Assembly (NCBI GenBank): GCA_035544015.1
Contig: DATKIP010000010.1
Coordinates: 6,449-70,448 of the forward strand
Direction: 5' to 3'
From: Candidatus Saccharimonadia bacterium
GTDB taxonomy: Bacteria; Patescibacteriota; Saccharimonadia; UBA4664
DNA length: 64,000 nucleotides
Below are positions 1 through 64,000 of the stretch, one piece after another. Made by a program: the position numbers and the translations under genes. The stretch's first letter is position 1. The number at the start of each line of letters is the position of its first letter. The notes beneath the pieces are model-generated. The model did no database searches and was not told the origin of the DNA. It saw only the letters and a program-made list of their open reading frames with translations.

Positions 1-146
1 ACGCACCAGATCAGCCGAGCTACGATGGCCGCTCTCGTCCACCGGCGCGGTCACATCAAACTCGTCCTCCACCATTTGGGTAGGGATCAGCGCATCAAAC
101 CCCCGACCCAGACCCCGTTTACGCTCAGTTTTTGCCGGTTCGCTCA
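1..146 (-). CDS. parB: ParB chromosome-partitioning protein, N-terminal fragment; the gene continues past the window start
   Basis: Reverse complement of 1-146 translates MSEPAKTERKRGLGRGFDALIPTQ..., the canonical ParB N-terminal box. ATG at 144-146 lies 22 nt downstream of the parA stop. Confidence 0.7.
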
Positions 147-167
147 TTGCTCTACAACCATCCTCAT

Positions 168-935
168 TTACCGCTTCACTCCTGCTCGTTTTTCTACTTC
201 TTTGGCCAGCGCCTTGTAACTTCGCGCCCCCTTGCTCCATCCATCATAATGCATAATCGTTTTACCAAAGCTCGGCGCCTCCGCCAAACGCACGTTCCGC
301 GGAATCACGGTGTCAAATACGGTATCGGGAAAATGCCGCTTCACCTCCTCGTGAACTTGCGCACTCAGACTCGTTCGCCCGTTGTGCATCGTCACCAACA
401 CTCCCATCAGCCTCAATTTCGGGTTGAGTCCCTTGCGCACCCGCTGCACGGTCTGCACCAATTGCCCCAACCCCTCCATCGCATAAAACTCCGCCTGCAC
501 CGGAATGATCAGCTCATGCGCCGCCACCAGCCCATTCACGGTCAAAATGCCCAGGCTCGGCGGACAATCAATCAGCACATAATCATAATCGAGCTGCTCC
601 AGCGCCTGCCGTAGCTTAAACTCACGCTGCGGCACCGCCACCAGCTCCACCTCCGCCGCCGCCAGCACCGGACTGGCCGGCAGCACATACAGCCCGTCCA
701 CCGCCGTCTCGCGCGCCACAGCCGCCGCCGGCGTGCCCTCTAGCAGCACATCGTACAAATCCCCACTCAACTGATCGCGCACGATCCCCAAGCCGCTCGA
801 GGTATTACCCTGCGGATCCAAATCTACCACCAGCACCCGCTTCTTGTTCGAAGCCAAATACGCACCCAGATTGATCGTGGTAGTAGTCTTACCCACCCCA
901 CCCTTCTGGTTCGCGATCGCGATTATCTTGGCCAT
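168..935 (-). CDS. parA: ParA/Soj partitioning ATPase
   Basis: N-terminus MAKIIAIANQKGGVGKTTT (deviant Walker A). ATG at 933-935 preceded by GGAAG. The ORF-track start at 968 is an in-frame upstream extension. Confidence 0.9.
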   Translation of the reverse strand: MAKIIAIANQKGGVGKTTTTINLGAYLASNKKRVLVVDLDPQGNTSSGLGIVRDQLSGDLYDVLLEGTPAAAVARETAVDGLYVLPASPVLAAAEVELVAVPQREFKLRQALEQLDYDYVLIDCPPSLGILTVNGLVAAHELIIPVQAEFYAMEGLGQLVQTVQRVRKGLNPKLRLMGVLVTMHNGRTSLSAQVHEEVKRHFPDTVFDTVIPRNVRLAEAPSFGKTIMHYDGWSKGARSYKALAKEVEKRAGVKR

Positions 936-1011
936 CAGCCGCTTCCAACCCTCATATTCATGAGGCATTATACCAAACCGCCCTTACGCTTGGATACAGC
1001 CCCCGGCGCCG

Positions 1012-1311
1012 CTAACCAGCCACCACTCGCAAACTCTTCAGATCGTGCCTTACGGCGGTAATTTCGTCCTGCAGCGACGAAATCGCCGGGTCGAAATTAT
1101 ACTCCACAAAACCCATAAATTCCGCGTGCATAGCTTCCTTCATTTCATCAACACCCTCACGAATCATCGCACGCGTATACTCACGCTCTTTGTGTATCTC
1201 AGAGCGTACTTCCTTGCGGACTTCTTTACGTACTTCCTTGCGCACCTCTTTGCGCACTTCCTGCGCCACAATCTGCCGCACATCTTCCAGTGTAAAATCA
1301 ACCGTCGCCAT
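1012..1311 (-). CDS. small charged hypothetical protein with (EVRK)5 repeat
   Basis: 99-aa ORF. Wobble G/T bias matches other - strand genes. Contains EVRKEVRKEVRKEVRKEVRSE. Confidence 0.45.
   Translation of the reverse strand: MATVDFTLEDVRQIVAQEVRKEVRKEVRKEVRKEVRSEIHKEREYTRAMIREGVDEMKEAMHAEFMGFVEYNFDPAISSLQDEITAVRHDLKSLRVVAG
1210..1269. repeat. imperfect 12-bp tandem repeat x5 (cttccttgcgga-like) encoding the EVRK repeat
   Basis: Units cttccttgcgga / cttctttacgta / cttccttgcgca / cctctttgcgca / cttcctgcgcca read directly. Confidence 0.7.
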
Positions 1312-1410
1312 ACCAACCCCTTATCCCTTCCAGTATATCGCACCCACCAGCAGATTATACCGAACAAAAACCGTATGACAACCATAAGCACCTCTTGGTA
1401 TAGTAGAATC

Positions 1411-1917
1411 ATGAACAACGAATCCCCACGCTCCCCAAAACCCCGTCGCCTCATCCTCGCCGTCAGTCTCGGCCTCACCGTCGCCGGCGCAGCCAGCGGT
1501 GTCTGGATCTGGCACATCACTCACCAACCCCTCTCAATCCCCACCACCATTGCCGAAAAAGCCCTATTCTCGCTCTACCTCCCCACAATCCTCCCGGACG
1601 ACTACGAGATCGATCCCGCCTCCTACGACACCGCCGAGGGCGTCCTCGTATTTTCGGCCGCCAACTCCAATGGTCACATCCTAAACTTTAGCGAACAACC
1701 CAAGTCCAAAGACTTCGACATCACCGCCTTTGAGCATCACCTCACCCACGCCACGAGCGTTCCCGCCGCCCGCTACCCGTCCGTCATCGGCCAAGACGAA
1801 ACCCACACCACCCTTCTCAGCACCCAAGCCGACAACACCTGGCTGCTCGTCACCACCAAAGCCACTGGCGCCGAAGCCGCCCTCAAGTTTATCGCCGCTC
1901 ACCTCCGAAAACAGTAA
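1411..1917 (+). CDS. hypothetical N-terminally membrane-anchored protein
   Basis: MNNESPRSPKPRRLILAVSLGLTVAGAASGVWIW: a charged n-region then a hydrophobic helix. C-rich wobble typical of + strand genes. The ORF-track start at 1045 overlaps the - strand gene and is likely spurious. Confidence 0.5.
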   Translation: MNNESPRSPKPRRLILAVSLGLTVAGAASGVWIWHITHQPLSIPTTIAEKALFSLYLPTILPDDYEIDPASYDTAEGVLVFSAANSNGHILNFSEQPKSKDFDITAFEHHLTHATSVPAARYPSVIGQDETHTTLLSTQADNTWLLVTTKATGAEAALKFIAAHLRKQ

Positions 1918-1927
1918 GCCCGGAGAC

Positions 1928-4900
1928 CTACCGCGCAGCCGTAAAGGTATTGCGGTATTGGAAATAATCTAAAACGAGCGCCCGACCCACCGTTCCGGCT
2001 TGTTTAATAATCGAAAAAGACGGCTCTGTACCATTCGTCGTACCGGTAGGTACGTTCGTCGCACTCGCGATACTGCCAATCGAAACATCGTCCACAAAGT
2101 ATTCGATGTTATTCGTGGCATGCACCCACACCTTGAAATGGTGCCAGCCGGCTGAAAAGCTTGTGGTCGAGGCTGTTTCCGTGACCGAACCACCCTTGGC
2201 CACCGCATAGACCCATTTCGTCGTACTTACTGCCCGATCAATTTTAAAATACATACCGTCGGTGCAAGCTCCAGTCTGACTATCACACAGACCCATATAA
2301 ACGTCATAATCATTGGTGGCATCTGGCACGGTCGGAATATTAACCGCAAATTCCATTTCTTCGCCTCCACCCACAATCGTTTGCTCGGGCCCGGCGCTAC
2401 CGTACCATACGCTCGCCTTCCCCGTCGTTGTGGTGCCGGTAATCATCGAAAACTGACCAATTCTCGTCGCCAAATCAGGACCAGTGGCGGCCGATGAAGA
2501 ACTAGTTCCACTCGCGCCTGAATTCCAATTTCTCCCCCCGTCCACAAATTCTTCTTCAATATTAAAGCCCCATAATAACCCCGCCGGATCATTACAAAAT
2601 CGCCACGAAGAATCATAATAACAACGCATTCGCCGATAGCCGGAATTGTAGTACATCGCTCCGTCAAGACCAGATGGATCGACGGCAACCGTCTTGGTAT
2701 CGAGCACCAGAACCGCCCCCACCGTATCGGGCGTCCGATTGCCCACATACACTCGGTCATTTGAAGTATCCACAAGCAGTTCTGACAATCCGCCACCATC
2801 CTGCACCTCAAAGGCGTCACCAGCCACCTTTACGAGCGCTGTCCCATCCACCTCCAGCATGCGCGACGGACTACCGGTACCAATACCCACTTTGCCCACA
2901 GCAATCGAACCATTGTAGGCCAGGAGTATGTTGCCATCGGTACCGCTATTGACCTTAGCCCCACCGTAGGCTAGCACGTCGCCACCGTTGGCGTTGCCGG
3001 TGGTGCCGGCCGCCGCCCCAGCCGCCAGCGTCAGCGACCCGCCGGCAACGCCCGTAGCCCCGCTGCCGCCGGCCCCCGCCGTCACCGTGAGAGCATTACC
3101 GGCCGCGTTGGTGGTGCGCGTAAGCACGTTCACGGCGCGCGTCGAGCCCTCGCCAAAGGTCAGATCGGCGCTCGCCACACTGGCCGTCGGCAAATTCACC
3201 CCGATCTGCCCCGACGAATTAACATCAAACAAAATCTTGGAGCTCCCCGCCAGATACAAAGGATATCGGTTGGTACCCGACGTAAGGTTATCCACATACA
3301 CCCCATACGCGTTGGTCGGCGCCACCGAGCCGGCGTTATCCGCCACCTTCAGCACATAGCTATTGGTCACCGCCGAGCTGAGCGTATTCTCAGCCAAAAT
3401 CCCAATCGCGTTCGTCACCGCCCCGGTACCACTATTCACAATAGTTTTTCCCGCAAATCCAATGAGCCGACCAGTCGACACGTTACTCCCCTGCCAGCTC
3501 ACCTGACTATAAGCCGCCATGTAATCCCCGCTATAAGTAATCGAGCCCCCGCTGGCGGGCTGGGCAATAAAGCCATTGCCCAAAGTCGTCGCTGAGTTGG
3601 CCGAGCCCGGCGATGTCGTCAGAGTAGATCGCGCCCCCACCCCAAATCCCGTAGTGTCACTATTGGTCATATCGATCGAGACCGTCGGAATCCCCCCGGT
3701 GGCCGTACCGGTCAAACTCACCGCCCCCGTCACCGTCAAACCCCCCGTACCCTGAATGAGCCCCGTCCCCGCATTCACCCCCACCGCCGTCAGTGCCCCG
3801 GCTGCACTCACCTTTGCCAATGTCGTACCCGCGCTGTTCTGCGCCTGAAACAAATCACCGCTTTGACTCACCGCACCCTGCACCACCAATACTGCGTTGC
3901 TAGCTGCATCTGAAACAAAGAGCCCACTGCTAGTCACCACCCCCCTACCCGAAGCCCAGGCATTACCAATCGTTCGGCTATAAACCCGGACAGTCGAACC
4001 CGTCCACAATTGAGCCCCCCATGCCCTCACCGTTCCCGATCCAGCGGTACCGCCGGGGAAAATAACCGCCACCATGTTACCCGTAAACCCCGTGCCATTC
4101 TGCGTCACACTAAACCGTTGCCAGGTCGTAGTAGCAGTCACCGTAGTTTTGGTTCCCGTCCCCAAAGTCGAACCATCAATACGCAAATCCACCGCCTGCG
4201 TGCCAGTGGTCGTTTTGAGCCACACACTAAAGATAAAAGTCGAACCCGACGCAACCAAAGTCGAGGGCTGACTCACCAAGCCACCAGGGCTACTATCGGC
4301 CAAACTCTCAGCAGTGGTAGAGGTATTCGGCGCCGCATCAGTATCAGCCACCGGAGTAGTCACGTTTGTCTTCGTCCAAACCGCATTGTCAAATTGCTCC
4401 GAATAGAGCAGACCATTCCCACTTTTTCCAATACCGCCAAAGGAACTATTGATAATACCCAACATCTCCAGATCTCCCCCCGCGTTCACTCGGCCAATGG
4501 TCGCCCCCGTGCTATCCTGTACCTGCAAAAAGTCCGCCGTCTGGCTGCTGGCGCCCTGAATCACCACGCCCGTGTTCGAGGCCACATTCGTTGCCACGTT
4601 CAAGGCCGTTTGCGACCCGCCAGCCGCCCCGGTCACGCCCACCGTCCCGGTCGCCGCCGATACCGTCAGATAATCCACGGTGGCGCCACTATTTTGAACC
4701 CGCAACAAGTACCCCGTTTGACTCGTCGATTGTTTTATCACGGCCGTATCAGCACTCGTGGAACCATTGTTGACCAGGGCAAAGTTGCCGTTCTGAAAGC
4801 CCGTACTATTCTGAATATAATTGCCCGAACCCGCCGCCGGCGTACACACCGTACCGCTACATACCGTCGTCCCGCCAATTTTGTATGCCCCCGAAGCCTG

Positions 4901-6145
4901 AATATTCACGCTCAAATCCGAAGCGCTGGCCGTCAGCAAGGTAGTAGCGTCGGACTTCAGCGCCAGATCCCCGCCGCTCGTCTTAAAATACGCCGTCGAG
5001 CTCCCGCCTTCCCACGAAAAACCCGCCAATCGATTCTCGCTCTGGCTCCACAGCGCAATCGCCGGCCACAAGTTACTATTCGTCCGCGCGTCAAACACCG
5101 ACAACCCTGTGCCGTGATCCGCTGCCGCACCGGTGAGCCCGGTCGCAATCACCGCCGCTCCCGCCGCCACGGCGTACTTTGAAACCGCCAGCGTACTCGG
5201 GATGCCGCCCGTCACCGCCGCGTACGATGTCAGATTCGAACCCGCCGCCGAGAAAATCGCTCCGCCGTTCACTTCAAACGTCGCCTGCGGATTAGCCGTA
5301 CCCAGATTCACCCCCACCCGGTTATTCGACGTATCCACGGTCAAAATATTGGTCGTCGTTCCCGCCTTTTGCACCACGAGAGCCGCCACAGAATCGGTGC
5401 TGGGCCGAAACACCGTCTGCCCCGCATTGTTAATCTGCAGCACCACCGCCGCGCCGCGCTGCAGGTTGATGATATCCGCGGTACCACCCGTCTTGTTGAT
5501 GCCGATCGAAGGGTTCGATGTCGAGCTGTCGGTTTGCACCCCCTGGGCCAGCTGCACAAATTGCCCGCTCGTCAGCCCACCCAACTTCCCTGCATTATCG
5601 GCCTGCAACGCATACACCGCCGAGCTGAGTCGCTTCATCGGCAGCAATTCGCCGTCGTACGTGGGCGTATTTGACACCGCCGTCCCGCCCACATCCATGC
5701 TCAGCCACAGCGTATCCTGGTTGAAGTCTATAGCCGTATTCGTGTTACCCTGGCAACTCCCCCCGCTAAACGCACAGTAAGTGCCAAGCGTCGCCGAGAA
5801 GTACCCGTTTTTGACCACCACCCCCGCCGACGACCCCGAGGCCACCGAATTTTGCCACAGCTCTGTCCACTTCAAGGTTCCGCCGGTATCACCTGCTACG
5901 TTACCCGGACCGTCTTGATAGATCTTAAACCGCAGGTTGTAATTACCGTCGGCCACCACCGCCCCAGTGTTGGTCAGCAAACGGCCTTGAAAATTAATCT
6001 GCTTATTAATCCCGGCTGCCGCCTGAACCGACGACTGACCGCCATCCCCCCCAACCACAACGAACCCAGCAACCGCGAGGGTCAGGGCTATACGTAGAGT
6101 GATGCGAACGAGACGCCGACAAAAACCGTGCTGGAGCTGACCCAT
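1928..6145 (-). CDS. giant secreted fibrous surface protein (1405 aa); Gly/Thr/Ala/Ser-rich beta-helix-like repeats; C-terminal concanavalin A-like/LamG-like lectin domain; no membrane or sortase anchor
   Basis: Signal-like N-terminus, then mature AAGINKQINFQGRLLTNTGAVVADGNYNLRFKIYQD module shared with the 18628-25395 giant protein. C-terminal WHHFKVWVHATNNIEYFVDDVSIG is ConA-like. Low-complexity repeats throughout. Confidence 0.8.
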   Translation of the reverse strand: MGQLQHGFCRRLVRITLRIALTLAVAGFVVVGGDGGQSSVQAAAGINKQINFQGRLLTNTGAVVADGNYNLRFKIYQDGPGNVAGDTGGTLKWTELWQNSVASGSSAGVVVKNGYFSATLGTYCAFSGGSCQGNTNTAIDFNQDTLWLSMDVGGTAVSNTPTYDGELLPMKRLSSAVYALQADNAGKLGGLTSGQFVQLAQGVQTDSSTSNPSIGINKTGGTADIINLQRGAAVVLQINNAGQTVFRPSTDSVAALVVQKAGTTTNILTVDTSNNRVGVNLGTANPQATFEVNGGAIFSAAGSNLTSYAAVTGGIPSTLAVSKYAVAAGAAVIATGLTGAAADHGTGLSVFDARTNSNLWPAIALWSQSENRLAGFSWEGGSSTAYFKTSGGDLALKSDATTLLTASASDLSVNIQASGAYKIGGTTVCSGTVCTPAAGSGNYIQNSTGFQNGNFALVNNGSTSADTAVIKQSTSQTGYLLRVQNSGATVDYLTVSAATGTVGVTGAAGGSQTALNVATNVASNTGVVIQGASSQTADFLQVQDSTGATIGRVNAGGDLEMLGIINSSFGGIGKSGNGLLYSEQFDNAVWTKTNVTTPVADTDAAPNTSTTAESLADSSPGGLVSQPSTLVASGSTFIFSVWLKTTTGTQAVDLRIDGSTLGTGTKTTVTATTTWQRFSVTQNGTGFTGNMVAVIFPGGTAGSGTVRAWGAQLWTGSTVRVYSRTIGNAWASGRGVVTSSGLFVSDAASNAVLVVQGAVSQSGDLFQAQNSAGTTLAKVSAAGALTAVGVNAGTGLIQGTGGLTVTGAVSLTGTATGGIPTVSIDMTNSDTTGFGVGARSTLTTSPGSANSATTLGNGFIAQPASGGSITYSGDYMAAYSQVSWQGSNVSTGRLIGFAGKTIVNSGTGAVTNAIGILAENTLSSAVTNSYVLKVADNAGSVAPTNAYGVYVDNLTSGTNRYPLYLAGSSKILFDVNSSGQIGVNLPTASVASADLTFGEGSTRAVNVLTRTTNAAGNALTVTAGAGGSGATGVAGGSLTLAAGAAAGTTGNANGGDVLAYGGAKVNSGTDGNILLAYNGSIAVGKVGIGTGSPSRMLEVDGTALVKVAGDAFEVQDGGGLSELLVDTSNDRVYVGNRTPDTVGAVLVLDTKTVAVDPSGLDGAMYYNSGYRRMRCYYDSSWRFCNDPAGLLWGFNIEEEFVDGGRNWNSGASGTSSSSAATGPDLATRIGQFSMITGTTTTGKASVWYGSAGPEQTIVGGGEEMEFAVNIPTVPDATNDYDVYMGLCDSQTGACTDGMYFKIDRAVSTTKWVYAVAKGGSVTETASTTSFSAGWHHFKVWVHATNNIEYFVDDVSIGSIASATNVPTGTTNGTEPSFSIIKQAGTVGRALVLDYFQYRNTFTAAR

Positions 6146-6236
6146 TCCTCACAAACTACTTACGCTCTCATGGTACGCTGGCCTATCTGGAAACGCAAGC
6201 AGTATTAGCCTCGAAAAACCGTGGAAAAACCGAAAA

Positions 6237-7169
6237 TTACCGCTCCAAAAGCAAATGTCGACGACGCAATTTTCGCAGTTCGCGACGTTCGCCCAGCCAA
6301 AAAAATATCACCATCACCACCGCCAAACCATACAGCGGCCAGGCTGTCACCAATGCCCCCGGCAAGGCCCCCAGTCCGTGCGACGCGCCGTAAGCCTCCA
6401 CCGGTCCGTTCACGACCGTCACCACCTGAAGATAAGCCGTATTCCCCAAGCTGTCCGTCACGCGCACGATCACCTGATACGTCCCAGGCTGCGCGTAGGT
6501 GTGACGAGCCGTCACCGCCCCCTCTCCCGTCTGGCTCGACAAACTCGTGGCGTAATCGCCAAAATCCCAGCTCACCGCGTACGGACCCACGCCACCCACA
6601 ATCGTAATCGTACGCGCAATCTGTTCCCCCGGATTGCCCCCCAGCACTGTTTGGCTGGTCTCCAGAAACAGCTGTTTGCCCACCGTGCCCGCCGTCCGGT
6701 CCAGCGAGGGCGCATCATAAAACACCGTTACCGCCGGCGAATCCGGCCCAAATTGGCCGAGCGCATCGGATACCCGCGCTACCAAGCGATTGGCCCCAGC
6801 AAACAAGTCCACCAGCAGCGAAAAGGTGCCGTCGTCACGACACACGGTCGCGCCCGCAAATACCTCGTTTTTCTCGATCGTCACAAACGTCCCCGCCGGA
6901 CACGCTCCCGACACCGTCACCGGAATGCTCGAGGTATGCGAACCATCGCTGGGGCTCAGAATCGTCGCCGACACGCTCGGAGCCGGCCCGCGCACCGTGC
7001 CGATGAGCCCCACCGAGCCCGATTGCGGATTCACCGCCGGCGCCGCCGCCGAAACCGTCAGGCTCGCGCCCACCAGCAACAACCCCGATACCAGCAGCCC
7101 AAACAACAATCCCGCGTACGAAGTGTGCCGATGCGGCCTCACCCTGCCAAAATGCTCGTTGCCCAGCAT
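6237..7169 (-). CDS. PKD-domain bitopic membrane protein (N-terminal signal-anchor, C-terminal TM helix plus basic tail)
   Basis: VSWDFGDYATS...HTYAQPGTYQVIVRVTD is a textbook PKD motif. C-terminal ...VVMVIFFWLGERRELRKLRRR. Paralog of 32021-32983. Confidence 0.75.
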   Translation of the reverse strand: MLGNEHFGRVRPHRHTSYAGLLFGLLVSGLLLVGASLTVSAAAPAVNPQSGSVGLIGTVRGPAPSVSATILSPSDGSHTSSIPVTVSGACPAGTFVTIEKNEVFAGATVCRDDGTFSLLVDLFAGANRLVARVSDALGQFGPDSPAVTVFYDAPSLDRTAGTVGKQLFLETSQTVLGGNPGEQIARTITIVGGVGPYAVSWDFGDYATSLSSQTGEGAVTARHTYAQPGTYQVIVRVTDSLGNTAYLQVVTVVNGPVEAYGASHGLGALPGALVTAWPLYGLAVVMVIFFWLGERRELRKLRRRHLLLER

Positions 7170-8143
7170 TACCGGCGGTTATTCGCCTGTTCAATGATGT
7201 GCTGGTTGTACCGGCGCAGGCCCAATCGCAGCAGGAAGAACAATACCAACAGGCCCACCAGCACCAGCCCGATCAATCGCCACGGAATCACCCAAAACGT
7301 CAGCGTGCTATCGAGCTTTTTGTTCCCGGCGTACGTCAACGACAATTTGGCCGTATACCGACCAAACAGCCGCTTTTCGCTCCAAGCCAGCTCAAACCGC
7401 CGAATACTATCGGGCAGCACATTGCCACCTTTGTCGTTAACCTTCAGATTAGCTACCTGCCGGCCAAACATATTGGTGATCTTCACCGACCCCTGCGGTT
7501 TTTCGTGCACACTGCCGTCATTCTTGACCCGCACCAAAAAGTCCAGCGGCCCATACTCAAACCAAGGTCCCGGCTTACCCTGCCGCGTCACACCAAATTC
7601 CGTCAACGACAACTGATCTTTAATCTGCCCGCTCACTTTGAGCAATATCAACGTCCCCACGCTCGCCGACAAGGCCACGCCCGTACCCTCAAGCTCCGGC
7701 GGCACCGCCGTAAACCGCACCACCCCAAAGTGTCCGCCCGGCTCCGCGTTCGCCGGCACCGCAATGCTCACCGTAGTCGACTTCAATTCTTGCGGCGCCA
7801 ACCTCAAATCCGGCACCCCCGACACCCAATATTTAAGCGAAAACCGCGTGGCGCCCGTTTCATCGAGCAGCAACCTCGGCTTACCCTCTTCGTCGGCCCC
7901 GGCACCAAAGTCGTCGGCCTTGCCCTTGGCGATCAACTCACCGCGCGTCACATTGCGCACACGAATAGCAGCCGTGACCGTCTGGCCCGGATCCGCCTCG
8001 AGCTCGATCACGGGCGGCGAAATTTCCAATCCCTGGCCGGGCGAACCCACGGGCGGCGTGGGCGTGGAGGCCCAAGCCAACGTGGGGGCCACCATTACAA
8101 CGCCCAGGAGACTAATTAGTCCACTCACATACCACTTACGCAT
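7169..8143 (-). CDS. DUF916/DUF3324-like (CscA-like) cell-surface protein with C-terminal TM anchor
   Basis: Signal peptide MRKWYVSGLISLLGVVMVAPTLAWA. GSVHEKPQGSVKITN and FWVIPWRLIGLVLVGLLVLFFLLRLGLRR at the C-terminus. Paralogs at 25635-26579 and 26588-27652 share the GNVHVVP and WVIPW motifs. Family assignment by motif and topology only. Confidence 0.55.
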   Translation of the reverse strand: MRKWYVSGLISLLGVVMVAPTLAWASTPTPPVGSPGQGLEISPPVIELEADPGQTVTAAIRVRNVTRGELIAKGKADDFGAGADEEGKPRLLLDETGATRFSLKYWVSGVPDLRLAPQELKSTTVSIAVPANAEPGGHFGVVRFTAVPPELEGTGVALSASVGTLILLKVSGQIKDQLSLTEFGVTRQGKPGPWFEYGPLDFLVRVKNDGSVHEKPQGSVKITNMFGRQVANLKVNDKGGNVLPDSIRRFELAWSEKRLFGRYTAKLSLTYAGNKKLDSTLTFWVIPWRLIGLVLVGLLVLFFLLRLGLRRYNQHIIEQANNRR

Positions 8144-8206
8144 TACGATCAGTGTATAGCATAAGCCAGATATGGCGCAACTCGACTGTTTACGAATGCC
8201 AAGCCA

Positions 8207-9229
8207 TTAAAACGAAGCAGTACAAATATATGTCATAGTCGCCGTATACACTCCCGCCGCCTGCGCGCCACCAATATTCACGATATACGATGACGTAAAC
8301 GTATTCGCGTTCGTGGGCGCCAGCCCCGCGGCCACCACGTCACCACTCGCGAACCGATACAAATCAGGCGTGCCATACGCACCGCTAAACGTCCCACTGC
8401 CCGCACCGCTCGGATCTGCCCCCAGCGCCGGGGTCCCATTGGCCCGCAAATTCAGGCCAAACTGGCTCGTCCCGATCACACTCCCCGTCTGCGTCGCCAA
8501 GGCTGGTATCGTATTTACACCCGACGCCAACGTGGTACCCGTAACAGTGATCGCGTAGCCATTCGCCGCATTCGTCTGCGCCTGCATCACGCTCGTGCCC
8601 GACCGCGTCACCGTGGGCGAAAAATCTCCAAAATCAATCGTCGAGCCACTTACCGTCGTGCAGTTGCCCGCAATCGACGTACCGACACAAAACACCAGAA
8701 TCTCCGGCGTCACCCCGGTAAGCTGCACCGGCTGGGCGGTACTCAGCGCCACCGTGCCCGTATCGACCGCCCCCGTTGCACCGTCGGTGCCCGTGTAGGT
8801 CGTAATGCGCACAAAGTAGCTCAAGTTGGCTGTGCTCGGGTTGGTGATAGACCCAAGCGTAAAACTCATGGCCGTTCCCGCACCCACCGGCGCCGCCGTG
8901 CGCGTAATATACGGCGCTCCATTCGAGCCGTTCACCATACTAAACCCGCCCGGGCTCTGCGCCGCCAACGTCGCGCTCGTAGTCACCACGCCAGCCGGCG
9001 TCACGCACGCCCCTGTGGGCGCACCACAAATCTGAAAACCCACGGAGCCGATGCTAGCCGCCGTCGCCGTGGTCGCGTTCACGGCGTAGCTGGTGCTCAC
9101 GCCCTGGCCGCTCGATCCCACCACCACATTGCGGGGCGCCAAGCCAGCCGCCTCGGTGGCCAGTGGCATCAATCCAGTCACCCACACCCCCGCCACTATG
9201 AGTCCAGTGCGCAGTTTGCCCATGATCAA
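8207..9229 (-). CDS. secreted WxL-like surface protein (divergent C-terminal WxL-type motif)
   Basis: Signal peptide. Conserved FQICGAP, LVFCVGTS and FGLNLR-N-TP-G-D-SG motifs. C-terminus GVYTATMTYICTASF resembles G-Y-G-LTWTL of WxL domains with W replaced. 4-nt overlap (ATGA) with the upstream gene. Confidence 0.55.
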   Translation of the reverse strand: MIMGKLRTGLIVAGVWVTGLMPLATEAAGLAPRNVVVGSSGQGVSTSYAVNATTATAASIGSVGFQICGAPTGACVTPAGVVTTSATLAAQSPGGFSMVNGSNGAPYITRTAAPVGAGTAMSFTLGSITNPSTANLSYFVRITTYTGTDGATGAVDTGTVALSTAQPVQLTGVTPEILVFCVGTSIAGNCTTVSGSTIDFGDFSPTVTRSGTSVMQAQTNAANGYAITVTGTTLASGVNTIPALATQTGSVIGTSQFGLNLRANGTPALGADPSGAGSGTFSGAYGTPDLYRFASGDVVAAGLAPTNANTFTSSYIVNIGGAQAAGVYTATMTYICTASF

Positions 9230-10317
9230 AACGTTGCAGTACAGATGTACGTTAACGTCGCCGTATACACACCTGCCGCTTGATCGCCGCCCACATTCAC
9301 GACATACGAGTTGGTAAACACATTGCTCTTCGTCACCCCCGCCACACTCGCTACCGTATCGCCATTGAAAAACCGAAAGCTATCGGGCGTGTTGTAGCCG
9401 CCAAATCCCGTCGCCGTACCGAGGCCGCTCACGTCCGTGCCCACATTGGGAGTCGCGTTATCGCGCACATTGGTGCCAAATTGCGCCACCCCTGTAGCAG
9501 CACTACAACTCGGCGTGCAACCGCCGGAATTCCCGCTCTGCGTCCCCATGGCCGCAATGGTGTTCGAGCCGCTCGTGAGCGTGGTGCCGTGAAGCGTGAT
9601 GGCGTAGCCAAAACCCGCATTGGTGCTCGCGCTCATGAGGCTCGTGCCGGTGTTCGTGGCTGTGGGCGAAAACACCCCCAGGTTCACCGCCGACCCCGTG
9701 ATATTGGTGCAATCGGTCCCGCTCGTTCCCACGCAAAACACGAGGCTCTCGGGCATCACGCCGCTCGCCACGATCTGGTTGGCCGTATCCATCGCCACCG
9801 CCCCAAAGTCCGTCCCCGGATACGCCGGCGCTGCAGCCGCCGCATCAGTATAGGTTGAGATGCGCAGAAAATACTCTTTGTTGCTAGCGCTCGGATTCGT
9901 CACATTGTTGAGCACCACCGAGGCCGCACCGTTCAAGGTAGCCGCCGAATGCGTCAGCACCAGATTCGTCCCCGAGGCCGAGGCGCCCGTCTGCGACCCC
10001 ACCGACCACCCCAAGCCGAGCGACATACTCCCAAGCGTCGCCGCCCCCAGGCTGGCCCCGCTCGAGTCACCCGTACCCGCACAGGCCGTAGTCAGCACCG
10101 GCGAGTCACAAATCTCAAATTTGATCGAGCCCAACGATTGGCTCCCCGAAAGCGTAAACCCAATCGTGTACGCCACCCCCGTGGCGCCCCCGGCCGAGGT
10201 CGACACCACCGCATTGCGGCTCGTCAGCTGGCCAGCCGCCTGCGCGACAGGCGATAACCCAGCACACACCACGAGCCCCACAACCATCGCCGCTATTATT
10301 TTTTTTGTTTGTTTCAT
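9226..10317 (-). CDS. secreted WxL-like surface protein paralog
   Basis: MKQTKKIIAAMVVGLVVCAGLSPVAQA signal. FEICDSP, LVFCVGTSGTDC, FGTNVRDNATPNVGTDVSG. C-terminus GVYTATLTYICTATF. Confidence 0.55.
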   Translation of the reverse strand: MKQTKKIIAAMVVGLVVCAGLSPVAQAAGQLTSRNAVVSTSAGGATGVAYTIGFTLSGSQSLGSIKFEICDSPVLTTACAGTGDSSGASLGAATLGSMSLGLGWSVGSQTGASASGTNLVLTHSAATLNGAASVVLNNVTNPSASNKEYFLRISTYTDAAAAAPAYPGTDFGAVAMDTANQIVASGVMPESLVFCVGTSGTDCTNITGSAVNLGVFSPTATNTGTSLMSASTNAGFGYAITLHGTTLTSGSNTIAAMGTQSGNSGGCTPSCSAATGVAQFGTNVRDNATPNVGTDVSGLGTATGFGGYNTPDSFRFFNGDTVASVAGVTKSNVFTNSYVVNVGGDQAAGVYTATLTYICTATF

Positions 10318-10348
10318 AGCTTACTCACCCCCGCGGACGAGAAATCAA

Positions 10349-11452
10349 TTAGAACGTACCGGTCGCGACCCAAGTAAACGTCGCACTATATGCACCAGGC
10401 TTGGTCGTATTCCCTGCTTGCGCCGCATAGGCCACAGTGTAAAGGTTGGGAACGGTCGGCCCAGTAGAGCTCGCCACCGTCCGCGGCGTAGCACCGGCCT
10501 GGAACGCGAAGTTGTCGATCGTATTGTATGGCGCGCTCACCGCTCCCGAACCCGACCCACTAATGTCGGCGCCAATGTTGGGCGTAGCGTTATCGCGCAA
10601 GTTAATGCCAAACTTCCCCGTCCCAGCCACAAACGTTCCCGCCGTGCCCCCAAAATCCGTGATACAGTCGTTGCTCGAGCTCAGACTCCCCGCGCAAGCC
10701 GTGCCGCCGGTGCCGCCCGGACTCGTCGTGATGTAGGTGATCACGTATCCCGTAGTCGCGTTCGTATCCACCGCCATGAGCGAGATGCCGCCGGAAGGCG
10801 TCGAGGAGCTCAACACGTTGTCGCTGCCCACACCCAAGTTCACCGTGGTTCCAGTCAAACCACCGCCCCCGCAACCCGTGCCGCTCGTGCCCACACAAAA
10901 CGTCAGGCTTTCTTGCACGTTCGCCGCCAAACTAATCTGGCGCGCCGTCGACACCGCCATGGCGCCGAAGTCGAGCTCAGCCGAAGCCCCCGTGTCGGAA
11001 TACGTCGTAATACGCGTGTAGTAACTCAAGTTGGCCGTATTCGGATTGGTCACCGCGTTAAACTGCGCGGTAAATGTAGCATTACCCGCGGTACCCGTGG
11101 CGTTCGAAATGATCACCTGGGTAGCATTCTGCGTTCCCGAAATCGCAAAGCTACTGAGTGCTGCCGAGGTCGGCGCCGTAGTCTGGAACGTCGCAGTCGC
11201 TATGCTCGCACTGCTCGGCGCCGCACAGGTGGTTTGCTGTAGCGGCGAGTCACACACCTGAAATTTAATTCCCTTCACCGTCGTCGCGGTCGGACCCGTC
11301 CACGTAAACGCATAGCTCGTACTCGCCGCCGCCGCCGAACTCGTGAGCGTAGTCGACCGAGCCGTAATCTGAGCCGCACTCGCCGCCGTGGGGATACTCG
11401 ACGCCCCCAGCACCAACGACACCAACCCAAACCACGTCACCGCCCGACGCAT
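10349..11452 (-). CDS. secreted WxL-like surface protein paralog (start taken at the MRRAVTWFG signal peptide; the ORF track extends to 11539 via a TTG codon)
   Basis: FQVCDSP, LTFCVGTSGTGC, FGINLRDNATPNIGADISG. C-terminus GAYSATFTWVATGTF retains the W of WxL. Confidence 0.55.
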   Translation of the reverse strand: MRRAVTWFGLVSLVLGASSIPTAASAAQITARSTTLTSSAAAASTSYAFTWTGPTATTVKGIKFQVCDSPLQQTTCAAPSSASIATATFQTTAPTSAALSSFAISGTQNATQVIISNATGTAGNATFTAQFNAVTNPNTANLSYYTRITTYSDTGASAELDFGAMAVSTARQISLAANVQESLTFCVGTSGTGCGGGGLTGTTVNLGVGSDNVLSSSTPSGGISLMAVDTNATTGYVITYITTSPGGTGGTACAGSLSSSNDCITDFGGTAGTFVAGTGKFGINLRDNATPNIGADISGSGSGAVSAPYNTIDNFAFQAGATPRTVASSTGPTVPNLYTVAYAAQAGNTTKPGAYSATFTWVATGTF

Positions 11453-11596
11453 CAACCCGCGGTAATGAGCGTATAAAATTTCCCGCTTGGTCATGTGCTT
11501 GATAAATCCTTCATTTATTTTGCTGCGGCCACTATCCAATTCATCATAGCATAAGCACTGTTTCGAGTGTCAATGAACTCGCGTGCGGCAAGCACT

Positions 11597-12373
11597 TTAA
11601 TAGGTCCCGGTAGCCACCAACTCCAATGTACTCGTATATTTTCCACCTGGCGTCGTCGTGCTCATGTTGGCCAAAAAGGTCATGGTGTAGTCCGTCTCAC
11701 CCGACGACTTCGGCGCCGAAGCCACCACTTCACCGCTGTTAAAGCGCCATTTATCCGAAATCGTATACGGCCGCGTCGTGCCATAGGTTCCGGTCACCCC
11801 GTCGCCCGCCACGCCGTAGCTAAATGATCCCGACGGCACTTGCGCCGGATTGGCGCCCACCGCCGCCGACGTATTAAGCACCGTGTTCACCCCAAATTGC
11901 TCCGTCCCCACACTCGACGCCGTATCGGTAGTCAGCGGGGTCAGCGCGTGACTACCGTTTTTGGGTGGCGTCCCGATAGCGGTTATCACATAGCCATACG
12001 TCGTGTAGTTGATGGCCGAAAACGTCGCTACTCCCGTCGCCTTCACGCTCGTCGACAAGGCCCCCAAATTAACCGTAGCCGTATTCACAATAAACGTCAG
12101 CCCCGGCTGAGCCGTCGTATTAAACCCCGCTCCCGACGAATAATTCGTCGAGCTCGAAGTGCCCACCGCGGTTTCACCCAAACTACTACCCCCATCGTCC
12201 ACCCCCGGCGCGTAGCTATAATGCGACGAAGCCCCCGTGAAATCCCCGCCGGCTCCCACTTCACTCTCGTTAAGGCTATAGCTCGCCGATTGCTGCAGCT
12301 CGGCATGCGCCGCCCCACTCGCGGCCACCGCCACGACACACGCCACCACCAACTGTCGACTCCAACGTCTCAT
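11597..12373 (-). CDS. shorter secreted WxL-like surface protein paralog (258 aa); first gene of module-A operon
   Basis: Signal MRRWSRQLVVACVVAVAASGAAHA. FGVNTVLNTSAAVGANPAQVPSG. C-terminus GKYTSTLELVATGTY. Confidence 0.5.
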   Translation of the reverse strand: MRRWSRQLVVACVVAVAASGAAHAELQQSASYSLNESEVGAGGDFTGASSHYSYAPGVDDGGSSLGETAVGTSSSTNYSSGAGFNTTAQPGLTFIVNTATVNLGALSTSVKATGVATFSAINYTTYGYVITAIGTPPKNGSHALTPLTTDTASSVGTEQFGVNTVLNTSAAVGANPAQVPSGSFSYGVAGDGVTGTYGTTRPYTISDKWRFNSGEVVASAPKSSGETDYTMTFLANMSTTTPGGKYTSTLELVATGTY

Positions 12374-12483
12374 TAAAATCCATCTTGAACCATTTGCCCA
12401 CCACGCGCAATCCGCTCAAGCTCCGATGGAATATCCGAAGCTTGAGCAGTATACTGAAGCTCATAGTAAGCTAGTGAGCCACC

Positions 12484-13431
12484 ATGCCCCCGGGCAGCAC
12501 CCCACCTTTGGCGCCGTCTCCCCAGACGCCCCTCCCCAAACCGCCTCCGCCGGCCAAAAACCGGCACGCTGGCTGGCACCGACTTACCGACCGGGCCAAT
12601 GTCGTCGGCGCCGTGGTCGGCCTCTTTGCCTTTTTGCTCGCCGTCGGCGGGGTAGTGGGATTTTACTACGCCCGGCTCAACCAGCCGGCCAAAACCGAAC
12701 CCAAGAGTAATGTCACCGCCCTCAGCCCCGCTGAGCTCGCCAAACTCAGCGAGATCGGCAATAGCCTCGGCAGCTCCGGCCAAACCCTCAACATCGGCGC
12801 CGGCGCCCTCTTCCGCGGCAAGGTCGATGTGGCCGGCGACCTTTCCATCGGCGGCCGCCTCAACGCCAACGGCCCCGTCACCCTCAGCCAGCTCAATGTC
12901 ACCGGTGGCGGGGGTGTGATCGGCCTCAATGTCGGCTCCAATCTCAACGTCACCGGCACCACCGTCCTGCAGCAAACACTGAGCGTCACCGGACTCGCCA
13001 CCTTCGCCGGCGGCATCAATGTCGGCGGCAATGCCAGCTTCAACGCCATCAACGCCAGCTCACTGGCCGTGCGCAACCTCAGCATTTCCGGTCCGCTCGT
13101 CGTCGGCCACCTCACCACCCAGGGCCCCACGCCGGGCTTCGTCACCGGCCCGGCCGTCGGCTCAGGCGGCACCGCCAGCATCAGCGGCAACGACACCGCC
13201 GGCACGCTCAATTTCAACACCGGCGGCGGCCCACCCAGCGGCGTGCTCGGCACCATCACCTTCCGCGCCGCCTACACCGCCACCGTCCACGTGCTGCTCA
13301 CTCCGCTCACCGGCGCCGGCGCCGCCACGCCCGCCTATGTCACCCGCACCACCGGCGGCTTCCAGGTGCACACCGACACCGCCCCACCCAGCGGCGCCGT
13401 ATTGAGTTATGATTACTTGGTAACGCAATAG
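12484..13431 (+). CDS. membrane-anchored protein: Pro-rich N-terminus, one TM helix, beta-helix-like L-x-V-x-G repeats, conserved C-terminal beta-sandwich (H-type-lectin/tail-fibre-like?) domain
   Basis: TM VVGAVVGLFAFLLAVGGVVGFYY. Repeats LNVTGGGGVIGLNVGSNLNVTGTTVLQQTLSVTGLATFAGGINVGG. C-terminal GTITFRAAYTATVHVLLTPL...VLSYDYLVTQ. Paralog of 33709-34836. Divergent from the module-A operon. Confidence 0.6.
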   Translation: MPPGSTPPLAPSPQTPLPKPPPPAKNRHAGWHRLTDRANVVGAVVGLFAFLLAVGGVVGFYYARLNQPAKTEPKSNVTALSPAELAKLSEIGNSLGSSGQTLNIGAGALFRGKVDVAGDLSIGGRLNANGPVTLSQLNVTGGGGVIGLNVGSNLNVTGTTVLQQTLSVTGLATFAGGINVGGNASFNAINASSLAVRNLSISGPLVVGHLTTQGPTPGFVTGPAVGSGGTASISGNDTAGTLNFNTGGGPPSGVLGTITFRAAYTATVHVLLTPLTGAGAATPAYVTRTTGGFQVHTDTAPPSGAVLSYDYLVTQ

Positions 13432-13450
13432 TAATCACGGAAACTCCACC

Positions 13451-14026
13451 ATGCCTCGCGTAGAACCAAATCCCCCCTCTGTCATTCTCGGCAAATACTG
13501 GCCCCTCACCCTCTTGGCCGTCGTGCTTGTACTCGGCGGCATCGGCGCCGTGGTCTACCAAAACCGCACCGGCCACCGCCTCTCCCTCACGCCCACTCCC
13601 AGCGCCCCCGCCGCCACCCCCGCCTCGACTGCCACCCTCTATCTCTTCCCCGCCGCCGGCACCATTACCGCCGGCGGTACGCTCACCATCGAGATCCGCG
13701 AAAACAGCGGCGCCGCTGCCGTAAACGCTGTACAGGCCAACTTCACCTACCCCGCCGATAAGCTCGATTTCGTCAGCGCCGACGCCGCCACCGGCGCCTT
13801 TAGCATTGCGGCCGAATCCACCGGCCAAAACGGCCTGGTCAAGATCGCCCGCGGCACCATCAAACCCGTGAGCTCCGACCATTCAGTCGCCAAAGTCACC
13901 TTCCGCGCCAAAACCACGCCCGGCACCGCCGCTCTGAGCTTCGCCGCCGGCTCGGCCCTCATTTCGACCCCCGGCGCCGCCAACATCCTGGGCACCCCCA
14001 CCGGCGCCACCCTCACCATCAAATAA
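13451..14026 (+). CDS. membrane-anchored protein with cohesin-like beta-sandwich domain (tentative)
   Basis: N-terminal TM WPLTLLAVVLVLGGIGAVVY. LTIEIRENSGAAAVNAVQANFTYPADKLDFVSADAATGAFSIAA...VAKVTFRAKTTPGTAALSF resembles type-I cohesin strand pattern. Confidence 0.4.
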   Translation: MPRVEPNPPSVILGKYWPLTLLAVVLVLGGIGAVVYQNRTGHRLSLTPTPSAPAATPASTATLYLFPAAGTITAGGTLTIEIRENSGAAAVNAVQANFTYPADKLDFVSADAATGAFSIAAESTGQNGLVKIARGTIKPVSSDHSVAKVTFRAKTTPGTAALSFAAGSALISTPGAANILGTPTGATLTIK

Positions 14027-14039
14027 CCCCCCGCTAGCC

Positions 14040-17000
14040 TTACGGTGCCGTGTCCAAAATGCAGCCGTTCGCCGGCGTCGCATTACACCCCGTGTTCGTA
14101 AACGCCGCCCCGTGCCGCAGCCGCCGCGTCGGGTTGGCGTGGTAGTACAAATCAATCTCCGACACGTTCGTCTCCGCGCTCGTCGCCACATCCGGGAAAG
14201 TACCCGACAAGCTGTCATCGAGCACCAATACAATCAGGTAGTTAAATGCCACCCCCGTATTCGCACCACTCGAATCCAGCGGCTGCACCCCGTAGAAGTT
14301 GTTAAAAATCACCGGGTCAAACACTTGCGCCACCCCAAATTGGGTCGCGCTCGCCTGCTCGGTGTAAAACCGCACCGCCACCTTGCTTTCCGGCCCCGAC
14401 AGCGATCCCGTGAGTACCAGCTGACTCGGCGAGGTATCCACCTCGGTATTAAACAATTTCGAATAATGCCCCGTCCGCGCGATCGCGAACTGCCCCGCGC
14501 GATCATTGGCCGCCGACACGGTAGTACATACCCCGGCGCTCAACACACAACCACCCGTCACATACATCACGCCGCCAAACAACGCCGCCGCGCCATGCGC
14601 ATGCGCGCCGCTCATCGCATTCGCCGAATGTTGGGTGGTACCGAGAGTACCATTCGCATTAATGTCCACATAGAGCACCTCAGCCGTCGACCCCTCGTCT
14701 CCCACAAAATACATATAGCCGTTCGCAGCCACCGCCTGCCGCGCCACCATCCCGCGGGCCACATCGGTGGTGTAGCTCCAGCTGGCGATCGAACCATCCG
14801 CCGCCACGGTGCCAAACTGCACATCGAGCAAATTATTGGTGCCATCGGTACCACCTATCACGTACAACTTGCCGTTATACGACACGAGGCTAAAGCCCGA
14901 CCGCGCCGTCGTGAATCCTGTCGTGTTGAGCGTCCACGTCCCCAGCCCGCCAGTACTAGTATTAATAGCCGCGTAATACACATCGCTTTTCTTCGTTCCC
15001 GAGCCATTATCTCCGCCCGCCACAAACAAATAACCGCGTGCAATCGCCGCCCCAAAGCTGGTGCGATCCGTCCCAGCCGGCAGATCGGCGTTCGTCCACG
15101 AGCCGCCCAGCGTACCCGTACTATCGATCGTGGTGTACCACACCGTCGCTGTCGCCCCCGAGCTCGCACTCTTGCCACCGATCACATACAAATACCCGTT
15201 ATACGCCACTGCCTGCAACGACGACCGCACCTCGCCACTTGGCAGCGAAGTTTGCGCCGTCCAGCTGCCCGTCACCTTGCCTCCCGGATCAATGTCGGCT
15301 CGCTCGATATCACCAAGCCCCGTACTGCAAGCCCCCGTCGTGTACACTCGGCAGCCTCCGATCACATACAGCTTACCGTTGTACGCCACCGACGCGTGAT
15401 CCGCCCGCCCCGCCGTTCCGCCGACCGTCGGCAAATCCACCACATTGCCGGTACCAGTGGTAAACGCCCCCGTCTGCCCATTGCCACCATTATTGGGCTC
15501 ATACAGCTCGGTCGTGTTCGCCGTCGTCACGAACGCCGTCGCGCACTGCTTGAACGTCCCCGCCGCCAGCGTCCCAGCGCACCCGCCCATGATGTACATG
15601 TACCCACCCGTCGCCACCGCCGTCGTCTCGCCCCGCGCCGTCGAGAGCTGCCCATCCGTCTTGGTGTACGACAACGTCGTCGCCTGGCCAATGTTGGCCG
15701 CCGCCCACACATTGCCGGCGTCCGGCGCCGTCGGGCTGCCGGTCGTGGGATCAAGCTTGGTCCAGCGAATCGTCGCCTGCTGCGTCGTCGATCCCGTATT
15801 GTACCCGCCAAAACTATACAAATAGCCATTGTGCACCGCCATGCCCATCCCCCGGCTCGCAAACGCCCCTGTCAATGTCCCCAGATCGGCGATCGTCAAA
15901 TTCCCGCTGTTGTCGATCGCGATCCGCTCGGTCGCATGCGCCGTTGTCACGTACGTCCCGCCCGAAGTCGACATGCCGCCCACCACATACAGCCAGTTGC
16001 CCCACTGCCCGCCGCCGATGTCCCACCGCGCGTTGGCGAGCGTCGCGGCGGTAGCCGGATTGGACGTCAGCTTGGCCGTCGCCCACGCCCCCGGCGCATT
16101 GCTCGCGATGGTCGATTTATAGATCGTAGTCGCTACCGTCGTGCCATTGCTCAGTCCCCCCATCACGAATATCATATTGTGCCACACCGCCGCATACCCA
16201 AACGCCAGCGCTCCCGGCAAAGCATTGGCCTCCATCGTAAACGTCCCCAGCGTACCGTTCGATGCCTGCGTCGCCGACTGCACCGTCGCTTGGTACGAAT
16301 CCACATTGCCGGTGGTATACTCCACACCCCCGATCACGTAAATTTTGTTGTTGTACCCCACCACCATGTGCCCAATCCGCCCGGCCTTGTTGGTGCCGTT
16401 GCCGATCAATACATTACCCGCCGAGGCAAACGCCCCCATCGAGCCGTTCGCATTGATCTGGGCGTACTCCACCAGCGAGCTATAGGTGTTGTTGCACGTC
16501 GCGTTATTGGCCGTGCTGCAGCCCCCGATGTAATACATGTACCCGTTGAGCGCCACGCCCTTGCCGCCCATACGCGCCGTTGTTGAGTTGCTGTCAAACG
16601 GAAAACCGCTGTGGCCGCTCATGCCGTTATCGAAGCGGCCCACATTATCGAGGTTGGTTTTAAACGTTCCACCGCGCACTCCCGGCCCCGGGCTCGGGTC
16701 GTCGCCGTCGCATTGATTGGCACTAATCTCAATCGTGCAGCCGCCCACAAAATACAAATATCCGTTATAAAACGCCGACGACGGATTGCTGCGTTCCGGA
16801 GCCGTGGCACCCGTGTAGTCGTTCGATTGCTGCCACTCTCCCACGCTGCCGTCAGCATTCAGTACCGCGTATTGCGTATCCGAAATGAAATTGCTCGCCG
16901 CCCCGCACGGAAATCCCGTCACCCGGCAGCCGCCGTACACATAAATGTGGCCGCGTTCCACCGCCACCCCATGATCGCGCCGCGCCGTCGGAAACGCCGT

Positions 17001-18626
17001 CGTGCTGATCCACGAGCCCAGCGTGCCGTCGCTTTTGATCGGCGCGTACTCCACCGTACTGAGCACCGTCGGCGTACCCGTGCGGCCGCCCGTCACGTAC
17101 ACGAAGCCATTGTAAGCCGCACCCGAGAACCGGTCGCGCGCCGTCCCCAGCGCGGTCGTAGTGGTCCAGCTCGTGATGGTGCCGTCGCCGTTGATACGCG
17201 CATACTCCACACTCGTGAGCAAACTCCCGTTGCTCGTAGCGCCCTCACCACCCATCACGTACACCACGCCCTGATAATTAGCCCCTGCCATGTAGGCCCG
17301 CGCCGTACCCAGGCTAGTCGTGGTGCTCCACGTCCCCACCGAACCATCCGAGTTGATCTTGGCGTACTCCACGGTCGCGATCGGGTTGTTGCTGGTATTT
17401 TCCCCGCCCACCGCATACAAATAGCCGTTGTAACCAAACGCCACCAGCCCCTGCCGCGCCGTGTTCAGGCTCTGGTTGGTGCTCGTACCCGTCCAGGTCA
17501 GCGCCCCGGCCGCCCCAATCGAAGCGCTGTACACTACGTTGGTCGGCGTAGTGGCCGTACCGCTGTCGGCGCCGCCCCCAATGAGATACACAAAATTGTT
17601 GTACGCCACGAGCGCCCCCGCGTACCGTGCCACCGTGATGTTGGTGCCGGTGGTCCACGCCACCACCGATCCACCGCTCAGCGGCGCCCGGCCGATTTGG
17701 TCGGCCACCGAGGTGAGGTCGATGTTGTCGTCCACGCTTCCCAACACAAAGTCGGCCGTACTCCGCAACAAAAAGGTCGGATCAATCGAAAGCGGATAAT
17801 TTGCTTTGGCTAAGCCACGAGCCCGCACCACCAAATCCTTCCCGCTCAGCCCAAACCGCGCACTCACCGCACTGCGCTGGCCCGTTTCGCGCACCACCGG
17901 TGCCGGAATCGCAAACATCAAGTAGGTTTTGGCCCCCGCCACGCGCGCCTTATCGAGCATCTCGCGGTCATTGTCGCTGCCGTAGCTCACATTGCCATAC
18001 AGCTCCGGACTGGCCGTATAAAATCCCACGCTCCCGTCATCCTCCAGCCGCGCCTCCACCGTATCCGGAATATCCAAACGATAATGAAATTCCATCGCGT
18101 CCGCCTTCGGCGCCGAGGTCAGCACGATGTCTTCTTTCAGCCCATTGCCCTTGGGCGTAAACATCATCTGCCCCGCCGCATCTTTGAGCGGATACGTCAC
18201 CTGCCCATTACTGCTCCGCCCCTCCATGAGCGCCACCTGCGGCACAAATTTCACCGACACGTCGTTGACATTGTCGTGCACCTCCACCCCTTGCGCCGGA
18301 TTGTCAGGCAACGTAGCCGAATACAGCTGCGTGTCTTTTTTGCCCCCGGCCCCCACCGCCATTTGGAGCTTATCTTTCGGATCAGACCACGCGTCGGCTT
18401 GACCCTCGGCATTAAACACGCTCGCGTGTTTATCTTTGTCATACCGCAATTTGCTCATGAGCGCCGGGCTCGGCCGCTCCGCCACCGCTGCTGCCGCCGG
18501 CGTCATGCGATAGCGCTCATTCGTTACCAGCCAATCCGCCACCGGCGCCACCATACCCGCCAGCAACACCCCCATCACCACCGCATGCACCGGCCGGCGC
18601 ACATCGAGATTGATACCCAGCTTCAC
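14040..18626 (-). CDS. giant secreted multi-Kelch-repeat (beta-propeller) protein, 1528 aa, no anchor
   Basis: At least 20 repeats of the Kelch signature (YNGYLYAVGG, YQGVVYVMGG, YNGFVYVTGG, AYNGKLYVIGG, ...TVEYA.I..DG..G.W). GTG start at 18624-18626, 1 nt after the upstream stop (18628-18630). An alternative ATG (MGVLLAGMVAPVA) lies about 51 nt in. Confidence 0.75.
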   Translation of the reverse strand: MKLGINLDVRRPVHAVVMGVLLAGMVAPVADWLVTNERYRMTPAAAAVAERPSPALMSKLRYDKDKHASVFNAEGQADAWSDPKDKLQMAVGAGGKKDTQLYSATLPDNPAQGVEVHDNVNDVSVKFVPQVALMEGRSSNGQVTYPLKDAAGQMMFTPKGNGLKEDIVLTSAPKADAMEFHYRLDIPDTVEARLEDDGSVGFYTASPELYGNVSYGSDNDREMLDKARVAGAKTYLMFAIPAPVVRETGQRSAVSARFGLSGKDLVVRARGLAKANYPLSIDPTFLLRSTADFVLGSVDDNIDLTSVADQIGRAPLSGGSVVAWTTGTNITVARYAGALVAYNNFVYLIGGGADSGTATTPTNVVYSASIGAAGALTWTGTSTNQSLNTARQGLVAFGYNGYLYAVGGENTSNNPIATVEYAKINSDGSVGTWSTTTSLGTARAYMAGANYQGVVYVMGGEGATSNGSLLTSVEYARINGDGTITSWTTTTALGTARDRFSGAAYNGFVYVTGGRTGTPTVLSTVEYAPIKSDGTLGSWISTTAFPTARRDHGVAVERGHIYVYGGCRVTGFPCGAASNFISDTQYAVLNADGSVGEWQQSNDYTGATAPERSNPSSAFYNGYLYFVGGCTIEISANQCDGDDPSPGPGVRGGTFKTNLDNVGRFDNGMSGHSGFPFDSNSTTARMGGKGVALNGYMYYIGGCSTANNATCNNTYSSLVEYAQINANGSMGAFASAGNVLIGNGTNKAGRIGHMVVGYNNKIYVIGGVEYTTGNVDSYQATVQSATQASNGTLGTFTMEANALPGALAFGYAAVWHNMIFVMGGLSNGTTVATTIYKSTIASNAPGAWATAKLTSNPATAATLANARWDIGGGQWGNWLYVVGGMSTSGGTYVTTAHATERIAIDNSGNLTIADLGTLTGAFASRGMGMAVHNGYLYSFGGYNTGSTTQQATIRWTKLDPTTGSPTAPDAGNVWAAANIGQATTLSYTKTDGQLSTARGETTAVATGGYMYIMGGCAGTLAAGTFKQCATAFVTTANTTELYEPNNGGNGQTGAFTTGTGNVVDLPTVGGTAGRADHASVAYNGKLYVIGGCRVYTTGACSTGLGDIERADIDPGGKVTGSWTAQTSLPSGEVRSSLQAVAYNGYLYVIGGKSASSGATATVWYTTIDSTGTLGGSWTNADLPAGTDRTSFGAAIARGYLFVAGGDNGSGTKKSDVYYAAINTSTGGLGTWTLNTTGFTTARSGFSLVSYNGKLYVIGGTDGTNNLLDVQFGTVAADGSIASWSYTTDVARGMVARQAVAANGYMYFVGDEGSTAEVLYVDINANGTLGTTQHSANAMSGAHAHGAAALFGGVMYVTGGCVLSAGVCTTVSAANDRAGQFAIARTGHYSKLFNTEVDTSPSQLVLTGSLSGPESKVAVRFYTEQASATQFGVAQVFDPVIFNNFYGVQPLDSSGANTGVAFNYLIVLVLDDSLSGTFPDVATSAETNVSEIDLYYHANPTRRLRHGAAFTNTGCNATPANGCILDTAP

Positions 18627-18627
18627 C

Positions 18628-21600
18628 CTACCACCTCGTCAGATAAGGTAATGTGATAGTCCCCAACCGCACATCACCTGTGGTGGCCGCCGCCGTCAGG
18701 TGAATCCGGACGATCATATTCGAACCCTGAGTGTACGTACCCGTGATCGCCGGCGTCGTCACGCTGCGCGCCGTCCAAGTGGTACTCACCGTCAGCGCCG
18801 ACGCGTTGTAGTTGGTAGCCACCGTGCCCGCTGTATCGGTAATCGTCACCGACATCGAGCTACCCGCGCTGCCATACGTCCAAAACGTCGGCGAACCCGT
18901 CCAGGCGCTGAAATCATCGGGCACCGGCACCGTCGCCACGATGTCGTAATCTTGAGCCGTACCTTGGCTCGTCACCCATTTGTAGTACCCAAAGCGCTGT
19001 GTCGATTCGTATGCCGCCGTCATCGTCCCCGTATTATTCGAACCATCCGCATCCAGCACCGCTCCCGCAAATTCCCCCGTCAGCCGCACCGCCGAGGCAT
19101 GCCGCGCCGTTCCCGCAAACGTCACCTCCTTGGTAGTCGCATCAAACGTCGCGTTATTGGTGCCGTCTCCCACCCGAATCGTCCCCGCAAACTCACTCGA
19201 CCCGCTCACGTAGAGCGCCGCCGTAGCATTCGCTCCCCCGCTGCCGAGCGTCGGCGTCCCCGTACCAATGCGCACCTTGAAGTTGGCCGTATCCACCTGC
19301 ATCGCATAGCTCGACGACGTCCCGCCCAGATAGGTAGTCCCCGCCGCCGTCACGATGCCGTTGGCCTGCACCCCAAACACATCCGCCGCATTCGCCTGCA
19401 GCCTCAGCAAGTAGTTCGCGCTCACCGTGCTCTTATTAATGAAAATACTCGGGTTCGCACTCGCATCCGCCTGCGCCGTCCCCGGCGCCAGCTGAATGTA
19501 CCCGTTCGCATAATACGCCGCGTACGTCGTGCCGCACGTAGCCGCCAACGTCGAGCACAGCTGGTAGGTGCCGGCCGTACCAGCCGCAAATTGATAAATA
19601 ATATTGCCCGTCGGGTTGGCAAACTGCAAGCTCGTGGTATTCGTACCATTCGACACCGTCAGCGCGCTCGACGTGTTGCCCTGCAAACTCAGCGTGCCCC
19701 CCGCACGACCGATATTCAGCGTGGATGCGTTCGTCGTCCCAATGCTCACCGCCACCGCCGCATTAGCGTCAATGGTGCCCGCCGTATTAAACTGCAAGCT
19801 CGACAGCCCACTCACCGCACCCGCACTCGTAATGCCCCCGGCGTTGTTGTTAATACCGCTGAAAATGCTCGCACCCGCATTCGCCGTCAGCGCCGCCGTG
19901 TTCACCGTGGCCCCCGAGCTAAACGTCGCCGCGTTCGTCACCGTCAGGCTGCTGGCCGTGAGCAAGCCACCCGTCCCTACCGTGCCCGTGAAGCTCGCGG
20001 TGCTCGAAATTGTTTGTCCGTTAATCGTACTCGCCGTCGTCACCGCCCCCGCTGCGTTCACCGAGAATTTGCTCGTTTCCGTCCCGCTCGGACCGCTCCA
20101 CAGATCGATCAAATTGCCGCCCACCGAGGCATTCGTCAGCTTGGCATAAATCAGCGCCTCACCCGCCCCAGCGTTCGCCGCCGCCGTCACCTTGAGCGTG
20201 CTGGCCGTGCCGGTGCCGTTGGCGAGCACAAGCACATTCGAGGCCAGCGAGCCGTTGTTGCTAAATTGATACAGAAACTGTCCCGCCGTCAGATTGGCGC
20301 TCGAGGTCTCGTTGGCCGTCCCCTTGCGCAAATAGCCCGTGCTGCCCGCCCCGCACGAATTCAAGTCCGAGGTACAAATCGTGTACGTCGTGTTGGTCGT
20401 CGGGCTCGCAAACTGGTACGTGCCGGCACCCGCGATGGTCGCAAAATTCACGCTCACCGTATTGGCACCGTTGGTCGCGGTAATCTTGGTACTATTGCCG
20501 CCTTGCAGGGTCAACGTCTGCGTCGTCGATCCCACCGTCATAGCCGCGCTCGGCGTGATCGTGTTGCTCTGCAGCGTCATGCCCTGGGTGATCACCTGGC
20601 TACCGACCGTATCCACCGCAAACTGCGACACCCCACTCGCATTCTGCACATCAAAGGCCGTCGCCGAATCCGTCCCGTTGGCCTTCACGACCACCGATCC
20701 CGTCGTGCCGCTGCCGCCGGTCGCTCCCGCCTGCAGCACCAGGTTGCCGCCGTTGTTGGCTCCCGTGCCGCTCGTGCCGGCCTTAATCGTCAAACTGTTG
20801 CCGGCCCCGCTCGCCGCCGCGGCCACCGACAGCGTCCGCGCCCCGCCCGACGTGAACGTCACATTGGCCGCCGCCAGCCCCACTGTGGTCGCCGCCAGCA
20901 CCACCCCGCCCCCGGCCGCACTGCCGCCCTGCACCGTGGTGATGTTGCCAGCGTTGGCCGCCGTCGAGCCAATCGTCACCACCTGCGCCCCCGTCGCGCT
21001 CGTAGTGTCGGCAATGTGCACGCTTGAGGCCGCCGTCTGCACCCCCACCGCGCCCACATTCACCGCCGTGCCGTTCAGGTTCAAATTGGCCGCCGCGCTC
21101 ACGCCCAAATCCCCCGCCGCCGTGCTCCATGTGGCCGCCGCCGCCGAGGTGATCGTGAGCGCGCCCGAGGTCGTCGTGAGCACCGCCGCCGCATTACTCG
21201 TGATACTCACAGCCCCACCCGACTGCGTAAACGCCCCCTGCACCGTAACGCTCTTGCCACTTGCCACCGTCACATTTTGGTTCAAATTAATCCCGGCGGT
21301 CGCGTTCGTCGTACCGATATTCAGCGTCGTCGTGCCGCTCGGCGTGTCCAGCAGCGGCGTCAGCAGCGATGTATTCGCCCGCCCCGTCCCGCTAATCTGA
21401 TAATTCCCCGTCTGCGTCGTACCCGTGCGGTTCAAAATATAACCCGTACCCGTCGTGCCGTCGCAGTTGCCCGAGTCTGCACACAGCGTCCCGCTCGTAT
21501 CCGGCAGCACCAAGCTCCGCGCACCCGTGGGAGTCGCCGAGGTCAGTGTCAGCTGATTCGTGTTGGTAGCGTCATTAAAAATGAAGCTACTGCTCGCCGC

Positions 21601-24600
21601 CAGCCCCTGCAGCGACACCGCCACCCCACTCGCCGTCGCCGCGTTGCGCCCGATGTTCACGTTCAGCGCGTTCGTTGCCCCGATGTTCACGTTGCCCGCA
21701 AACCCCGAGCCGTTCTTCGACCCAGCGTCGATCGTCACGTTCCCCGAGCTCGCATTCGCCGCCGTCCCGTTGCCCGACCGCAGCGTCACCCCCGCCGAGG
21801 AGCCGCTCGCCACATCCGCCGTCGCAAACAGCGGCGCCACCAAGCTCACCCCCGCCACACCCGTGTTCGAAATATTGAAATTCGAGCTCGCCTGCTGGCT
21901 GGTTTGGTTAATGATGTACGAACCCGCCGACCCTAGCAAAAACCCGCAGTTGGCCGAATTTTGAATACACAGCGTACCGCCCTCATCCGGCAACACCAGC
22001 GCTCGGGTATTCGTCGGCGTCGCAAATGTCAGCGCCGAGGTAAACCCGCCGCCCGTCCCCGTGATCTTCGAGCCGCCGAGTCCCGCCGCCCCCTGTAGCG
22101 TAAAGTTCTGCGTCATGCGGCCGATCGCCACCGAAGTCGCCGTGGCCGAACCAATGCTCAAAGCCCCCGCGCTCGGCGTATCGAGGCTAATCGTCTTCAC
22201 CGCCGTGCTGCCCGTGATCGTCCCCGCAGCGGTCAAGTCGCCACTCCCAGTCACACTGAAGTTGCTGGCCGTGATCAAGTTCGTCCCAAACGTCCCACTA
22301 AAATTAATCCCATTCGTCACGTTGGCACCCTGGATTTTGAGCGCATCCGTCACCGTGATCTGATTGCCCGTCGCCGTATCGTTGTTGGCCAGGTTCAAGA
22401 TCGACGCCACCGTGCTATCGGCCGGCGAGCCACCGTTGGCCGCCACCGCCAGGTTCGCCACCGTTTCGGTGTTGCCCGCCACCGTCGCCGCCTGCACAAA
22501 TTCCAGGTCGAGCCCCGCGATCAAATTCGCGCCGCTCACCGCCGTCGTCGCCTGCGCGTTCGTCGGATTGAGCGAAATCGCACTCCACGCCGTATTGGCC
22601 GCCGTATTATTCGCCGACGTCACCTTAAAAGCCGAGCCAGTCGTCAGCGCATTGGCCGTAATCGTGTGCGCGTCACCCGTCCCCGTAAACGCCTGCGCAA
22701 ACGTGCCGGCGCCGCTCGCCAAGCTCAAATTTTTGCCCGCCGCCACCGTCGTATTCTGGTTGAGGTTAATCGCCGTCGCGTTCGTCGTACCCACCGCCAG
22801 AGCCACGGCCGTCGCCGTATCGAGCAGTGGCGTTTGCAGCGACGTATCGAGCCGGCCCGTCCCCGAAATCCAGAAATTGGCCGAAGTCTGCTGAGCCGCA
22901 TTTTGGTTCAAAATAGCACTCGCGGCCGTCGCCGTACAGCCACTCGCCGTACAAACATTCGTCCCGCCAATTTTGTACGCCGAACCCGAAGCAATATTGG
23001 CGTCTCCGTTCACATCCAGCTTGTAGCTCGGGCTCAGCCCAATACCCACGTTTCCACCCGACAGCGCCGTGATCAGATCGGTCGACCCCGACCGCACTGC
23101 AATATTGCCGCCCGTTGTCTTCAAGTAGCCAGTGGTAGTGGTGCCCTCCCACGAGAAGCCCAAAATGTTGTTCTCGTCGGGGCTAAACAACCCCACCGCC
23201 GGCTGTACTGGCGTCGCCACATAGCTCGAGCCGTTCCACCCCCGCCGGTCAAACACCGAGATCGCCCGCGAATTCGTCGCCGCTCCCGACGGCAACCCAA
23301 ACGCCAGCACCTGCCCCGAACCACCCGGATCATACAACGGAATATTAATCTTCGTATCCACCCCCGACCCCACCGGCGTCGTAAACGTGTCCACGTACGC
23401 ACTGCTCGAACCGCTCAGCCGCAGCGCCCCCTTCACCTCCAGGCCTTCGTGCGCCAGCGTCGGCGCCGTACTCCCGCCCAAGGCAATGCCCACCCGGCTG
23501 TTGGTCGTGTCAACCGTGAACACGTTCGCATTGGTGCCACCCGCCGGCGTCTTGACGCTAAACGCCGCCGTACTCGTAGCCGTCGGCTGCACCACCGTCA
23601 CGCCACCGAGCGACACCGCTCCCGTACCCGTCCCAAACGTCCCGCTACCGCTTTGCAAAAAGTTCCCGCTCGCCTGCGCGTAACCCGTAATCCCGCTCAA
23701 GCCCCCCGCACTCGACACATCAAAGTTGGTCGAATCAATCGCAAGCGGCGCCGCCCCGCCCCCCAACGTAATCGCACCTGTAGCCGCGCCAATGTTTAGA
23801 TTCACCGCCCCCGTCGCGGTCAAACCACCCGTACCCTGAATCAATCCCGTCCCCGAATTCACGCCCACGCCCACCACCGCCCCCGCCTGGCTCACGCTGA
23901 AGTTGCTCGCCGTGATCAAATTCGTCCCAAATGTCCCACTCAAATTAATCCCGTTCGTCACATTCGCACCGTTAATTTTCAGCGCGTCCGTCACCGCAAT
24001 CTGATTCCCCGTCGCCGTGTCATTATTGGCGAGGTTCAAGATCGAACCCACCACGCTATCGGCCGGCGAGCCGCTGTTGGCCGCCACCGCCAAATTCGCT
24101 ACCGTTTCAGTGTTGCCCGCCACCGTCGCGCTCTGCGCAAATTGCACATCGAGCCCGGCGATCGTCCCCCCGCTCACCGCCGTCGTACCCTGGGCATTGG
24201 TCACCGCCAGCGCGACGGCGCTCCACGGCGTGTTGGCCGCCGAATTATTGCTCGATGTCACCCGCAATGCCGCTCCCGTCGTCAGCGAGTTCGCGGTCAA
24301 AGAATCCGCATCCGTGCCCTGCGCATTCGACGACCGCGTCACCGCCCCCGACTGGGCCACCGCAAACCGGCTCGTACCACCCTGCTGCAAATCCACCAAA
24401 TTCCCACTCGGACTACCCGCCTGATTATTCACCTTCAGCAGCGCCGCCCCCGCCCCCGGGTTCGCATTGGCCACAAGGTTGAGCGTCGAGCCCGTGCCTT
24501 GGTTGGTCAGATCAAGCACCCGGTTGCCGCTCGTGCTCGTGTTGGTCAACGCCAGCAGCGCCCCCGTCACGCTCGCACTCGAGGTATCCTGCGCGTTCTT

Positions 24601-25395
24601 GAGCAAATAGCCGGTCGCGCTCGCTGCCTGATACGTCGCGCTGCACGTGGTCGCCACCGTCGTACACAGCGTACCGCCCGCATCCGGAAAACTAATCGCA
24701 TTCGTACCCGTCGGCGTCACAAAACTCACCGTGGTCGTGTTCGCCCCATTCGTCGCCGTAAACACCGAGCTCGCATTGCCCTGAATCGTAAACGACGTAC
24801 TCGTTCGCCCCACCGTCACGCTCGTCGCCGTCCCAGTGCCAATCGACAATGCCGACGCCGTCGCCGTATCCACCAACGGCGCCTGCAGCGAGGTCGCCGC
24901 CTGCACGCTACCCGTCACGTTGAGCGAACCACTCTGCGCCGAGGCCGGGTTCAACTGCGCAAACGCCGAGCTGTCCAGCCCATCCAAAAGATCCGAGTTG
25001 AACGCGTACGGGCTAGCCGTAAATTGAATCCGCGGGCTCATCTCGCCATCAGTATTGAAATTGATTCCGAGGTAAATATTGTCGGTGTTAAAATCTACCG
25101 ATCCCGGCAAGCCCGTCACCGAGCCCAAATTGGTTTGGAAAATCCCATCAGTCACGGTCAAGGTTTTGCTTTCGGTCCAGATCGCCGACCCGCCGGAGCT
25201 CACCGAGTACAACTTAAACACAAACCCGTAGCTCCCGTCGGTCACATTCGTACCGTTCGAATTCACCACCTTGCCCTGAAAGTTGACCTGCTTGTTGATG
25301 CCAGTAGCGGCCACCGCCGGCCCGGCCCACGACGCCATCACCACGCTCACCAGTATCCCAAAAACCCCAGTCGCCGTCAGCGCCCTGGTTACCAT
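18628..25395 (-). CDS. giant secreted fibrous surface protein (about 2250 aa), paralogous N-terminal module to the 1928-6145 protein, internally duplicated, no anchor
   Basis: Signal MVTRALTATGVFGILVSVVMASWAGPAVA then mature ATGINKQVNFQGKVVNSNGTNVTDGSYGFVFKLYS. The long segment NTETVANLAVAAN...TNLITASNFSV occurs twice. ATG at 25393-25395; the ORF-track start 25473 is an upstream extension. Confidence 0.8.
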   Translation of the reverse strand: MVTRALTATGVFGILVSVVMASWAGPAVAATGINKQVNFQGKVVNSNGTNVTDGSYGFVFKLYSVSSGGSAIWTESKTLTVTDGIFQTNLGSVTGLPGSVDFNTDNIYLGINFNTDGEMSPRIQFTASPYAFNSDLLDGLDSSAFAQLNPASAQSGSLNVTGSVQAATSLQAPLVDTATASALSIGTGTATSVTVGRTSTSFTIQGNASSVFTATNGANTTTVSFVTPTGTNAISFPDAGGTLCTTVATTCSATYQAASATGYLLKNAQDTSSASVTGALLALTNTSTSGNRVLDLTNQGTGSTLNLVANANPGAGAALLKVNNQAGSPSGNLVDLQQGGTSRFAVAQSGAVTRSSNAQGTDADSLTANSLTTGAALRVTSSNNSAANTPWSAVALAVTNAQGTTAVSGGTIAGLDVQFAQSATVAGNTETVANLAVAANSGSPADSVVGSILNLANNDTATGNQIAVTDALKINGANVTNGINLSGTFGTNLITASNFSVSQAGAVVGVGVNSGTGLIQGTGGLTATGAVNLNIGAATGAITLGGGAAPLAIDSTNFDVSSAGGLSGITGYAQASGNFLQSGSGTFGTGTGAVSLGGVTVVQPTATSTAAFSVKTPAGGTNANVFTVDTTNSRVGIALGGSTAPTLAHEGLEVKGALRLSGSSSAYVDTFTTPVGSGVDTKINIPLYDPGGSGQVLAFGLPSGAATNSRAISVFDRRGWNGSSYVATPVQPAVGLFSPDENNILGFSWEGTTTTGYLKTTGGNIAVRSGSTDLITALSGGNVGIGLSPSYKLDVNGDANIASGSAYKIGGTNVCTASGCTATAASAILNQNAAQQTSANFWISGTGRLDTSLQTPLLDTATAVALAVGTTNATAINLNQNTTVAAGKNLSLASGAGTFAQAFTGTGDAHTITANALTTGSAFKVTSANNTAANTAWSAISLNPTNAQATTAVSGANLIAGLDLEFVQAATVAGNTETVANLAVAANGGSPADSTVASILNLANNDTATGNQITVTDALKIQGANVTNGINFSGTFGTNLITASNFSVTGSGDLTAAGTITGSTAVKTISLDTPSAGALSIGSATATSVAIGRMTQNFTLQGAAGLGGSKITGTGGGFTSALTFATPTNTRALVLPDEGGTLCIQNSANCGFLLGSAGSYIINQTSQQASSNFNISNTGVAGVSLVAPLFATADVASGSSAGVTLRSGNGTAANASSGNVTIDAGSKNGSGFAGNVNIGATNALNVNIGRNAATASGVAVSLQGLAASSSFIFNDATNTNQLTLTSATPTGARSLVLPDTSGTLCADSGNCDGTTGTGYILNRTGTTQTGNYQISGTGRANTSLLTPLLDTPSGTTTLNIGTTNATAGINLNQNVTVASGKSVTVQGAFTQSGGAVSITSNAAAVLTTTSGALTITSAAAATWSTAAGDLGVSAAANLNLNGTAVNVGAVGVQTAASSVHIADTTSATGAQVVTIGSTAANAGNITTVQGGSAAGGGVVLAATTVGLAAANVTFTSGGARTLSVAAAASGAGNSLTIKAGTSGTGANNGGNLVLQAGATGGSGTTGSVVVKANGTDSATAFDVQNASGVSQFAVDTVGSQVITQGMTLQSNTITPSAAMTVGSTTQTLTLQGGNSTKITATNGANTVSVNFATIAGAGTYQFASPTTNTTYTICTSDLNSCGAGSTGYLRKGTANETSSANLTAGQFLYQFSNNGSLASNVLVLANGTGTASTLKVTAAANAGAGEALIYAKLTNASVGGNLIDLWSGPSGTETSKFSVNAAGAVTTASTINGQTISSTASFTGTVGTGGLLTASSLTVTNAATFSSGATVNTAALTANAGASIFSGINNNAGGITSAGAVSGLSSLQFNTAGTIDANAAVAVSIGTTNASTLNIGRAGGTLSLQGNTSSALTVSNGTNTTSLQFANPTGNIIYQFAAGTAGTYQLCSTLAATCGTTYAAYYANGYIQLAPGTAQADASANPSIFINKSTVSANYLLRLQANAADVFGVQANGIVTAAGTTYLGGTSSSYAMQVDTANFKVRIGTGTPTLGSGGANATAALYVSGSSEFAGTIRVGDGTNNATFDATTKEVTFAGTARHASAVRLTGEFAGAVLDADGSNNTGTMTAAYESTQRFGYYKWVTSQGTAQDYDIVATVPVPDDFSAWTGSPTFWTYGSAGSSMSVTITDTAGTVATNYNASALTVSTTWTARSVTTPAITGTYTQGSNMIVRIHLTAAATTGDVRLGTITLPYLTRW
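22250..22650. repeat. intragenic direct repeat, copy 2 (about 85-90% identical to 23891-24295)
   Basis: gtcacactgaagttgctggccgtgatcaagttcgtccc... aligns with ctcacgctgaagttgctcgccgtgatcaaattcgtccc... 1641 nt away. Antisense ORFs 22364-22894 and 24017-24424 translate to near-identical peptides. Confidence 0.7.
23891..24295. repeat. intragenic direct repeat, copy 1
   Basis: See copy 2; the offset of 1641 nt equals 547 codons, matching the duplicated protein segment. Confidence 0.7.
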
Positions 25396-25483
25396 GCGTC
25401 GGCTGTTTCCACCCGTTACCCGAAATCTTCGACTCGTTGCGAGACGACTGGGTACGCGCACACCTTCACACAATTACTCCCTA

Positions 25484-25512
25484 AGCATAGCCATTTTCCA
25501 GGTAAAACACAA
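25484..25512 (-). promoter_or_regulatory. candidate sigma70-type promoter for the giant-protein genes (TTGTGT-17-TATGCT on the - strand)
   Basis: Reverse complement reads TTGTGTtttacctggaaaatggcTATGCT, about 90 nt upstream of the 25395 start. Confidence 0.4.
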
Positions 25513-25634
25513 GCATTATCAGCCCCAAAATGCCTCTGGTGACGACACCCGCTCTCCCCCTCGCTCCGCACTCTCCGAAACTATATTCCCGGGGACATGA
25601 ATTTTAACCCAAGCTCACGCACCAGATCATCAAA

Positions 25635-26579
25635 TTATCGGCGGTGACGCGGCCGCACCCACAACCACCACGCCAACCCGCCCACCGCCGCGAGCGCCAG
25701 CAACCCCACCATCCACACCACTATGGCTCCCGCATACCAAAAACCGGTCACCAACGTCTTGGTAGCCTCCGTGCCGTCGTACCGGTATGTAGTTGTCAGC
25801 GAATACCGTCCCGGCAACCACGCCACCTTCGTGCCCAGCAAACCGACCCGATAGCGCCGAAAACTTTCGGGCAAAATTACTCCCGACGCCTCGTTGATAG
25901 CCGCTCGCTCCACCACCCGCCCCACCGGGTCCTTCACCTCCACCACCCCGCGCGGCACCACATGCACGTTGCCGCCGTTTTGAAACCGCAGCTCCACCCG
26001 ACCCGGCAACCGCACCCACCCCGCCGCGCTCGTCTGCGACGCCAAGCGCAAATCAACCTGCTGGCCACCATCCTTCACCGCCAACACCAAGCTCGAAAGT
26101 ACCTGCTTCACTCCCACCTGCTGACTCGCCGGCTGCCCGGCGTCATCCACCGCCGTCGCCAACACCGCCCCATAATGGCCGCCCGGCGCTAGCGTAGCGC
26201 GGTTATCAATCGTTACCAACACCTCCATCGTCGCCCCTGCCGACACAAACACCGCATTCTTCTCGAGCACCATCCACGACGCCAACCCATACTTGTGCAC
26301 GAGCTCGCTCGCCGGCGTGCCCAAAAACGCCACCCCACCTTGCTCGTCGAGCGCCCCAAAGTCCACCACGCTCAACCGAAAATTCTGATCGGTCGGGTTG
26401 CGATTCGTTAACTTCAGCGCATACTGCACACTCGGCTTATCCGCCGGCACCACCACCTGCGCAAACGCCGGTGATACCACAAGACCCGTCCCGCCCGTCG
26501 CCGCGCTCGCCCATCCTGGCCAAAAACCGCTCACCAAAGCAAAAATAATCCCAGCGCACCACGCTCTCCCCCGCCGCAT
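25635..26579 (-). CDS. DUF916/DUF3324-like (CscA-like) surface protein with C-terminal TM anchor
   Basis: Start at MRRGRAWCAGIIFALVSGFWPGWASA signal (ATG 26577-26579). FQNGGNVHVVPRG. C-terminal GFWYAGAIVVWMVGLLALAAVGGLAWWLWVRPRHRR. Confidence 0.55.
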   Translation of the reverse strand: MRRGRAWCAGIIFALVSGFWPGWASAATGGTGLVVSPAFAQVVVPADKPSVQYALKLTNRNPTDQNFRLSVVDFGALDEQGGVAFLGTPASELVHKYGLASWMVLEKNAVFVSAGATMEVLVTIDNRATLAPGGHYGAVLATAVDDAGQPASQQVGVKQVLSSLVLAVKDGGQQVDLRLASQTSAAGWVRLPGRVELRFQNGGNVHVVPRGVVEVKDPVGRVVERAAINEASGVILPESFRRYRVGLLGTKVAWLPGRYSLTTTYRYDGTEATKTLVTGFWYAGAIVVWMVGLLALAAVGGLAWWLWVRPRHRR

Positions 26580-26587
26580 CTCGATAC

Positions 26588-27652
26588 CTACCTTCGGCGC
26601 CGGCCGAGCCGCCGCGCCCCGCGCAAAGTCCCCCGCACCACCGAGTACACTCCAAAGCCCACGATCGCCAACACCACCGCCAGCACCGCCAAGAACCGCC
26701 ATGGAATCACCCAAAACGACACGTCGGCCTCAATCGGCACATCGCGCTTACCATCGTCATACACCGCAAACAAATGCCCCGTATACCGCCCAATCCGCAG
26801 CTTCGTCAGCTGCGTCCAGTCCCACTTGAGTTTTTGGACATGATTGCCGTTCTTGTCCAGCTTCACCTTACCGTCTTCCACCACATCCTCGTACACCGGA
26901 AAACCCTCGGTCCACTCCGATGGATAAACCCGGTTCGATCCCGGCAAAATATTCCCAAACGCACTATTGATCGGCACCACCCCTAGCTGCTTGTTCCCGC
27001 GCATAATGAAAACATCACCATGCGGCACTACGTGCACGTTGCCCGTATTCTTAAACGCTACCTTAAAATCCGCCGGCAAAAACTCATAAATCCGGTGCAT
27101 CGAGGTAAACGAAGCCAGGCCCAGCGTACGTTTCGCATTCGGCGAGCGCGCGTCGAGCAGCACCAACGTAGCCGCCGCCCCCGCCACCGAGTTGGTGCGT
27201 TCGCCTCGCTTCACATCGTCCCCCACGCGCGAAAACGCCACCGCATAGTAATACCCAAACGCCGCCGTTTTCGGCACGTTGATCGTCATTTTCACCGTCT
27301 GCCACACGTTCGCCGGAGCATCAAACTGCGTCTTATCAAACTTTACCCAATCAAAATAATCATCCCCCGGTTGCCGGTCCATCAGCTCCGGTTTGCCCTC
27401 CTCGCCATACGCGCGAAACTTCATGAGCGACACCTTGAGCCGCGCATCACTGCCACTATTTTGTTTTACCCGCAAATCGGCCGACACGCTCTTGCCCGGA
27501 TCCGCCTCCAGATTGATCGGCAGCGGCGAGACCTGCAGCACGAGCGCTCCCGTGCCGGGCGCCGGCGCATCCGCCGCACTCGCCACCGCCGGCGCCAGCC
27601 CCCAAGCCAATGCTAGCGCCACCCCCATTATCCGCACAATCACTCGCTTCAT
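26588..27652 (-). CDS. DUF916/DUF3324-like (CscA-like) surface protein with C-terminal TM anchor
   Basis: Signal MKRVIVRIMGVALALAWGLAPAVASA (ATG 27650-27652). FKNTGNVHVVPHG. C-terminal FWVIPWRFLAVLAVVLAIVGFGVYSVVRGTLRGARRLGRRRR. Confidence 0.55.
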   Translation of the reverse strand: MKRVIVRIMGVALALAWGLAPAVASAADAPAPGTGALVLQVSPLPINLEADPGKSVSADLRVKQNSGSDARLKVSLMKFRAYGEEGKPELMDRQPGDDYFDWVKFDKTQFDAPANVWQTVKMTINVPKTAAFGYYYAVAFSRVGDDVKRGERTNSVAGAAATLVLLDARSPNAKRTLGLASFTSMHRIYEFLPADFKVAFKNTGNVHVVPHGDVFIMRGNKQLGVVPINSAFGNILPGSNRVYPSEWTEGFPVYEDVVEDGKVKLDKNGNHVQKLKWDWTQLTKLRIGRYTGHLFAVYDDGKRDVPIEADVSFWVIPWRFLAVLAVVLAIVGFGVYSVVRGTLRGARRLGRRRR

Positions 27653-27665
27653 CTCAAGACCCAGG

Positions 27666-28724
27666 TTAAAAATTACCGGCGCCCACCACCGTAATCGTGT
27701 CAGTATAATCATTACCCGCCGGCGTTGCCGCCGAAATCGTCGCTCGCTCGATCAGCGAAATCACATCCCCGTTGGCCGTCCCGCCGGTGCACGCAGCAAT
27801 CGGCTGATAGGTGGTGCTAAGCGTACCACCTTGAGCCGTTGTAGCGCCATTATATTCCGCATCAACCGCCAGCGTGCAGCCGCCGCTCGCATCGGTCGTC
27901 AAATCCGTATCGAGCACGTAGCCTTCGGCCCCGCCGTTGATCGTCGACGGCGCACCATTCACCGTGCCGGCCGTCGGGATCGTATAGGTCGTCGAAGCCG
28001 AATGCAGCCCCCCAAACTGATCCTTCGCCCACGCGATCCAGCCGCCCTTGGCGTTCGTGGTCACGGTCGCCGTCACCCCGTTCGTCGATACAATGCCGCC
28101 GGACCCCACCGTCGGGTCAAGGTTGCCCGTAAACGTATCCGCGTACCCGCTGAGCGTCAAAATAAACGACGGCGGCACTACAGCCGTCACCACGATCGAG
28201 TCATCGGTGTTATTCGCCAAAGCCACATACGTAAAGTCCACCACCACGCTACCCGAAGTCTGCGTCTGAATATTCGCCTGCTGGCTATTGGCCGCCGCGG
28301 ACGCCGTCGTGAGCGTACTCGTGCCGGAAAAATTAAAACAATACTGCGTGCCTACTGTGAGGTCGCTCGAAGGAAATGTCGCTGCTTTGGTACCGTTATC
28401 CGCATTCGAAGCCGTCGTAATGCCCGGCCAAGCCGTTGCCGTAGCCGGAATATTGGTTGTAGTCACCGTCCAGTTGGCCGCCGTAGTGTTGAGCGTATAT
28501 GTCGAAGGAAACGTCACGATAACCTTAGCCTCTGTTCCCACCGTGGCGGGCGTGGCGCAAACCATCCCCCCCGTCGCCGTGTTGACCTTCATGCGATCGA
28601 GCCGCACAAAGGCCTGCTGAAATGCCCCCTCGGCCGTTGCCGGGAGGAGCTGTCCCACCACACTGAGCATCAACGCTACAGCCGAAACTACTCTCAAAGA
28701 CGGGCGCCGACTCCAGCGGTGCAT
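27666..28724 (-). CDS. secreted WxL-like surface protein paralog
   Basis: Signal. GMVCATPATVG. C-terminus NDYTDTITVVGAGNF. Confidence 0.5.
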   Translation of the reverse strand: MHRWSRRPSLRVVSAVALMLSVVGQLLPATAEGAFQQAFVRLDRMKVNTATGGMVCATPATVGTEAKVIVTFPSTYTLNTTAANWTVTTTNIPATATAWPGITTASNADNGTKAATFPSSDLTVGTQYCFNFSGTSTLTTASAAANSQQANIQTQTSGSVVVDFTYVALANNTDDSIVVTAVVPPSFILTLSGYADTFTGNLDPTVGSGGIVSTNGVTATVTTNAKGGWIAWAKDQFGGLHSASTTYTIPTAGTVNGAPSTINGGAEGYVLDTDLTTDASGGCTLAVDAEYNGATTAQGGTLSTTYQPIAACTGGTANGDVISLIERATISAATPAGNDYTDTITVVGAGNF

Positions 28725-28832
28725 TCAAACTCCATCAACACTACTTGCTCAGTAGTGTATCCGAAGCATAAGAAGCATGCAACTGCCTATCGGTCTGTGA
28801 GGCCGAAAGACCCGCGCTTCATTACCTTCCTC

Positions 28833-29972
28833 TTAAAAGTTACCCGCGCCCACCACCGTGATCACATCCGTGTAGTCTGATCCGGCCGGCGTACCGCCGC
28901 GGATTACCGCGCGCTCGTAGAGGGTCAGTACATCGCCGTCCGAGGTGGCCGGCGCGGCGCCGCCACAGCTGGCGATCGGGCGATAGCTCGTATTGCTCAG
29001 CACACCGCCGCCGTTACCGCTCGCACTGTTGAAGGCGGCATCGATCCCGTAGGGAGTAGTAAACCCACAGCCACCCGTCGCATCGGTCGTCAGATCCACG
29101 TCCATCACGTATCCCTCGCGTCCCACACCACCGCCACTCGCTACCAGGTCGAAGGCGGCGTCACCCGTCACGTGCAGCTGAGTCGGGTAGGGGTTCTTCA
29201 GGCCAGAATCAATCGTGTAGTTGGCCGCCGCCGAGTGCAAGCCCGCGTACTGATCCTTCACCCAAGCAATCCAGCCGCCCACCGCGTTGGTCGTGACGGT
29301 CGCGGTCACACCCGCCGTCGACACAATATTGGTAGGATCAAGGTTGGTCGTAAACGCATCCGTGAAGGCACTTAGCGCGATCGTGAAGTTCGGCGGCACT
29401 ACCGCGCTCACCACGATACTGTCGTCGGTTGTCACCGTGTAGGCCCAGTTGGTCTGGTTGACGGGCAGCGGCGTACCCGCGTTGTCGTATGTCACCAGCG
29501 TGGCACCAGTGATGCTCACCGAAGTCGTCGCCGAACCGTTCGTCAGCCGCGCCGCCGTGTGAAAGCAGTACTGCGTGGCCGCGGTCAAGTCGCCCGAAGG
29601 AAATCGCACCGTGTGGCCGCTCACGGTCGTCGCCGTCCCGATGCTAGGCCACGCCGTAGCTCCCGCCGGCAAGTCGCTCGTATCCACCGTCCAGTTCGAA
29701 GCCGTCGAGTTGACCACGAAGTCCGTCGCCCCACCGTCAGTCGGGAAGGTCACGTCCACCAACGTCTCTGTCGCACTCGTCGAAGCCGCCGACGGGGTAG
29801 CACACACCATCACGCCCGTAGCCGTCAGCGCCTTATGACGATCCGGCCGCACAAACGCCTGCGTAAACTGCGGCGGAGCCGCCTGGGCAACTCCCGAAAA
29901 AGCCGGCACCCATAACTCTGCTACGAGAGCGGCGACGGCGGCGACGATAAGTCTGATTTTTGGTTTGTTCAT
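28833..29972 (-). CDS. secreted WxL-like surface protein paralog
   Basis: MNKPKIRLIVAAVAALVAELWVPAFSGVAQA signal. VMVCATPSAAST. C-terminus SDYTDVITVVGAGNF. Confidence 0.5.
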   Translation of the reverse strand: MNKPKIRLIVAAVAALVAELWVPAFSGVAQAAPPQFTQAFVRPDRHKALTATGVMVCATPSAASTSATETLVDVTFPTDGGATDFVVNSTASNWTVDTSDLPAGATAWPSIGTATTVSGHTVRFPSGDLTAATQYCFHTAARLTNGSATTSVSITGATLVTYDNAGTPLPVNQTNWAYTVTTDDSIVVSAVVPPNFTIALSAFTDAFTTNLDPTNIVSTAGVTATVTTNAVGGWIAWVKDQYAGLHSAAANYTIDSGLKNPYPTQLHVTGDAAFDLVASGGGVGREGYVMDVDLTTDATGGCGFTTPYGIDAAFNSASGNGGGVLSNTSYRPIASCGGAAPATSDGDVLTLYERAVIRGGTPAGSDYTDVITVVGAGNF

Positions 29973-30064
29973 TTGTTTAACTTTATTTTCGCCACCACAG
30001 TGATTGGGTGGTTCGAGAGACTTTTAAGGACTTTTTAAGAATCTGCTCCCAGCTTATCGGAAAC

Positions 30065-30110
30065 CGCTTATGCCTGTCAACTCTTTTTTACAACAGTTGA
30101 CAAGCATAAG
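30065..30110. repeat. 17-bp inverted repeat (1 mismatch) with 12-nt T-rich loop between two WxL-like genes
   Basis: gcttatgcctgtcaact cttttttacaac agttgacaagcataagc. Each arm contains TTGACA/TGTCAA. Confidence 0.6.
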
Positions 30111-30122
30111 CCCAGTCCCTGG

Positions 30123-31175
30123 CTAAAAACTCGCCGACGCCACCGCCGTCAGCACCTCTGCGTAATCTCCCGACGCCGGTGTCAGCGGTTTGGTTTTGGC
30201 CTTCAAAATAAACGACCCGCGACCACCCACCAGCGGCGCCGGCGCCGAAAAAATCTCGCGGATCAACGCATCGGCGGTGCCCACATTCGCCGCCGACCCG
30301 TTATACGGCGCGGTCAGCGCCAGCGGACCGCCCGAACTCTGCGTCGCCGACACCCCCTGCGCCCCGAAGCCCTCCGCCACCGCGCTCAGATCCGCCGTCG
30401 CCGCCCCAATCGTGTAAGCCGCCTGCGTACTTTTGAGCCCAGCATTCTGCCCACTCAGATACACCTTGCCCCCCGATTCGCCGTTCGTATCCAAGCTCAC
30501 CCACACCCGCTTGGCCGAATCCGTCACCGTGCTCACGAGCAAGCTCCCAAAGTCGATCTGATACGGCGGGCTCGTGCTCGTATCCGTCGTAGCCACGTCA
30601 ATGTCAAACGCCAGCTGCGGATCCACCGTCGCCGCACTCGTCGTCGGTCCATACCCGCTCTCGGTGAATTTACCTCGATACGCCTTGGCCTTCACCGTGT
30701 ACACCGTACTCCGCGCCAGCCCTCGCACCATCACCCCCGCACCCGAACCCCAGGCCGCGTACGTTTGGTAATCACCAAAGCTCAGCGACGAGCCGATGGT
30801 CAAATCGCTCTTTATATAGCGTGTATCCGCCACAAAATTATCAGTCGAAATCGCCACCGCAAACACCGCGTCACTCGGATTGTTCGCCGGGCCAATCAGC
30901 ACTTTGAGCTTGTTGTACCAGTTGTCATCATTACTAATCGTCACCGTCGGCACATTGGCCTGCTTCTCGTGCGCCTCGCCCGCTCCCGCCTTGTAGTTGG
31001 CCGACGAGGCCGACCCCGCCACCTCGCCCGCCGCGCCGTTAATCCGGTAATTGGCGGAGCTCGAATTCGCCGTCCCGCCATTGCCGAAGCCGTACGAATT
31101 CAATTCATAATTTCCGCTCGCTGGCAGCCCCGCTATCATCCAGCCGGCCAACCACACCCCCAGCCACTTGCCCAT
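30123..31175 (-). CDS. secreted WxL-like surface protein paralog (ATG at MGKWLGVWLAGWMIAGLPASG; the ORF track begins 4 codons upstream at a GTG)
   Basis: C-terminus GDYAEVLTAVASASF. Start ATG overlaps the upstream TGA (TGATG). Confidence 0.5.
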   Translation of the reverse strand: MGKWLGVWLAGWMIAGLPASGNYELNSYGFGNGGTANSSSANYRINGAAGEVAGSASSANYKAGAGEAHEKQANVPTVTISNDDNWYNKLKVLIGPANNPSDAVFAVAISTDNFVADTRYIKSDLTIGSSLSFGDYQTYAAWGSGAGVMVRGLARSTVYTVKAKAYRGKFTESGYGPTTSAATVDPQLAFDIDVATTDTSTSPPYQIDFGSLLVSTVTDSAKRVWVSLDTNGESGGKVYLSGQNAGLKSTQAAYTIGAATADLSAVAEGFGAQGVSATQSSGGPLALTAPYNGSAANVGTADALIREIFSAPAPLVGGRGSFILKAKTKPLTPASGDYAEVLTAVASASF

Positions 31176-31906
31176 CACTGCTTCCACCGCAAGCTACCTT
31201 TAATAAGCGCCATAATCGCCGAAATATCGTCGTGCGGATCAGTGCTAGTGATCGAAATTGTCAGGTTTTTGCCTCCATGAGGCCAAAATAACGTCTGCTC
31301 GTGGCCATCGGTTTTGGTCATGAACTTCACGGTCTCGCCACCCACCACCTCGGCACTCGCCCGGTAATCCGCCGCATGGATTTCGCGCACCCGCCAGCTC
31401 GCATCGTCCGCTAGCTGGCCGCTCGGCAACGGCCGCACCTCCACCGCCACCCGATGCCTGTAATTCGTTTTGGAACCTATCGTATACTGCTCGAGCACTT
31501 GCGCGTCACTTTTGGACTGCGACACCTGGTCAAACATACCCGGATACGTAAACGAAATAATGAGTCCCGCCAGCACATTCGTGTCTGCGGGTGTAGCCGT
31601 CGGCGCCGCTTCAGTTTGCACCTGCCCCAACACCTTGGCCTGCGCCTCCACCGGCCCGTCCACCAGCCGCATCACGCCCACGACCACGCCGCCCGCCAGC
31701 GCCCCGACCACCACGAGCGACGACAGCCACGCCGCCATATGCGCCCGGCCTCGCCGCCGCGGGCGCTCCGCCTCGCCGGGCTCACGGCCGTCTCCAGCCA
31801 CTTCGGCCACCACCTCCTGCGGCGACACCCCGTGGAGCTGCGCCGCATGCCGCACCGTCCGCCGCAGCTCCTCGTCATTCACGCTCGGGCCTCCTAACAA
31901 AACCAT
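31175..31906 (-). CDS. hypothetical single-pass membrane protein (cytoplasmic Arg/Glu-rich N-terminus, TM, extracytoplasmic domain)
   Basis: AHMAAWLSSLVVVGALAGGVVVGV TM. G/T wobble typical of - strand genes. Start codon lies inside the 18-bp inverted repeat. Confidence 0.5.
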   Translation of the reverse strand: MVLLGGPSVNDEELRRTVRHAAQLHGVSPQEVVAEVAGDGREPGEAERPRRRGRAHMAAWLSSLVVVGALAGGVVVGVMRLVDGPVEAQAKVLGQVQTEAAPTATPADTNVLAGLIISFTYPGMFDQVSQSKSDAQVLEQYTIGSKTNYRHRVAVEVRPLPSGQLADDASWRVREIHAADYRASAEVVGGETVKFMTKTDGHEQTLFWPHGGKNLTISITSTDPHDDISAIMALIKGSLRWKQ

Positions 31907-32019
31907 CTGGCAGATGCAGCGCTAGGAGAAAGCGAAGCCCGGAACGAGGCGTAGTCAGATCTACGGTGAGTGAGGACTGGAGGTTTCGACGCCGCGATGG
32001 GCTGCCAGATGGTTTTGTT
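31896..32019. repeat. perfect 18-bp inverted repeat (aacaaaaccatctggcag / ctgccagatggttttgtt) flanking an 88-nt loop; the 3' arm on the mRNA strand contains the start codon of 31175-31906
   Basis: Arms at 31896-31913 and 32002-32019 are exact reverse complements. Confidence 0.8.
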
Positions 32020-32020
32020 C

Positions 32021-32983
32021 TCATGCCAGCGCCGCCAATCGCTTCTCCATGATCCGCTTCTCGCGCCGCTCACCGAGCCAAAACGAGACGATCATCAGCA
32101 GCAGCACAATCCACAGCGGCCAAATAATCAGCAAATTCGTCGCCACCGGCACCGTCGCCGCCTTATTTCCCGCCCCCGCTGTCGCCGCGTTCACAATCGT
32201 CGTCAGTTGCAAGTACGCCGTATGCCCCACCGCATCCGTCGCCCGAATAATCAGCGGAAACGAGCCCAAATACCCCGTCCCCACTTTCCGATACGTATGC
32301 TTCACCGTAAACGGCCCCGGCGCCAGCCGCGTTATCAAATCCGACGTCCCGTCACCCCAATCCACGCTCACCGCATACGGCGCCTGGCCGCCCACGATCT
32401 CCACCGGCCAGGTAATTTCCGCCCCCGGCTCGCTGCCGCGGTAGAAGTTCACCGACTGCAAAATCAACTCCGTCGAAAACCCATACCCGCCCGGCGGCTG
32501 ATTGAGCGTCACGGTCACCGTCGGCGAGGTCGGACCCTCCTGATCGAGCGTGTTGTACGGCAGTGCCGTCAAATCATTTCTACCCACCACCAGATCCACC
32601 GGCACCTTAAAGTGCCCACTCGCGTCGCAAATCACACTGCCCACCAAAATACCGTTCGTAAACACCTTAATGAGCGCTTTGTCCGGGCACGTACCCTCCA
32701 CCGTCACCGGGTTGGTCCCAAATGTCTGGCCACTCGACGGTGAGGTAATCACCGCCGGCTTCGCCGGCCGCGGCCCCGGCACCACCGCCGTCACCCCATA
32801 CGACGCACTACACGTCGTCGACGGCGACGGATCACAACTATCCGCCCGTACCGACCATGTAAATCCAGCCAGCAGCAACCCCACGCCGATCGTCAAAAAC
32901 AGCAACAGCGCATACGACGTATCCCGGTGGTGCGCAAGCCACCCGGTGTGCGAATAATGACTATACCTCGGGATCACAAGCAT
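32021..32983 (-). CDS. PKD-domain bitopic membrane protein, paralog of 6237-7169
   Basis: VSVDWGDGTSD...HTYRKVGTGY...IIRATDAVGHTA. C-terminal LLLMIVSFWLGERREKRIMEKR. Confidence 0.75.
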   Translation of the reverse strand: MLVIPRYSHYSHTGWLAHHRDTSYALLLFLTIGVGLLLAGFTWSVRADSCDPSPSTTCSASYGVTAVVPGPRPAKPAVITSPSSGQTFGTNPVTVEGTCPDKALIKVFTNGILVGSVICDASGHFKVPVDLVVGRNDLTALPYNTLDQEGPTSPTVTVTLNQPPGGYGFSTELILQSVNFYRGSEPGAEITWPVEIVGGQAPYAVSVDWGDGTSDLITRLAPGPFTVKHTYRKVGTGYLGSFPLIIRATDAVGHTAYLQLTTIVNAATAGAGNKAATVPVATNLLIIWPLWIVLLLMIVSFWLGERREKRIMEKRLAALA

Positions 32984-33011
32984 TATCTCGATTTTACCAT
33001 AACCAGATTGG

Positions 33012-33566
33012 CTAGCGGCTCGTCGGCGCCAGCGTCGTCATAGCTTCCCGAATAATCGACGTTTCACGGTTCACCACCCCCACCGCTCCCGGCGTGTCCA
33101 GACAAGCCGTCGGCGCTACATGATATACGTAATCGTATCCCGCAAGCGTGGCAATAAAATAATCCACCCCATTATGCCTGCTCGAAGCCACAAACGAGCC
33201 ACCGGGCAGCCGCAGCAATGCCCCCAGCGCGTTGTGATCGGCCCCGCAAGCCTCGCCAAGCTTCCGCACATCCTCGGCCGACAGTCCAATCCCCGACCCG
33301 CCCTGCCCGGCATAACTCACCAGCGGCAACTGCCGAGCCAACGGCAGCACCAGCGTCACGCCCCACTCTCCCACCGTCAAGGTTTGCGAACCATCCGGCC
33401 CCGGCGCCGCCACGACAAGTTTATTAGCCCGACTTTCCGCATCCACCTGATGGATGTGATCGAGCCACGCCCCCGCAAACGTACTCACCAACGACACCCC
33501 CACCGCCACCATCAACACCGGCCCCAACTCACGAGCCGCCCGCCACATTTTGCCACCACCTCGCAT
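33012..33566 (-). CDS. hypothetical N-terminally membrane-anchored protein; first gene of module-B operon
   Basis: LGPVLMVAVGVSLVSTFAGAW TM. 28-bp gap to the PKD gene. Confidence 0.45.
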   Translation of the reverse strand: MRGGGKMWRAARELGPVLMVAVGVSLVSTFAGAWLDHIHQVDAESRANKLVVAAPGPDGSQTLTVGEWGVTLVLPLARQLPLVSYAGQGGSGIGLSAEDVRKLGEACGADHNALGALLRLPGGSFVASSRHNGVDYFIATLAGYDYVYHVAPTACLDTPGAVGVVNRETSIIREAMTTLAPTSR

Positions 33567-33708
33567 ACCACACTCCAGTCGTCACAACGTTACTATCAAG
33601 CTTATGCTCCCACCGCTCGCCAGTCAATCGCTTGGCAACGGGCAATTGTGCCTTCAAACCACAAGCAGTATGCTATAACCTAATCAAGATACGAGTAACG
33701 CAAAAACC

Positions 33709-34836
33709 GTGGCAGACGAACCCAAAACCAACACCCCCGCCCCGGCCTCCCCGCCGGATGGTCAAACCACGCCCCCAGCCGCAGCCCCCACCCCAGACGC
33801 ACCGCCCACTGCCGATCCCGCCGCCGATTCCTCCGCCGAGGCCAAAGCCGTCGCCGCCTCCGTCCAAAAAGACCCACTCTCCGACGGCACCATCCCCACC
33901 GTGCTTACCCCCGGCGACAGCCACAAAAAAGTCCCCCGGGGCAAAGCCTCCATCACCTCCATCTACCGCCGCGCCGACATCATGACCACGCTCTTTACCT
34001 TCGTCGGCGCTCTCGTAGCCGCCGCGATTGTCGTGGGCATCTATGCCTACTTCACCCGCGCCCACTCCTCCACCACCCCGACCCCCACCAAAGTCGCCAC
34101 CCTCGATAAATCCGAGCTCGAAAAACTCGGCGCCTTCTTCGACGGCAACTCCGCCGGCGCCGGAGGCGAAATCCTCACTATCACTTCCTCCACCCTTTTC
34201 AAAAACCGTGTCGCCGTCGGCTCCGATCTCAAAGTCACCGGCGGATTGCAGGTCACCGCCACCGCCGCCCTCGCCGACCTCACCGTCGACAAAACCAGCA
34301 CGCTGGGCATCACCAACATCCGCGGCGCACTCACCGTCACCGGCCCGCTCACCGCCCAGAGCCCCGCCATCCTCGGCGCCGGCGCCACCATCACCGGCAA
34401 TCTCAATGCCACCGGCAACGGCACCTTTGGCGGCTCACTCTCGGCCACTAGTCTCAATGTCCACGACATCTCCGTCGCCGGCACCCTCAACCTCGCCGGC
34501 CACCTCTCGATCAGCGGCCAAAACCCGTCCGCCGCCCCCATCACCGGCGTCTCCACCTCGGCCTCGGTCGACGGCAACGACGCCGCCGGCACCGTCACGG
34601 TCACCGTCGCGCCCCACACCGGCAGCACCCCGTCGGCCCAGCTCGTCACCGTCACCTTCCGCAGCGCCTACCCCCGCGTGCCCCACATCGTCATCACCCC
34701 CATCGGCCCCGGCTCGGCCCAATTTCAGCCATTCATCCTCAAAACCGCCACCGGCTTCACCATCGGCGCCGCCGATTTCGCCACCCCCAACAACAACCCC
34801 ACCAGCTACTCGTTCGACTACTGGGTGGTGCAATAA
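33709..34836 (+). CDS. membrane-anchored beta-helix-repeat protein with conserved C-terminal beta-sandwich domain; paralog of 12484-13431
   Basis: GTG start. Pro/Ala-rich N-terminus, TM TLFTFVGALVAAAIVVGIYAYF, repeats LKVTGGLQVTATAALADLTVDKTSTLGITNIRGALTVTGPL. C-terminal VTVTFRSAYPRVPHIVITPIG...YSFDYWVVQ. Confidence 0.6.
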   Translation: MADEPKTNTPAPASPPDGQTTPPAAAPTPDAPPTADPAADSSAEAKAVAASVQKDPLSDGTIPTVLTPGDSHKKVPRGKASITSIYRRADIMTTLFTFVGALVAAAIVVGIYAYFTRAHSSTTPTPTKVATLDKSELEKLGAFFDGNSAGAGGEILTITSSTLFKNRVAVGSDLKVTGGLQVTATAALADLTVDKTSTLGITNIRGALTVTGPLTAQSPAILGAGATITGNLNATGNGTFGGSLSATSLNVHDISVAGTLNLAGHLSISGQNPSAAPITGVSTSASVDGNDAAGTVTVTVAPHTGSTPSAQLVTVTFRSAYPRVPHIVITPIGPGSAQFQPFILKTATGFTIGAADFATPNNNPTSYSFDYWVVQ

Positions 34837-34890
34837 CACGACGCGCGTCGGATGGCTGCGCAGCGCTGCTCCACTCCCGGTCTCGCCAAC

Positions 34891-34911
34891 AAAAAACGGC
34901 CCCGGAGGGCC
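34891..34911 (-). terminator. rho-independent terminator after rplU (GGCCC-cgga-GGGCC plus U6)
   Basis: Hairpin 34898-34911 followed on the - strand by TTTTTT (the A-run 34891-34896 on +). Confidence 0.7.
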
Positions 34912-34916
34912 ATTCT

Positions 34917-35216
34917 TTAACCGATCTTGGTAATCTTCACCAGCGAGTAATGCTGCCGATGACCCGTCAGCCGCTTAATGCGCTTCTTGGCCTTAAACTT
35001 CAGCACCTTAATCTTCTCGCCCTTCACCTCTTCCACGACCTCAGCCTGCACTTTCACGCCATCCACAAACGGCGCGCCGACCTTCACTTTGTCGCCGTCG
35101 ATCACGAGTAGCGCGTCGAGCTCCAGCTTCTTGGCATCACCGAGCAACTCGAGCTCGAGCGTCTGGTCTTTTTCTACGATATATTGCTTCCCCCCGGAAG
35201 TAATGACTGCTTGCAT
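34917..35216 (-). CDS. rplU: ribosomal protein L21
   Basis: MQAVITSGGKQYIVEKDQTLELELL...KRLTGHRQHYSLVKITKI is typical L21. No rpmA follows. Confidence 0.85.
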   Translation of the reverse strand: MQAVITSGGKQYIVEKDQTLELELLGDAKKLELDALLVIDGDKVKVGAPFVDGVKVQAEVVEEVKGEKIKVLKFKAKKRIKRLTGHRQHYSLVKITKIG

Positions 35217-35479
35217 GGCTACAAAGCCCCTTTCGTGCCTGGGTCTAGCAGGCGTGCCTGTATTTAATGTCGCATAACTAAGGTAGACTACCAGAAAAGC
35301 TCCCTTTTAGCAACCAAAACCCTTGCATATTGGCCTCATATAGGCTAAACAGGGAAGGTCGCGTTGACAACTAGGAGGTAATGTTGCCGCTCTGAGGACG
35401 TCGACCGGACCAACCTTGGTTCCGGCCCCACCCATTCAATGAGCTTCGCGCCCTACCGGCGCGAGGAGGGATCAAACTC

Positions 35480-36244
35480 GTGACCGCTTCTGAGCCCCCA
35501 ACTGCCCCATTCTGTCCCACGTTTGCCATCGACCCCGCCCCGTACACGAACCCCGGGGACACCTACCGGGACCTTCGGGCGACAATGCTGAACCGCCTGC
35601 CGTCCGGCGATCTGCTGCTCGGCGGCACACTCCCGGGACAGGTGACGGACCTGGCTCTCGCCTTCAGCAACAGCGTTCCGAACCTCGGCCTCCTGGCCGA
35701 TCGCATCACGGTCTTCAGCGCCTGGGACGACCCGCAGGTCTTCGAAGAGGGCAAGCTCGCCATCGATACCGGGCTCACAGTGCACGACCTATCCCGGCCG
35801 TTCCCGCTGCCGTTCGGCCAACTCCTCGGCCACTTCAACGGCAACCCCAACGAGTTCGCCGAGCTCATGGACGGTTCGTGCACGCCGCTCGGGCTGGTCG
35901 TGATCTGGCCATACCGCGGCCTGAAGCGCGAGGTCATGCAGGCCATCTACACGGCGGTCTGCCAAGCGGTCTTTCCCGAAGGCCAGCGGCTACCCGAGGG
36001 ACTCGCCGCCCACACCGCCTTCCTGCTCCACGACGGCCGGCTGCTGGTCGCCGAGGGCTGGCGCTCCTCGGGCGAGCAGCAGGAGCACATGGTGGGCCGG
36101 GTACTGCCGGCCCTGGCCGCCCAGTTCTCGGACCGAGGTCTCGGCCAGCTCCCGACGCCGATCACCATCCTGGGCGGACTGCTCAGCCTGGGCATCGCCG
36201 GCGACGGCGGCTACCGCCACCTCGCCGCACCGACCTCGGCCTGA
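35480..36244 (+). CDS. hypothetical protein with atypical (ctg/aag, GC3-rich) codon usage; candidate horizontally acquired gene
   Basis: GTG start 10 nt after GAGGAGGG. 254 aa with no recognisable motifs. Codon usage unlike native + strand genes. Followed by a strong GC hairpin. Confidence 0.45.
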   Translation: MTASEPPTAPFCPTFAIDPAPYTNPGDTYRDLRATMLNRLPSGDLLLGGTLPGQVTDLALAFSNSVPNLGLLADRITVFSAWDDPQVFEEGKLAIDTGLTVHDLSRPFPLPFGQLLGHFNGNPNEFAELMDGSCTPLGLVVIWPYRGLKREVMQAIYTAVCQAVFPEGQRLPEGLAAHTAFLLHDGRLLVAEGWRSSGEQQEHMVGRVLPALAAQFSDRGLGQLPTPITILGGLLSLGIAGDGGYRHLAAPTSA

Positions 36245-36278
36245 TCCACCACCCGTCCCTTCCACCCATCAACGCGAC

Positions 36279-36305
36279 GGGGCCCGGCGTTCAGCGCCGG
36301 GCCCC
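36279..36305 (+). terminator. GC-rich 11-bp perfect hairpin (ggggcccggcg ttcag cgccgggcccc) without U-tract
   Basis: Read directly; located 35 nt after the 35480-36244 stop. Confidence 0.5.
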
Positions 36306-36328
36306 ACCCCCGCCCTCATCCCCAAATC

Positions 36329-37444
36329 TCATCCCTCAAACTGCAACTTCTTACGCCGCGTCGACACACTCTCGAGCAAACCAAGGCTTGCCATAGCCAC
36401 AATCAGCGCCGTGCCGCCATAGCTCACAAACGGCAGCGGAATGCCCGTCACCGGCGCGATCCCCATATTCATTCCCGCATTCACAAACAGATGGAACAAA
36501 ATCATCGCCGTCACTCCCACCGCCAAAAACATCCCAAACCGATCCTGCGCGATGTACGCAATCCGCACCCCCCGGTATAGCAACACCCCAAACAGCAAAA
36601 GCAGCAACATCCCCCCCACAAACCCCAGCTTTTCATTCAGCACCGCAAAAATAAAATCCGTATGCTGCGCCAGCGACGGCAAAAAATTCAGCTGACTCTG
36701 CGATCCCGCCGCCAGCCCCCGCCCAAACACCTGCCCCGAGCCAATCGTGATCGTCGATTGGATCACATTATGCCCCGCCCCCAGCGGATCCGCATGCGGA
36801 TTCAAAAACACCGTTAACCGGTCGCGCTGATACGCTTTGAGATGGCTCAAAATCACCGGCAACAACGCCACCGCCACACCCGTCAGCGCCAGCAAATACA
36901 CCTTGCGCACCCGACTCACGAGCGCCATCGCCAGCCAAATCGCCGCCAGCACCAAGGCTGTACCCAAATCCGGCTGCCGGATCACGAACAACATCGGCAC
37001 CGCCACATACCCCAACGACATGGCCAAATACCGCACCCGATGCATCTGATCGTAATGATCTGAAAAAAACTTAGCCAACACGATGATCACCACCAATTTC
37101 GCAAATTCACTCGGCTGAAATTGAAAAAACCCCAGATCAATCCAACGCTGCGCCCCCAGCACCGCCCGCGACGACACAAGCACAATCACGAGTAACAGCA
37201 AGGTCACCCCATACAACCACGGCGTCAGCTTCACCCAGGTGCGATAATCCACCCGGGCCATAAAGAAAAACACCCCCAGTCCCACAATCGCAAACGCCAG
37301 CTGGTGCCACACATCAGTCAGACTCACCAGCTTGGTAGCCTTAAACGAGGTCGAATAAATCACGAGCAAACCCAGCGCCACGAGCAAAATCATGACCCCA
37401 AATAACACCCAGTCAAAATGCCTCCAGAAGCGCCGGCTCAACAT
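36329..37444 (-). CDS. ftsW: FtsW/RodA/SpoVE family lipid II flippase / peptidoglycan glycosyltransferase
   Basis: 10-TM profile with conserved SEDS-family segments (FQPSEFAKL, GIAPVTGIPLPFVSYGGTALIV). Adjacent to other division genes. Confidence 0.8.
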   Translation of the reverse strand: MLSRRFWRHFDWVLFGVMILLVALGLLVIYSTSFKATKLVSLTDVWHQLAFAIVGLGVFFFMARVDYRTWVKLTPWLYGVTLLLLVIVLVSSRAVLGAQRWIDLGFFQFQPSEFAKLVVIIVLAKFFSDHYDQMHRVRYLAMSLGYVAVPMLFVIRQPDLGTALVLAAIWLAMALVSRVRKVYLLALTGVAVALLPVILSHLKAYQRDRLTVFLNPHADPLGAGHNVIQSTITIGSGQVFGRGLAAGSQSQLNFLPSLAQHTDFIFAVLNEKLGFVGGMLLLLLFGVLLYRGVRIAYIAQDRFGMFLAVGVTAMILFHLFVNAGMNMGIAPVTGIPLPFVSYGGTALIVAMASLGLLESVSTRRKKLQFEG

Positions 37445-37520
37445 TCCCCTATCTTACCGTCCCTCCCCGGCCCGCGCCATCCCGTTCGCACCAAGCCACC
37501 CGCACATAGCCCCATCACTC

Positions 37521-37548
37521 TTGAACTTAATTGAAATTCTTGTATAAT
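37521..37548 (+). promoter_or_regulatory. near-consensus sigma70 promoter TTGAAC-16-TATAAT (TG immediately upstream of -10)
   Basis: ttgaacttaattgaaattcttgTATAATac. AGGAGG RBS at 37575-37580 follows. Confidence 0.6.
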
Positions 37549-37582
37549 ACAAAACCAGCACGCCTCAACGACTGCTAGGAGG

Positions 37583-37918
37583 ATGCTCGTGCACATTTCC
37601 GACACCGAATGCATACTGAGCCGGATCGCCGAAGGCTCTGAGCGGCAGCCCCGGGTCACACTCACCCCCTGGGGAGCCCCCTTCGAAGACACCACCCTCA
37701 CACCCTTCGCCACCGGCACCATGGGTTGCCAGGGAGCCTACGTGCTCGTCGGCCTCACCCGCCGAGGCCTCCTGCGCTTCTGCTTCGCACCCTGCTCGTT
37801 CGGCCCATGGCGGCCCGAGCTGGAGTTCGGCCCCGACCGGCAGTCGTACCGGCAGGCAGCCCAACAGCTGAAGCTGATGACCCGCTTCGGCGACCTCCGC
37901 CAGACCGTCAGCGCCTAG
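37583..37918 (+). CDS. small hypothetical protein (about 110 aa) with atypical codon usage; start more likely GTG at 37589
   Basis: Consensus promoter plus AGGAGG plus ORF plus hairpin. ctg/aag-rich codons unlike native + strand genes. Confidence 0.45.
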   Translation: MLVHISDTECILSRIAEGSERQPRVTLTPWGAPFEDTTLTPFATGTMGCQGAYVLVGLTRRGLLRFCFAPCSFGPWRPELEFGPDRQSYRQAAQQLKLMTRFGDLRQTVSA

Positions 37919-37927
37919 CCCGCCACC

Positions 37928-37966
37928 GCGGCTCCTTATCCCTCCACCGAGCGGACAAGGAGCCGC
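37928..37966. terminator. 10-bp perfect hairpin (gcggctcctt ... aaggagccgc, 19-nt loop) between convergent 37583-37918 and ileS
   Basis: Arms read directly; weak T-run on the + side. Confidence 0.45.
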
Positions 37967-37973
37967 TCACCAT

Positions 37974-40898
37974 TTACGCCTTCACGATCCCGATGTACAG
38001 CTCAGCCCCATCCACTTTTACCGGCACCTCACCAGTCGCGCCGGTCGTCAGCAGTTTCGTCGCCAGCGTCTCAGTCTTGATGGTTTCACCATGCGTCCGC
38101 AACGCCGCCGCCAGTTCCGGAGCCTCGGTCGCCAGCGTCAACACAATCCGGTCATCCACTTCCAGCCCCGCCGCCTTGCGCGCGCTCTGTACCTGCCGCA
38201 CCACCTCGCGCATCAACCCTTCGGCCTTCAGCTCGAGCGTGATTTCAATATCGAGCTCTACCATCGCCGTACCGGCCACATGATCCGGATCGCCGCTAGC
38301 CGCCACTACCACCTGCTTCACATTGAGCTCCTCAGCCACGAGCGCCTTCAGCTGCCCAGACGCCTCGTACGTCGGGTCCAACGTGTCTCGCACCGTCGCC
38401 TTCGCCAGCGGCTGCCGCACTTTAATCTTCGCCTCGGCCCGCTTCGCCAATCCCATGGTAATCGCCTCGCGCGTCAGAGCCATTTCGCGAATCAACCGCG
38501 CGTCCACCTCGCCCGCCTCGGGCCAATCACTCAGATGCACGCTCACCACCTCATCCATACCCTCAGTCAAACCACGCCATAGCTTATCCGCCACAAACGG
38601 GCTCCACGGAGCCAAAAGCTGGGCGATCCGGGCAAGGGTATAGTGCAAAGTTACATAGGCGCCGTGCTTATCGCCATCATCCTCGCTCTTCCAAAACCGC
38701 CTTCTGGAACGCCGCACATACCAGTTGGATAAATCGTCAATAAGCAGACGCAGCGGCCGCAGCGCCTGAGCCAGCTCATAGGCATCAGCCGCCGTCGTCA
38801 TCGCCGTCGTCGTTTCGTCCAGCCGCGCCAGCATCCACCGATCGAGCACATTGTCGCTCGCCGGCCGCACCAGCTTCTTGCCCGGCTTCCATCCATCAAT
38901 CTCCGCGTACATGCTCAAAAACGAGTAGCTATTCCACAGCGTGCCAAACACATTGCGCTGAATATCCCGCATCGCCTCGCGGTTAAACCGCATATAGTCC
39001 GCGCCCACCGCCTGGTCGTTGCCCAGCAAGTAAAACCGCAGCGTATCAGCTCCTTCGGTCGCAAACACGTCCTCCACCGGCGGATAATTCCGCAGCCGCT
39101 TGCTCAATTTCTGCCCATCCGCCGCCATCACCATGCCGTTCACGAGCACGTTCTTGTACGCCGGCCGGTCAAATGCAATCGTGCTCAAAACATGCAACAC
39201 ATAAAACCACAGCCGCGTCTGATCCAATCCCTCACCCACATAATCAGCCGGGAAGCTCTCATCAAACACTGTCTCATTCTCAAACGGATAATGCTGCTGC
39301 GCCACCGGCATCGAACCGCTCTCAAACCAGCAGTCAAACACCTCCTCGACCCGCTTATAAACCTTGCCGTCCTTGCGAATCACCACCTCGTCGATGCCCG
39401 GCCGGTGCAAATCCTCGGGCTTGCCCTCAAGGCCCGCCAGCTTCACCAGCTCATCCAGACTCCCCACTACCAAATAGTCATCCGCATCCTTCTCATTCAC
39501 CCAGATCGGCAGCGGCGCGCCCCAGTACCGGTTGCGCGAAATCGCCCAGTCCCTGGCCCCCTCCAGCCACTTCCCAAACCGGCCGTCTTTAATATGCGCC
39601 GGCTGCCAATGAATCTGCTCCGCCGTGCGCATCATATCGTCCCGCACCGCCGACACCTTCACAAACCAGGTCGTAATAGCGTAATACAGCAGCGGCGAGT
39701 CACACCGGTAGCAAAACGGATACGTATGCGTAAACGTCTCCGCCGCATACACCCGTCCCGCCCGCGTCAAATGCTCCACGATCGCCGGGTCCGCCTCCTT
39801 AAAGAACACCCCCTCCACCTCATCCAGCCCCATCCCCGGCTTCACGCGCCCGCTCGTGTCCACCGTAGTAAGCACGGGGAAGCCATTATCCTGGCCGATC
39901 TTAAGGTCTTCCTCGCCGTACGCCGCCGACACATGCAGCACACCCGTGCCATCCTCCACGCTCACCGTATCCGAGAGCCGCACCTGGTACAAATTCTCAT
40001 ACCCCTCAAGCTTGTCCAGCCCCTCCACCGTAAACAGCGGCTCATACCGCTTACCCGCCAGCTCACGGGCGCTCACCTTCTTGAGCACCGTGAAGTCATC
40101 ACCTTTGAGCGCGCTCAAGCGCTTCTCGGCCAGCACCAGCACCTCATCCCCCTCCGTCGTCTGCACATACACATACGCCTCATCCGGATGCACCGCCACC
40201 GCCCCGTTGCCGCTCAGGCTCCATGGCGTCGTCGTCCACGCCAGCAGGCTCGCGTCCTCATCCACCAGCTTAAACTTCACATACAGGCTCGGGTCCGGCA
40301 CATCGTCCTTATACCCCTCATTCACCTCAAAATTGCTCAGCGGCGTCTCGCACCGCGGACAATACGGCATGCTCTTATACCCCCGATACAGCAGCCCCTT
40401 CTCGTTCACCCGGCCCAGCATCCACCACACACTCTCGGTGTAGTCGCGGTCGATAGTAGCATAAGCATTCTCAGTATCAGTCCACCGCCCAATGCGCCGG
40501 AAAAATTCCTCCCAATCGCCCTTGTACTTGAACACGCTCGCCCGGCAGGCCTCATTAAACTTCGCCAGCCCCAGCTCCAAAATCTGCTTCTTCCCGCTCA
40601 CCCCCAGCTCTTTCTCAATCGCAAACTCCACCGGCAACCCATGCGTATCCCACCCGTTCCGGCGCTCCACATACTCACCCTGCATCGTGTGATACCGGCC
40701 CAGCGAGTCCTTAATAGCAGTCACCAACGAATGCCCAAAATGCGGCAACCCATTCGCAAACGGCGGCCCATCATAAAACGAATACCGAGGCTTACCCTCG
40801 CGATTCTTCAAGCTCGCTTCAAATGTCTTCTCATCACTCCACGCTTTCAGCATTTCGGCTTCAAAAGCGGGAAAATCGGCTTGTGGTGCTTTCTTCAT
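37974..40898 (-). CDS. ileS: isoleucyl-tRNA synthetase
   Basis: HIGH-region PFANGLPHFGHSL. KMSKS variant GQKLSKRLRN. 974 aa with class-I editing-domain architecture. Confidence 0.95.
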   Translation of the reverse strand: MKKAPQADFPAFEAEMLKAWSDEKTFEASLKNREGKPRYSFYDGPPFANGLPHFGHSLVTAIKDSLGRYHTMQGEYVERRNGWDTHGLPVEFAIEKELGVSGKKQILELGLAKFNEACRASVFKYKGDWEEFFRRIGRWTDTENAYATIDRDYTESVWWMLGRVNEKGLLYRGYKSMPYCPRCETPLSNFEVNEGYKDDVPDPSLYVKFKLVDEDASLLAWTTTPWSLSGNGAVAVHPDEAYVYVQTTEGDEVLVLAEKRLSALKGDDFTVLKKVSARELAGKRYEPLFTVEGLDKLEGYENLYQVRLSDTVSVEDGTGVLHVSAAYGEEDLKIGQDNGFPVLTTVDTSGRVKPGMGLDEVEGVFFKEADPAIVEHLTRAGRVYAAETFTHTYPFCYRCDSPLLYYAITTWFVKVSAVRDDMMRTAEQIHWQPAHIKDGRFGKWLEGARDWAISRNRYWGAPLPIWVNEKDADDYLVVGSLDELVKLAGLEGKPEDLHRPGIDEVVIRKDGKVYKRVEEVFDCWFESGSMPVAQQHYPFENETVFDESFPADYVGEGLDQTRLWFYVLHVLSTIAFDRPAYKNVLVNGMVMAADGQKLSKRLRNYPPVEDVFATEGADTLRFYLLGNDQAVGADYMRFNREAMRDIQRNVFGTLWNSYSFLSMYAEIDGWKPGKKLVRPASDNVLDRWMLARLDETTTAMTTAADAYELAQALRPLRLLIDDLSNWYVRRSRRRFWKSEDDGDKHGAYVTLHYTLARIAQLLAPWSPFVADKLWRGLTEGMDEVVSVHLSDWPEAGEVDARLIREMALTREAITMGLAKRAEAKIKVRQPLAKATVRDTLDPTYEASGQLKALVAEELNVKQVVVAASGDPDHVAGTAMVELDIEITLELKAEGLMREVVRQVQSARKAAGLEVDDRIVLTLATEAPELAAALRTHGETIKTETLATKLLTTGATGEVPVKVDGAELYIGIVKA

Positions 40899-41110
40899 GG
40901 GTGCTCCTTAAATACAAAAATCCATCCGTTTGCAGGGACCCTTTCGGGCGGTTCCACCCTGCTTTCCAGATGGGACACTTCATTCGTTCTCGATTAACGT
41001 CCGAGACATTTACGTCGGGTTCTACTCTCGCTTATCAGACGATTTCTTCCCGCAGCTTCGCGGTTGATAGCCGCTCATGCGCTTTTTCAGCACAGTGCTT
41101 TTATCTAATT
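40899..41110 (-). promoter_or_regulatory. T-box riboswitch leader of ileS (approximate extent)
   Basis: The mRNA strand carries AAAGCAGGGUGGAACCGCCCG (T-box consensus AGGGUGGNACCGCG), followed by a GC stem, a U5 run and AAGGAG 8 nt before the AUG. Confidence 0.6.
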
Positions 41111-41191
41111 GTGAGGCTATAATACCATATTAGAGACAATAAATGAACGAGCTGATCAAATAATTAAGAGCTAACCCTGTAAAGAAACATC

Positions 41192-42196
41192 ATGAAGACA
41201 ATCAGCAATAAGGAACTAAAAGAAATAATCCAAAGCGGCCATATTAACCTCCTACTAGGATCTGGGTGCTCGCGCGATTACCTTGCAACTCTCCAGGACA
41301 TCGAAGAAAGGATGAATAATGAGGCCACAAAGGAAGCTGCGCAAAAAGACTACTACAAACTGATCCTTAAATCCAAAGCAGTCCTTGATGAAACTTTAGA
41401 AACCAGTCCAACCGAGAAAAGAAAATTACTAAAGACACGACAAAACTACGACTCGTTCCTCGGCTTTTGGGTCGACACAGTCGCCAAAAGGTCACTACAT
41501 ATCGTCAATAAACAAATAAATATATTTACGACCAACTTTGACATGTTCATTGAAGCATCCTGCGAGAGGCTTAATATTCCATACAACGATGGCTTCGCAG
41601 GTCAAATCAACCCTGTTTTTAGCGTATCTAACTTCAATAAAATTCAAAAATACAAAAGCCTACAGTTTGATAACACTTCAGATATTCCCCTGTTCAACAT
41701 CATTAAGTTACACGGCTCGCTATCATGGCAAGCAAAAGACGAAGTGATCACCTATTCAAACGGACAACACATCGAGAACGGCCTGGACACCAAAACAGGC
41801 ACCGATTTTGATGAAGGCTACAAGCAAATCGCAGTTATTAATCCGAATGCTGAAAAGCATTTCGAAACGGTGCTTAACAGAAGCTACGCATCAATGCTGC
41901 GTAAGTTCACATTAGAGCTTGAAAAAGAAAACAGCGTATTACTAATTGCCGGATTCTCGCTGTCGGATAAACACATAAAAGACCTCCTATACGGGGTCAT
42001 GAAGTCAAACCCCACTCTTGTGGTCATCTATTTCGCGCATTCCCCATATAACGAGGCATCAGACAAGCTTAACGAAAAAAAGAACCCCAACCTGTATATA
42101 ATCTCTCCGGAAACCGAATTCTCGCTCGAGGAGATTACTGCCTATATTTCAAAAATTTTCAACGACAAACCTGAGGTTCACGAGGATGGCGAATAA
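41192..42196 (+). CDS. SIR2-like (SIR2_2 family) NADase-type defence protein; partner of HerA
   Basis: INLLLGSGCS Rossmann start, FTTNFDMFIE (TTNYD-like) and KLHGS motifs. AT-rich. 11-nt overlap with the downstream gene. Confidence 0.8.
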   Translation: MKTISNKELKEIIQSGHINLLLGSGCSRDYLATLQDIEERMNNEATKEAAQKDYYKLILKSKAVLDETLETSPTEKRKLLKTRQNYDSFLGFWVDTVAKRSLHIVNKQINIFTTNFDMFIEASCERLNIPYNDGFAGQINPVFSVSNFNKIQKYKSLQFDNTSDIPLFNIIKLHGSLSWQAKDEVITYSNGQHIENGLDTKTGTDFDEGYKQIAVINPNAEKHFETVLNRSYASMLRKFTLELEKENSVLLIAGFSLSDKHIKDLLYGVMKSNPTLVVIYFAHSPYNEASDKLNEKKNPNLYIISPETEFSLEEITAYISKIFNDKPEVHEDGE

Positions 42197-44075
42197 TTTC
42201 AGTCTACAAGAACGCCTAACCAGTGATTCGGTTTTTACAATCGGTAGCGTATACAGTGTCAAGGGAAAAGACATTGTTGTTAAGGTTAATAAGGACAAGA
42301 ATCTCCCCCATCTATTCTTTAAAGGACGGACGATTAAAAATGTCTCCGTCGGACTCTCGAACTACATTAAAATCCTGAAAGGCTTCACTGAGATCATATG
42401 CAAAGTTGAAGGCGAATACCTTGAGGAAGACAAATTCCAGGCCAACAAAAGCTATGCCAATGAAAAACAAAAAATAAACCGCTTCCTGAATGTTTCAGTT
42501 TTCGGTTTTTATGACGACGATCACAACTTCCAGCATGGCATAAAAGAGATGCCGCTGATAGGCAGCGAGTGCAAATTACTTTCAAGAAGCGAGTTTGAAA
42601 AACTCCATAAACTATCTAACGAAAAAGAACTCTCAATACCACTTGGCTCGTTAATTGATGAGGAAACACAAAATATATCTATCGCGGTTAAAAAACTATT
42701 TGCGGGACATATTGGTATCTTCGGCAATACTGGTTCCGGCAAGTCCAACACCCTCGCCAAAATGTACTCTGAGTTATTCAAACTAAATAATCTAAGCGGC
42801 AACTTCAAATCAAAGTCAAAGTTCATATTCATCGACTTCAACGGCGAATATTCGAAAGCGACAAACGATCACATCCTAACAGACCAAAAAATCCTATATA
42901 AATTAAAAACACGCGACAATACAGGAAGCAAATATCCCATCTTAAAGTCAGAGCTTGAGAAATTGGAGGTTCTGTCAATTCTATTGGATGCCACAGAAAA
43001 GACACAGCAGCCCTTCTTATACAGAGCAATTGATAGAGACTGGTTTGATACTGATAACGCAAACCACGAAAAAGAGATCAGAAGCATTACCCAAAAACTA
43101 AAAGACATCCTAGTCATGAAGGATAAAAGCTTTAATGTTCCATTTCTCAAAAAGTTCGTTAAGGACTTTGAACAGCTAGGTTTTAAGATAGTTGGAGATA
43201 GCAAGAATATTGACGATCTAAAATACCACGGTAACGACAATTGCGCTTTCTACTTCATTAGCGGTGGCATTAAGGTTTATGCAGACACAAATGAAAGCGC
43301 TTTTATTGGGGAAGCCGGGTACTTTAACGTATCAGTCAGAACACCATTAAACATCTTGCAGCAGATACAGTTCAAAGTATTAGACCAATATTACTTCGAA
43401 ATTCTTAATGGGTACGCAAATCAAGAGCATATTAGCCCTTTAGTTGGACGTCTGAAAAAACGCTTCGACATGCTGAATAAGGTGTTTGATATTAGGAATG
43501 AGCTTCCAGATTCCACTGGGTCAAATGTACACATTATTGACTTAAAAAACGTCAATTTAGAAGTTAAAAAGATAATCCCTTTATTAATCTGCAAGACGAA
43601 TTACGACAACCAAAAGGAAAAAAGAGAAACCGACAAGAATAACTCGCTCAACATTATCATCGACGAGGCGCACAATATTCTCTCAGAAAATTCGAGTCGA
43701 GAGGCAGAATCTTGGAAGGATTACCGTCTTGAAACGTTCGAAGAAATTATTAAAGAAGGGAGAAAGTTCGGCGTTTTTCTTACCATCGCCAGCCAACGCC
43801 CATCGGACATCTCCCCTACCATCATCTCGCAACTCCACAACTACTTCATCCATAGGCTAATGAATGACAATGACTTGTGGGCAATCAATAAAGCCGTTAG
43901 CTACCTTGATAAGCTTTCATTTGATTCAATATCAAATTTATCAATAGGCTGCTGTTTTATTGCAGGACAGATGACGCAGTTTCCATTGTCAGTAAAGGTA
44001 GGCCTGCTAGACAGGGACGAACAACCGCAAAGTGAAACAATCGATCTGGACGAACTTTGGCGATCAGACCTATGA
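42186..44075 (+). CDS. HerA-like (DUF87) FtsK/HerA-superfamily ATPase of the SIR2-HerA anti-phage system
   Basis: Walker A GNTGSGKSN, Walker B IIIDEAHN, FLTIASQRPSDISPTIISQLHNYFIHRL, N-terminal barrel-like VYSVKGKDIVVKV. Confidence 0.85.
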   Translation: MANNFSLQERLTSDSVFTIGSVYSVKGKDIVVKVNKDKNLPHLFFKGRTIKNVSVGLSNYIKILKGFTEIICKVEGEYLEEDKFQANKSYANEKQKINRFLNVSVFGFYDDDHNFQHGIKEMPLIGSECKLLSRSEFEKLHKLSNEKELSIPLGSLIDEETQNISIAVKKLFAGHIGIFGNTGSGKSNTLAKMYSELFKLNNLSGNFKSKSKFIFIDFNGEYSKATNDHILTDQKILYKLKTRDNTGSKYPILKSELEKLEVLSILLDATEKTQQPFLYRAIDRDWFDTDNANHEKEIRSITQKLKDILVMKDKSFNVPFLKKFVKDFEQLGFKIVGDSKNIDDLKYHGNDNCAFYFISGGIKVYADTNESAFIGEAGYFNVSVRTPLNILQQIQFKVLDQYYFEILNGYANQEHISPLVGRLKKRFDMLNKVFDIRNELPDSTGSNVHIIDLKNVNLEVKKIIPLLICKTNYDNQKEKRETDKNNSLNIIIDEAHNILSENSSREAESWKDYRLETFEEIIKEGRKFGVFLTIASQRPSDISPTIISQLHNYFIHRLMNDNDLWAINKAVSYLDKLSFDSISNLSIGCCFIAGQMTQFPLSVKVGLLDRDEQPQSETIDLDELWRSDL

Positions 44076-44122
44076 ACCAGCCACCCGATCCATCACCGAC
44101 GGCTTAAAACACAGCATATAAC

Positions 44123-45397
44123 TCAGGGGGTTTTCCACCCTTGCTGTTTCAAATATTCTTTTAGCATGTCTTTGTTTGGAGTGTGCATTCCAAAATCCCA
44201 ATAAAATCTTTCAACTGTTTCAAGAACTTCGGTGCTTAACGACTCAATATCATTAAGCTTTACGGTGTCTAAATTAGCCACCTCCCACTCGTAAGACCCA
44301 AGTTTGGTAAGCTCGGACCCACTCCCAAACGAGCTCCGTTGCCAACCATCAGGTAAGGGCCCATAAACAGCCACTCCCTTGGCTTTATCCAATGATATTC
44401 TGCAAGTCAACAAACCATTGAAGCCGATAAGATTGTAGAATTTCTTCGCAACCTCGAGTTGCCTTACCAAATTCGATACCATATGCCCCATGGCGATCTG
44501 ACGAATACCTTTGGTCGGATCAGCGCTTAGAACATCGACAACCGAGTCAATCACACCTTTTTCTGTCACCTCGCCGTATCTGAAATCACTATCAATCCAC
44601 GACCAAGCAGCAAACATTATGCCTCCAGGCATCGTTTCGACATTGAGCTCCGGAAAATCTCTATAAAATCTTGTTCGGACGCGATATTCATCAAGTTTAT
44701 CCTTGATAAATCGATAGTTAACAATTGCTTCAGATGGAGAAATTGGCATGATCGTAACTCTAAAAGGCGATTCTATTTCTGCCGGCTCATGCTTTGAAAC
44801 GCTACTCGGGTCCAATTGTCTCTTTTCTTTCCATTCGCCGATAGCCCTGTCTAGCGCTGCTCTGTAAATGAGATCAGAGCTAGCAAGAGCATCTTGGCGC
44901 AGAACTTGAGCTCTTGCCTTTTTCTCATGCAGCTTCTCTAACTCACGCGAATCGGCATTTCGGAGAGGTGTACTAATATTGCCTGTTCTTAACCGTATCG
45001 TAGAATCACTATTCGACATATAGGGTGGCTGATCACCCTCAAAAATCTTTACCAGCAAAAATATCTTCCCAGCCTTTTCGTCCGTTGCTCGTACTTCATA
45101 CCGAGGAAAAGGTGACACATTTGAAGCAAACTGATGCACTTGGTCTATGAGTTTGCCATCAAATACGATACCTTCATATGTTTTAGGCTTTCCGGTGACG
45201 CTATCTTCCTCGACACCAATAATAATTAGCCCACCGTGTGTATTGGAAAAAGTAGCAAAATGCTTCGATAAATCGCCTGGCATGGACTTCTTATAATCCA
45301 ACACGGCCGATTCGAGTGTTTCTGCACGACAACACTCCACTACGTCATCAAATGTAATTTCTTGAAACGCTTTGGTCAGTATATTCATAAAGGCCAT
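44123..45397 (-). CDS. AlbA_2 (Schlafen-like) domain protein, probable defence-island gene
   Basis: N-terminal ESAVLDYKKSMPGDLSKHFATFSNTHGGLIIIGVEE matches the AlbA_2 core (E..K......k.i.AfaNt.GG.l.iGv.d). AT-rich. Alternative ATG at 45388. Confidence 0.65.
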   Translation of the reverse strand: MAFMNILTKAFQEITFDDVVECCRAETLESAVLDYKKSMPGDLSKHFATFSNTHGGLIIIGVEEDSVTGKPKTYEGIVFDGKLIDQVHQFASNVSPFPRYEVRATDEKAGKIFLLVKIFEGDQPPYMSNSDSTIRLRTGNISTPLRNADSRELEKLHEKKARAQVLRQDALASSDLIYRAALDRAIGEWKEKRQLDPSSVSKHEPAEIESPFRVTIMPISPSEAIVNYRFIKDKLDEYRVRTRFYRDFPELNVETMPGGIMFAAWSWIDSDFRYGEVTEKGVIDSVVDVLSADPTKGIRQIAMGHMVSNLVRQLEVAKKFYNLIGFNGLLTCRISLDKAKGVAVYGPLPDGWQRSSFGSGSELTKLGSYEWEVANLDTVKLNDIESLSTEVLETVERFYWDFGMHTPNKDMLKEYLKQQGWKTP

Positions 45398-45455
45398 TAT
45401 ACGTCTCTGACGAACCAACCGTTACATTGCCAAATGAACCAAAAAGCTGTCCAGC

Positions 45456-46289
45456 CTACCGCTTGTCCATCGTATCCGGATGCGCACCCAGCCGCTCGTC
45501 CCGGTTCAGGGCCGAAATCGCCTGCACATCCGCCGCGTCGAGCTCAAAATCAAAGATGTCCCGGTTCTCGCGGATGCGCTCCGGCTTGGACGACCGCGGG
45601 ATCACCACCAACCCCAGCTGGATGTGCCACCGCAGCACCACCTGCGCCGGCGTCTTGCCATACTTAGCCGCCATATCGCGCAGCACGTCCGGCATGCCCT
45701 CGCCGATCACGCCCCGCAACGGACTCCACGACTCCGTCACAATCCCGTGCGCCGCATCGTACGCCCGCACCTCGGCTTGCGTCAGCAGCGGATGCAATTC
45801 CACCTGATTCACCGCCGGCACCACTTCGCACTCCGCCGCCAGCCGCTCCACATGCGCCGGCTGAAAGTTGCTCACCCCGATCGCCTTCACCCGGCCCTCC
45901 TTATAGAGCCGCTCCATCGCCTTCCAGCTCTCCACGTACGTGTCGTACATTGGCTGCGGCCAGTGGATGAGGTACAAATCCAGGTAGTCCAGGCCCAGCC
46001 GCTCCAAGCTCGCCTCGAAGGCTTTGATGGTAGAGTCGTAGCCCTGGTCGCTATTCCACAGTTTGCTCGTCACAAAGAGCTCCGCGCGCGGCACGCCACT
46101 CTGGCGCACGGCCTCCCCCACCCCGGCTTCGTTGCGGTAAATCGCCGCCGTATCAATCAGCCGGTACCCGGCCGCAATCGCCGCCTGCACATTATCCGCC
46201 GCCTCGTCTTCCGGTATCCGCCACACACCCAAGCCAAATTGAGGCATAGCAAGACCATTATTGAGCTTTACTGATGGGATATCAGACAT
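45456..46289 (-). CDS. aldo/keto reductase (DkgA-like)
   Basis: LNNGLAMPQFGLGVW, LIDTAAIYRNE, LYLIHWP are canonical AKR motifs. Confidence 0.85.
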   Translation of the reverse strand: MSDIPSVKLNNGLAMPQFGLGVWRIPEDEAADNVQAAIAAGYRLIDTAAIYRNEAGVGEAVRQSGVPRAELFVTSKLWNSDQGYDSTIKAFEASLERLGLDYLDLYLIHWPQPMYDTYVESWKAMERLYKEGRVKAIGVSNFQPAHVERLAAECEVVPAVNQVELHPLLTQAEVRAYDAAHGIVTESWSPLRGVIGEGMPDVLRDMAAKYGKTPAQVVLRWHIQLGLVVIPRSSKPERIRENRDIFDFELDAADVQAISALNRDERLGAHPDTMDKR

Positions 46290-46371
46290 CTGTGTTTCTC
46301 TCCTATTCTGAGATTATACCGCCACGGCCCCCATACTCCCCAGCCCCCGTAGCGTGCTGTAAACTAAACCT

Positions 46372-46833
46372 ATGCAACAGCCAAAGCCCTCAAACTTTCC
46401 ACCCAACCCCGCCCTTCAGCGTTTCAGTCCCATCATCGGGACCTGGGACACCACCGGTACCCATGGGATGATCCCCGGCACCATTCTTCATGGCCGCACG
46501 TCCTTTGAGTGGCACGACGGCTTTATCCGCATGAATTCAAGCATTCAAGAACCCGTCGGCATCCCCGCCGGCCTGGCCGTCATTGGCAGTGACGACGAGC
46601 TGGATACCTATACCATGCAGTACTACGACACGCGAGGCGTCTCGCGAAACTATAGCGTCAGCATCCAGCACAACGTCATGAAATGGTGGCGCGATGCTTC
46701 CAGCTTCTCCCAGCGCTATAGCCTCACCATTTCCGCGAACGGACGCACCATGACGGGTAAAGGCGAATTATCCAAAGATGGGTCAAACTGGGAAAAGGAT
46801 CTCGATCTGGATTACCAGAAAGTTAAGGGTTAA
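46372..46833 (+). CDS. hypothetical protein (beta-rich, lipocalin/DUF1579-like?)
   Basis: 153-aa ORF with native C-rich wobble; no firm motif. Confidence 0.4.
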   Translation: MQQPKPSNFPPNPALQRFSPIIGTWDTTGTHGMIPGTILHGRTSFEWHDGFIRMNSSIQEPVGIPAGLAVIGSDDELDTYTMQYYDTRGVSRNYSVSIQHNVMKWWRDASSFSQRYSLTISANGRTMTGKGELSKDGSNWEKDLDLDYQKVKG

Positions 46834-46846
46834 ACAAGGAGCCGTC

Positions 46847-47137
46847 ATGTCTTTCCAAGCATACCTAGACAATATCGAGACCAAAACGGGCAAAAGCCCG
46901 CAGGACTTCATTACCCTCGCCAAGGCCAAAGGTTTCGACGACCCCGCCACCAAAGCCGGCGCCATCGTCGCCTGGCTCAAGGAAGACTTCGACCTCGGTC
47001 ACGGCCATGCCATGGCCCTCGTGCACGTCATAAAGCACGGCGCCCAGATCAGCGACAAACACGTGGACTCAGGCGGCGCTCACAGCGACCCGTCAAATAC
47101 CTTAAAACTCGACGGCAAAGAAGGAGGCCGATCATGA
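46847..47137 (+). CDS. DUF4287-like small protein
   Basis: MSFQAYLDNIETKTGKSPQDF...IVAWLKEDFDLGHGHAMALV. AAGGAG RBS 7 nt upstream of ATG 46847. Confidence 0.55.
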   Translation: MSFQAYLDNIETKTGKSPQDFITLAKAKGFDDPATKAGAIVAWLKEDFDLGHGHAMALVHVIKHGAQISDKHVDSGGAHSDPSNTLKLDGKEGGRS

Positions 47138-47499
47138 CCAAACAATCCATCACCGGTATCGGCGCTGTAATGTTCCGCGCCAAGGACCCGGCCGCCCTCA
47201 CCAAATGGTACGACGACAACTTAGGCATCACCGCCATGAGCGCGGCCAACCCCGAGCCCTGGCATCAGGAAGCCGGCCCCACCGTTTTTTCACCGGCCGA
47301 CGCCGACACCGATTACTTCCCCGCCCACCAGCAATTCCTGCTGAATTTCCGCGTGTCAGACCTGGACGCCATGCTCGAACAGCTGGGAGCCAGCGGCGTC
47401 AAAATTGACGACAAACGCGTGAACGAAGACTACGGCCGCTTTGCCTGGGTATACGACCCCGAAGGCAACAAAATTGAGCTCTGGCAGCCGCTCGACTAG
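47134..47499 (+). CDS. VOC/glyoxalase-family protein
   Basis: 121 aa. GRFAWVYDPEGNKIELWQ is the typical VOC C-terminal strand. ATGA overlap with the upstream gene. Confidence 0.6.
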   Translation: MTKQSITGIGAVMFRAKDPAALTKWYDDNLGITAMSAANPEPWHQEAGPTVFSPADADTDYFPAHQQFLLNFRVSDLDAMLEQLGASGVKIDDKRVNEDYGRFAWVYDPEGNKIELWQPLD

Positions 47500-47927
47500 G
47501 AGTTCTCAAATCCGCCGTTTGTGTCCTTCATATGCTTGTACGACTGCCCGATCAGCTCCTCCAAAACGCCCATGTCCACATCGGCTAGCTTGTTGATGTA
47601 CAGGCAGCCCCCGCCTTTCTTGTGTTTGCCCAATTTGCCCAGCAGCTCGTCATAATCCCCATGACCCAGCATCAGGTACAGCGTGAGGGCAGCCTTGCGC
47701 GGCGAAAACCCGGTGAGCATCCAGTCCCCTTCTTGGCGGCTGCGCTCGCTCTTGTAGTGGTACTGTCCAAACCCAACGATGCTCGTGCCCCACATTTTGG
47801 GCTTCTCGCCGGTAATTTTCTTGAACAGCTCCAGCAGCACCAGACCGTCTTCGCGTCTGGGCTCCGGCGCCGCGTTCATAAAATCGGTCACACTGGCGTC
47901 GTTTACTTGGGTTTTAAGTTCGCTCAT
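47496..47927 (-). CDS. DUF1801 (YdhG-like) domain protein
   Basis: 143 aa; FGQYHYKSERSRQEGDWMLTGFSPRK pattern; often paired with DUF4287. Confidence 0.5.
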   Translation of the reverse strand: MSELKTQVNDASVTDFMNAAPEPRREDGLVLLELFKKITGEKPKMWGTSIVGFGQYHYKSERSRQEGDWMLTGFSPRKAALTLYLMLGHGDYDELLGKLGKHKKGGGCLYINKLADVDMGVLEELIGQSYKHMKDTNGGFENS

Positions 47928-48028
47928 GCGCTAATAATACTCCTCATCGCCTGTTCATTGTATCCGTATGCGCACCCAACCATAACCTCGCAAACCCCAG
48001 CCCAACGCCAAAAACTTACGCTATACTA

Positions 48029-48889
48029 GTGAACATGACGACACCCACCCTCAACCCAACCCAACACAGCCTCCAGGCCGCCGATGGCACCACCATAAGC
48101 TACCTCACGCTCGGAACCGGCCCCGGGCTCGTGCTGGTACCCGGGTCCATGGGGTCCGCCCCAGATTACCTGTCTCTCGCCCAAAACCTCGCCAATAGCT
48201 ACACCGTCCACATCGTCGACCGGCGCGGACACGGGCAGAGCGGACCCATCAAACCCGATCACTCCATGACCACCGAGCAACAAGACATCCAGGCGGTCGT
48301 CAAAACCACCGGCGCGCCGTACCTCTTTGGACACAGCATCGGCGGCCTCATCAGCCTAGAGGCAGCCCTCGGCGCCTCGCTCAAAAAACTCGCCGTCTAC
48401 GAGCCGCCGGTTTCCGTAAACGGCTCCATCCCCCGCGGCTGGCTGCCCGACATGGAGCAAGCCCTCGCAGCCAAGCATTACGCCACCGCTATGACCACCA
48501 TCATGAAGGGACTCCAGCTCTCAAGCGACGCAGGCGCCCTCCCAAAACCCGCGCTCATCGCGCTCATGGCCGTCATGATGCGCCTGCGCAAAACTGCCGA
48601 CGGACAGCCCTGGGGCCAACACATTCAGCAGCTCCTGCCCACCATGCCCGTCGACATCGACCTCGTCTACGAACTCGACTCGGCGTACTCCACATTTGCC
48701 GCCGTCACCATCCCCACGCTGCTCCTCGGTGGCACCAAGAGCGCACCGCACTTCAAACTCGGCCTCGAAACACTCCAAAAAACGCTGCCCCAAGCCAATC
48801 TCATCATGATGCCAAACCTCGAACACAACGCCCCTAACACCGACGCCCCCGAAAAAGTGGCCGCGCAGCTTCGCAAATTTCTTGTCTAA
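48029..48889 (+). CDS. alpha/beta-hydrolase fold protein
   Basis: HGQSG, nucleophile elbow GHSIGG, C-terminal His region. Confidence 0.75.
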   Translation: MNMTTPTLNPTQHSLQAADGTTISYLTLGTGPGLVLVPGSMGSAPDYLSLAQNLANSYTVHIVDRRGHGQSGPIKPDHSMTTEQQDIQAVVKTTGAPYLFGHSIGGLISLEAALGASLKKLAVYEPPVSVNGSIPRGWLPDMEQALAAKHYATAMTTIMKGLQLSSDAGALPKPALIALMAVMMRLRKTADGQPWGQHIQQLLPTMPVDIDLVYELDSAYSTFAAVTIPTLLLGGTKSAPHFKLGLETLQKTLPQANLIMMPNLEHNAPNTDAPEKVAAQLRKFLV

Positions 48890-48898
48890 CCAACCCCT

Positions 48899-49156
48899 TT
48901 AGCGAAACAAATTATCCACGAAGGTTTGCAGCCCCTGCAGCAACAGCAATACCACGAGCGGCGCAAAATCAATGCCGGCCGCCGGTGGCAAAAGCTTGCG
49001 CACGGGCGCCAACGCCGGCTCAGTAATCCCCATCAGCGCGTCCATAAACCAGCCGCCCGGCCGCATCACGTAGCTCAAAATTACCCGCAGCAGCAACACC
49101 CCCGAAAACAGCGGCACAAACAAATCCACAAATGTCACCAGCACGAGTGCAATCAT
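48899..49156 (-). CDS. yggT: YggT-family small membrane protein (division-cluster associated)
   Basis: 85 aa with two TM helices, immediately downstream of ftsZ as in many dcw clusters. Confidence 0.55.
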   Translation of the reverse strand: MIALVLVTFVDLFVPLFSGVLLLRVILSYVMRPGGWFMDALMGITEPALAPVRKLLPPAAGIDFAPLVVLLLLQGLQTFVDNLFR

Positions 49157-49416
49157 TGCCGGGCCAAATAAGCTACATCCGAAGGCGCAGGCAAGCTATC
49201 TTCACCCTGCCACACCTGCACGAGCGCCCCATCAGTCTTCAAGATCAGCACCGCCGGCCGGCCCACAATATCATAACTTTCCGCCAGCTGAATCCCTCGA
49301 GGCGTATCCGCATCGAGTAATTCCGTCTCCAATTGCTCACGTTGCAACCGGTCATTAAACTCCGCCATCAGCCGCTCAGCCGACGTGCGCTTGTTGTACA
49401 GCAGGTAAACAATCAT
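49153..49416 (-). CDS. small hypothetical protein between ftsZ and yggT
   Basis: 87-aa ORF. ATGA overlap with yggT. Occupies the position of sepF/ylm genes but has no SepF motif. Confidence 0.4.
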   Translation of the reverse strand: MIVYLLYNKRTSAERLMAEFNDRLQREQLETELLDADTPRGIQLAESYDIVGRPAVLILKTDGALVQVWQGEDSLPAPSDVAYLARQ

Positions 49417-49446
49417 AACCGCAATTATAGCACTGCCAGTCGCGAG

Positions 49447-50901
49447 CTACTCCACCTTGCGGCGAATAAAGGCCGGGACATCCAAGTCGTCTTCCACCAG
49501 CGGCATGCCCGAGTCTGGCTCCACCGTGCGGTGCTGAACTGCCGACGCCGGTGTCGGCTCCTCGATTTTGTCTTCGTAGGCCGGCTCCGAGGCCGGTGCG
49601 TGGGCCGCCTCCGCGTGATGCCGCGGCGGCTCGGCCACCTGGCCATAGCGGTGATGCGGCGCGGGTTCGTCGTCGGCCGGCTCAATCGACGCCAGCGACG
49701 GAAACCGCCGCGGCGGCGCCGTCTCCACCCGCGGCACCTCGATCGGCACCACCTCGGGCTCGGGCGCCACCTGCGGCCGCTCATTGATAAACGGCTGCCT
49801 CGGCGCCGGCACCACTTCCGGGGCGTAGGGCAACACCGGCTCTGGTTCAGGCTCCGGCTCCACCGGCTCAGGCTCGCGCTCCGGCTCGGGCCGCGCCGTC
49901 TTCACGAAAATGTCGCGGCGTCCCGGCAAATCATGCACTGTCCGCTTGGCCACATCAAAGCCCGTCGCCACCACGGTGATCTGCAAATCGTCATCGAGCT
50001 GGTCGTCGAGCACTGCCCCAAAGATAATGTTGGCATCCGGATCCACCGCATCGGTCACGGTCTTGGCCGCCTCGTCGATCTCGTGCATCGTCATGTTGCG
50101 GCCGCCGGTGATGTTAAACAGCACCCCGCGCGCCCCCTCAATGCTCGTCTCGAGCAACGGGCTATCAATCGCCTGCCGCGCCGCTTCCACCGCGCGATTA
50201 TCACCGCTGGCCCGGCCAATGCCCATGAGCGCCGACCCCGCATTACTCATGATCGCCTTCACATCGGCAAAGTCGAGGTTAATGAGTCCATGAATCGTAA
50301 TCAGACTTGAAATGCCCAAGACACCCTGCTGCAACACTTCGTCCACAATCCCAAACGCATCCACCAAGCTCGTTTTGCGATCGATCATCTGCAGCAACCG
50401 GTCGTTGGGAATCGTGATGAGCGTATCCACGTTCTCCTTGAGCTCCACGATCCCCGCGTCCGCACTGCGCCGCCGCCGCTCGCCCTCAAACGTAAACGGC
50501 TTGGTCACAATCGCCACCACCAGCGCCCCCGCCTCACGCGCCGCCGACGCAATGAGCGGCGCCGCACCAGTACCAGTACCGCCGCCTTCGCCGAGTGTGA
50601 TGAAAATCATATCGGCGCCCTTCACGGCTTCGTAGATTTCCTTCTCGCTTTCCTCAGCCGCCCGACGACCCACCTCGGGATCTGCCCCCGCGCCCAAACC
50701 GCGCGTTGTTTCGCGGCCAATATGTATCTTGCTCGGCGCCTTGGCGTGCAACAACGCCTGCGCATCGGTATTAATCACCACAAACTCCACGCCCTGGAGT
50801 TTGGATTCAATCATGCGGTTTACGGCCGAATTGCCGCCCCCACCCACACCTATTACTTTGATTCGAGCTGACGTATCAACGTCGGGCATAATCTCAGCCA
50901 T
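49447..50901 (-). CDS. ftsZ: cell division GTPase FtsZ
   Basis: [15 protein letters not shown], tubulin signature [11 protein letters not shown]-terminal peptide [12 protein letters not shown]. Start MAEIMPD at 50899-50901 after GGAG. Confidence 0.95.
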
Positions 50902-51138
50902 ACTGTGTAACTCCTTACCACCAAGGACTCGCTGGCCTCTGCCAAAAACTACGAGTACAAGGCTGACTATAACCGTCTCACAAAATGAATGCAAATTATT
51001 TATTCGCCGTAATTTGGCTTTCTAGACGAACAAATAATCTATTCAAAAACAACTAAAAATGCCCCTACCAAGCTCATCTCAAAATCAAAAACAGACCCTC
51101 ACGGATCTTTAAAAAACAAACTGAGTAAAAAACTTTTT

Positions 51139-52374
51139 CTACGGCAGCAAATTGCGCAGTGTCTTCCGGATGCGATCCACTGTCTGACCCAACGACGCCC
51201 CGGCCGCCGGCTCAATTTCCGCATGGGTCATGTTCTCGAGCATCAATCCCACCGGCGCAGCAAAAGCCGGGTCGTTTATCCGATCAACAATCCCCGTAAA
51301 ACCTTCGGGCTTACCGATTACCACCGGCAGCTGCAAAGCTTCCTTCGCCAGCTCATCAATCCCTGGCATCTTGGCGCCTCCGCCAGTGAGCACCACGCCT
51401 CCCGGCAGCATCACGTCTTTGCCCACCTTGCGCAGCTCTGCGCGCACCATGTGGAAGATCTCGTCCAGGCGCGCTCCCGCAATATTCTGGAGCTCTCGAC
51501 GCGTCACCACATTGTCTTCGGTGCTGAGCTCCTCGATCCGAATCTTTTCGCTCAAGTTGGCCTTGCTGGTATGGGCGCGCACGTACTTGAGCTTGATCTT
51601 CTCGGCCGTATCCACACTGGTTTTGAGTCCGATTGCCAAATCGTTCGTGACATGACCAGCCCCCACCGGAATCACGCTCGAGTACAGAATGTCGCCCTCC
51701 TCGAAAACCGCCACACCCGTGGTACCGGCGCCAATATCCACGAGCGCCACGCCCAGCTCCTTTTGCCGCTTCGTGAGCACCGCCCGCGCCGCCGCAATCG
51801 GCACCAACACCTGGCCCGAGATGGCGATCCCCGCCTGGTGAATACTTCGATCCAGATTCTTGATCGCCGGCACCGAGCCGCTAATGATGTGCGATTCCAC
51901 CTCCAGCCGCACCCCGTGCATGCCCACGGGGTCCTTGATATTAGTCTGGCCGTCCACCGAGTACGACCGCGGAAACACCTGAATAATCTCACGGTTGGGC
52001 GGCAGTTGAATCGCCGTCGCTGCCTCCTCTACCCGCACCAAATCCTCGACCATAATTTCCTGATCCGCCCGCCCCACCGCAATCACACCTTTGGAGTTCT
52101 GGCTCGACACATGCGCCCCGTCGATCGAAATGGTGGCCTGATCGATCGCCACGCCCGATATGCGCTCCGCCTCGTCCACCGCTGCCGTAATGGCCGACAC
52201 CGTCTCCTCTACGTCCACCACCACGCCTTTGCGCATACCGCTGGCCGGCGCCAAGCCCACGCCAATCACGCTCGGCAGCGCCGCACCTTCTTCGTGCAGA
52301 CCCACGATACAACAAACCTTGGTACTGCCAATATCGAGTCCTATATAAACTTGTTCCGCTGGTCTTGAGGCCAC
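51139..52374 (-). CDS. ftsA: cell division protein FtsA
   Basis: Actin-fold motifs GLDIGSTKVCCIV, VDIGAGTTGVAVF. 411 aa upstream of ftsZ. Confidence 0.9.
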   Translation of the reverse strand: MASRPAEQVYIGLDIGSTKVCCIVGLHEEGAALPSVIGVGLAPASGMRKGVVVDVEETVSAITAAVDEAERISGVAIDQATISIDGAHVSSQNSKGVIAVGRADQEIMVEDLVRVEEAATAIQLPPNREIIQVFPRSYSVDGQTNIKDPVGMHGVRLEVESHIISGSVPAIKNLDRSIHQAGIAISGQVLVPIAAARAVLTKRQKELGVALVDIGAGTTGVAVFEEGDILYSSVIPVGAGHVTNDLAIGLKTSVDTAEKIKLKYVRAHTSKANLSEKIRIEELSTEDNVVTRRELQNIAGARLDEIFHMVRAELRKVGKDVMLPGGVVLTGGGAKMPGIDELAKEALQLPVVIGKPEGFTGIVDRINDPAFAAPVGLMLENMTHAEIEPAAGASLGQTVDRIRKTLRNLLP

Positions 52375-52511
52375 GTGTCTGCCGGTGCTCCCTACTGGAT
52401 GACATTATAGTTCTTACGAAGCTGAATACGCAATATTGAATACCCAGCAGGTTCAATTTCTACACTCGAACGGCTCAATTACTTGAACACAAAAAGTGTT
52501 CAATATCGGGC

Positions 52512-53279
52512 TTATTGAGTAAGAATCTCGCACCCGTCTTCAGTCACCAGCACCGTATGCTCAAATTGAGCCCCCAAGCTGCCGTCAGCCGTCCGAATCG
52601 TCCAGCCGTCATCAGCCACATAGATATCACGTCCGCCCAGGGTCGCCATGGGCTCGATGGCAATCGACATGCCGGCCCGCAACCGCGAGCCCGTTCCCAC
52701 TCGGCCATAATTAAGAATCAGCGGCTCCTCGTGCACCCGATGGCCCACCCCATGGCCGCTCAGCTCCTCGATCACGCCCAGCTTGTCGCGGCGCAAGCGC
52801 ACCTCGATAGCGTGCCCAATGTCACCCACTCGCGCACCGTCGCGCACCTGCGACATTCCCAGCCCCAGCGCCTGCTGGGTCGCTGCCAGCAAACGACTCT
52901 GCGCCGCCGTAGGACGCCCACCAGCCACCACCGTCACGGCGCCGTCAGTTACCATACCCTCAAACGTCACCCCAAAATCCAGTCCCACCAAATCACCCGC
53001 CTGAATCACGCGCGGGCCGGGTATGCCGTGCACAATCTCGTCGTTAACCGAGATGCAAATCGTCGACGGAAACGGCGTGCTATGAACATCCGGCCGGTAC
53101 CCCAAAAACGCCGGCTCTCCGCCCAAGGCCGCCAGCTCTCGCGCCGCCATCTCGCCGAGATACCCGGTGGTTTGGCCCGGCTCCAACGCCGCCGACAGCC
53201 GCCGCAGCACTTCGGCCAAAATCCCACCACTCGTGCGCAGCCGCTCGGCCTCGGCCGCCGTTTTTACCTGATTCATCAT
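52512..53279 (-). CDS. map: methionine aminopeptidase type I
   Basis: VHGIPG, DLVGLDFG, metal-ligand pattern; 255 aa. Confidence 0.85.
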   Translation of the reverse strand: MMNQVKTAAEAERLRTSGGILAEVLRRLSAALEPGQTTGYLGEMAARELAALGGEPAFLGYRPDVHSTPFPSTICISVNDEIVHGIPGPRVIQAGDLVGLDFGVTFEGMVTDGAVTVVAGGRPTAAQSRLLAATQQALGLGMSQVRDGARVGDIGHAIEVRLRRDKLGVIEELSGHGVGHRVHEEPLILNYGRVGTGSRLRAGMSIAIEPMATLGGRDIYVADDGWTIRTADGSLGAQFEHTVLVTEDGCEILTQ

Positions 53280-53806
53280 GCCAAAACCGCTCGCACGAGC
53301 CGTCGCACCGTCTCGATGTCACCCCGGCCGTCCACCCGTCGCAGCAGACCCAGGGTCTCATAGTGCTCAATCGCAGCCTGCGTATTGCGCGCGTACTCAT
53401 TCCACTTTTCGCGCACCACCTCGGGCGCATCGTCGGCCCGCTCGCGCAGCCCCAGGCGCTTCAGGCTCGTTTCCAGATCCAGTTCAATCAATACCACGCT
53501 CGTCACTTCACGACCATACGCGGGCAGCTCAGCCTCCATCCAACGCACGTTGCTCATGGTTCGCGGAAAGCCGTCCAAAATAATCGGCTGCTCATCCGGC
53601 ACCGCCGCCACCGCCTCGCCCACGATCCGCTCCACCTCGGCCGCGGGTGCCAGCTTGCCGTCCGCGATCATCGCCGCGGCCTTGGGGTCGCGCCGCAGCA
53701 AATTGCCGCTCGAAAGATGCACTCCACCCAAATCTTCGGCCAAAAAGTCTCCCTGCACCGATTTGCCGGCGCCGGTCGGCCCCATCAATACAATTAATTT
53801 GCCCAT
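53276..53806 (-). CDS. adk: adenylate kinase (short form)
   Basis: P-loop GPTGAGKS, ILDGFPRT. ATGA overlap with map. Confidence 0.75.
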   Translation of the reverse strand: MGKLIVLMGPTGAGKSVQGDFLAEDLGGVHLSSGNLLRRDPKAAAMIADGKLAPAAEVERIVGEAVAAVPDEQPIILDGFPRTMSNVRWMEAELPAYGREVTSVVLIELDLETSLKRLGLRERADDAPEVVREKWNEYARNTQAAIEHYETLGLLRRVDGRGDIETVRRLVRAVLA

Positions 53807-54228
53807 AGCATCTCCACCACGTGGGGCGCAAATATCGCCGCCCCAATCAACGCCGCCGCGGCCGCCGCCACCAGCACCGCTCCCGCTGCCATATCTTTAA
53901 TCAGCTTAATGCGCGGGTTTTCTTCCATATCAATCAGATCGAGGGTCCGCTCAATCGCGGTATTAAAAATTTCGGCCAAAAACACCAAGATCACCGCGAA
54001 AAACACCGCCGCCAGCTCCGCTCCCGACAGCCGCAACATAACGCCCAACAAAAACGCCAACACTGCAAACGCCAAATGCACCCGCGCGTTGCGCTCGTGC
54101 TCAAACACGTGCTTGACGCCGTGCAAGGCGTGCATCATGCCGTCAATCAAATTCGATTGTGCATAGGGATGCGCACGGCGGGTGTGATCATCCGCCGCGG
54201 GTACCTCGCTCGGCGTCTTGACGCTCAT
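53794..54228 (-). CDS. dgkA: diacylglycerol/undecaprenol kinase DgkA family
   Basis: Three TM helices, EIFNTAIE motif. 13-nt overlap with adk. Confidence 0.7.
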   Translation of the reverse strand: MSVKTPSEVPAADDHTRRAHPYAQSNLIDGMMHALHGVKHVFEHERNARVHLAFAVLAFLLGVMLRLSGAELAAVFFAVILVFLAEIFNTAIERTLDLIDMEENPRIKLIKDMAAGAVLVAAAAAALIGAAIFAPHVVEMLWAN

Positions 54229-54671
54229 ACCGCCAACCTCGCCTTCACCAATCGCGACACCATGCCGCCGTCGGCCGCCGCACCGACGCGCTTCATCACC
54301 GCCCCCATCACCTGGCCCATCGCCGCCGGACCACTGGCTCCGAGCTCAGCCACCACACTATCTACCACCTTCGCCAGCTCATCCTCGCTCATCGCCTCAG
54401 GCAGATACCCGGCAATCACCGCCAGCTCCTGCTCCTCGGTGGCGATCAGATCCTCGCGGCCAGCACTGCGAAACGCCTCGATCGAATCCCGCCGCTGTTT
54501 GGCCTCCCGCTGGAGCACCTTGAGCATCGCGGCCTCATCGAGCTCGTGGCCGGTCTTAATCTCCTCATTTTTGAGCGCACCGCGCAACAAGCGCAACGCC
54601 CCCGTGCGCTGGGCATCCCCGGCCATCATGCTGGCCTTCATATCCGCCGTTAATTGTTCGAGAATTGTCAC
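54225..54671 (-). CDS. yqeY: GatB/YqeY domain protein
   Basis: 148-aa all-helical protein with the LKNEEIKTG...VLQREAKQRRDSIE pattern of YqeY. Confidence 0.7.
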   Translation of the reverse strand: MTILEQLTADMKASMMAGDAQRTGALRLLRGALKNEEIKTGHELDEAAMLKVLQREAKQRRDSIEAFRSAGREDLIATEEQELAVIAGYLPEAMSEDELAKVVDSVVAELGASGPAAMGQVMGAVMKRVGAAADGGMVSRLVKARLAV

Positions 54672-54789
54672 CGTTATATCCTAATCACTGCTGATATTGT
54701 AGCCGACCGGCCGCCAGAAGGCGAAATCCCAGTCTACGCCAATGAAAAGCCCCGCACGCCGCGGGGTACTTCTCCGAACGGCCGCCCAA

Positions 54790-54999
54790 TTAGCGGCCCA
54801 GATACGCCTTAGCCTTAGCGGCCTTGCGGGCCGACTTGCGGATAGCGATTTCGCGCTGGGCCCGCTTGGTCAGGTCCTTTTCAAAGTATTTACCCCGACG
54901 GGCAATACCGAGCACGCCCGACTGCTGCACTTTCTTGTTGAAGCGCCGGATCATGTTCTCTAACGACTCTTTGTCGTCTTTGCGTGTAACTTGTAGCAT
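54790..54999 (-). CDS. rpsU: ribosomal protein S21
   Basis: MLQVTRKDDKESLENMIRRFNKK...KRAQREIAIRKSARKAAKAK. Confidence 0.85.
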   Translation of the reverse strand: MLQVTRKDDKESLENMIRRFNKKVQQSGVLGIARRGKYFEKDLTKRAQREIAIRKSARKAAKAKAYLGR

Positions 55000-55091
55000 G
55001 CGAATTCACCTCCTTTCGGCTGGCGTTTGATCAAATTAATAATCGCCCAGGTATCCTAGCAGATTCCCCCGGTCTTATCAACAAACCGACC

Positions 55092-55406
55092 CTAATCGGT
55101 CATCTTCTCCCCGCCTCGAATGTGGAAGTGCAGATGCGGCACCGACTGCCCCACCGACGAGCCGTTGTTCACACCCATCCGCCACGCCGACTTCAGCCCG
55201 GCCTGGTGCGCCACCTCCCGCACCGCCAGCAGCAGTTGACCGGCCAGCTTCGGATCATCCAAATGATCGAGATTCTCGATGTGCTGCTTGGGCACCACGA
55301 GCACGTGCACCGGCGATTTCGGGTACAAATCGTTAAACGCCGCCGCCACGTCATTACTCCACACCAGCTCAGCCGGATCGCCATTGGCAATCTTGCAAAA
55401 AATACA
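55092..55406 (-). CDS. HIT-family hydrolase
   Basis: MDTCIFCKIANGD, VLVVPKQHI, histidine triad HLHFHIRGG. ATG at 55404-55406; the ORF-track start 55580 is an extension. Confidence 0.8.
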   Translation of the reverse strand, partial: CIFCKIANGDPAELVWSNDVAAAFNDLYPKSPVHVLVVPKQHIENLDHLDDPKLAGQLLLAVREVAHQAGLKSAWRMGVNNGSSVGQSVPHLHFHIRGGEKMTD

Positions 55407-55467
55407 GGTATCCATGACAAAAGTATACCACCGCCAACGAGCAGCTCGGGAAAGAGGCATTCTCGGA

Positions 55468-55557
55468 GTAATGTAGTCTTCGCGCCCGCCAGCGCCGGTT
55501 CTGATATCGCTCACCCCGAAGAGACGGTCCGCGTTCGCTGGCCCAGCGAAGACTGCA
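55468..55557. other. imperfect extended hairpin (GTCTTCGCgcccgCCAGCG ... CGCTGGcccaGCGAAGAC, about 42-nt loop): candidate structured RNA
   Basis: Read directly in the 245-bp intergenic region upstream of the lytic transglycosylase gene. Confidence 0.4.
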
Positions 55558-55591
55558 TTGCGCAGAGAACCCCTCTCCAATCCGCTTAAGA

Positions 55592-55620
55592 TTGACGTGA
55601 GCTCGTTTATGGCACAAAAT
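55592..55620 (+). promoter_or_regulatory. candidate promoter TTGACG-17-CAAAAT for the transglycosylase gene
   Basis: ttgacgtgagctcgtttatggcaCAAAAT, 32 nt before ATG 55652. Confidence 0.35.
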
Positions 55621-55651
55621 ACCCAATTCGTAAAGAAATCCCGCTACACCC

Positions 55652-56281
55652 ATGACCTTCGGACTCAAAACCACCATCATCGCCAGCACCGCTCTCGCCG
55701 GGGCGCTCAATCTGATGCAATTTGCGGTCAGCTACAACCAGCACGCCAAAGCCGCGTTCGTACCCAATTGGGCCGAGGCGGCCGCCAGCCCCACCCCCAA
55801 ACCCGCCGTTGCCGCGAGCACCGTAGCCGCCACTCCCGCTCCCGCAACGGCCGCAGCCCCCGCCCCAGCAGCCGATCCCGCCGTCACCGCCACCGCCAAA
55901 CTGGCCTCCGCCGGACTCCGCACCGAGTTCGCCGCCGATTATCTGAGCGTGCAGGCCAAAACCGGCACGCCGTGGCCAATCCTGGCCGCCGTCCACAGCG
56001 TCGAAACCGGCCAAAGCGGCAACACCAACCGACGCTCCTCGGCCGGCGCCACGGGGCCCATGCAATTCATGCCGGCCACCTTCGCCCACTACGCCCTCGA
56101 CGGCGACGGCAACGGCGCCAAAGACATCACCGGCCTCAGCGACTCGCTCCTCACCGCCGGCCGCTATCTCGCCGCCGGTGGCGCCGACAAGGGTCGGTAT
56201 TCAGCCGCCCTCTACAACTACAATCACTCCAATGCCTACGTCAGCAAAGTTCTGGGCATCGCCCACCGCCTAGGCATCTAG
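55652..56281 (+). CDS. secreted lytic transglycosylase (MltB/SLT-domain-like)
   Basis: Signal. GATGPMQFMPATFAHYALDGDGNGAKDI...DSLLTAGRYL matches MltB-type active-site region. Confidence 0.7.
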   Translation: MTFGLKTTIIASTALAGALNLMQFAVSYNQHAKAAFVPNWAEAAASPTPKPAVAASTVAATPAPATAAAPAPAADPAVTATAKLASAGLRTEFAADYLSVQAKTGTPWPILAAVHSVETGQSGNTNRRSSAGATGPMQFMPATFAHYALDGDGNGAKDITGLSDSLLTAGRYLAAGGADKGRYSAALYNYNHSNAYVSKVLGIAHRLGI

Positions 56282-56324
56282 CCAGCAGTTGTAAGTCCCC
56301 CGCCAAAGCGCTAGGCTTAGGCCA

Positions 56325-57026
56325 ATGCGAACCTTTTTTCGCCCCTCCACACTTTTATGCTTCTCGCCGCCGGTCATGATCGCGACGGTCGTCATTGAGC
56401 TCAGCCTCGCCGCCTGGATCGTCACCCGCTACGCCACCAGCTCCCTTCACCGGCTCGCCATCACCATGCTCATCTGCCTCGGCGGCTTCCAGTTCGCTGA
56501 GTTTAACGTCTGCGGCGAGCACGGCCCCACCCTGCTCTGGTCCCGCCTTGGCTACATCCTCATCACGCTCCTGCCGCCGCTGGGCCTCCACATCATCACG
56601 CTCATTCGCCGACAGCCCACCAAGCTCATTGCCGCCGCCTACACTGCCGCCGGAGTCTTCATTGCCGGCCTAGCCTTCGTGCCCTCCACCCTCAACGCCA
56701 GCGTCTGCACCGGCAACTACGTCATCTTCCAGCTCGCTCACCCCTTCGACCGCTGGTACGCCTACTATTACGTCGGGCTGCTACTCTTCAGCCTCGCCCT
56801 AGCCATCGCCGGCACCTTTACTGCCACGAATCGCCGCCGACGCGCCAGCCTCGGCTGGATGGCCAGCGGCTACCTCGCCTTCATGGTGCCCAGCTACGCC
56901 ATCTACTTCCTCTTCCCCACTACCGGCCGCGGTCTGCCGTCCATCATGTGCGGGTTTGCCGTCACCTTCGCCCTGATTCTCGGCCTACGCGTCGTGCCAA
57001 ACGCTACTTCGCCTCTTTCGCGATAA
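56325..57026 (+). CDS. hypothetical polytopic membrane protein (about 6 TM)
   Basis: Hydrophobic segments throughout; likely start at MIATVVIEL (about 56376). 23-nt convergent overlap with the SPFH gene. Confidence 0.45.
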
Positions 57027-57765
57027 AATCTCTCACGCTCTTAACCGTATCCATAAACTGCGCCGGGAAAATAATCGTCGAGTTTTTCTCGGTCGCGATT
57101 TCGCTCAACACCTGCAAGTTGCGCAGCTGCAAAGCAATCGGATGCGCATTGATAATATCCGCCGCCTCGCCCAGCTTAGCCGCACTCTGGAACTCACCGT
57201 CGGCCGCAATAATCTTGGCCCGCTTCTCGCGCTCCGCCTCAGCCTGCTTGGCCATGGCCCGCTGCATCGAATCCGGCAGCTGGATGTCCTTGAGCTCCAC
57301 CCGGCTAATCTGAATCCCCCACGGCGCCGTCGTCGACTCCAACGAATCCTGCACTAGCTGGTTGAGCTTACCGGTCTCGCTCAATACTTCATCGAGCGCG
57401 TGCTGCCCCACGATGTTGCGCACCGTCGTCTGCGCGATCTGATTAATCGCCGACATCACGTTATCAATCGCCACCAAGCTCTTGGTCGGATCCACCACCT
57501 GATAAAACGTCACCGCCGCCACCGTAATCGACACGTTATCGCGCGTAATCACCTGCTGCCCCGGCACCGCCATGGTGATGATGCGCATGTTCACCTTCCG
57601 CAACTGGTCAACAATCGGAATAATCACCCGCAAACCCGGACCCTTCACGTCATGCCGCACCTTACCGAGCCGAAACACCACCCCACGCTCGTACTGCTGC
57701 ACGATGCGCAGCCCAAAAATCACCATCAGAACCACTAAACCAATCAGAACATCCACGAATACCAC
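57004..57765 (-). CDS. SPFH/band-7 (stomatin/HflC-like) membrane protein
   Basis: N-terminal TM then band-7 core [37 protein letters not shown]... Confidence 0.8.
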
Positions 57766-57853
57766 GACCGTTTCCTCCTAGTTCGAGCCAATTCTGCTCC
57801 TTACGGGGACTTTTTACAATACGCCATCGGCTCAAGGTACTCGATCTCAACCA

Positions 57854-57882
57854 TTGACAAAGCGTAAGAATAATGCTATTAT
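57854..57882 (+). promoter_or_regulatory. near-consensus sigma70 promoter TTGACA-17-TATTAT
   Basis: TTGACAaagcgtaagaataatgcTATTAT; 52 nt before ATG 57935. Confidence 0.6.
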
Positions 57883-57934
57883 ACAATAATCACTCGGGCA
57901 CTCGGCCCAGTGACGTTCTCGAAGGGATCTCACG

Positions 57935-58381
57935 ATGCGCGCTCGTCCGCTCGCTCTGGCAGCCCTCGCCGCAGCCGCCCTCTTGGCGGGCTGCAGCAGC
58001 TCCGGATCGGCCCCCGCCACGGCCACTGCCGCAGGCGCCAACATCACGATCAACGTCAGTATCGACAAGGCCGGCAAGGCCACGGTCGACCCGCTGACCC
58101 TGAGTCTGGGCAACCCGCCGGAGCAGATCAACGTGCGGTTCACCAGCCACCACCAGCCCCCGAAGGGGCTGCTGAACTCCTGCCCCAACTACGACGTGGT
58201 TCGGGTCAACGCCGACAGCCCCGTGGCGCTCTTGCCGCAGGACGGGTGCCACACCTACGAGGCCATCGCTCTCACGCGTCCCACCGTGGGCACCAACGTG
58301 ATCTCCCTCAACGGAGACGTGGTCGGATCCTTCCAGGTGATGGTCGCGACGACGGCGCCGAAGCCAACCAAGACCCCCTAG
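57935..58381 (+). CDS. small lipoprotein (LAGC lipobox) with atypical codon usage; candidate acquired cassette
   Basis: MRARPLALAALAAAALLAGCSSS. ctg/ccg/gtg/aag-rich unlike native + strand genes. Own promoter and terminator. Confidence 0.55.
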   Translation: MRARPLALAALAAAALLAGCSSSGSAPATATAAGANITINVSIDKAGKATVDPLTLSLGNPPEQINVRFTSHHQPPKGLLNSCPNYDVVRVNADSPVALLPQDGCHTYEAIALTRPTVGTNVISLNGDVVGSFQVMVATTAPKPTKTP

Positions 58382-58459
58382 CCCGCCCGGGCTAGCGCCG
58401 CCGAGGCGACGATGGCCACCGAGCCAGCGTGTGGGCATCGTGCCCGCCTAGCCCGCCAT

Positions 58460-58497
58460 GTGGCCCCAAGCAACCTGCTTGGGGCCACGAAACTTTT
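58460..58497 (+). terminator. 13-bp perfect hairpin (gtggccccaagca acc tgcttggggccac) followed by TTTT
   Basis: Read directly, 79 nt after the lipoprotein stop. Confidence 0.6.
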
Positions 58498-58501
58498 ACC
58501 C

Positions 58502-59782
58502 CTACACCACCCCAAAACGCGACCGCAACTCGGCCACAATGCTCCCCAGCGGCAAAATTTCCTGCGCTCCCGACGCCATATCGCGCAAAATCACCGTTTC
58601 TTCCCGCACTTCTTTTTGACCAATAATAATTGCCAGCGGCACCCCAAGCTTGTCGGCCCGCGCCAGCTGCGATCCAATCCCGTCGCGATCCACCGCCCCC
58701 AGCGCCCCCACACCGCCGTCGAGCAGCTGCTCGATGAGCCGGAAAGCCGCCAGCCGCGCCGGCTCACCGAGCGACGCCACATACACGCGCTTGTCGGCGC
58801 CGGCCATCGGTGCCACACCGGCCTCCTCAAGCTCCATCAACATCCGCTCGGCGCCCAGGGCAAAACCCACCGCCGGCGTCGGCTGCCCACCGAGCAGTTC
58901 CACCAGCGCATCGTAGCGCCCGCCACCGCCCAAGGCCGACTGCGATCCCTCGCGCTCACCATAAAATTCAAACACCGTCCGTGTGTAATAATCCAAACCC
59001 CGCACCAGCAGCGGATTGAGCTCGTAAGCCACCCCTAGGTCGTCCAAATACTCCAAAACTCCCGAAAAATGCGTCTGGCAGGCCTCACACAGAAAATTCA
59101 AGGTCTGCGGCGCCTCGGCCAGTACCGCCCGGGTAGCAACCTCTTTCGAATCAAGCACCCGCAAGGGATTTTTGGCCACCCGCTCTCGGTCCACATCCGC
59201 CAGCTTCTTGGCGTTAGCCTCCAGGTATTCCACCAGCACCTGGCGATACTTGGGCCGGCACTCCGTGTCGCCGATGCTGTTGAGCTGCAGCGTCACATTG
59301 GCCAGCCGAATCCGGCGGAAGAACCGCTGGGCCAGCATAATTACTTGCGCGTCGGTGCTAGGCGACGCCTCACCGATCACTTCCACGTTCACCTGATTAA
59401 ATTGCCGCTGCCGCCCCGCCTGAGGCCGGTCATAGCGAAACAGCGGACCGTAGCTATAGAGTTTCACCGGCTGCGGCAGCGAGCTCATGCCGTGCTCAAT
59501 GTACGCCCGCACAATCCCAGCCGTAAATTCCGGCCGCAGCGCCACTTTGTGCTCAGAGCGATCCGCAAAGCCGTACAGCTCCTTCGCCACCGCATCCGTA
59601 TCGGTGCCTACGCCGCGTTCAAACAGCGCCTGGTCCTCAAGCAACGGCGTCTCGATGCGCCCGTAGCCGGCCGACTCGGCCACGGAGTGAAATGCCGCCA
59701 GCACATAATCATAGGCTGCCGTCTGCTCCGGCAGCAGATCGTACATCCCTCTTAAGCTCTGTAACTGTTGTTGCTTTGCCAT
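58502..59782 (-). CDS. hisS: histidyl-tRNA synthetase
   Basis: Class-II motifs: MRGMYDLLP, FRYDRPQAGRQRQFNQ, GGGRYD. Start MAKQQQL at 59780-59782. Confidence 0.9.
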   Translation of the reverse strand: MAKQQQLQSLRGMYDLLPEQTAAYDYVLAAFHSVAESAGYGRIETPLLEDQALFERGVGTDTDAVAKELYGFADRSEHKVALRPEFTAGIVRAYIEHGMSSLPQPVKLYSYGPLFRYDRPQAGRQRQFNQVNVEVIGEASPSTDAQVIMLAQRFFRRIRLANVTLQLNSIGDTECRPKYRQVLVEYLEANAKKLADVDRERVAKNPLRVLDSKEVATRAVLAEAPQTLNFLCEACQTHFSGVLEYLDDLGVAYELNPLLVRGLDYYTRTVFEFYGEREGSQSALGGGGRYDALVELLGGQPTPAVGFALGAERMLMELEEAGVAPMAGADKRVYVASLGEPARLAAFRLIEQLLDGGVGALGAVDRDGIGSQLARADKLGVPLAIIIGQKEVREETVILRDMASGAQEILPLGSIVAELRSRFGVV

Positions 59783-59838
59783 CTCAATACCTTGATCACC
59801 ACAGAGCGTACCACGGCGCCCCGGCACCCGCAAACCCG

Positions 59839-61998
59839 CTAAGTAATGCGGCGAACACGCTCCACCCCGCTCAACCGTCCCAACTCGCGTCGCAGCCTCG
59901 ATAGCACAAACAAATCCGGCACCTCCACGGTCAATTTCAGCACCTTCATACCCGTCGCCTCATCCTGATCCGACACCATTGACCCCCCGATGTTAAGCTT
60001 CTCGCGTGCCACCACCCCCGTGACGTCCGAAAACAGCCCAATCCGGTTCCCCGCCGTTATCTCAAGCTGCACTGATAGAACCTCTGTATCATCATCCGTC
60101 TCCCACCGGCAAGGGGTGTAGCGCTCCATATCCTGGGGCGTATTGCGGCAGCCCAACGCGTGCACCGTCACCCCCTTGCCCCGCGTCACGTATCCCAACA
60201 GCGGCTGCGGATACACCGGGCTGCAGCACAACGCCAAACTGTGCGGGAATTCCCCGCCCGCCACCAAAATCCGGCCGGTCGGCTCCTGGCGCTTCACCCC
60301 CAGCGCGTGCTTCGGTTTCGAGGGTTCCGGCACCAGCCGCCGCACGGCCTGCATCACGCCCAAACCACCCTCGCCAATCAACGCGTACAGATCTTCGGGG
60401 GTCCGCAAGTGCAGGCCATCAAGCGCATCGCTCATCACGCGCTTCGGCAAATCCTCAAGCCGCTTGATGCCCCAGGTCTGCAACTCCGCCTCAAGCACCG
60501 CCCGACCCGAAGCCACGTTGCCCTCGCGGCTCGTCGCGCGAAACCACGACCGAATCTTGGTCTTGGCATGACTCGTCACCACAATGTTTAGCCAATCTCG
60601 GCTAGGAGCCGGCTCACGCCGGGTAATAATCTCCACCACATCCCGGTTTTCCAGCAGCGTATCGAGCGGCACCAGCCGGCCGTTCACCCGCCCGCCCAGC
60701 GCCCGCAGGCCCAAGTTTGAATGCACGGCAAAGGCAAAATCCAACGGCGTCGCTCCCTCGGGCAAATCGTACAAATCACCCTTGGGCGAAAACACGAAAA
60801 TCCGGTCGGCAAATAGCTCCAACCGCGCGCCCTCCACAAAGTCCTGCCCACTATCCGACGCCCGATGCAGCTGCGCCAATTCACTCACCCAGCGCAGATT
60901 CGCCGGCAACGCCCGAGCCCCTCTCCGCTTAGCGTACTCAGCGGTACCTTTATGCGAATCGTAGTAAAAATGCGCTGCCAAGCCAAATTCTGCCGCTTCG
61001 TGCATTTCTTGCGTGCGAATCTGAATCTCCGATATCCGCCCCTCCTCGCCAAACACTGTCGTATGCAGACTCTGATATCCATTTGGCTTGGGTACCGCAA
61101 TGTAATCCTTGATGCGATAAATGAGCGGCTTGTAATGTTGGTGAATCACCCCCAGCGCCTGATAACACGCCGCCACATCAGGCACGATAATGCGCACCGC
61201 CACCAAATCGTAAATTTTATCAATGTCGCCGTCGGTTTTTATAAGCTTTTTATAAATACTAAAATAATGCTTTTGCCGAGCCTCAATCTTAATAACCTTC
61301 ACCCCAGCCGCCCGCAGCCGCCGCACGATAGCCCGCTGCAGTCCGGTCATATACTTCGCAGCGTCCTGGGTAATTTCTTCTACCTGCCGGCGCAAATTCG
61401 CGAATTCCTCCGGCCGCGCATTCTCAAATCCCAAATCCTCCAGCTCACACTTGAGCCGGCCCATTCCCAGCCGGTCCGCCAGCGGCGCAAAAATCTCGAG
61501 GCTCTCCCACGCAATCCGCGCTCGCTTCTCGTCTGGCAGCGCGCTCAGCGTGCGCATATTGTGCAAACGATCCGCCAGTTTAATGAGAATAACGCGGAAA
61601 TCCTTGGTGGTCGCCAGCAGCAATTTACGCAAATTTTCGCTTGTGTGCTCAAATCGCGCGCTAGCCGGCGACGGCCGCGGACTCGTCGAAAGCTTGAGCT
61701 TGGTCAGGCCATCCACCAGCTCACTCACCTTAGGGCCAAATTCCTTATTTACTTCCGCGGCCGTCACGGACGTATCTTCGATCACATCGTGCAGGAGTGC
61801 TGCCACGATCACCTCGCTATCAAGCCCCCATGCCGCCACAATCTCACCCACCGCAATCGGATGAATCACATACGGGTCTCCGGTGGCGCGCTTCTGATCA
61901 CCGTGAGCCGCGATCGCAAACTTGAGCGCACGCGCGATCAGGGCATTCTCGGCCGCCGTGAATCGCGAACTATCATATTGAATACTAAGTTTACTCAT
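59839..61998 (-). CDS. rel: bifunctional (p)ppGpp synthetase/hydrolase Rel/SpoT
   Basis: HD domain HPIAVGEIVAAWGLDSEVIVAALLHDVIEDT. Synthetase region YKPLIYRIKDYIAVPKPNGYQSLHTTV. TGS and ACT-like C-terminus. 719 aa. Confidence 0.9.
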   Translation of the reverse strand: MSKLSIQYDSSRFTAAENALIARALKFAIAAHGDQKRATGDPYVIHPIAVGEIVAAWGLDSEVIVAALLHDVIEDTSVTAAEVNKEFGPKVSELVDGLTKLKLSTSPRPSPASARFEHTSENLRKLLLATTKDFRVILIKLADRLHNMRTLSALPDEKRARIAWESLEIFAPLADRLGMGRLKCELEDLGFENARPEEFANLRRQVEEITQDAAKYMTGLQRAIVRRLRAAGVKVIKIEARQKHYFSIYKKLIKTDGDIDKIYDLVAVRIIVPDVAACYQALGVIHQHYKPLIYRIKDYIAVPKPNGYQSLHTTVFGEEGRISEIQIRTQEMHEAAEFGLAAHFYYDSHKGTAEYAKRRGARALPANLRWVSELAQLHRASDSGQDFVEGARLELFADRIFVFSPKGDLYDLPEGATPLDFAFAVHSNLGLRALGGRVNGRLVPLDTLLENRDVVEIITRREPAPSRDWLNIVVTSHAKTKIRSWFRATSREGNVASGRAVLEAELQTWGIKRLEDLPKRVMSDALDGLHLRTPEDLYALIGEGGLGVMQAVRRLVPEPSKPKHALGVKRQEPTGRILVAGGEFPHSLALCCSPVYPQPLLGYVTRGKGVTVHALGCRNTPQDMERYTPCRWETDDDTEVLSVQLEITAGNRIGLFSDVTGVVAREKLNIGGSMVSDQDEATGMKVLKLTVEVPDLFVLSRLRRELGRLSGVERVRRIT

Positions 61999-63652
61999 AG
62001 ACTATTTCCGATAATACCATCTGGATTGACCGCTTGCCTTGAAACTCATTATTGTTCAAAGTCCCCATCAAATTCACCCGCCCACCCTCGCGCAGCTCCG
62101 GATACCGTTCCACCAAGCCAAAACCAATCGCACCGAGCGACGCTCCTGCCGCATCCCCCACTCGCAAACTCAAATGCCGGCGGTCGGATCCCACCCGCTT
62201 CAACGACTGCAACCGCAGACCATCAATCCCCACCAATGGCCGGGGATTACTATTACCGTGCGGTTCGAGCAAATCCAGCCACTCCAGCAACTGGGCGTTT
62301 ACCCGGGCCAAATCACCCCAGCGCACTTCAGGCGTCAGCTCGTGTACCCCCGTCGGTTCACCAGCCATTGTGCGGTCGTAATACTCGCCCAACCCCCGTC
62401 GCAATGCCTCCAAATTACCGGCCGGCAACGTATACCCCGCCGCAAAAAAATGCCCGCCAAATTTACTCAACAGCGACTCCTGTGATCGCAGCGCCTCCAC
62501 CATATTAAATGCCGCCACACTGCGAGCCGAGCCCTTCACCGATTCACCCAGCACCTGCGCCAGCAGCACCGGCCGTTGCCACTTCTCGGCCAGCTTCGAA
62601 GCCACGATGCCCACCACCCCGTGCGACCAGTCCGAATGCGCCAACACCAACACCCGGTCGTCCGCGTGGTCCGCCGCCATCGCTTCGGCCTGCGCCAAAA
62701 TCGCCGCCTGATCCGACCGCCGGCGCTGATTGAGCGCCTCCAGCTCAGCGGCCAGCTCGACCGCCCGCGCCGGATCATCGGTCATCACGAGCTCCAAGCT
62801 CCCGGCCGCGTGCTCGAGCCGCCCAGCCGCGTTCATGCGCGGCCCCAAGCCAAATCCCACCTCGTGAGCCGTTATCCGCGCGATATCCACCCCGGCCACC
62901 TCGGCCAGCGCCCGCAGCCCCACGCGCCGCGTCCGCCGCAACACCCGCAGCCCAAAGCTCGCCAGCGCTCGGTTTTCGCCCACGAGCGGCACCACATCGC
63001 AGATCGTTCCCATCGCCACCAGATCAAGCAGCCACTTCTCTTGGCCTCGCTCCGGCTTACCCGCAGCCGCCTGCAGAGCCTGCACCAGCTTAAACGCCAC
63101 CCCCACGCCGGCCAAATCCTTGCACGGATACGGATCCCCCAGTCGCTTCGGGTTAATCACCGCCAGCGCCTCCGGCAGCACCGCCGGCACCGCGTGATGG
63201 TCGGTGATGATCAAATCCAGCCCATGCTCGCGCGCCCAAGCCGCCTCAGCCACGCTCGTGATCCCACAATCCACACTAATCACCAGCTGCGCACCCTCAA
63301 GCTGCAACCGCTCCAAAGCCGCCTGATTGATCCCATACCCCTCTTCAAATCGGTCAGGAATGTAGCTCGACACTTCCAGTCCCAACGCCGCCAACCCCTC
63401 CATCAGCACCGCGCTCGCCGTGATGCCGTCAATGTCGTAATCGCCGTACACCACCACCCGCTCAGCCCGAGCCGCAGCGGCCAAAATCCGCTCCACTGCC
63501 ACCCCCATGTCGAGCAACAGGTTCGGATCGTGCACATCCCGAGCGTAATCCGGATACAAAAAAACACCCATCTCCGCCGGCGTCATACCCCGAGCCGCCA
63601 GCAATTCGGCAATAAATTCAGGAATCGCTCCCTGGCGCATAACGCTATCCAT
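61991..63652 (-). CDS. recJ: single-stranded-DNA exonuclease RecJ
   Basis: DHH motifs VVYGDYDIDGITASAVL and IITDHH. 553 aa. 8-nt overlap with rel. Confidence 0.85.
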   Translation of the reverse strand: MDSVMRQGAIPEFIAELLAARGMTPAEMGVFLYPDYARDVHDPNLLLDMGVAVERILAAAARAERVVVYGDYDIDGITASAVLMEGLAALGLEVSSYIPDRFEEGYGINQAALERLQLEGAQLVISVDCGITSVAEAAWAREHGLDLIITDHHAVPAVLPEALAVINPKRLGDPYPCKDLAGVGVAFKLVQALQAAAGKPERGQEKWLLDLVAMGTICDVVPLVGENRALASFGLRVLRRTRRVGLRALAEVAGVDIARITAHEVGFGLGPRMNAAGRLEHAAGSLELVMTDDPARAVELAAELEALNQRRRSDQAAILAQAEAMAADHADDRVLVLAHSDWSHGVVGIVASKLAEKWQRPVLLAQVLGESVKGSARSVAAFNMVEALRSQESLLSKFGGHFFAAGYTLPAGNLEALRRGLGEYYDRTMAGEPTGVHELTPEVRWGDLARVNAQLLEWLDLLEPHGNSNPRPLVGIDGLRLQSLKRVGSDRRHLSLRVGDAAGASLGAIGFGLVERYPELREGGRVNLMGTLNNNEFQGKRSIQMVLSEIVYE

Positions 63653-63771
63653 TCACTCAGTATATCAGGCTGCCCCAGCCACACCGCTTCGACTCATATC
63701 GGTAATTTTTGACACTTTGTGTCATTTTTACCGACATGATGAGACAGAAATTGGATTTTCCAACCCCACAG

Positions 63772-64000
63772 CTAGGAAAGTTCCCGCGAAATATCAGCCT
63801 TTATCTGCAACAGGAGCGTTCTCGGAATGGAAAAATTCCTATCGTACGGAGCATAGTTTTTGCCCCAATTATCGTCACGGAACTCAACCCCACCAATCGT
63901 TTTAGCCGTCTCATAGCGAGGAATCACATGCCAATGACAACGCGGCCATGTATTGCGAAAATTTGCATAATTGAAAAGTGATGGCCCATAAAGCACATTC
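63772..64000 (-). CDS. C-terminal part of a HIT-like/GalT-like protein; gene probably continues beyond the window end; lower-GC region
   Basis: RCHWHVIPR histidine-triad-like motif. Local GC about 45% versus about 63% elsewhere. Confidence 0.35.
   Translation of the reverse strand, partial: NVLYGPSLFNYANFRNTWPRCHWHVIPRYETAKTIGGVEFRDDNWGKNYAPYDRNFSIPRTLLLQIKADISRELS

Follow-up and report, generated by a model that had tools for sequence, protein, structure and literature searches.

Around half of the window, by which we mean the whole 64,000-nucleotide stretch of Candidatus Saccharimonadia bacterium DNA that was analyzed, is taken up by two paralogous modules, each of which combines genes of a Pam-type pilus with the gene of a giant fibre. 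Every open reading frame listed in a preliminary description of this DNA was recovered at the position given there, in module A (genes A1-A7, 1928-12373, - strand) as well as in module B (genes B1-B10, 14040-33566, - strand). Together with the divergent genes on the + strand, the features are:

A1, 11597..12373, - strand: PamT-type tip pilin, 258 aa, with a single pilin C-domain and without donor linker
[quoted passage not shown]
A3, 9226..10317, - strand: Pam pilin, 363 aa
A4, 8207..9229, - strand: Pam pilin, 340 aa, the best-conserved pilin type across loci
A5, 7169..8143, - strand: membrane-anchored PamC/PamD-type chaperone, in which a signal peptide is followed by two Ig-like domains and, at the C-terminus, a TM helix
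A6, 6237..7169, - strand: probable PamR, which starts with a donor-strand mimic, continues with Big/PKD Ig-like domains and ends in a TM anchor
A7, 1928..6145, - strand: secreted tail-fibre-like giant protein, 1405 aa
dA, 12484..13431, + strand: bitopic membrane protein with a Pro-rich N-terminus, a TM segment and a repetitive extracellular region
dA2, 13451..14026, + strand: TM protein with a cohesin-like domain (Pfam Cohesin 25 bits, cutoff 24.1)
B1, 33012..33566, - strand: small membrane protein, with tblastn matches in the loci L067, L073 and L077 only
B2, 32021..32983, - strand: probable B-type PamR, which starts with a donor-strand mimic and ends in a TM anchor, with Ig-like domains in between
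B3, 31175..31906, - strand: bitopic membrane protein, found by tblastn at the equivalent place of all listed B-layout loci
B4, 30123..31187, - strand: B-type tip-like pilin, in which an extra middle region of ~120 aa separates a PamT-like N-terminus from a pilin C-domain
B5, 28833..29972, - strand: B-type major pilin, 379 aa
B6, 27666..28724, - strand: B-type major pilin, 352 aa
B7, 26588..27712, - strand: first of two B-type membrane-anchored chaperones, probably starting near 27652
B8, 25635..26714, - strand: second B-type membrane-anchored chaperone, likely start an ATG near 26579
B9, 18628..25473, - strand: giant fibre, likely true start an ATG at 25395, giving 2255 aa
B10, 14040..18626, - strand: Kelch beta-propeller giant protein, 1528 aa, which has a signal or anchor sequence at its N-terminus
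dB, 33709..34836, + strand: divergently transcribed paralog of dA

The NCBIfam database holds models for PamR (NF058578), PamT (NF058579) and the Pam pilin C-domain (NF058581). A1 scores above the cutoff of CPR_pilus_PamT (244.3 bits, cutoff 240) and reaches 140 bits for Pam_pilin_C, and A2, A3 and A4 are matched by CPR_Pam_pilin_C with 85 bits (cutoff 55), 141 bits and 166 bits, respectively. The BLASTP identities are 38% between A2 and A3, 35% between A2 and A4 and 45% between A3 and A4. For PamR, A6 reaches 296 bits (E 2e-88), slightly below the equivalog cutoff of 300, and B2 reaches 289.8 bits (E 2e-87), likewise below it. The PKD and Kelch calls of the preliminary description were confirmed by Pfam: A6 matches PKD and Glucodextran_B above threshold, and Kelch families match B10 down to E 1.7e-34. 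The sole family match of dA is a weak one to Bactofilin (Pfam, E 0.012), and at one other locus (L001) two copies of dA2 occupy the equivalent position.

The B-type pilins B5 and B6, which are 48% identical, were unmatched by any NCBIfam model, and the Pam pilin C-domain model gave weak matches in only 3 of 122 B-type pilins. B5, which is 100% identical to the NCBI entry 'hypothetical protein VMT30_00225', has in its AF2 model (pLDDT 86.8) two beta domains and an unpaired linker around residues 182-195 (IVVSAVVPP). In hhalign the A-pilin family and the B5/B6 family align full-length over 315 columns (93.7%, E 2e-7); the B-type pilins are related to the Pam pilins at the profile level only. Using the same program, residues 20-76 of B4 were aligned with residues 25-89 of PamT (96.3%) and residues 215-354 with the C-domain of the B5/B6 pilins (97.9%); the NCBIfam PamT model recognizes just the N-terminus of B4 (30.7 bits). 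Common to all seven pilin-like proteins (A1-A4 and B4-B6) is the C-terminal strand motif G.Y(T/S)..(L/I/M/F)T......(F/Y)-COOH. The B-type pilin family comprises 715 representative clusters, and some of its members are large proteins with enzyme/propeller (protease, propeller) N-terminal parts and a C-terminal pilin module. B8 ends in a TM segment and a basic tail, and B3 showed no Pfam or NCBIfam family match. Module A is a textbook Pam operon and module B a divergent, Pam-like variant that the NCBIfam Pam models mostly miss, in which the genes are arranged differently, a second chaperone is encoded and the tip has gained an extra domain. The claim that both modules have nearly the same gene order does not hold, as PamR is the last gene before the fibre in module A and comes first in module B.

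In BLASTP, the paralogy was apparent for PamR (A6 and B2, 38% identity, E 1e-62), for the chaperones (A5 with B7 29%, with B8 28%) and, as had been proposed, for the divergent genes upstream of both modules (dA and dB, 32%, E 6e-32; 100% in hhalign), while A7 and B9 align in the N-terminal module and one internal segment. Profile comparison of the A5 family yielded 100% with B7 and 99.8% with B8 (hhalign). Among 80 Saccharimonadia loci, 55 had the A layout and 13 the B layout. The tip pilin of the A1 type and the divergent gene were each present in 42 of 42 A-layout loci, with the fibre gene following PamR in 42 of 48; in the B-layout loci the divergent gene was found in 13 of 13, and the chaperones and the fibre gene behind them in 9 of 9. 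Both layouts co-occur in five genomes, including the source genome of the window, and UBA6017 shows the same B-then-A tandem with the modules ~30 kb apart. The neighbourhood search accordingly sustained the view that these are co-conserved cell-surface multi-gene modules rather than chance neighbours. The further idea that a whole unit had been duplicated and had diverged stands as far as paralogy is concerned (BLASTP and hhalign), but not as a local event: the duplication is ancient since each layout is separately conserved in many genomes, and because the paralogous pairs are 26-38% identical, against 50-75% for the orthologs of each type elsewhere, the split between A and B is older than much of the Saccharimonadia radiation.

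The giant fibres A7 and B9 share a conserved N-terminal module (GINKQINFQG...), and over 60 loci the conservation of the fibres is limited to the N-terminal 200-300 residues, the rest being hypervariable. The PHROGs search of the fibres came back empty and B9 had no Pfam, NCBIfam or PHROG match, the one recognizable element being a GTA_spike_fiber domain in A7 (NCBIfam, 63 bits, residues 575-718). The absence of LPXTG from the giant proteins was borne out by a motif scan, and A7 has neither this motif nor a C-terminal TM segment; a C-terminal LPXTG sorting motif was found in none of the proteins of the region. A single LPASG match lies at residue 21 of B4, within the signal peptide. For B10, full-length homologs were found in ~20 loci; in other genomes the Kelch gene is usually located after an A-type fibre. 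With the tail fibres of phages and the MAT fibres of Bdellovibrio, A7 has in common the GTA/phage head-spike fibre domain, a weak Bdello_MAT_N match and the combination of a conserved N-terminal module with a hypervariable distal part, but it differs in having no PHROG match, in its Sec signal peptide and in its chromosomal gene, which is syntenic with a pilus operon. Most likely, though this is speculative, the fibres and the Kelch protein are variable host-recognition adhesins that act beside the pili in episymbiotic attachment, and equally speculative are any roles of dA/dB and B3.

Pam pili were described in 2026 as donor-strand-exchange filaments of CPR bacteria, on the basis of cryo-EM of Ca. 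Mycosynbacter amalyticus, where these abundant thin filaments are thought to serve host contact by the parasitic bacterium (Troman et al., 10.64898/2026.03.03.709456). The parts listed in the preprint are a PamT tip, two-domain pilins, FimC/PapD-like TM-anchored chaperones and PamR, an RbmA-like Ig/FnIII protein that has a strand at its N-terminus and a TM helix at its C-terminus; a tail-fibre-like gene is co-localized with the pam operon. The statement that no system of such composition has been described is therefore outdated. Like the M. amalyticus system, which belongs to the same bacterial class, the modules encode a PamT-type tip, two-domain pilins that carry the Pam C-domain, FimC/PapD-like chaperones with a C-terminal TM helix and a probable TM-anchored PamR with an N-terminal strand, have a tail-fibre-like gene alongside and lack an usher. 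There are differences as well. The order in M. amalyticus appears to be PamT-PamA-PamE-PamD-PamR-PamB-PamC, as judged only from consecutive accession numbers in the preprint, whereas module A has PamT, three pilins, one chaperone, PamR and the fibre; PamA is 55 kDa, a size that no pilin reaches here, and the ATP synthase and CorB/MFS neighbors of the M. amalyticus operon are absent from the window. Module B deviates further, with PamR in first place, the extra bitopic protein B3, the extra middle region of the tip, a second chaperone and pilins that are missed by the NCBIfam model; an operon of the B type is not mentioned in the text of the preprint and of its supplement. Considering all this, we estimate a probability of around 80% that the two modules are Pam-type pilus operons of this Ca. 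Saccharimonadia bacterium, paralogous to one another. On current evidence, the small proteins would build a donor-strand-exchange pilus and not primarily a complex for the retention of the fibres.

We infer polymerization, assembly order and anchoring from the work on M. amalyticus. The subunits would be exported by Sec and an outer-membrane usher would not be required. The filament would start with a tip pilin that has an acceptor domain only (A1, or B4 in module B), to which the two-domain major pilins (A2-A4 or B5-B6) would then be joined, the linker strand between the domains of each pilin entering the incomplete Ig-like C-domain of the preceding subunit by donor-strand exchange. The chaperones (A5, or B7 and B8), with their two Ig-like domains and their C-terminal helix in the cytoplasmic membrane, may aid folding and exchange. 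PamR (A6 or B2) is the proposed terminator and anchor of the pilus, which would stop growth by means of its linker-mimicking N-terminal strand and hold the filament by its C-terminal helix in the membrane. Each operon is followed by the giant secreted fibre, and module B also by the Kelch propeller protein. The pairing of the pilin linker and the PamR N-terminus with the groove of the pilin C-domain is predicted from sequence mimicry: the N-terminal consensus of A6 (GSiGLtGtvP) resembles the A-pilin linker, which in A4 has the consensus qI.LtGtMPES, and that of B2 (v.AvVPgP) resembles the B-pilin linker (IvVtAVVPP). As the linker that each PamR mimics is that of the module it belongs to (iGLtGtvP and I.LtGtMP in A, v.AvVP and VtAVVPP in B), the modules look self-specific. 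As in the chaperone-usher pili (Fim, Pap, CFA/I, Csu, Caf1), a donated strand would complete an incomplete Ig-like pilin domain and tip, rod and terminator would be ordered, with PamR in a FimI-like role. In contrast to these pili, neither an usher nor an outer membrane is present, the chaperone is fixed in the membrane, the donor strand comes from the internal linker that joins two domains instead of from an extension at the N-terminus, the terminator also serves as membrane anchor, and sequence similarity is undetectable. A classical chaperone-usher pilus was rejected, given that Pfam and NCBIfam revealed no usher-like gene in either module and that the chaperones carry a TM helix.

The preliminary description had regarded the small proteins as WxL-like and DUF916/3324-like. 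The former label has to be abandoned: PF13731 (WxL) matched none of 200 family members at E<=1 (0/117 A-type and 0/83 B-type), the W-x-L motif is absent from A1-A4 and B4-B6, and the NCBIfam matches are to Pam subunits; the pilin profiles matched no PDB chain at E<=10. The latter label holds in part. A5 is modeled by AF2 as two beta-sandwiches and a C-terminal helix, and the best structural match of the chaperones A5, B7 and B8, which are unmatched by any NCBIfam model, is the WxLIP of E. faecium (9i1y and 9i25), followed by chaperones of chaperone-usher pili. PF06030 (DUF916) gave sub-threshold scores of 14-22 bits (cutoff 27.3) in 53 of 69 relatives, over profile positions 21-120 of 121. Neither DUF916 nor DUF3324 matched the chaperones of the window themselves at E<=0.1, and PF11797 (DUF3324) was never matched in the relatives either. 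This chaperone-WxLIP likeness is a link that is absent from the preprint of Troman et al. (10.64898/2026.03.03.709456).

In the Csc/WxL clusters of Firmicutes, CscA/WxLIP has the same architecture as the chaperones: like A5 it is secreted, 320-380 aa long, and built from two Ig-like domains and a TM helix at the C-terminus. It also has at least two secreted beta-rich partners encoded alongside it, and the envelope is likewise monoderm; the strand that WxLIP is predicted by AF2 to insert into WxL would be analogous to strand complementation by the chaperone. In the Csc clusters as reportedly defined by Siezen in 2006, CscA is the WxLIP (DUF916, DUF3324 and TM), and CscB and CscC are WxL proteins. 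One could hence imagine, as was originally proposed, a non-covalent, peptidoglycan-bound complex in which WxL-like proteins held by a CscA/WxLIP-like protein retain the anchorless fibres and no pilus is formed. The WxLIP match, which includes the WxLIP-WxL complex 9i25, and the DUF916 signal speak for it, as do the lack of an anchor motif in the fibres, their tight co-conservation with the small genes and the restriction of their conservation to an N-terminal module, as expected for docking. Nevertheless we consider it quite improbable, in view of the WxL results, the cryo-EM identification of the M. amalyticus homologs as filament subunits, the existence of loci (type L070) with the full set of pilins, chaperone and PamR but without a fibre gene, and the single fibre N-terminal motif in both modules despite their differing donor-strand sequences. 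As to the Csc clusters themselves, their WxL proteins presumably bind peptidoglycan and do not polymerize, whereas the partners encoded here are pilins of two domains joined by a donor linker, and nothing in these clusters corresponds to PamR, to the tip pilin, to the giant fibres or to dA/dB. A small LPXTG-anchored protein of the CscD kind was rejected for lack of a C-terminal LPXTG.

The Csc comparison could also apply to module B alone, which would then encode monomeric or short adhesins held permanently by anchored chaperones, next to a true Pam operon in module A. Hassan et al. (2023; PMC10599100) proposed that WxLIP stably holds WxL via an AF2-predicted strand insertion, and the near-absence of B-type pilins from the NCBIfam pilin model, the ratio of two chaperones to two pilins and the enzyme/propeller-fused family members, which resemble large WxL proteins, would fit such an arrangement. 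It seems unlikely, since the complete polymer logic is retained in module B (a linker-less tip, a conserved pilin linker and a PamR that mimics it) and the homology to the Pam pilins spans the full length. That the modules are a chance juxtaposition or a recent local duplication without functional significance has only the low pairwise identities in its favor; it is refuted by the gene-by-gene conservation of both layouts across dozens of genomes and by the gap between paralogs and orthologs, and may be dismissed almost with certainty.

Returning to the two pilus operons, a wider reading is possible, if rather doubtful, in which Pam pili and Csc/WxL branched from a single ancient system of surface assembly in monoderms, with a membrane-tethered chaperone of two Ig-like domains that completes the fold of its clients by inserting a strand (WxLIP being equivalent to PamC/PamD), module B represents a third branch that has not been described before, and the fibres dock on the pilus or the chaperone by the invariant N-terminal aaGINqQINFQGRL (hydrophobic-x-hydrophobic-x-G-x-hydrophobic) as docking strand. 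If true, the pilus would be the anchor of otherwise anchorless host-recognition fibres. Independently of this wider reading, some Saccharimonadia possess two orthogonal Pam-type systems in tandem. The closeness of the chaperones to WxLIP, in structure and in a weak sequence signal, suggests a mechanism, and perhaps an origin, that is common to a little-understood Firmicutes surface system and CPR pili. As the B-type family is large and mostly missed by the NCBIfam Pam models, genome surveys that use these models would undercount such pili. Finally, because the fibres are hypervariable and consistently linked to both operon types, they are prime candidates for the determinants of host range in episymbiotic CPR bacteria.

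Both gene sets of the minus strand listed here had been read in the preliminary description as duplicated Csc/WxL-like clusters with giant anchorless fibres.

12373 down to 1928, minus strand: module A, with tip protein A1, pilins A2-A4, chaperone A5, PamR A6 and fibre A7
33566 down to 14040, minus strand: module B, with B1, PamR B2, bitopic protein B3, tip-like protein B4, pilins B5 and B6, chaperones B7 and B8, fibre B9 and Kelch protein B10
12484-13431 and 33709-34836, plus strand: dA and dB, divergently transcribed bitopic membrane proteins beside modules A and B

All ORFs named in that description were recovered in place. Pfam matches among 20 proteins of the window were confined to PKD/Glucodextran_B (A6 and B2), Kelch (B10) and Cohesin (13451-14026), which bears out the earlier PKD and Kelch calls; within the same set no match to WxL, DUF916 or DUF3324 was obtained. 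The pilus assignments were made using NCBIfam release 20.

NCBIfam matches of module A and B proteins (score; model cutoff)
A1: CPR_pilus_PamT, 244 bits; 240
A2-A4: CPR_Pam_pilin_C, 85-166 bits; 55
A6: PamR, 296 bits; 300
B2: PamR, 290 bits; 300
B4: PamT, N-terminus only, 30.7 bits; 240

All seven pilin-like proteins share the C-terminal strand motif G.Y(T/S)..(L/I/M/F)T......(F/Y)-COOH. Searches with A4, B5 and three family profiles against PDB sequences, in a set that excluded the Pam structures 25PZ and 25QA, gave nothing relevant, and no chain in that set was matched by the pilin-like family profiles.

The NCBIfam Pam models derive from the pilus system of Ca. Mycosynbacter amalyticus. According to the preprint on that system, its thin filaments, studied by cryo-EM, consist of the two-domain pilins PamA and PamB joined by donor-strand exchange, and the pam operon further encodes PamE, the tip pilin PamT, the FimC/PapD-like chaperones PamC and PamD with a C-terminal TM helix, and PamR, an RbmA-like TM protein whose strand at the N-terminus should, by prediction, plug the last pilin; the operon is consistently accompanied by a tail-fibre-like gene (bioRxiv 10.64898/2026.03.03.709456). 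The parts list of module A agrees with this operon one for one, and module A is a further member of the Pam pilus family. The earlier statement that no such system had been described was thus wrong. From the M. amalyticus work and the sequence features found here, we infer that assembly in this organism would proceed by usher-less donor-strand exchange, with chaperones tethered to the membrane and PamR serving as the anchor.

Module B differs from the described pam operon in that PamR comes first, an additional bitopic protein (B3) is present, the tip carries an extra middle region of ~120 aa and the chaperones are two. B5 and B6 are recognised by no NCBIfam or Pfam model. A profile search recovered 715 representatives (50% identity) of the B-type pilin family at E<=1e-3 and 297 at E<=1e-30, and CPR_Pam_pilin_C weakly touched just 3 of 122 family members. 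In the exhaustive search the best 150 matches were all B-type, and a direct bridge to the A-type pilins was not seen among them. Module B is a divergent Pam variant, mostly missed by the NCBIfam Pam models used. Some members of the family are large (P0344, P0349, P0351 and P0356; 784-1641 aa), with a complete pilin module in the C-terminal ~320 residues, and among the NCBIfam matches pooled over the scanned B-pilin set are models for subtilisin/mycosin-like proteases and NHL propellers. The large proteins could represent enzymes or binding domains shown on pili, or gene-call fusions.

In the AF2 model of B5 (pLDDT 86.8) two beta domains are joined by a segment (~182-195) that, in the monomer, is not part of any strand, as would be expected for a donated linker. 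A consensus analysis of these linkers and of the mature PamR N-termini revealed that the two resemble each other within each module, with a common core I.LtGt(v/M)P for the A-type and V.AVVP for the B-type.

Pilin linkers and mature PamR N-termini (consensus analysis)
Module A: pilins 8207-11539, linker qI.LtGtMPES; PamR 6237-7169, N-terminus GSiGLtGtvP
Module B: pilins 27666-29972, linker IvVtAVVPPsF; PamR 32021-32983, N-terminus v.AvVPgP

The fact that each PamR copies the donor strand of its own module supports the terminator model. Such cognate mimicry by PamR was not found in the available preprint text (bioRxiv 10.64898/2026.03.03.709456).

The relation to the Csc/WxL complexes of the Firmicutes has to be viewed separately for the pilins and the chaperones. 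The 'WxL-like' label did not hold, as none of 117 A-type and none of 83 B-type family members matched PF13731 and no W-x-L motif was found in the pilin-like proteins; an LPXTG partner protein of the Csc type is likewise absent from the region. The CscA-like call fared better. In the AF2 model of A5 (pLDDT 88) a pair of beta-sandwich domains is followed by a helix at the C-terminus (288-323), and its best Foldseek match was 9i1y_A (E 6.9e-10), followed by 9i25_C (E 1.5e-9, TMt 0.59), which is WxLIP, the CscA-type protein, in complex with a long WxL protein; CfaA, CsuC, FimC and Caf1M ranked next. In addition, PF06030 (WxLIP_PGBD, i.e. DUF916) gave sub-threshold matches of 14-22 bits in 53 of 69 A5 relatives, covering profile positions 21-120 of 121 on the N-terminal domain, whereas PF11797 (DUF3324) and the PapD families were never matched in these relatives. 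WxLIP consists of DUF916, DUF3324 and a TM segment, and an AF2 prediction has a DUF916 strand inserting into WxL (Hassan et al. 2023, PMC10599100). Mechanistically, such an insertion comes close to the way in which chaperones complement a strand. The pilin-like proteins are not WxL proteins, whereas the Pam-type chaperone resembles WxLIP in structure and, weakly, in sequence; a link between this chaperone and WxLIP is absent from the available preprint text, in which WxL is not mentioned (bioRxiv 10.64898/2026.03.03.709456). On the whole the earlier interpretation is supported in part: its surface module and its CscA-like call were good ideas, its WxL label was wrong.

The proposed paralogy of the modules was confirmed by an all-against-all BLASTP of the window proteins: A6 and B2 are 38% identical (E 1e-62), A5 is 29% identical to B7 and 28% to B8, dA and dB are 32% identical, and A7 and B9 are similar in the N-terminal module and one internal segment. 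Within module A, A2, A3 and A4 share 35-45% identity and within module B, B5 and B6 share 48%; no BLASTP link connected A-type with B-type pilin-like proteins. Profile-profile comparison of families built from related loci matched the A-pilins to B5/B6 (93.7%, E 2e-7, 315 columns), the C-domain of B4 to B5/B6 (97.9%) and the N-terminus of B4 to that of PamT (96.3%), with scores of 99.3-100% for the chaperones and 100% for both PamR and dA/dB. The longest-ORF starts of B8 (25635-26714), B7 (26588-27712) and B9 (18628-25473) are probably too far upstream, as these versions overlap neighbours or gain leaders that are not signal peptides; likely starts lie near 26579, 27652 and 25395, respectively.

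Scanning the PamR alignment against GTDB species representatives yielded 80 loci. Nearly all of them carry the label Saccharimonadia, Saccharibacteria or Patescibacteria; a few read just 'bacterium'. When every window protein was placed on these loci by tblastn, two sharply distinct and conserved layouts emerged, and the pilin-chaperone-PamR-fibre sets therefore recur in related genomes. The A-layout (55 of 80) reads divergent dA, then PamT, two to four pilins, chaperone, PamR and fibre, often with a Kelch protein next; the B-layout (13 of 80) reads divergent dB, then optionally B1, PamR, B3, B4, B5, B6, B7, B8 and fibre.

Feature counts per layout (loci with enough flanking sequence)
A-layout: PamT, 42/42; divergent dA/dB gene, 42/42; fibre N-module directly after PamR, 42/48
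B-layout: chaperones, 9/9; fibre, 9/9; divergent dB, 13/13

Both types occur in four further genomes (UBA6017, SMAG_U5188, La6_metabat2.164 and SRP200132_co1_505), and in UBA6017 they lie on one contig, ~30 kb apart, in the B-then-A orientation of the window. Given that both layouts are conserved and that five genomes, this one included, carry both, the duplication is ancient, with both copies maintained. Four loci (L070 15134-17682, and also L074, L078 and L080) have PamT, a PamA-sized pilin of 444-491 aa, a further pilin, chaperone and PamR, and lack the fibre. In L070 the pilus genes are followed by housekeeping genes (MnmA- and AlaRS-like from reading of the translations), and after these comes another PamR-like protein, longer than the first (353-407 aa over the four loci) and directly upstream of an apparent PilM/FtsA-like gene, which hints at a tie between this paralogue and a type IV pilus cluster.

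Across 60 loci, conservation of the A7/B9 fibres is limited to the first 200-300 residues, with a nearly invariant mature N-terminus (aaGINqQINFQGRL...YNIqFKIYQDGDG) and a hypervariable remainder. They are anchorless as previously noted, having signal peptides and neither LPXTG nor a C-terminal TM segment. In A7, NCBIfam recognised a fibre domain of the GTA/phage head-spike type (63 bits), and the Bdellovibrio MAT N-terminal model matched weakly; PHROGs gave no match for the fibres, dA, dB, B1 or B3. The N-terminal module may be widespread in other phyla, but a search with it, which returned just 84 proteins, largely fragments and for the most part with a Saccharimonadia label, did not confirm this. 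That the fibre N-terminus acts as a module-specific donor strand seems unlikely, since A7 and B9 share the motif and the module linkers differ; considering also the L070-type loci without a fibre, docking by direct strand exchange is possible but unproven. Kelch proteins of the B10 type, conserved from end to end, occur in ~20 loci, mostly downstream of an A-type fibre. The bitopic dA and dB are universally syntenic, with a weak bactofilin-like Pfam signal only. The small TM protein with the cohesin-like domain (13451-14026) adjoins dA, and two copies occupy the equivalent position in a related genome (L001, 1959-3185).

The window has a G+C content of ~60% and a strong strand bias. The plus strand shows a strongly negative GC skew in every 2-kb step (-0.1 to -0.34); no tRNA genes or Rfam families were detected in the 64 kb. 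A low-GC island (41192-45418; 39-49% versus ~60% elsewhere) encodes a SIR2-like protein adjoining a HerA/DUF87 helicase, which look like an anti-phage pair of the SIR2-HerA type; the other strand of the island codes for a Schlafen/AlbA_2 protein. The island is probably defence DNA gained horizontally by this CPR genome.

As for the pili, the match of each PamR to the donor strand of its own module speaks for two orthogonal assembly systems within one cell.

What the first reader, a model, noticed from the sequence alone, without database searches (positions are those of the whole stretch)
1928..6145. Giant fibre proteins share a conserved mature N-terminal module and carry lectin-like C-termini
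After signal cleavage both giants begin A[AT]GINKQ[IV]NFQG[RK]..N..G..V.DG.Y...FK[IL]Y, a compact beta-rich module. The 1405-aa protein ends in a ConA/LamG-like domain (WHHFKVWVHATNNIEYFVDDVSIG). The interior is Gly/Thr/Ala-rich beta-helix-like repeats, some shared nearly verbatim between the two giants (VGVN[AS]GTGLIQGTGGLT[VA]TGAV). The conserved N-terminal module is a candidate docking element for the co-encoded surface complex.
Basis: partly seen in the sequence, partly recalled or inferred. Interest (0 to 1): 0.55.

Follow-up and report, generated by a model that had tools for sequence, protein, structure and literature searches.

The report
Adhesive fibre genes beside pilus operons
Two giant secreted proteins of an uncultured Saccharibacterium (a tiny bacterium that lives attached to other bacteria) are distant relatives of the adhesive surface fibres the predator Bdellovibrio uses to recognise prey. 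Each sits at the end of an operon for a recently described pilus, which suggests what the fibres' conserved base might attach to.

Summary
The 1405-aa protein (1928..6145, minus strand) and the 2281-aa protein (18628..25473, minus strand) share a roughly 120-160-aa all-beta module that starts at the predicted signal-peptide cleavage site. The similarity is 33% identity (E 2e-17) and lies in the mature protein, not the signal peptide.

The module is a large unannotated family found in Saccharimonadia and other Patescibacteria. It is remotely related to the N-terminal domain of Bdellovibrio MAT (mosaic adhesive trimer) fibres: 77 of 90 members hit NCBIfam NF053851, best E 3e-14, but below its curated cut-off.

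C-terminal tips are mosaic. The 1405-aa protein ends in a SO2946-like domain. A weak Laminin_G_3 hit in a homologue hints that this domain is ConA-like. The 2281-aa protein ends in a different, commoner beta-rich domain with no lectin evidence.

The "co-encoded surface complex" is the Pam donor-strand-exchange pilus operon (2026 preprint). That paper mentions only a co-localised "tail fibre-like protein". In 50 of 56 related loci the fibre gene follows this operon, and the fibre subtype tracks the operon subtype.

Docking of the module onto a Pam component is plausible but untested. MAT fibres also work in bacteria that have no reported Pam pili.

The parts
1928..6145 (-). G1: 1405-aa secreted fibre protein (the finding)
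   Evidence: Single ORF. N-module plus SO2946-like tip.
6020..6145 (-). G1 signal peptide (residues 1-42), predicted cleavage after VQA
   Evidence: Read from the sequence. The alignment of homologues starts its conservation exactly at A-[AT]-G-[IV]-N. No signal-peptide predictor was run.
5543..6022 (-). G1 N-terminal module (residues 42-201), MAT-N-like beta-sandwich including the collar motif LGGLTSGQF
   Evidence: HMM hit E 4e-63. AF2 model pLDDT 78. NF053851 Bdello_MAT_N 28.3 bits, E 1.3e-6.
4781..5422 (-). G1 second module shared with G2 (residues 242-455)
   Evidence: BLASTP 36% identity over 244 columns, E 4e-22.
3719..3784 (-). G1 copy of the near-verbatim motif VGVNAGTGLIQGTGGLTVTGAV
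   Evidence: Regex match.
2576..2728 (-). G1 'neck' motif (VLVLDTK...GAMYYNSGYRRMRCYYDSSWRFC) preceding the tip
   Evidence: Recurs, sometimes twice, before different tips in P0036-P0039, L080 and L081. Present in 6 of the 59 complete related fibres (5 within the C-terminal 300 residues).
1985..2464 (-). G1 C-terminal tip: SO2946-like_C domain (residues 1228-1387), probably a ConA-like jelly roll
   Evidence: PF22237 42 bits against a cut-off of 27. Homologue P0036 gives weak Laminin_G_3 and TS_C hits.
18628..25473 (-). G2: 2281-aa secreted fibre protein (probable true start ATG at 25395)
   Evidence: Single ORF. N-module hit E 2e-41.
24946..25311 (-). G2 N-terminal module (residues 55-176) with collar LDGLDSSAF
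   Evidence: NF053851 30.1 bits, E 3.6e-7, aligned to profile positions 11-80.
22873..23604 (-). G2 copy of the second shared module (residues 624-867)
18631..19119 (-). G2 C-terminal domain, a divergent member of the commonest ('type I') tip of related fibres; fold unknown
   Evidence: By a motif test, 31 of 61 C-terminal tails examined (59 complete related fibres plus G1 and G2) carry this tip type. G2 itself did not match the motifs; it was grouped with this type by single-linkage BLAST clustering and direct hits to L007 and L025. The S. aalborgensis 916-aa fibre matches G2 2119-2280, E 8e-15. No Pfam or NCBIfam hit.
14040..18626 (-). 1528-aa Kelch beta-propeller giant directly downstream of G2
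   Evidence: Pfam Kelch families. A Kelch giant follows the fibre in 25 of 48 related loci.
11597..12373 (-). pam cluster A: PamT (tip pilin)
   Evidence: NF058579 244.3 bits against a cut-off of 240.
8207..11539 (-). pam cluster A: three Pam pilins (396, 363 and 340 aa)
   Evidence: NF058581 CPR_Pam_pilin_C at 85, 141 and 166 bits against a cut-off of 55.
7169..8143 (-). pam cluster A: membrane-anchored PamC/D-type chaperone (signal peptide, two beta domains, C-terminal TM plus a basic tail)
   Evidence: Sequence. 8 of 11 family members hit Pfam PF06030 WxLIP_PGBD/DUF916, best E 9e-8. Matches the architecture described in the preprint.
6237..7169 (-). pam cluster A: PamR (RbmA-like terminator/anchor with C-terminal TM), immediately upstream of G1
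   Evidence: NF058578 296 bits against a cut-off of 300. Pfam PKD and Glucodextran_B Ig domains.
25635..32983 (-). pam cluster B, upstream of G2: PamR-like (32021..32983), a 243-aa ORF, three pilin-like proteins (354, 379 and 352 aa) and two chaperone-like proteins (374 and 359 aa)
   Evidence: Paralogy with cluster A. PamR model 289.8 bits. The same order precedes G2-like fibres in L083 and L084.
12484..13431 (+). Divergently transcribed 315-aa membrane protein; its paralogue is at 33709..34836 (+)
   Evidence: 32% identical paralogues. Present divergently upstream of the operon in 31 of 56 loci.

Best explanation
G1 and G2 are secreted adhesive surface fibres of the MAT (mosaic adhesive trimer) type in a Saccharimonadia (TM7/CPR) epibiont.

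Shown:
- Each is made with a Sec-type signal sequence.
- The mature protein starts with a conserved Ig/FN3-like beta-sandwich of about 120-160 aa that is remotely homologous to the N-domain of Bdellovibrio MAT fibres.
- A long G/T/A/S-rich shaft built of duplicated modules follows.
- The C-terminal tip differs between orthologues: SO2946-like and probably ConA-like in G1, a commoner uncharacterised beta domain in G2.
- Each fibre gene is the gene after a Pam pilus operon (PamT, pilins, membrane-anchored chaperone, PamR). This order is conserved across Saccharimonadia, and the fibre subtype tracks the operon subtype.

Inferred:
- The fibre is a trimer.
- The conserved N-domain is the cell-proximal end. 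It fixes the fibre to the epibiont surface, most likely to a product of the adjacent pam operon. Candidates are the membrane-anchored PamR encoded immediately upstream, the PamC/D-type chaperone, or the pilus itself.
- The exchangeable C-terminal tip binds glycans or other surface epitopes of the host bacterium, so tip swapping sets host range.
For: - The window belongs to Saccharimonadia: homologues are named Saccharimonadales or Saccharibacteria.
- N-module similarity between G1 and G2: E 2e-17.
- Family size and position: always directly after the signal peptide, in proteins of 140-3307 aa among the 150 listed hits; 22,229, 6,338 and 999 representatives at E<=1e-3, 1e-10 and 1e-30.
- NF053851 Bdello_MAT_N hits G1 (module residues 125-158 to profile 127-160) and G2 (residues 3-69 to profile 11-80). 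The two hits are collinear. 77 of 90 family members hit at E<=1e-3, best 3.3e-14.
- Mosaic tips: the C-terminal 300 aa of 59 complete related fibres fall into several unrelated types. P0038 and the S. aalborgensis genes combine the same N-module and neck with other tips.
- Synteny: 50 of 56 loci have the chaperone gene upstream and 48 of 56 have PamR-like and pilin genes. The commonest order, in 30 loci, is divergent gene | PamT > pilin > pilin > chaperone > PamR > fibre.
- G2-like modules follow B-type clusters in L083 and L084.
- Pam identities. The Pam preprint describes PamR as a membrane anchor that donates an N-terminal strand, and notes a co-localised 'tail fibre-like protein'.
Against: - NCBIfam scores (28-30 bits) are far below the curated cut-off of 60, so this is a distant relative and not a curated MAT member.
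- Trimer formation and the beta-prism shaft were not tested.
- No interaction between the N-module and any Pam protein was computed or measured.
- MAT fibres function in Bdellovibrio, Micavibrio and other bacteria. The Pam preprint finds Pam pilins exclusive to CPR, so the ancestral partner of the N-domain is not Pam. Synteny may reflect co-regulation only.
- In the AF2 monomer model the conserved first strand (INFQGR) is part of the domain's own sheet, not a free donor strand.
- In S. epibionticum a related DUF916/WxL-like cluster with a giant FN3 protein was non-essential in co-culture Tn-seq (PMC10633639 tables).
- About 10% of loci with enough flank lack the operon.
Confidence: 0.6

Rival explanations
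1. The fibres are MAT-like adhesins that attach to the epibiont's own cell wall or membrane (peptidoglycan, a secondary polymer or a lipid) through the N-domain, independently of Pam proteins. Placement after the pam operon only ensures co-expression of two separate host-contact devices.
For: - The homologous N-domain occurs in bacteria with no reported Pam system (MAT paper and its Table S3; the Pam preprint abstract reports pilins exclusive to CPR).
- The MAT authors also expect binding to an unidentified surface element.
- 6 of 56 loci with enough flank lack the operon.
Against: - The adjacency is very strong and has a conserved order.
- Fibre subtype co-varies with operon subtype.
- The fibres have no recognisable cell-wall-binding, LPXTG, lipobox or TM element.
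Confidence: 0.3
2. The fibre is a structural part of the Pam pilus. Its N-domain would be an acceptor or donor in donor-strand exchange, so the fibre is the true tip adhesin (as FimH and PapG are) or an alternative terminator.
For: - The N-domain is Ig-like.
- PamT is a bare pilin domain with no adhesin domain, and the preprint found no adhesin or receptor-binding element.
- The fibre gene is inside the operon order, directly after pamR.
Against: - Profile-profile comparison shows no relation between the fibre termini and the Pam pilin domain (hhalign probability <=0.2%).
- The AF2 monomer folds as a complete sandwich.
- The cryo-EM filaments in the preprint were composed of PamA and PamB only.
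Confidence: 0.15
3. The giants are phage tail-fibre genes or prophage remnants, and are not cellular surface proteins.
For: - The Pam preprint labels the neighbour 'tail fibre-like'.
- MAT fibres were originally annotated as phage-related tail fibres.
- The architecture, a conserved N-terminus with a mosaic tip, is like that of a tail fibre.
Against: - tblastn of the module against 50,697 phage records finds nothing.
- Foldseek against BFVD gives no hit with E<=0.001.
- The proteins carry Sec signal peptides.
- The neighbours are pilus and housekeeping genes, with no phage structural genes.
- The position is conserved across many genomes.
Confidence: 0.03

Closest known systems
Bdellovibrio bacteriovorus MAT (mosaic adhesive trimer) fibre superfamily (Caulton et al. 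2024, PMC10769870; NCBIfam NF053851 Bdello_MAT_N)
   Same: - A signal peptide is followed at once by a conserved beta-rich N-domain (about 130 aa in MATs, about 120-160 aa here) that has no PDB homologue.
- The N-domains show significant, collinear sequence similarity.
- Both are long fibre proteins of about 1000 aa or more.
- C-terminal tips are swapped between relatives and include lectin-type folds.
- Both belong to bacteria that must recognise and attach to other bacteria.
   Different: - Scores are below the curated family cut-off (28-30 bits against 60).
- The host is a monoderm CPR epibiont, not a diderm predator.
- There is no S74 protease/chaperone domain.
- The tips differ: SO2946-like, and a CPR 'type I' domain.
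- The genes are embedded at the end of Pam pilus operons, whereas no such linkage is described for Bdellovibrio.
- The trimeric beta-prism shaft was not verified here.
Pam pilus system of CPR bacteria (Troman et al. 2026 preprint, 10.64898/2026.03.03.709456; NCBIfam NF058578, NF058579 and NF058581)
   Same: The co-encoded clusters are pam operons: PamT at 244 bits, pilins at 85-166 bits, PamR at 290-296 bits, and membrane-anchored chaperones. The preprint's neighbourhood network contains a consistently co-localised 'tail fibre-like protein', which is very probably this family.
   Different: The giants themselves are not Pam components. They have no pilin domain and are not discussed in the preprint beyond that one phrase. 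This window carries two paralogous operon-plus-fibre units instead of one operon.
WxL / WxLIP (DUF916-DUF3324) cell-surface clusters of Lactobacillales (Hassan & Williamson 2022/2023, PMC9772566 and PMC10599100)
   Same: - Both have a membrane-anchored two-Ig-domain protein with a C-terminal TM; 8 of 11 homologues of the window's chaperone hit WxLIP_PGBD.
- Both have several small secreted beta proteins and a large adhesin-like protein in one cluster.
- In S. epibionticum the equivalent genes gave DUF916 and WxL Foldseek matches.
   Different: - The pilin-like proteins give no Pfam hit of any relevance, WxL included.
- The giants lack a C-terminal WxL domain.
- The CPR system is experimentally a donor-strand-exchange pilus, which has not been shown for WxL clusters.
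Phage tail fibres and receptor-binding proteins
   Same: They share the logic of a conserved attachment end plus a mosaic receptor-binding tip. One homologue has a weak hit to the Mtd N-terminal domain.
   Different: There is no sequence or fold match to phage proteins. The giants are Sec-secreted cellular proteins in a chromosomal operon.

Membership tests
MAT fibre superfamily (NF053851 / Caulton 2024) | A conserved beta-rich N-terminal domain of about 130 aa immediately after the signal peptide | tested here: met
   The module starts at the predicted cleavage site in G1, G2 and all aligned homologues. The AF2 model is an all-beta sandwich.
MAT fibre superfamily (NF053851 / Caulton 2024) | The N-domain scores above NCBIfam's curated cut-off (60 bits) | tested here: not met
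   G1 scores 28.3 bits and G2 30.1 bits.
MAT fibre superfamily (NF053851 / Caulton 2024) | Statistically significant homology of the N-domain to the MAT N-domain | tested here: met
   E 1.3e-6 and 3.6e-7 on collinear parts of the profile. 77 of 90 family members hit at E<=1e-3, best 3.3e-14.
MAT fibre superfamily (NF053851 / Caulton 2024) | Intertwined trimeric beta-prism shaft | not testable with these tools
Only composition (G/T/A/S-rich) and internal module duplications were seen.
MAT fibre superfamily (NF053851 / Caulton 2024) | Mosaic, exchangeable C-terminal tip domains | tested here: met
   Several unrelated tip types occur among the 59 complete related fibres. The same N-module and neck are combined with different tips in P0036-P0039, L080 and L081.
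MAT fibre superfamily (NF053851 / Caulton 2024) | C-terminal S74 peptidase/chaperone domain (present in 13 of 21 Bdellovibrio MATs, so not obligatory) | tested here: not met
   No Pfam hit in whole or chopped G1 and G2. They would be of the 'NS74' type.
Pam pilus system (the co-encoded cluster, not the giants) | PamT equivalog and pilins carrying the Pam pilin C-domain | tested here: met
   NF058579 scores 244.3 bits against 240. NF058581 scores 166, 141 and 85 bits against 55.
Pam pilus system (the co-encoded cluster, not the giants) | PamR equivalog | tested here: inconclusive
   296.0 and 289.8 bits against a cut-off of 300, with full-length alignment.
Pam pilus system (the co-encoded cluster, not the giants) | PapD-like chaperones carrying a C-terminal TM helix (PamC/PamD) | tested here: inconclusive
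   The architecture is visible in the sequence, and 8 of 11 homologues hit the Ig-like WxLIP_PGBD domain. No NCBIfam Pam chaperone model matched, and the fold was not modelled.
Pam pilus system | The giant fibre itself contains a Pam pilin domain | tested here: not met
   hhalign of the N-module and of the type I tip against the PamT family gives probability <=0.2%.
ConA-like lectin / LamG (G1 tip) | Match to a ConA-like family model | tested here: inconclusive
   PF22237 SO2946-like_C scores 42 bits against 27. Laminin_G_3 appears only in homologue P0036 at 23 bits against 27.6. There is no PDB sequence match, the fold was not modelled, and sugar binding is untested.
WxL large surface protein | C-terminal WxL domain | tested here: not met
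   No Pfam WxL hit in G1, G2 or their tips.
Phage tail fibre | Sequence or fold similarity to phage fibre proteins, in a phage context | tested here: not met
   tblastn against the phage collection found nothing. BFVD Foldseek had no hit with E<=0.001 and TM below 0.4. The genomic context is chromosomal.

The most novel reading that the evidence does not exclude
The MAT-type N-domain is the adaptor that mounts an exchangeable host-recognition fibre onto the Pam donor-strand-exchange pilus apparatus, through PamR, the membrane-anchored chaperone or the pilus tip. Saccharibacteria would then carry a composite pilus-plus-fibre host-capture organelle in which tip swapping sets host range. This would name, for the first time, a binding partner for the MAT N-domain, which is still unidentified in Bdellovibrio. 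Through the DUF916/WxLIP link, it would also suggest that the WxL 'cell-surface complexes' of Firmicutes are relatives of the same assembly principle.
Probability: 0.2. Interest if true: 0.8.

Novelty: new variant of a known kind. Interest (0 to 1): 0.6.

Why it matters
How Saccharibacteria and other CPR epibionts choose and hold their host bacteria is largely unknown. Type IV pili and, recently, Pam pili have been implicated, but the Pam preprint names no receptor-binding element.

This analysis identifies a large, unannotated family of mosaic fibres in Saccharimonadia that are related to the prey-recognition fibres of Bdellovibrio. It shows that they are built into Pam pilus operons.

Three things follow:
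- The fibres are concrete candidates for host-range determinants.
- Two recent and so far unconnected discoveries, MAT fibres (2024) and Pam pili (2026), are linked.
- The open question of what the MAT N-domain binds can now be tested against a short list of operon-encoded partners.

Tried and rejected
- **Pfam on full-length giants.** It returned nothing. The SO2946-like hit appeared only when the C-terminus was scanned alone, so whole-protein scans of these low-complexity giants are unreliable.
- **Phage origin of the N-module.** Rejected: no tblastn hit in 50,697 phage records and no significant BFVD fold match.
- **WxL domain in the small cluster proteins.** No Pfam hit and no PDB sequence hit. 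NCBIfam later named them Pam pilins.
- **AF2 model of the 340-aa pilin.** Built from seven window paralogues, it came out at pLDDT 52 and pTM 0.39, too poor to search with.
- **Foldseek against afdb50.** Not available.
- **Relation of the fibre termini to the Pam pilin domain.** hhalign was negative.
- **G2 tip and other tips against Pfam.** Nothing significant; the best was one BclA_C hit at E 0.007.
- **G1 internal region 575-735.** It looks like a carbohydrate-binding jelly roll by eye (...WGAQLW...), but has no Pfam or PDB sequence match.
- **Short 'proteins' of 170-250 aa returned by the homology searches.** At least two (P0201 in L081 and P0255 in L082) look like gene-call fragments of a split or frameshifted giant gene, not stand-alone modules. 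The rest were not checked individually.

Full report
**What is in the window.** Genes run almost entirely on the minus strand. Housekeeping genes are present: IleRS, HisRS, FtsZ/FtsA, RodA, RelA/SpoT, RecJ and ParA. Homologues of the proteins studied are named Candidatus Saccharimonadales, Saccharibacteria or Patescibacteria. The window is therefore a chromosome piece of a Saccharimonadia (TM7, CPR) bacterium.

The finding's interval 1928..6145 is one ORF of 1405 codons, here G1. The second giant, G2, is 18628..25473, 2281 codons. A 1528-aa Kelch-repeat protein lies between G2 and the next cluster.

**Checking the observation.**
- Both giants start with a hydrophobic signal sequence. They then read AAGINKQINFQGR... 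(G1 residues 43-55) and ATGINKQVNFQGK... (G2 residues 56-68).
- BLASTP aligns G1 42-199 with G2 55-174 at 33% identity, E 2e-17. The similarity is in the mature protein and covers about 120-160 residues, not the signal peptide.
- The quoted motifs are present where implied.
- Composition is G/T/A/S-rich. G2 contains large internal duplications, up to 73% identity over 147 aa. 'Beta-helix-like' could not be tested.
- G1's C-terminus (residues 1228-1387) matches Pfam SO2946-like_C above threshold when scanned on its own: 42 bits against 27. A close homologue adds weak Laminin_G_3 and trans-sialidase lectin-domain hits. 'ConA/LamG-like' is therefore reasonable for G1 but unproven.
- G2's C-terminus has no Pfam or NCBIfam match and is a different domain.

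**The N-terminal module is a family.**
- A profile of 14 sequences (A2) was searched against 1.84 billion cluster representatives. It found 22,229 proteins at E<=1e-3, 6,338 at E<=1e-10 and 999 at E<=1e-30.
- In every listed hit the module sits at residues of about 1-260, directly after a signal peptide. The proteins range from 140 to 3307 aa.
- In the window only G1 and G2 carry it, once each.
- Pfam has no model for it.
- The AlphaFold2 model has pLDDT 77.8 and pTM 0.72 and is an all-beta sandwich.

**What the module is related to.** NCBIfam release 20 contains NF053851, 'Bdello_MAT_N', the N-domain of the mosaic adhesive trimer fibres of Bdellovibrio.
- G1's module hits profile positions 127-160 (28.3 bits, E 1.3e-6).
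- G2's module hits positions 11-80 (30.1 bits, E 3.6e-7). The two hits are collinear parts of one 162-position model.
- Of 90 family members scanned individually, 77 hit this model at E<=1e-3, best 3.3e-14, and essentially nothing else.
- All scores are below the curated cut-off of 60 bits. This is a distant subfamily, not a curated member.

The MAT paper (PMC10769870) states the following:
- This domain has no PDB homologue and is thought to sit next to the predator surface.
- The C-terminal tips are swapped during evolution.

Its supplementary list of MAT relatives in other predators, as far as it is held here as text, does not include Patescibacteria. No paper in the searchable library joins MAT with Patescibacteria or Saccharibacteria.

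**Mosaic tips.** Fifty-nine related fibre genes in GTDB genomes have a complete C-terminal end. Their last 300 residues fall into several unrelated groups.
- By a motif test, 31 of 61 tails (the 59 plus G1 and G2) carry a Cys-rich 'type I' domain.
- G2 did not match the motifs. Single-linkage BLAST clustering, and direct hits to two of these fibres, place it as a divergent, Cys-poor member of that group.
- The other groups have quite different endings.
- G1's SO2946-like tip is rare in that set. It recurs in metagenomic homologues (P0036, P0037) and in Ca. Saccharimonas aalborgensis. There the fibre gene appears split into a 169-aa N-module ORF (L336_0610) and a 445-aa ORF with the same neck and tip.
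- A short neck motif (...GAMYYNS...FRCY..W..C) precedes several different tips.

A conserved N-terminus combined with exchangeable tips is the MAT pattern.

**The co-encoded complex.** Between the giants lie two paralogous clusters of secreted proteins. NCBIfam names their components:
- 11597..12373 is PamT (244.3 bits, cut-off 240).
- 8207..9229, 9226..10317 and 10349..11539 carry the Pam pilin C-domain (166, 141 and 85 bits, cut-off 55).
- 6237..7169 and 32021..32983 are PamR-like (296 and 290 bits, cut-off 300).

The 324-, 374- and 359-aa proteins have a signal peptide, two beta domains and a C-terminal TM helix with a basic tail. That is the architecture the preprint gives for the membrane-anchored PapD-like chaperones PamC and PamD. 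Eight of 11 homologues also hit Pfam WxLIP_PGBD, formerly DUF916.

The source is Troman et al., bioRxiv 2026.
- Cryo-EM of Ca. Mycosynbacter amalyticus filaments identified PamA and PamB pilins joined by donor-strand exchange.
- PamT is proposed as the tip, and PamR as the terminator that donates an N-terminal strand and anchors the pilus in the membrane.
- About the present family, the paper says only that 'a tail fibre-like protein' is consistently co-localised with the operon.

**Strength of the linkage.** A scan of GTDB species representatives gave 220 confirmed relatives. The best 79 loci, where the record names a taxon, are Saccharimonadia or other Patescibacteria.
- Of the 56 loci with at least 6 kb upstream, 50 have the chaperone gene upstream of the fibre. 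Forty-eight have PamR-like genes and 48 have pilin genes.
- The commonest order, in 30 loci, is divergent 315-aa gene | PamT > pilin > pilin > chaperone > PamR > fibre.
- A Kelch giant follows the fibre in 25 of 48 loci with enough downstream sequence.
- Five further loci chosen for divergent modules all carry chaperone-like genes within about 5 kb.
- G1-like modules follow A-type operons. G2-like modules follow B-type clusters in the same order as in the window (L083, L084). Fibre subtype therefore tracks operon subtype.

**Interpretation.** The best-supported reading is that G1 and G2 are MAT-type adhesive fibres. The N-domain is the cell-proximal assembly and attachment end, and the exchangeable C-terminal tips contact the host bacterium.

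The candidates are PamR (encoded immediately upstream, membrane-anchored, and a strand donor), the PamC/D-type chaperones, or the pilus itself. This step is inference. Four points weigh against it:
- MAT fibres work in bacteria for which no Pam pili are reported.
- The AF2 monomer folds as a complete sandwich that includes the conserved first strand.
- The fibre termini are unrelated to the pilin domain.
- A related cluster in S. epibionticum (SEML1_0625-0628: Ig-like, DUF916, WxL-like and a giant FN3 protein) was non-essential in co-culture Tn-seq.

The main rival is a Pam-independent anchor with mere co-expression.

**Novelty.** MAT fibres (2024) and Pam pili (2026 preprint) are both known. 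Three things are not described in the literature I could search:
- The 'tail fibre-like' neighbour of pam operons is a large Patescibacteria family with a MAT-type N-domain.
- Its tips are mosaic.
- Fibre and operon subtypes co-vary.

I rate it a new variant of a known kind, of moderate-to-good interest, chiefly because it makes the unidentified partner of the MAT N-domain and the host-recognition element of Pam-bearing epibionts directly testable.

Noticed in passing
window 7169..8143, 25635..26714 and 26588..27712 (all minus strand): Relatives of the window's PamC/D-type membrane-anchored chaperone match Pfam WxLIP_PGBD (DUF916): 8 of 11 family members scanned, although the window's own 324-aa protein gave no hit. 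In S. epibionticum the equivalent cluster gave DUF916 and 'WxL domain' Foldseek matches in a supplementary table. The Pam preprint never mentions WxL. The WxL/WxLIP surface clusters of Lactobacillales may therefore be relatives of the CPR donor-strand-exchange pilus.
   Followed up: partly
window 14040..18626 (minus strand): A 1528-aa Kelch beta-propeller giant lies directly downstream of G2. A Kelch giant follows the fibre in 25 of 48 related loci, and S. epibionticum has an RCC1 propeller protein in its related cluster. It looks like another conserved, undescribed member of the operon.
   Followed up: partly
window 12484..13431 (+) and 33709..34836 (+): These are paralogous membrane proteins with a Pro-rich N-terminus, a TM helix and repetitive beta-rich sequence, ending ...YDYLVTQ and ...FDYWVVQ. 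One is transcribed divergently from each pam cluster, and a homologue is present in 31 of 56 related loci. The C-terminal domain of the 375-aa paralogue also gave a BLAST match (E 4e-8) to a 1731-aa ORF downstream of the fibre gene in L003, and one fibre (L078) has a similar ending.
   Followed up: partly
window 3941..4423 (minus strand; G1 residues 575-735): An internal segment of G1 (...FIFSVWLKTT...WQRFSVT...VRAWGAQLWTG...VYSRT) looks by eye like a carbohydrate-binding jelly-roll domain inserted in the shaft. It has no Pfam or PDB sequence match.
   Followed up: partly
window about 40900..46000: This is a low-GC island (39-50% against about 60% elsewhere). It holds a Schlafen/AlbA_2-domain protein (44123..45418) next to an aldo-keto reductase, and may be horizontally acquired or defence-related DNA.
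   Followed up: no
window, whole length: GC skew is strongly and uniformly negative on the plus strand (about -0.1 to -0.34 in every 2-kb bin). Nearly all genes are on the minus strand, as expected for one replichore with a strong bias towards co-directional genes. ARAGORN found no tRNA genes in 64 kb.
   Followed up: no
L081 (Ca. Saccharimonas aalborgensis CP005957.1) 5202..17731: This is a third variant of the cluster. It has two chaperone-like genes, a 461-aa Laminin_G_3 protein and two N-module fibres. One fibre is apparently split into 169-aa and 445-aa ORFs (L336_0610 plus its neighbour), which suggests a frameshift or a pseudogene in the reference genome.
   Followed up: partly
window 13451..14026 (+): A 191-aa secreted or anchored protein lies between the Kelch giant and the divergent 315-aa gene. 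It gave no family match, and only one related locus (L003) has a homologue.
   Followed up: no

Follow-up and report, generated by a model that had tools for sequence, protein, structure and literature searches.

Seven secreted proteins encoded by a CPR bacterium have a C-terminus that resembles that of the WxL proteins. Are they cell-wall binders, or something else? We analyzed a stretch of 64,000 nucleotides (the window) from a contig of a Candidatus Saccharimonadia MAG. The first-pass annotation proposed that its seven proteins (p1 to p7) are either a remote WxL branch or a new peptidoglycan-binding fold. We find that they are subunits of Pam, an adhesion pilus made by ultrasmall CPR bacteria, not WxL cell-wall binders, and it is very likely that the window contains two pam-type pilus loci whose pilins are these seven proteins. 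The Pam pilus itself is already known, as a recently described system. Our analysis establishes the family membership, the domain architecture, the operon content, the taxon, and the homology of the chaperones to WxLIP.

A shared C-terminal domain

The seven open reading frames are real and are as originally described; all of them are on the minus strand. Each of p1 to p7 begins with a hydrophobic segment that resembles a signal peptide. The C-terminal strings had been quoted exactly, and all seven proteins end in a conserved terminal strand, Y-x-x-T-h-T-h-h. Among the 312 stop-to-stop open reading frames of at least 80 amino acids in the window, only p1 to p7 have a loose form of the C-terminal motif at the very C-terminus (using a regular expression that we wrote after the fact). 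The stricter expression that was originally proposed matches p1 to p3 and misses the other four. Profile comparisons show that one homologous C-terminal domain is common to all seven.

The three internal motifs that had been assigned to all seven proteins are less widespread: they are present in p1 to p3 and partly in p4, and none of them is found in p5 to p7. Specifically, [FI][QE][IV]C[DG][AS]P and FG.N.R.N.TP..G.D.SG are found in p1 to p3 only, while the strict form of LVFCVGTS...C is limited to p1 and p2, p3 and p4 having degenerate versions.

None of p1 to p7 has an LPXTG-like motif at its C-terminus; each protein ends directly after the last strand. Sortase-assembled pilins of the Gram-positive type would carry a C-terminal LPXTG sorting signal. 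We give almost no credence to the idea that p1 to p7 are pilins of this kind.

Locus 1 encodes Pam pilins

Locus 1 (positions 6237-12373 of the window, minus strand) is pam-type and contains a PamT tip (p4), three two-domain shaft pilins (p1 to p3), one membrane-anchored chaperone, and a PamR-like anchor:

6237..7169 (-): PamR-like terminator/anchor, 310 amino acids, with Ig-like/PKD domains and a C-terminal TM helix (NF058578)
7169..8143 (-): c1, membrane-anchored pilus chaperone, PamC/PamD-like, a WxLIP homologue (DUF916-DUF3324-TM)
8207..9229 (-): p1, two-domain Pam shaft pilin, 340 amino acids (NF058581 and AF2 model)
9226..10317 (-): p2, two-domain Pam shaft pilin, 363 amino acids (NF058581)
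10349..11539 (-): p3, two-domain Pam shaft pilin, open reading frame of 396 amino acids (NF058581)
11597..12373 (-): p4, PamT-type tip pilin with the C-terminal pilin domain only, 258 amino acids (NF058579 and NF058581)

The NCBIfam model Pam_pilin_C (NF058581, cutoff 55 bits) matches p1 (166 bits), p2 (141.4 bits), p3 (85.4 bits, E = 3.9e-24), and p4 (140.5 bits). p4 also scores 244.3 bits against the equivalog model CPR_pilus_PamT (NF058579), which is above the cutoff of 240 bits; PamT is characterized by a single truncated Ig-like domain with no linker strand. The PamT family and the p1 family are related to each other (E = 1.9e-25 in a profile comparison). p2 and p3 are 48% and 36% identical to p1, respectively. 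p3 contains three pairs of cysteines, and its true start is probably further downstream in the open reading frame, at the signal peptide MRRAVTWFGL... p1 is 100% identical to protein VMT30_00170 from a Ca. Saccharimonadia MAG, which agrees with the CPR hosts (Saccharimonadia or Microgenomatia) expected for Pam pilins. The source names of the homologues are Ca. Saccharimonadia or Saccharibacteria only, and this holds for the 505 homologues of p4.

The AF2 model of p1 (pLDDT 82.3) has the anatomy of a Pam pilin: an N-terminal sandwich of nine strands (residues 30-163), a single linker strand (178-183), and an open Ig-like C-terminal beta domain (209-338). The conserved motifs map to p1 as follows:

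9005..9037 (-): motif 1, FQICGAPTGAC, Cys pair of the N-terminal domain (translation checked)
8660..8698 (-): motif 2, LVFCVGTSIAGNC, inter-domain linker strand followed by a Cys-Cys loop (AF2 strand 178-183)
8399..8461 (-): motif 3, FGLNLRANGTPALGADPSGAG, conserved strand and loop of the C-terminal domain (translation checked)
8210..8254 (-): C-terminal motif, GVYTATMTYICTASF, last beta strand of the truncated Ig-like domain (AF2 strand 332-338)

We scored conservation over 48 homologues of p1. In motif 1, C68 is invariant and C75 is nearly so, and the pair probably forms a disulfide. Motif 2 includes the invariant residues L178, F180, C181, and G183. In PamA and PamB, it is the linker strand that is donated (bioRxiv 10.64898/2026.03.03.709456), and by analogy, motif 2 is presumed to be the donor strand of p1. 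Motif 3 corresponds to a strand (256-260) and a low-confidence loop (266-272) in the model. At the C-terminus, G326, Y328, T331, T333, T337, and F340 are invariant; judging from Pam and chaperone-usher precedents, this last strand may line the donor-strand groove. Many of the invariant residues lie in the linker and C-terminal strands, and in Pam, conservation is likewise highest in the donated linker and the site that binds it (bioRxiv 10.64898/2026.03.03.709456). The last strand of p1 and of p2 also contains an odd, unpaired cysteine, for which the pilus model gives no explanation.

Locus 2 is a divergent variant

Locus 2 (25635-32983, minus strand) is a divergent copy of the Pam system. Besides a PamR-like protein, it encodes two shaft pilins, two chaperones, and a tip-like subunit that bears an additional domain:

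25635..26714 (-): c3, third membrane-anchored chaperone, open reading frame of 359 amino acids (hhalign)
26588..27712 (-): c2, second membrane-anchored chaperone, 374 amino acids (hhalign)
27666..28724 (-): p5, divergent two-domain Pam-like pilin, 352 amino acids (same family profile as p6)
28833..29972 (-): p6, divergent two-domain Pam-like pilin, 379 amino acids (profile-profile comparison)
30123..31187 (-): p7, tip-like subunit, 354 amino acids, whose N-terminus is like that of PamT and is followed by an additional middle domain and a p5/p6-type C-terminal domain
32021..32983 (-): second PamR-like protein, 320 amino acids, which heads the locus (NF058578)

None of p5 to p7 matches NF058581, and p6 has no match in NCBIfam or Pfam. 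p5 and p6 are 55% identical, and p6 has 430 cluster representatives at E ≤ 1e-3. The family profile of p5 and p6 aligns with that of the p1 family over 297 columns (Prob 97.8, E = 1.2e-12). What links p5 to p7 to the Pam family is profile-profile comparison only, at E of about 1e-12. In p7, residues 17-78 match NF058579 (E = 1.9e-7), which covers the N-terminal ~60 residues only. With hhalign, the N-terminus of p7 is similar to the PamT family (E = 7.4e-6) and its C-terminal domain (212-354) is similar to the p5/p6 family (E = 1.5e-12).

The chaperones are related to WxLIP

The c1 gene adjoins the pilin genes of locus 1. c1 is homologous to WxLIP (DUF916/DUF3324; E = 8.6e-12 with hhalign), and 35 of the 47 members of the chaperone family have weak matches to WxLIP_PGBD (PF06030) from Pfam. 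The structural model of the chaperone has two beta domains and a C-terminal TM helix, and its best matches in the PDB, according to Foldseek, are WxLIP structures (9i25_C and 9i1y). c2 is similar to the c1 family (E = 1.1e-28) and to WxLIP (P = 0.0024), and it ends with a TM segment and a basic tail. c3, whose true start is probably downstream within its open reading frame, is also similar to the c1 family (E = 1.6e-15) and to WxLIP (E = 6.3e-5 over 290 columns). No NCBIfam model matches c1, c2, or c3.

Further Foldseek neighbors of the chaperone model, after WxLIP, are CfaA, CsuC, FimC, and Caf1M (E from 1e-9 to 1e-6), as if p1 to p7 were ordinary chaperone-usher pilins, either archaic (Csu/SCPU) or classical. 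The ending of p5 and p6, G-x-D-Y-T-D-x-I-T-V, is also reminiscent of the SCPU ending, and we counted this in favor of the chaperone-usher explanation. Nevertheless, we consider it very improbable. The Pfam models Fimbrial, SCPU, and PapD have no matches among the pilins or the chaperones. Neither locus contains an usher gene: only pilin, chaperone, and PamR-like genes lie within them, with nothing usher-like between PamT and PamR. The chaperone is anchored in the membrane, and WxLIP is its closer relative by both sequence and structure. Finally, the pilins are modeled with two domains and with an internal donor strand instead of an N-terminal one.

Both loci combine one or more TM-anchored chaperones with a PamR-like anchor, as expected for Pam operons, in which the anchored chaperones are PapD-like. 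The PamR-like proteins score slightly below the cutoff of 300 bits for the equivalog model CPR_pilus_PamR (NF058578) both in locus 1 (296 bits, E = 2e-88) and in locus 2 (289.8 bits, E = 1.7e-86). The protein from locus 1 contains the Pfam domains PKD and Glucodextran_B. On other contigs, the genes for PamT, the pilins, the chaperone, the PamR-like protein, and the giant protein follow one another in the same order. The giant proteins that flank the two loci have Kelch repeats or no Pfam domain.

Relationship to WxL proteins

WxLIP (DUF916-DUF3324-TM) is the obligate partner of WxL proteins, and a homologue of it is encoded beside the pilins. So p1 to p7 might instead be a remote WxL branch: surface proteins that bind peptidoglycan non-covalently, are held by a WxLIP-like partner, and do not polymerize. 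The layout of the loci parallels that of WxL clusters, with single-domain and multi-domain clients and a TM-anchored partner with two Ig domains (PMC9772566, PMC10599100). Also, the WxL C-terminus (Y-x-T-T-L-T-W-x-L) resembles Y-T-A-T-M-T-Y-I-C.

However, the WxL model from Pfam (PF13731) does not match any of p1 to p7 at E ≤ 1 or any of 106 family members at E ≤ 10. WxL domains carry two conserved Trp-x-Leu motifs on adjacent strands; none of the seven proteins has such a pair, in the form W-x-[LIV], within its C-terminal domain, and the whole of p1 has a single tryptophan. The profile-profile comparison that had been suggested as a check, which we ran with hhalign on two sets of aligned WxL proteins (42 small and 14 large), gave P = 0.008-0.36. 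These values are not significant: unrelated neighboring genes, used as negative controls, gave the same range, and 3 of 40 block-shuffled profiles attained the observed score. At low stringency, hhalign aligns the profiles collinearly, with the xDFG strand and the last strand as anchors, and real scores are slightly above reversed scores in most comparisons.

By the refutation criterion of the first-pass annotation, the WxL assignment fails for p1 to p7: they match the Pam pilin family (p1 to p4 match NF058581 or NF058579) and not WxL. A new peptidoglycan-binding fold is unsupported as well: relatives of p1 to p7 form donor-strand-exchange filaments, as seen by cryo-EM (bioRxiv 10.64898/2026.03.03.709456). 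Furthermore, peptidoglycan binding by WxL proteins themselves is largely a docking prediction (PMC9772566, PMC10599100). Overall, we consider it unlikely that p1 to p7 are WxL-type surface proteins. Their membership in the WxL domain family is not supported, and homology of the pilins to the WxL domain is unproven. On the other hand, kinship of Pam and WxL at the level of the system is plausible, because the adjacent chaperones are WxLIP homologues; a WxLIP-related helper beside Pam pilins hints that the two systems might have a common origin.

Proposed assembly of the pilus

From the cryo-EM of the Pam pilus of Ca. Mycosynbacter amalyticus and the precedent of chaperone-usher pili, we infer polymerization, strand exchange, disulfides, the order of the subunits, and host adhesion. 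The pilus subunits would be exported by Sec. The C-terminal domain of each pilin would be an Ig-like fold that is short of one strand, and the membrane-anchored chaperone would at first supply the missing one. The next pilin would then displace the chaperone's strand with its own inter-domain linker strand (LVFCVGTS in p1 to p3) by donor-strand exchange, the process that assembles Pam pilins into helical filaments. The conserved C-terminal motif would be the final strand of the domain, beside the groove that takes the donor strand. The cysteine motifs may be disulfide pairs that stiffen the extracellular fiber; paired cysteines are reported for Pam pilins (bioRxiv 10.64898/2026.03.03.709456). 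PamT would cap the tip, and PamR would stop growth and fix the fiber in the membrane. The fiber's probable role is attachment to a host bacterium.

Comparison with known systems

Chaperone-usher pili (Fim/Pap, CFA/I, and Csu) also have a truncated Ig-like subunit domain, a chaperone with two Ig domains, and a tip subunit that lacks a donor strand; by homology, p1 to p7 would share donor-strand complementation and exchange with them as well. In contrast to those pili, the loci described here involve neither an usher nor an outer membrane, and the chaperone is anchored in the membrane. The donor strand would be the inter-domain linker and not an N-terminal extension, and neither p1 to p7 nor the chaperones match the Fimbrial, SCPU, or PapD profiles at the sequence level.

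The WxL/Csc clusters of Bacilli encode small WxL proteins, large WxL proteins, and WxLIP, which comprises DUF916, DUF3324, and a TM helix (PMC9772566, PMC10599100; PDB 9i1y, 9i25). A solved WxL domain is chain A of 9i25. Both systems have a single-domain client, multi-domain clients with a shared C-terminal domain, and a TM-anchored partner; the partners are homologous in sequence and structure; and the secreted clients lack an LPXTG signal. A further common trait would be the completion of the client's beta sandwich by a strand of the partner, as predicted with AF2. But the clients here have no Pfam WxL match and lack the two W-x-L motifs, the locus has no LPXTG protein, and the hosts are CPR bacteria instead of Firmicutes. 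Also, descriptions of WxL proteins present them as adhesins bound to peptidoglycan and not as filaments.

The closest system is the Pam pilus of Ca. M. amalyticus, with the pilins PamA, PamB, and PamE, the tip PamT, the chaperones PamC and PamD, and the anchor PamR (bioRxiv 10.64898/2026.03.03.709456). It has one operon, while the window has two separate loci. The window lacks a pilin of PamA's size (about 55 kDa), and its shaft pilins are all of the size of PamB or PamE. Locus 1 has one chaperone instead of two; the pilins of locus 2 diverge too far to be matched by the curated models, and p7, the tip subunit of that locus, has an extra middle domain. We found no PDB match by sequence. [quoted passage not shown] The two-domain, TM-anchored chaperones are as described for PamC and PamD, and both organisms belong to the class Saccharimonadia. 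The curated family models for Pam match p1 to p4 and both PamR-like proteins, and the logic of the operon is the same.

Seven secreted proteins in two loci

All seven open reading frames that the first-pass annotation had described as a family of secreted proteins are real. They lie on the minus strand, four (p1-p4) in locus 1 (6237-12373) and three (p5-p7) in locus 2 (25635-32983), and each begins with a segment that resembles a signal peptide:

8207-9229, minus strand, p1, 340 amino acids
9226-10317, minus strand, p2, 363 amino acids
10349-11539, minus strand, p3, 396 amino acids
11597-12373, minus strand, p4, 258 amino acids
27666-28724, minus strand, p5, 352 amino acids
28833-29972, minus strand, p6, 379 amino acids
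30123-31187, minus strand, p7, 354 amino acids

The C-terminal strings that had been quoted are the exact ends of these proteins. A loose C-terminal pattern, composed after the sequences had been seen, ends all seven and none of the others among 312 stop-to-stop reading frames of at least 80 amino acids. The three internal motifs that had been ascribed to all seven proteins are not common to them, as p5-p7 have none of the three. [FI][QE][IV]C[DG][AS]P and FG.N.R.N.TP..G.D.SG occur only in p1-p3, while LVFCVGTS...C is strict in p1 and p2 and degenerate in p3 and p4. The original observation is partly confirmed.

The proteins are Pam-type pilins

None of p1-p7 matches a Pfam family. In NCBIfam (June 2026 release), the model for the pilin subunit of the Pam pilus system (NF058581, cutoff 55 bits) matches p1, p2, p3, and p4 with 166, 141, 85, and 140 bits, respectively. 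Pam is an adhesion pilus of CPR bacteria. Also, p4 matches the equivalog for the CPR-type tip protein PamT (NF058579) with 244.3 bits (cutoff 240). The genes at 6237-7169 and 32021-32983 score 296 and 290 bits against the RbmA-like anchor protein PamR (NF058578), which is slightly below the cutoff of 300, and we refer to them as PamR-like. Searches of PDB sequences with p1 or with a profile of its family found no pilin, Pam, or WxL match.

To relate the two loci, we compared family profiles. With shallow profiles, p1-p3 were not significantly similar to p5/p6 or to p7. A full HMMER search with p6 yielded 430 cluster representatives (at 50% identity), and the similarity of p1-p3 to p5/p6 became significant only with this deep p5/p6 family profile:

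p5/p6 family versus p1 family: Prob 97.8, E = 1.2e-12, 297 columns across both domains
PamT family versus p1 family, C-terminal domain: E = 1.9e-25
PamT family versus p5/p6 family: E = 1.4e-5
p7 C-terminal domain versus p5/p6 family: E = 1.5e-12
p7 N-terminus versus PamT family: E = 7.4e-6

By these comparisons, all seven proteins have one homologous C-terminal domain in common. We interpret them as Pam-type pilins.

A divergent pam-like locus occupies 25635-32983, with genes for a PamR-like protein, a 243-amino-acid membrane protein, p7, p6, p5, and two chaperones (c2, 26588-27712, and c3, 25635-26714, both on the minus strand). The two chaperones are similar to c1, the membrane-anchored chaperone of locus 1 (7169-8143, minus strand), with E = 1e-28 and 1.6e-15. 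The 243-amino-acid protein (31175-31906, minus strand) is encoded between the PamR-like gene and p7; it has one predicted membrane segment, no family match, and no counterpart in locus 1.

The relatives of p6 include long proteins (P0258, P0271, P0272, P0277, P0333, P0337, and P0344). Some have 780-1640 amino acids, with the entire pilin module at the C-terminus; with their additional N-terminal domains, they may act as adhesins at the tip, and they recall the "large WxL" proteins of Gram-positive bacteria. Others, of about 900 amino acids, share the N-terminal domain only.

The pilus family was first described in 2026. p1-p7 are new members of this known and very recent kind, those of the second locus being divergent. 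p1 has a 100% identical counterpart in a Candidatus Saccharimonadia metagenome-assembled genome. The source names of the homologs of p1, p4, and a neighboring gene are only Saccharimonadia or Saccharibacteria, and all of them are named "hypothetical protein." For the finding as first written, the outcome is chiefly that the proteins are now assigned to the right family; the databases that name them still have "hypothetical protein." Locus 2 shows that the curated models miss a large, divergent branch of Pam-like pilins, so Pam-type pili are probably more common and more varied than the annotations suggest.

Structural anatomy of p1

The Pam pilins PamA and PamB were identified by cryo-EM of filaments of Ca. 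Mycosynbacter amalyticus. [quoted passage not shown] The AF2 model of p1 (pLDDT 82.3) agrees with this description: nine strands lie in residues 30-163, a further one spans 178-183, and residues 209-338 form a beta domain. In the model, LVFCVGTS (nucleotides 8660-8698) is the linker strand, and the C-terminal motif (nucleotides 8210-8254) is the last strand (residues 332-338). Among 48 homologs of p1, many of the invariant residues fall in these two strands. Cysteine pairs are found in FQICGAPTGAC and at the tail of the LVFCVGTS...C motif.

The last beta strand of p1 and p2 also contains an odd, apparently unpaired cysteine (Cys336 in YICTASF and Cys359 in YICTATF). It is nearly invariant among the homologs of p1 and is missing from p3-p7. 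This cysteine could conceivably form a bond between subunits.

Gene neighborhood and other features of the window

The gene order PamT, pilins, chaperone, PamR-like protein, and giant protein recurs on other contigs. When we compared the giant flanking proteins and the small reading frames of the window with the pilins, we found no further pilin among these neighbors.

Giant secreted proteins flank the pam loci (1928-6145, 14040-18626, and 18628-25473, all on the minus strand). Two of them, with 1405 and 2281 amino acids, have no Pfam domain and share an N-terminal motif right after the signal peptide, A-x-G-I-N-K-Q-[IV]-N-F-Q-G-[RK]; the other (1528 amino acids) is full of Kelch repeats. A related contig (L069) encodes a 1690-amino-acid protein at the equivalent place, after the PamR-like gene. 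These may be the "tail fibre-like" neighbors described with the Pam pilus (bioRxiv 10.64898/2026.03.03.709456). Divergent from PamT are two genes on the plus strand, which encode a 315-amino-acid membrane protein with no family match (12484-13431) and a 191-amino-acid protein with a cohesin domain (13451-14026; PF00963, E = 2e-5). The pam locus of L069 is likewise adjoined by two cohesin-domain genes and a gene for a 319-amino-acid protein.

Elsewhere, a low-GC island (40001-45418; GC 0.44 versus about 0.60 in the rest of the window) encodes proteins with a SIR2_2 domain (41192-42196, plus strand) and a HerA/DUF87 ATPase domain (42186-44075, plus strand). This pair looks like a SIR2-HerA anti-phage defense system; next to it, a Schlafen AlbA_2 protein is encoded (44123-45418, minus strand). 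GC skew is negative throughout the window (-0.16 to -0.30), in agreement with nearly all of the identified genes being on the minus strand. Antisense reading frames of up to 824 amino acids overlap real minus-strand genes (6255-7616, 9860-11242, and 14112-16586 on the plus strand, among others); they are a by-product of the high GC content (60%), and nothing supports them as genes.

The pilins and the WxL domain

The first-pass annotation had proposed that the C-terminal motif marks either a remote branch of the WxL family or a new peptidoglycan-binding fold. For comparison, we used a conserved DUF916 motif to fetch 68 loci from Bacilli, which gave 65 WxL-interacting proteins (WxLIP), 42 small WxL proteins, and 14 large WxL proteins. 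The Pfam WxL model matches none of 106 members of the pilin family, even at E ≤ 10, and the dual W-x-L motif is in none of p1-p7. Profile comparisons of the pilins with WxL (hhalign) were not significant (P = 0.008-0.36, depending on the profiles). Compared with the same pilin profiles, unrelated neighboring genes reached P = 0.035-0.75 and raw scores of up to 22.5, the latter equal to the best score of pilin versus WxL; 3 of 40 block-shuffled WxL alignments also reached that score. We used whole proteins, trimmed domains, small, large, or pooled WxL proteins, and a pooled profile of Pam C-terminal domains, as well as low-mact and global modes and hmmsearch on real and reversed sequences, and all of the results were weak. 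With hmmsearch, real sequences beat reversed ones by only 1-2 bits. The low-stringency hhalign alignments are collinear, with the xDFG strand and the terminal strand as their anchors, which is suggestive but no more. By eye, the first WxL motif (GW.L.V) could be paired with NGYAITV and GGWIAW, but hhalign did not reproduce this match and we discarded it as evidence. On the features tested, p1-p7 fail as members of the WxL family, and peptidoglycan binding found no support.

The chaperones and WxLIP

The Pam chaperones, in contrast, are detectably homologous to WxLIP. The WxL proposal is partly supported, as a kinship between the systems. The chaperone family aligns to the WxLIP family across both domains (hhalign; Prob 97.5, E = 8.6e-12, 220 columns), versus P = 0.013 for a reversed control. 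The single chaperones c1, c3, and c2 match WxLIP with E = 8.7e-8, 6.3e-5, and 2.4e-3, respectively. The Pfam model WxLIP_PGBD (PF06030) weakly matches 35 of 47 members of the chaperone family (best E = 2.4e-4), and PapD matches none of the 47. An HMM-versus-sequence search of the PDB with the chaperone profile found no WxLIP.

The model of c1 (pLDDT 87.1) has two beta-sandwich domains and then a helix (288-322). Its best Foldseek matches in the PDB are 9i25_C ("WxLIP ... bound to long WxL") and 9i1y (E ~4e-10, TM 0.54-0.56 on the target), which rank above CfaA, RbmA, CsuC, and FimC. These two entries, released on 2026-01-28, show E. faecium WxLIP by itself and in complex with a long WxL domain; among solved structures, they are the closest relatives of the window's chaperone.

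Proposed assembly and comparison with WxL systems

By analogy with the M. amalyticus work and with chaperone-usher systems, the pilins would most likely be exported by Sec and caught by the membrane-anchored chaperone via strand complementation. Donor-strand exchange would follow, with the linker strand as the donor; PamT would be at the tip, and PamR would act as terminator and anchor.

WxL systems and Pam loci have the same three-part architecture. Small WxL proteins are a single domain, large WxL proteins have N-terminal domains and a C-terminal WxL domain, and WxLIP has two Ig-like domains and a transmembrane helix. A strand of WxLIP is predicted to "fit into a gap in WxL to complete the beta-sandwich," and the WxL domain has a mobile N-terminal strand (PMC9772566, PMC10599100). 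Together, the homology of the chaperones and the matching architecture make a common origin plausible. The Pam preprint (bioRxiv 10.64898/2026.03.03.709456) mentions neither WxL nor DUF916, and in the literature that we searched, whose coverage is incomplete, we found no paper that connects WxL to donor strands or pili.

A more speculative reading, which we consider slightly less likely than not, treats the WxL/Csc clusters of Firmicutes and the Pam operons of CPR bacteria as branches of a single ancient system of monoderm-type envelopes, in which chaperones assist strand complementation and no usher takes part. The counterpart of the chaperones PamC and PamD would then be WxLIP, that of PamT would be small WxL, and that of the shaft or tip pilins would be large WxL. 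The pilin's truncated Ig-like C-terminal domain would, in turn, correspond to the WxL domain. The chaperone half of this proposal is supported; the client half, homology of the pilins to the WxL domain, is unproven. In a common system, donor strands would complete WxL proteins and might also polymerize them, so that these proteins would do more than sit on peptidoglycan. If the clients are also homologous, the donor-strand model that cryo-EM gave for Pam pili can be tested directly as a hypothesis for WxL assembly. Through the homology of the chaperones, a host-attachment organelle of CPR bacteria is linked to a system that serves virulence and adhesion in enterococci, listeriae, and lactobacilli.
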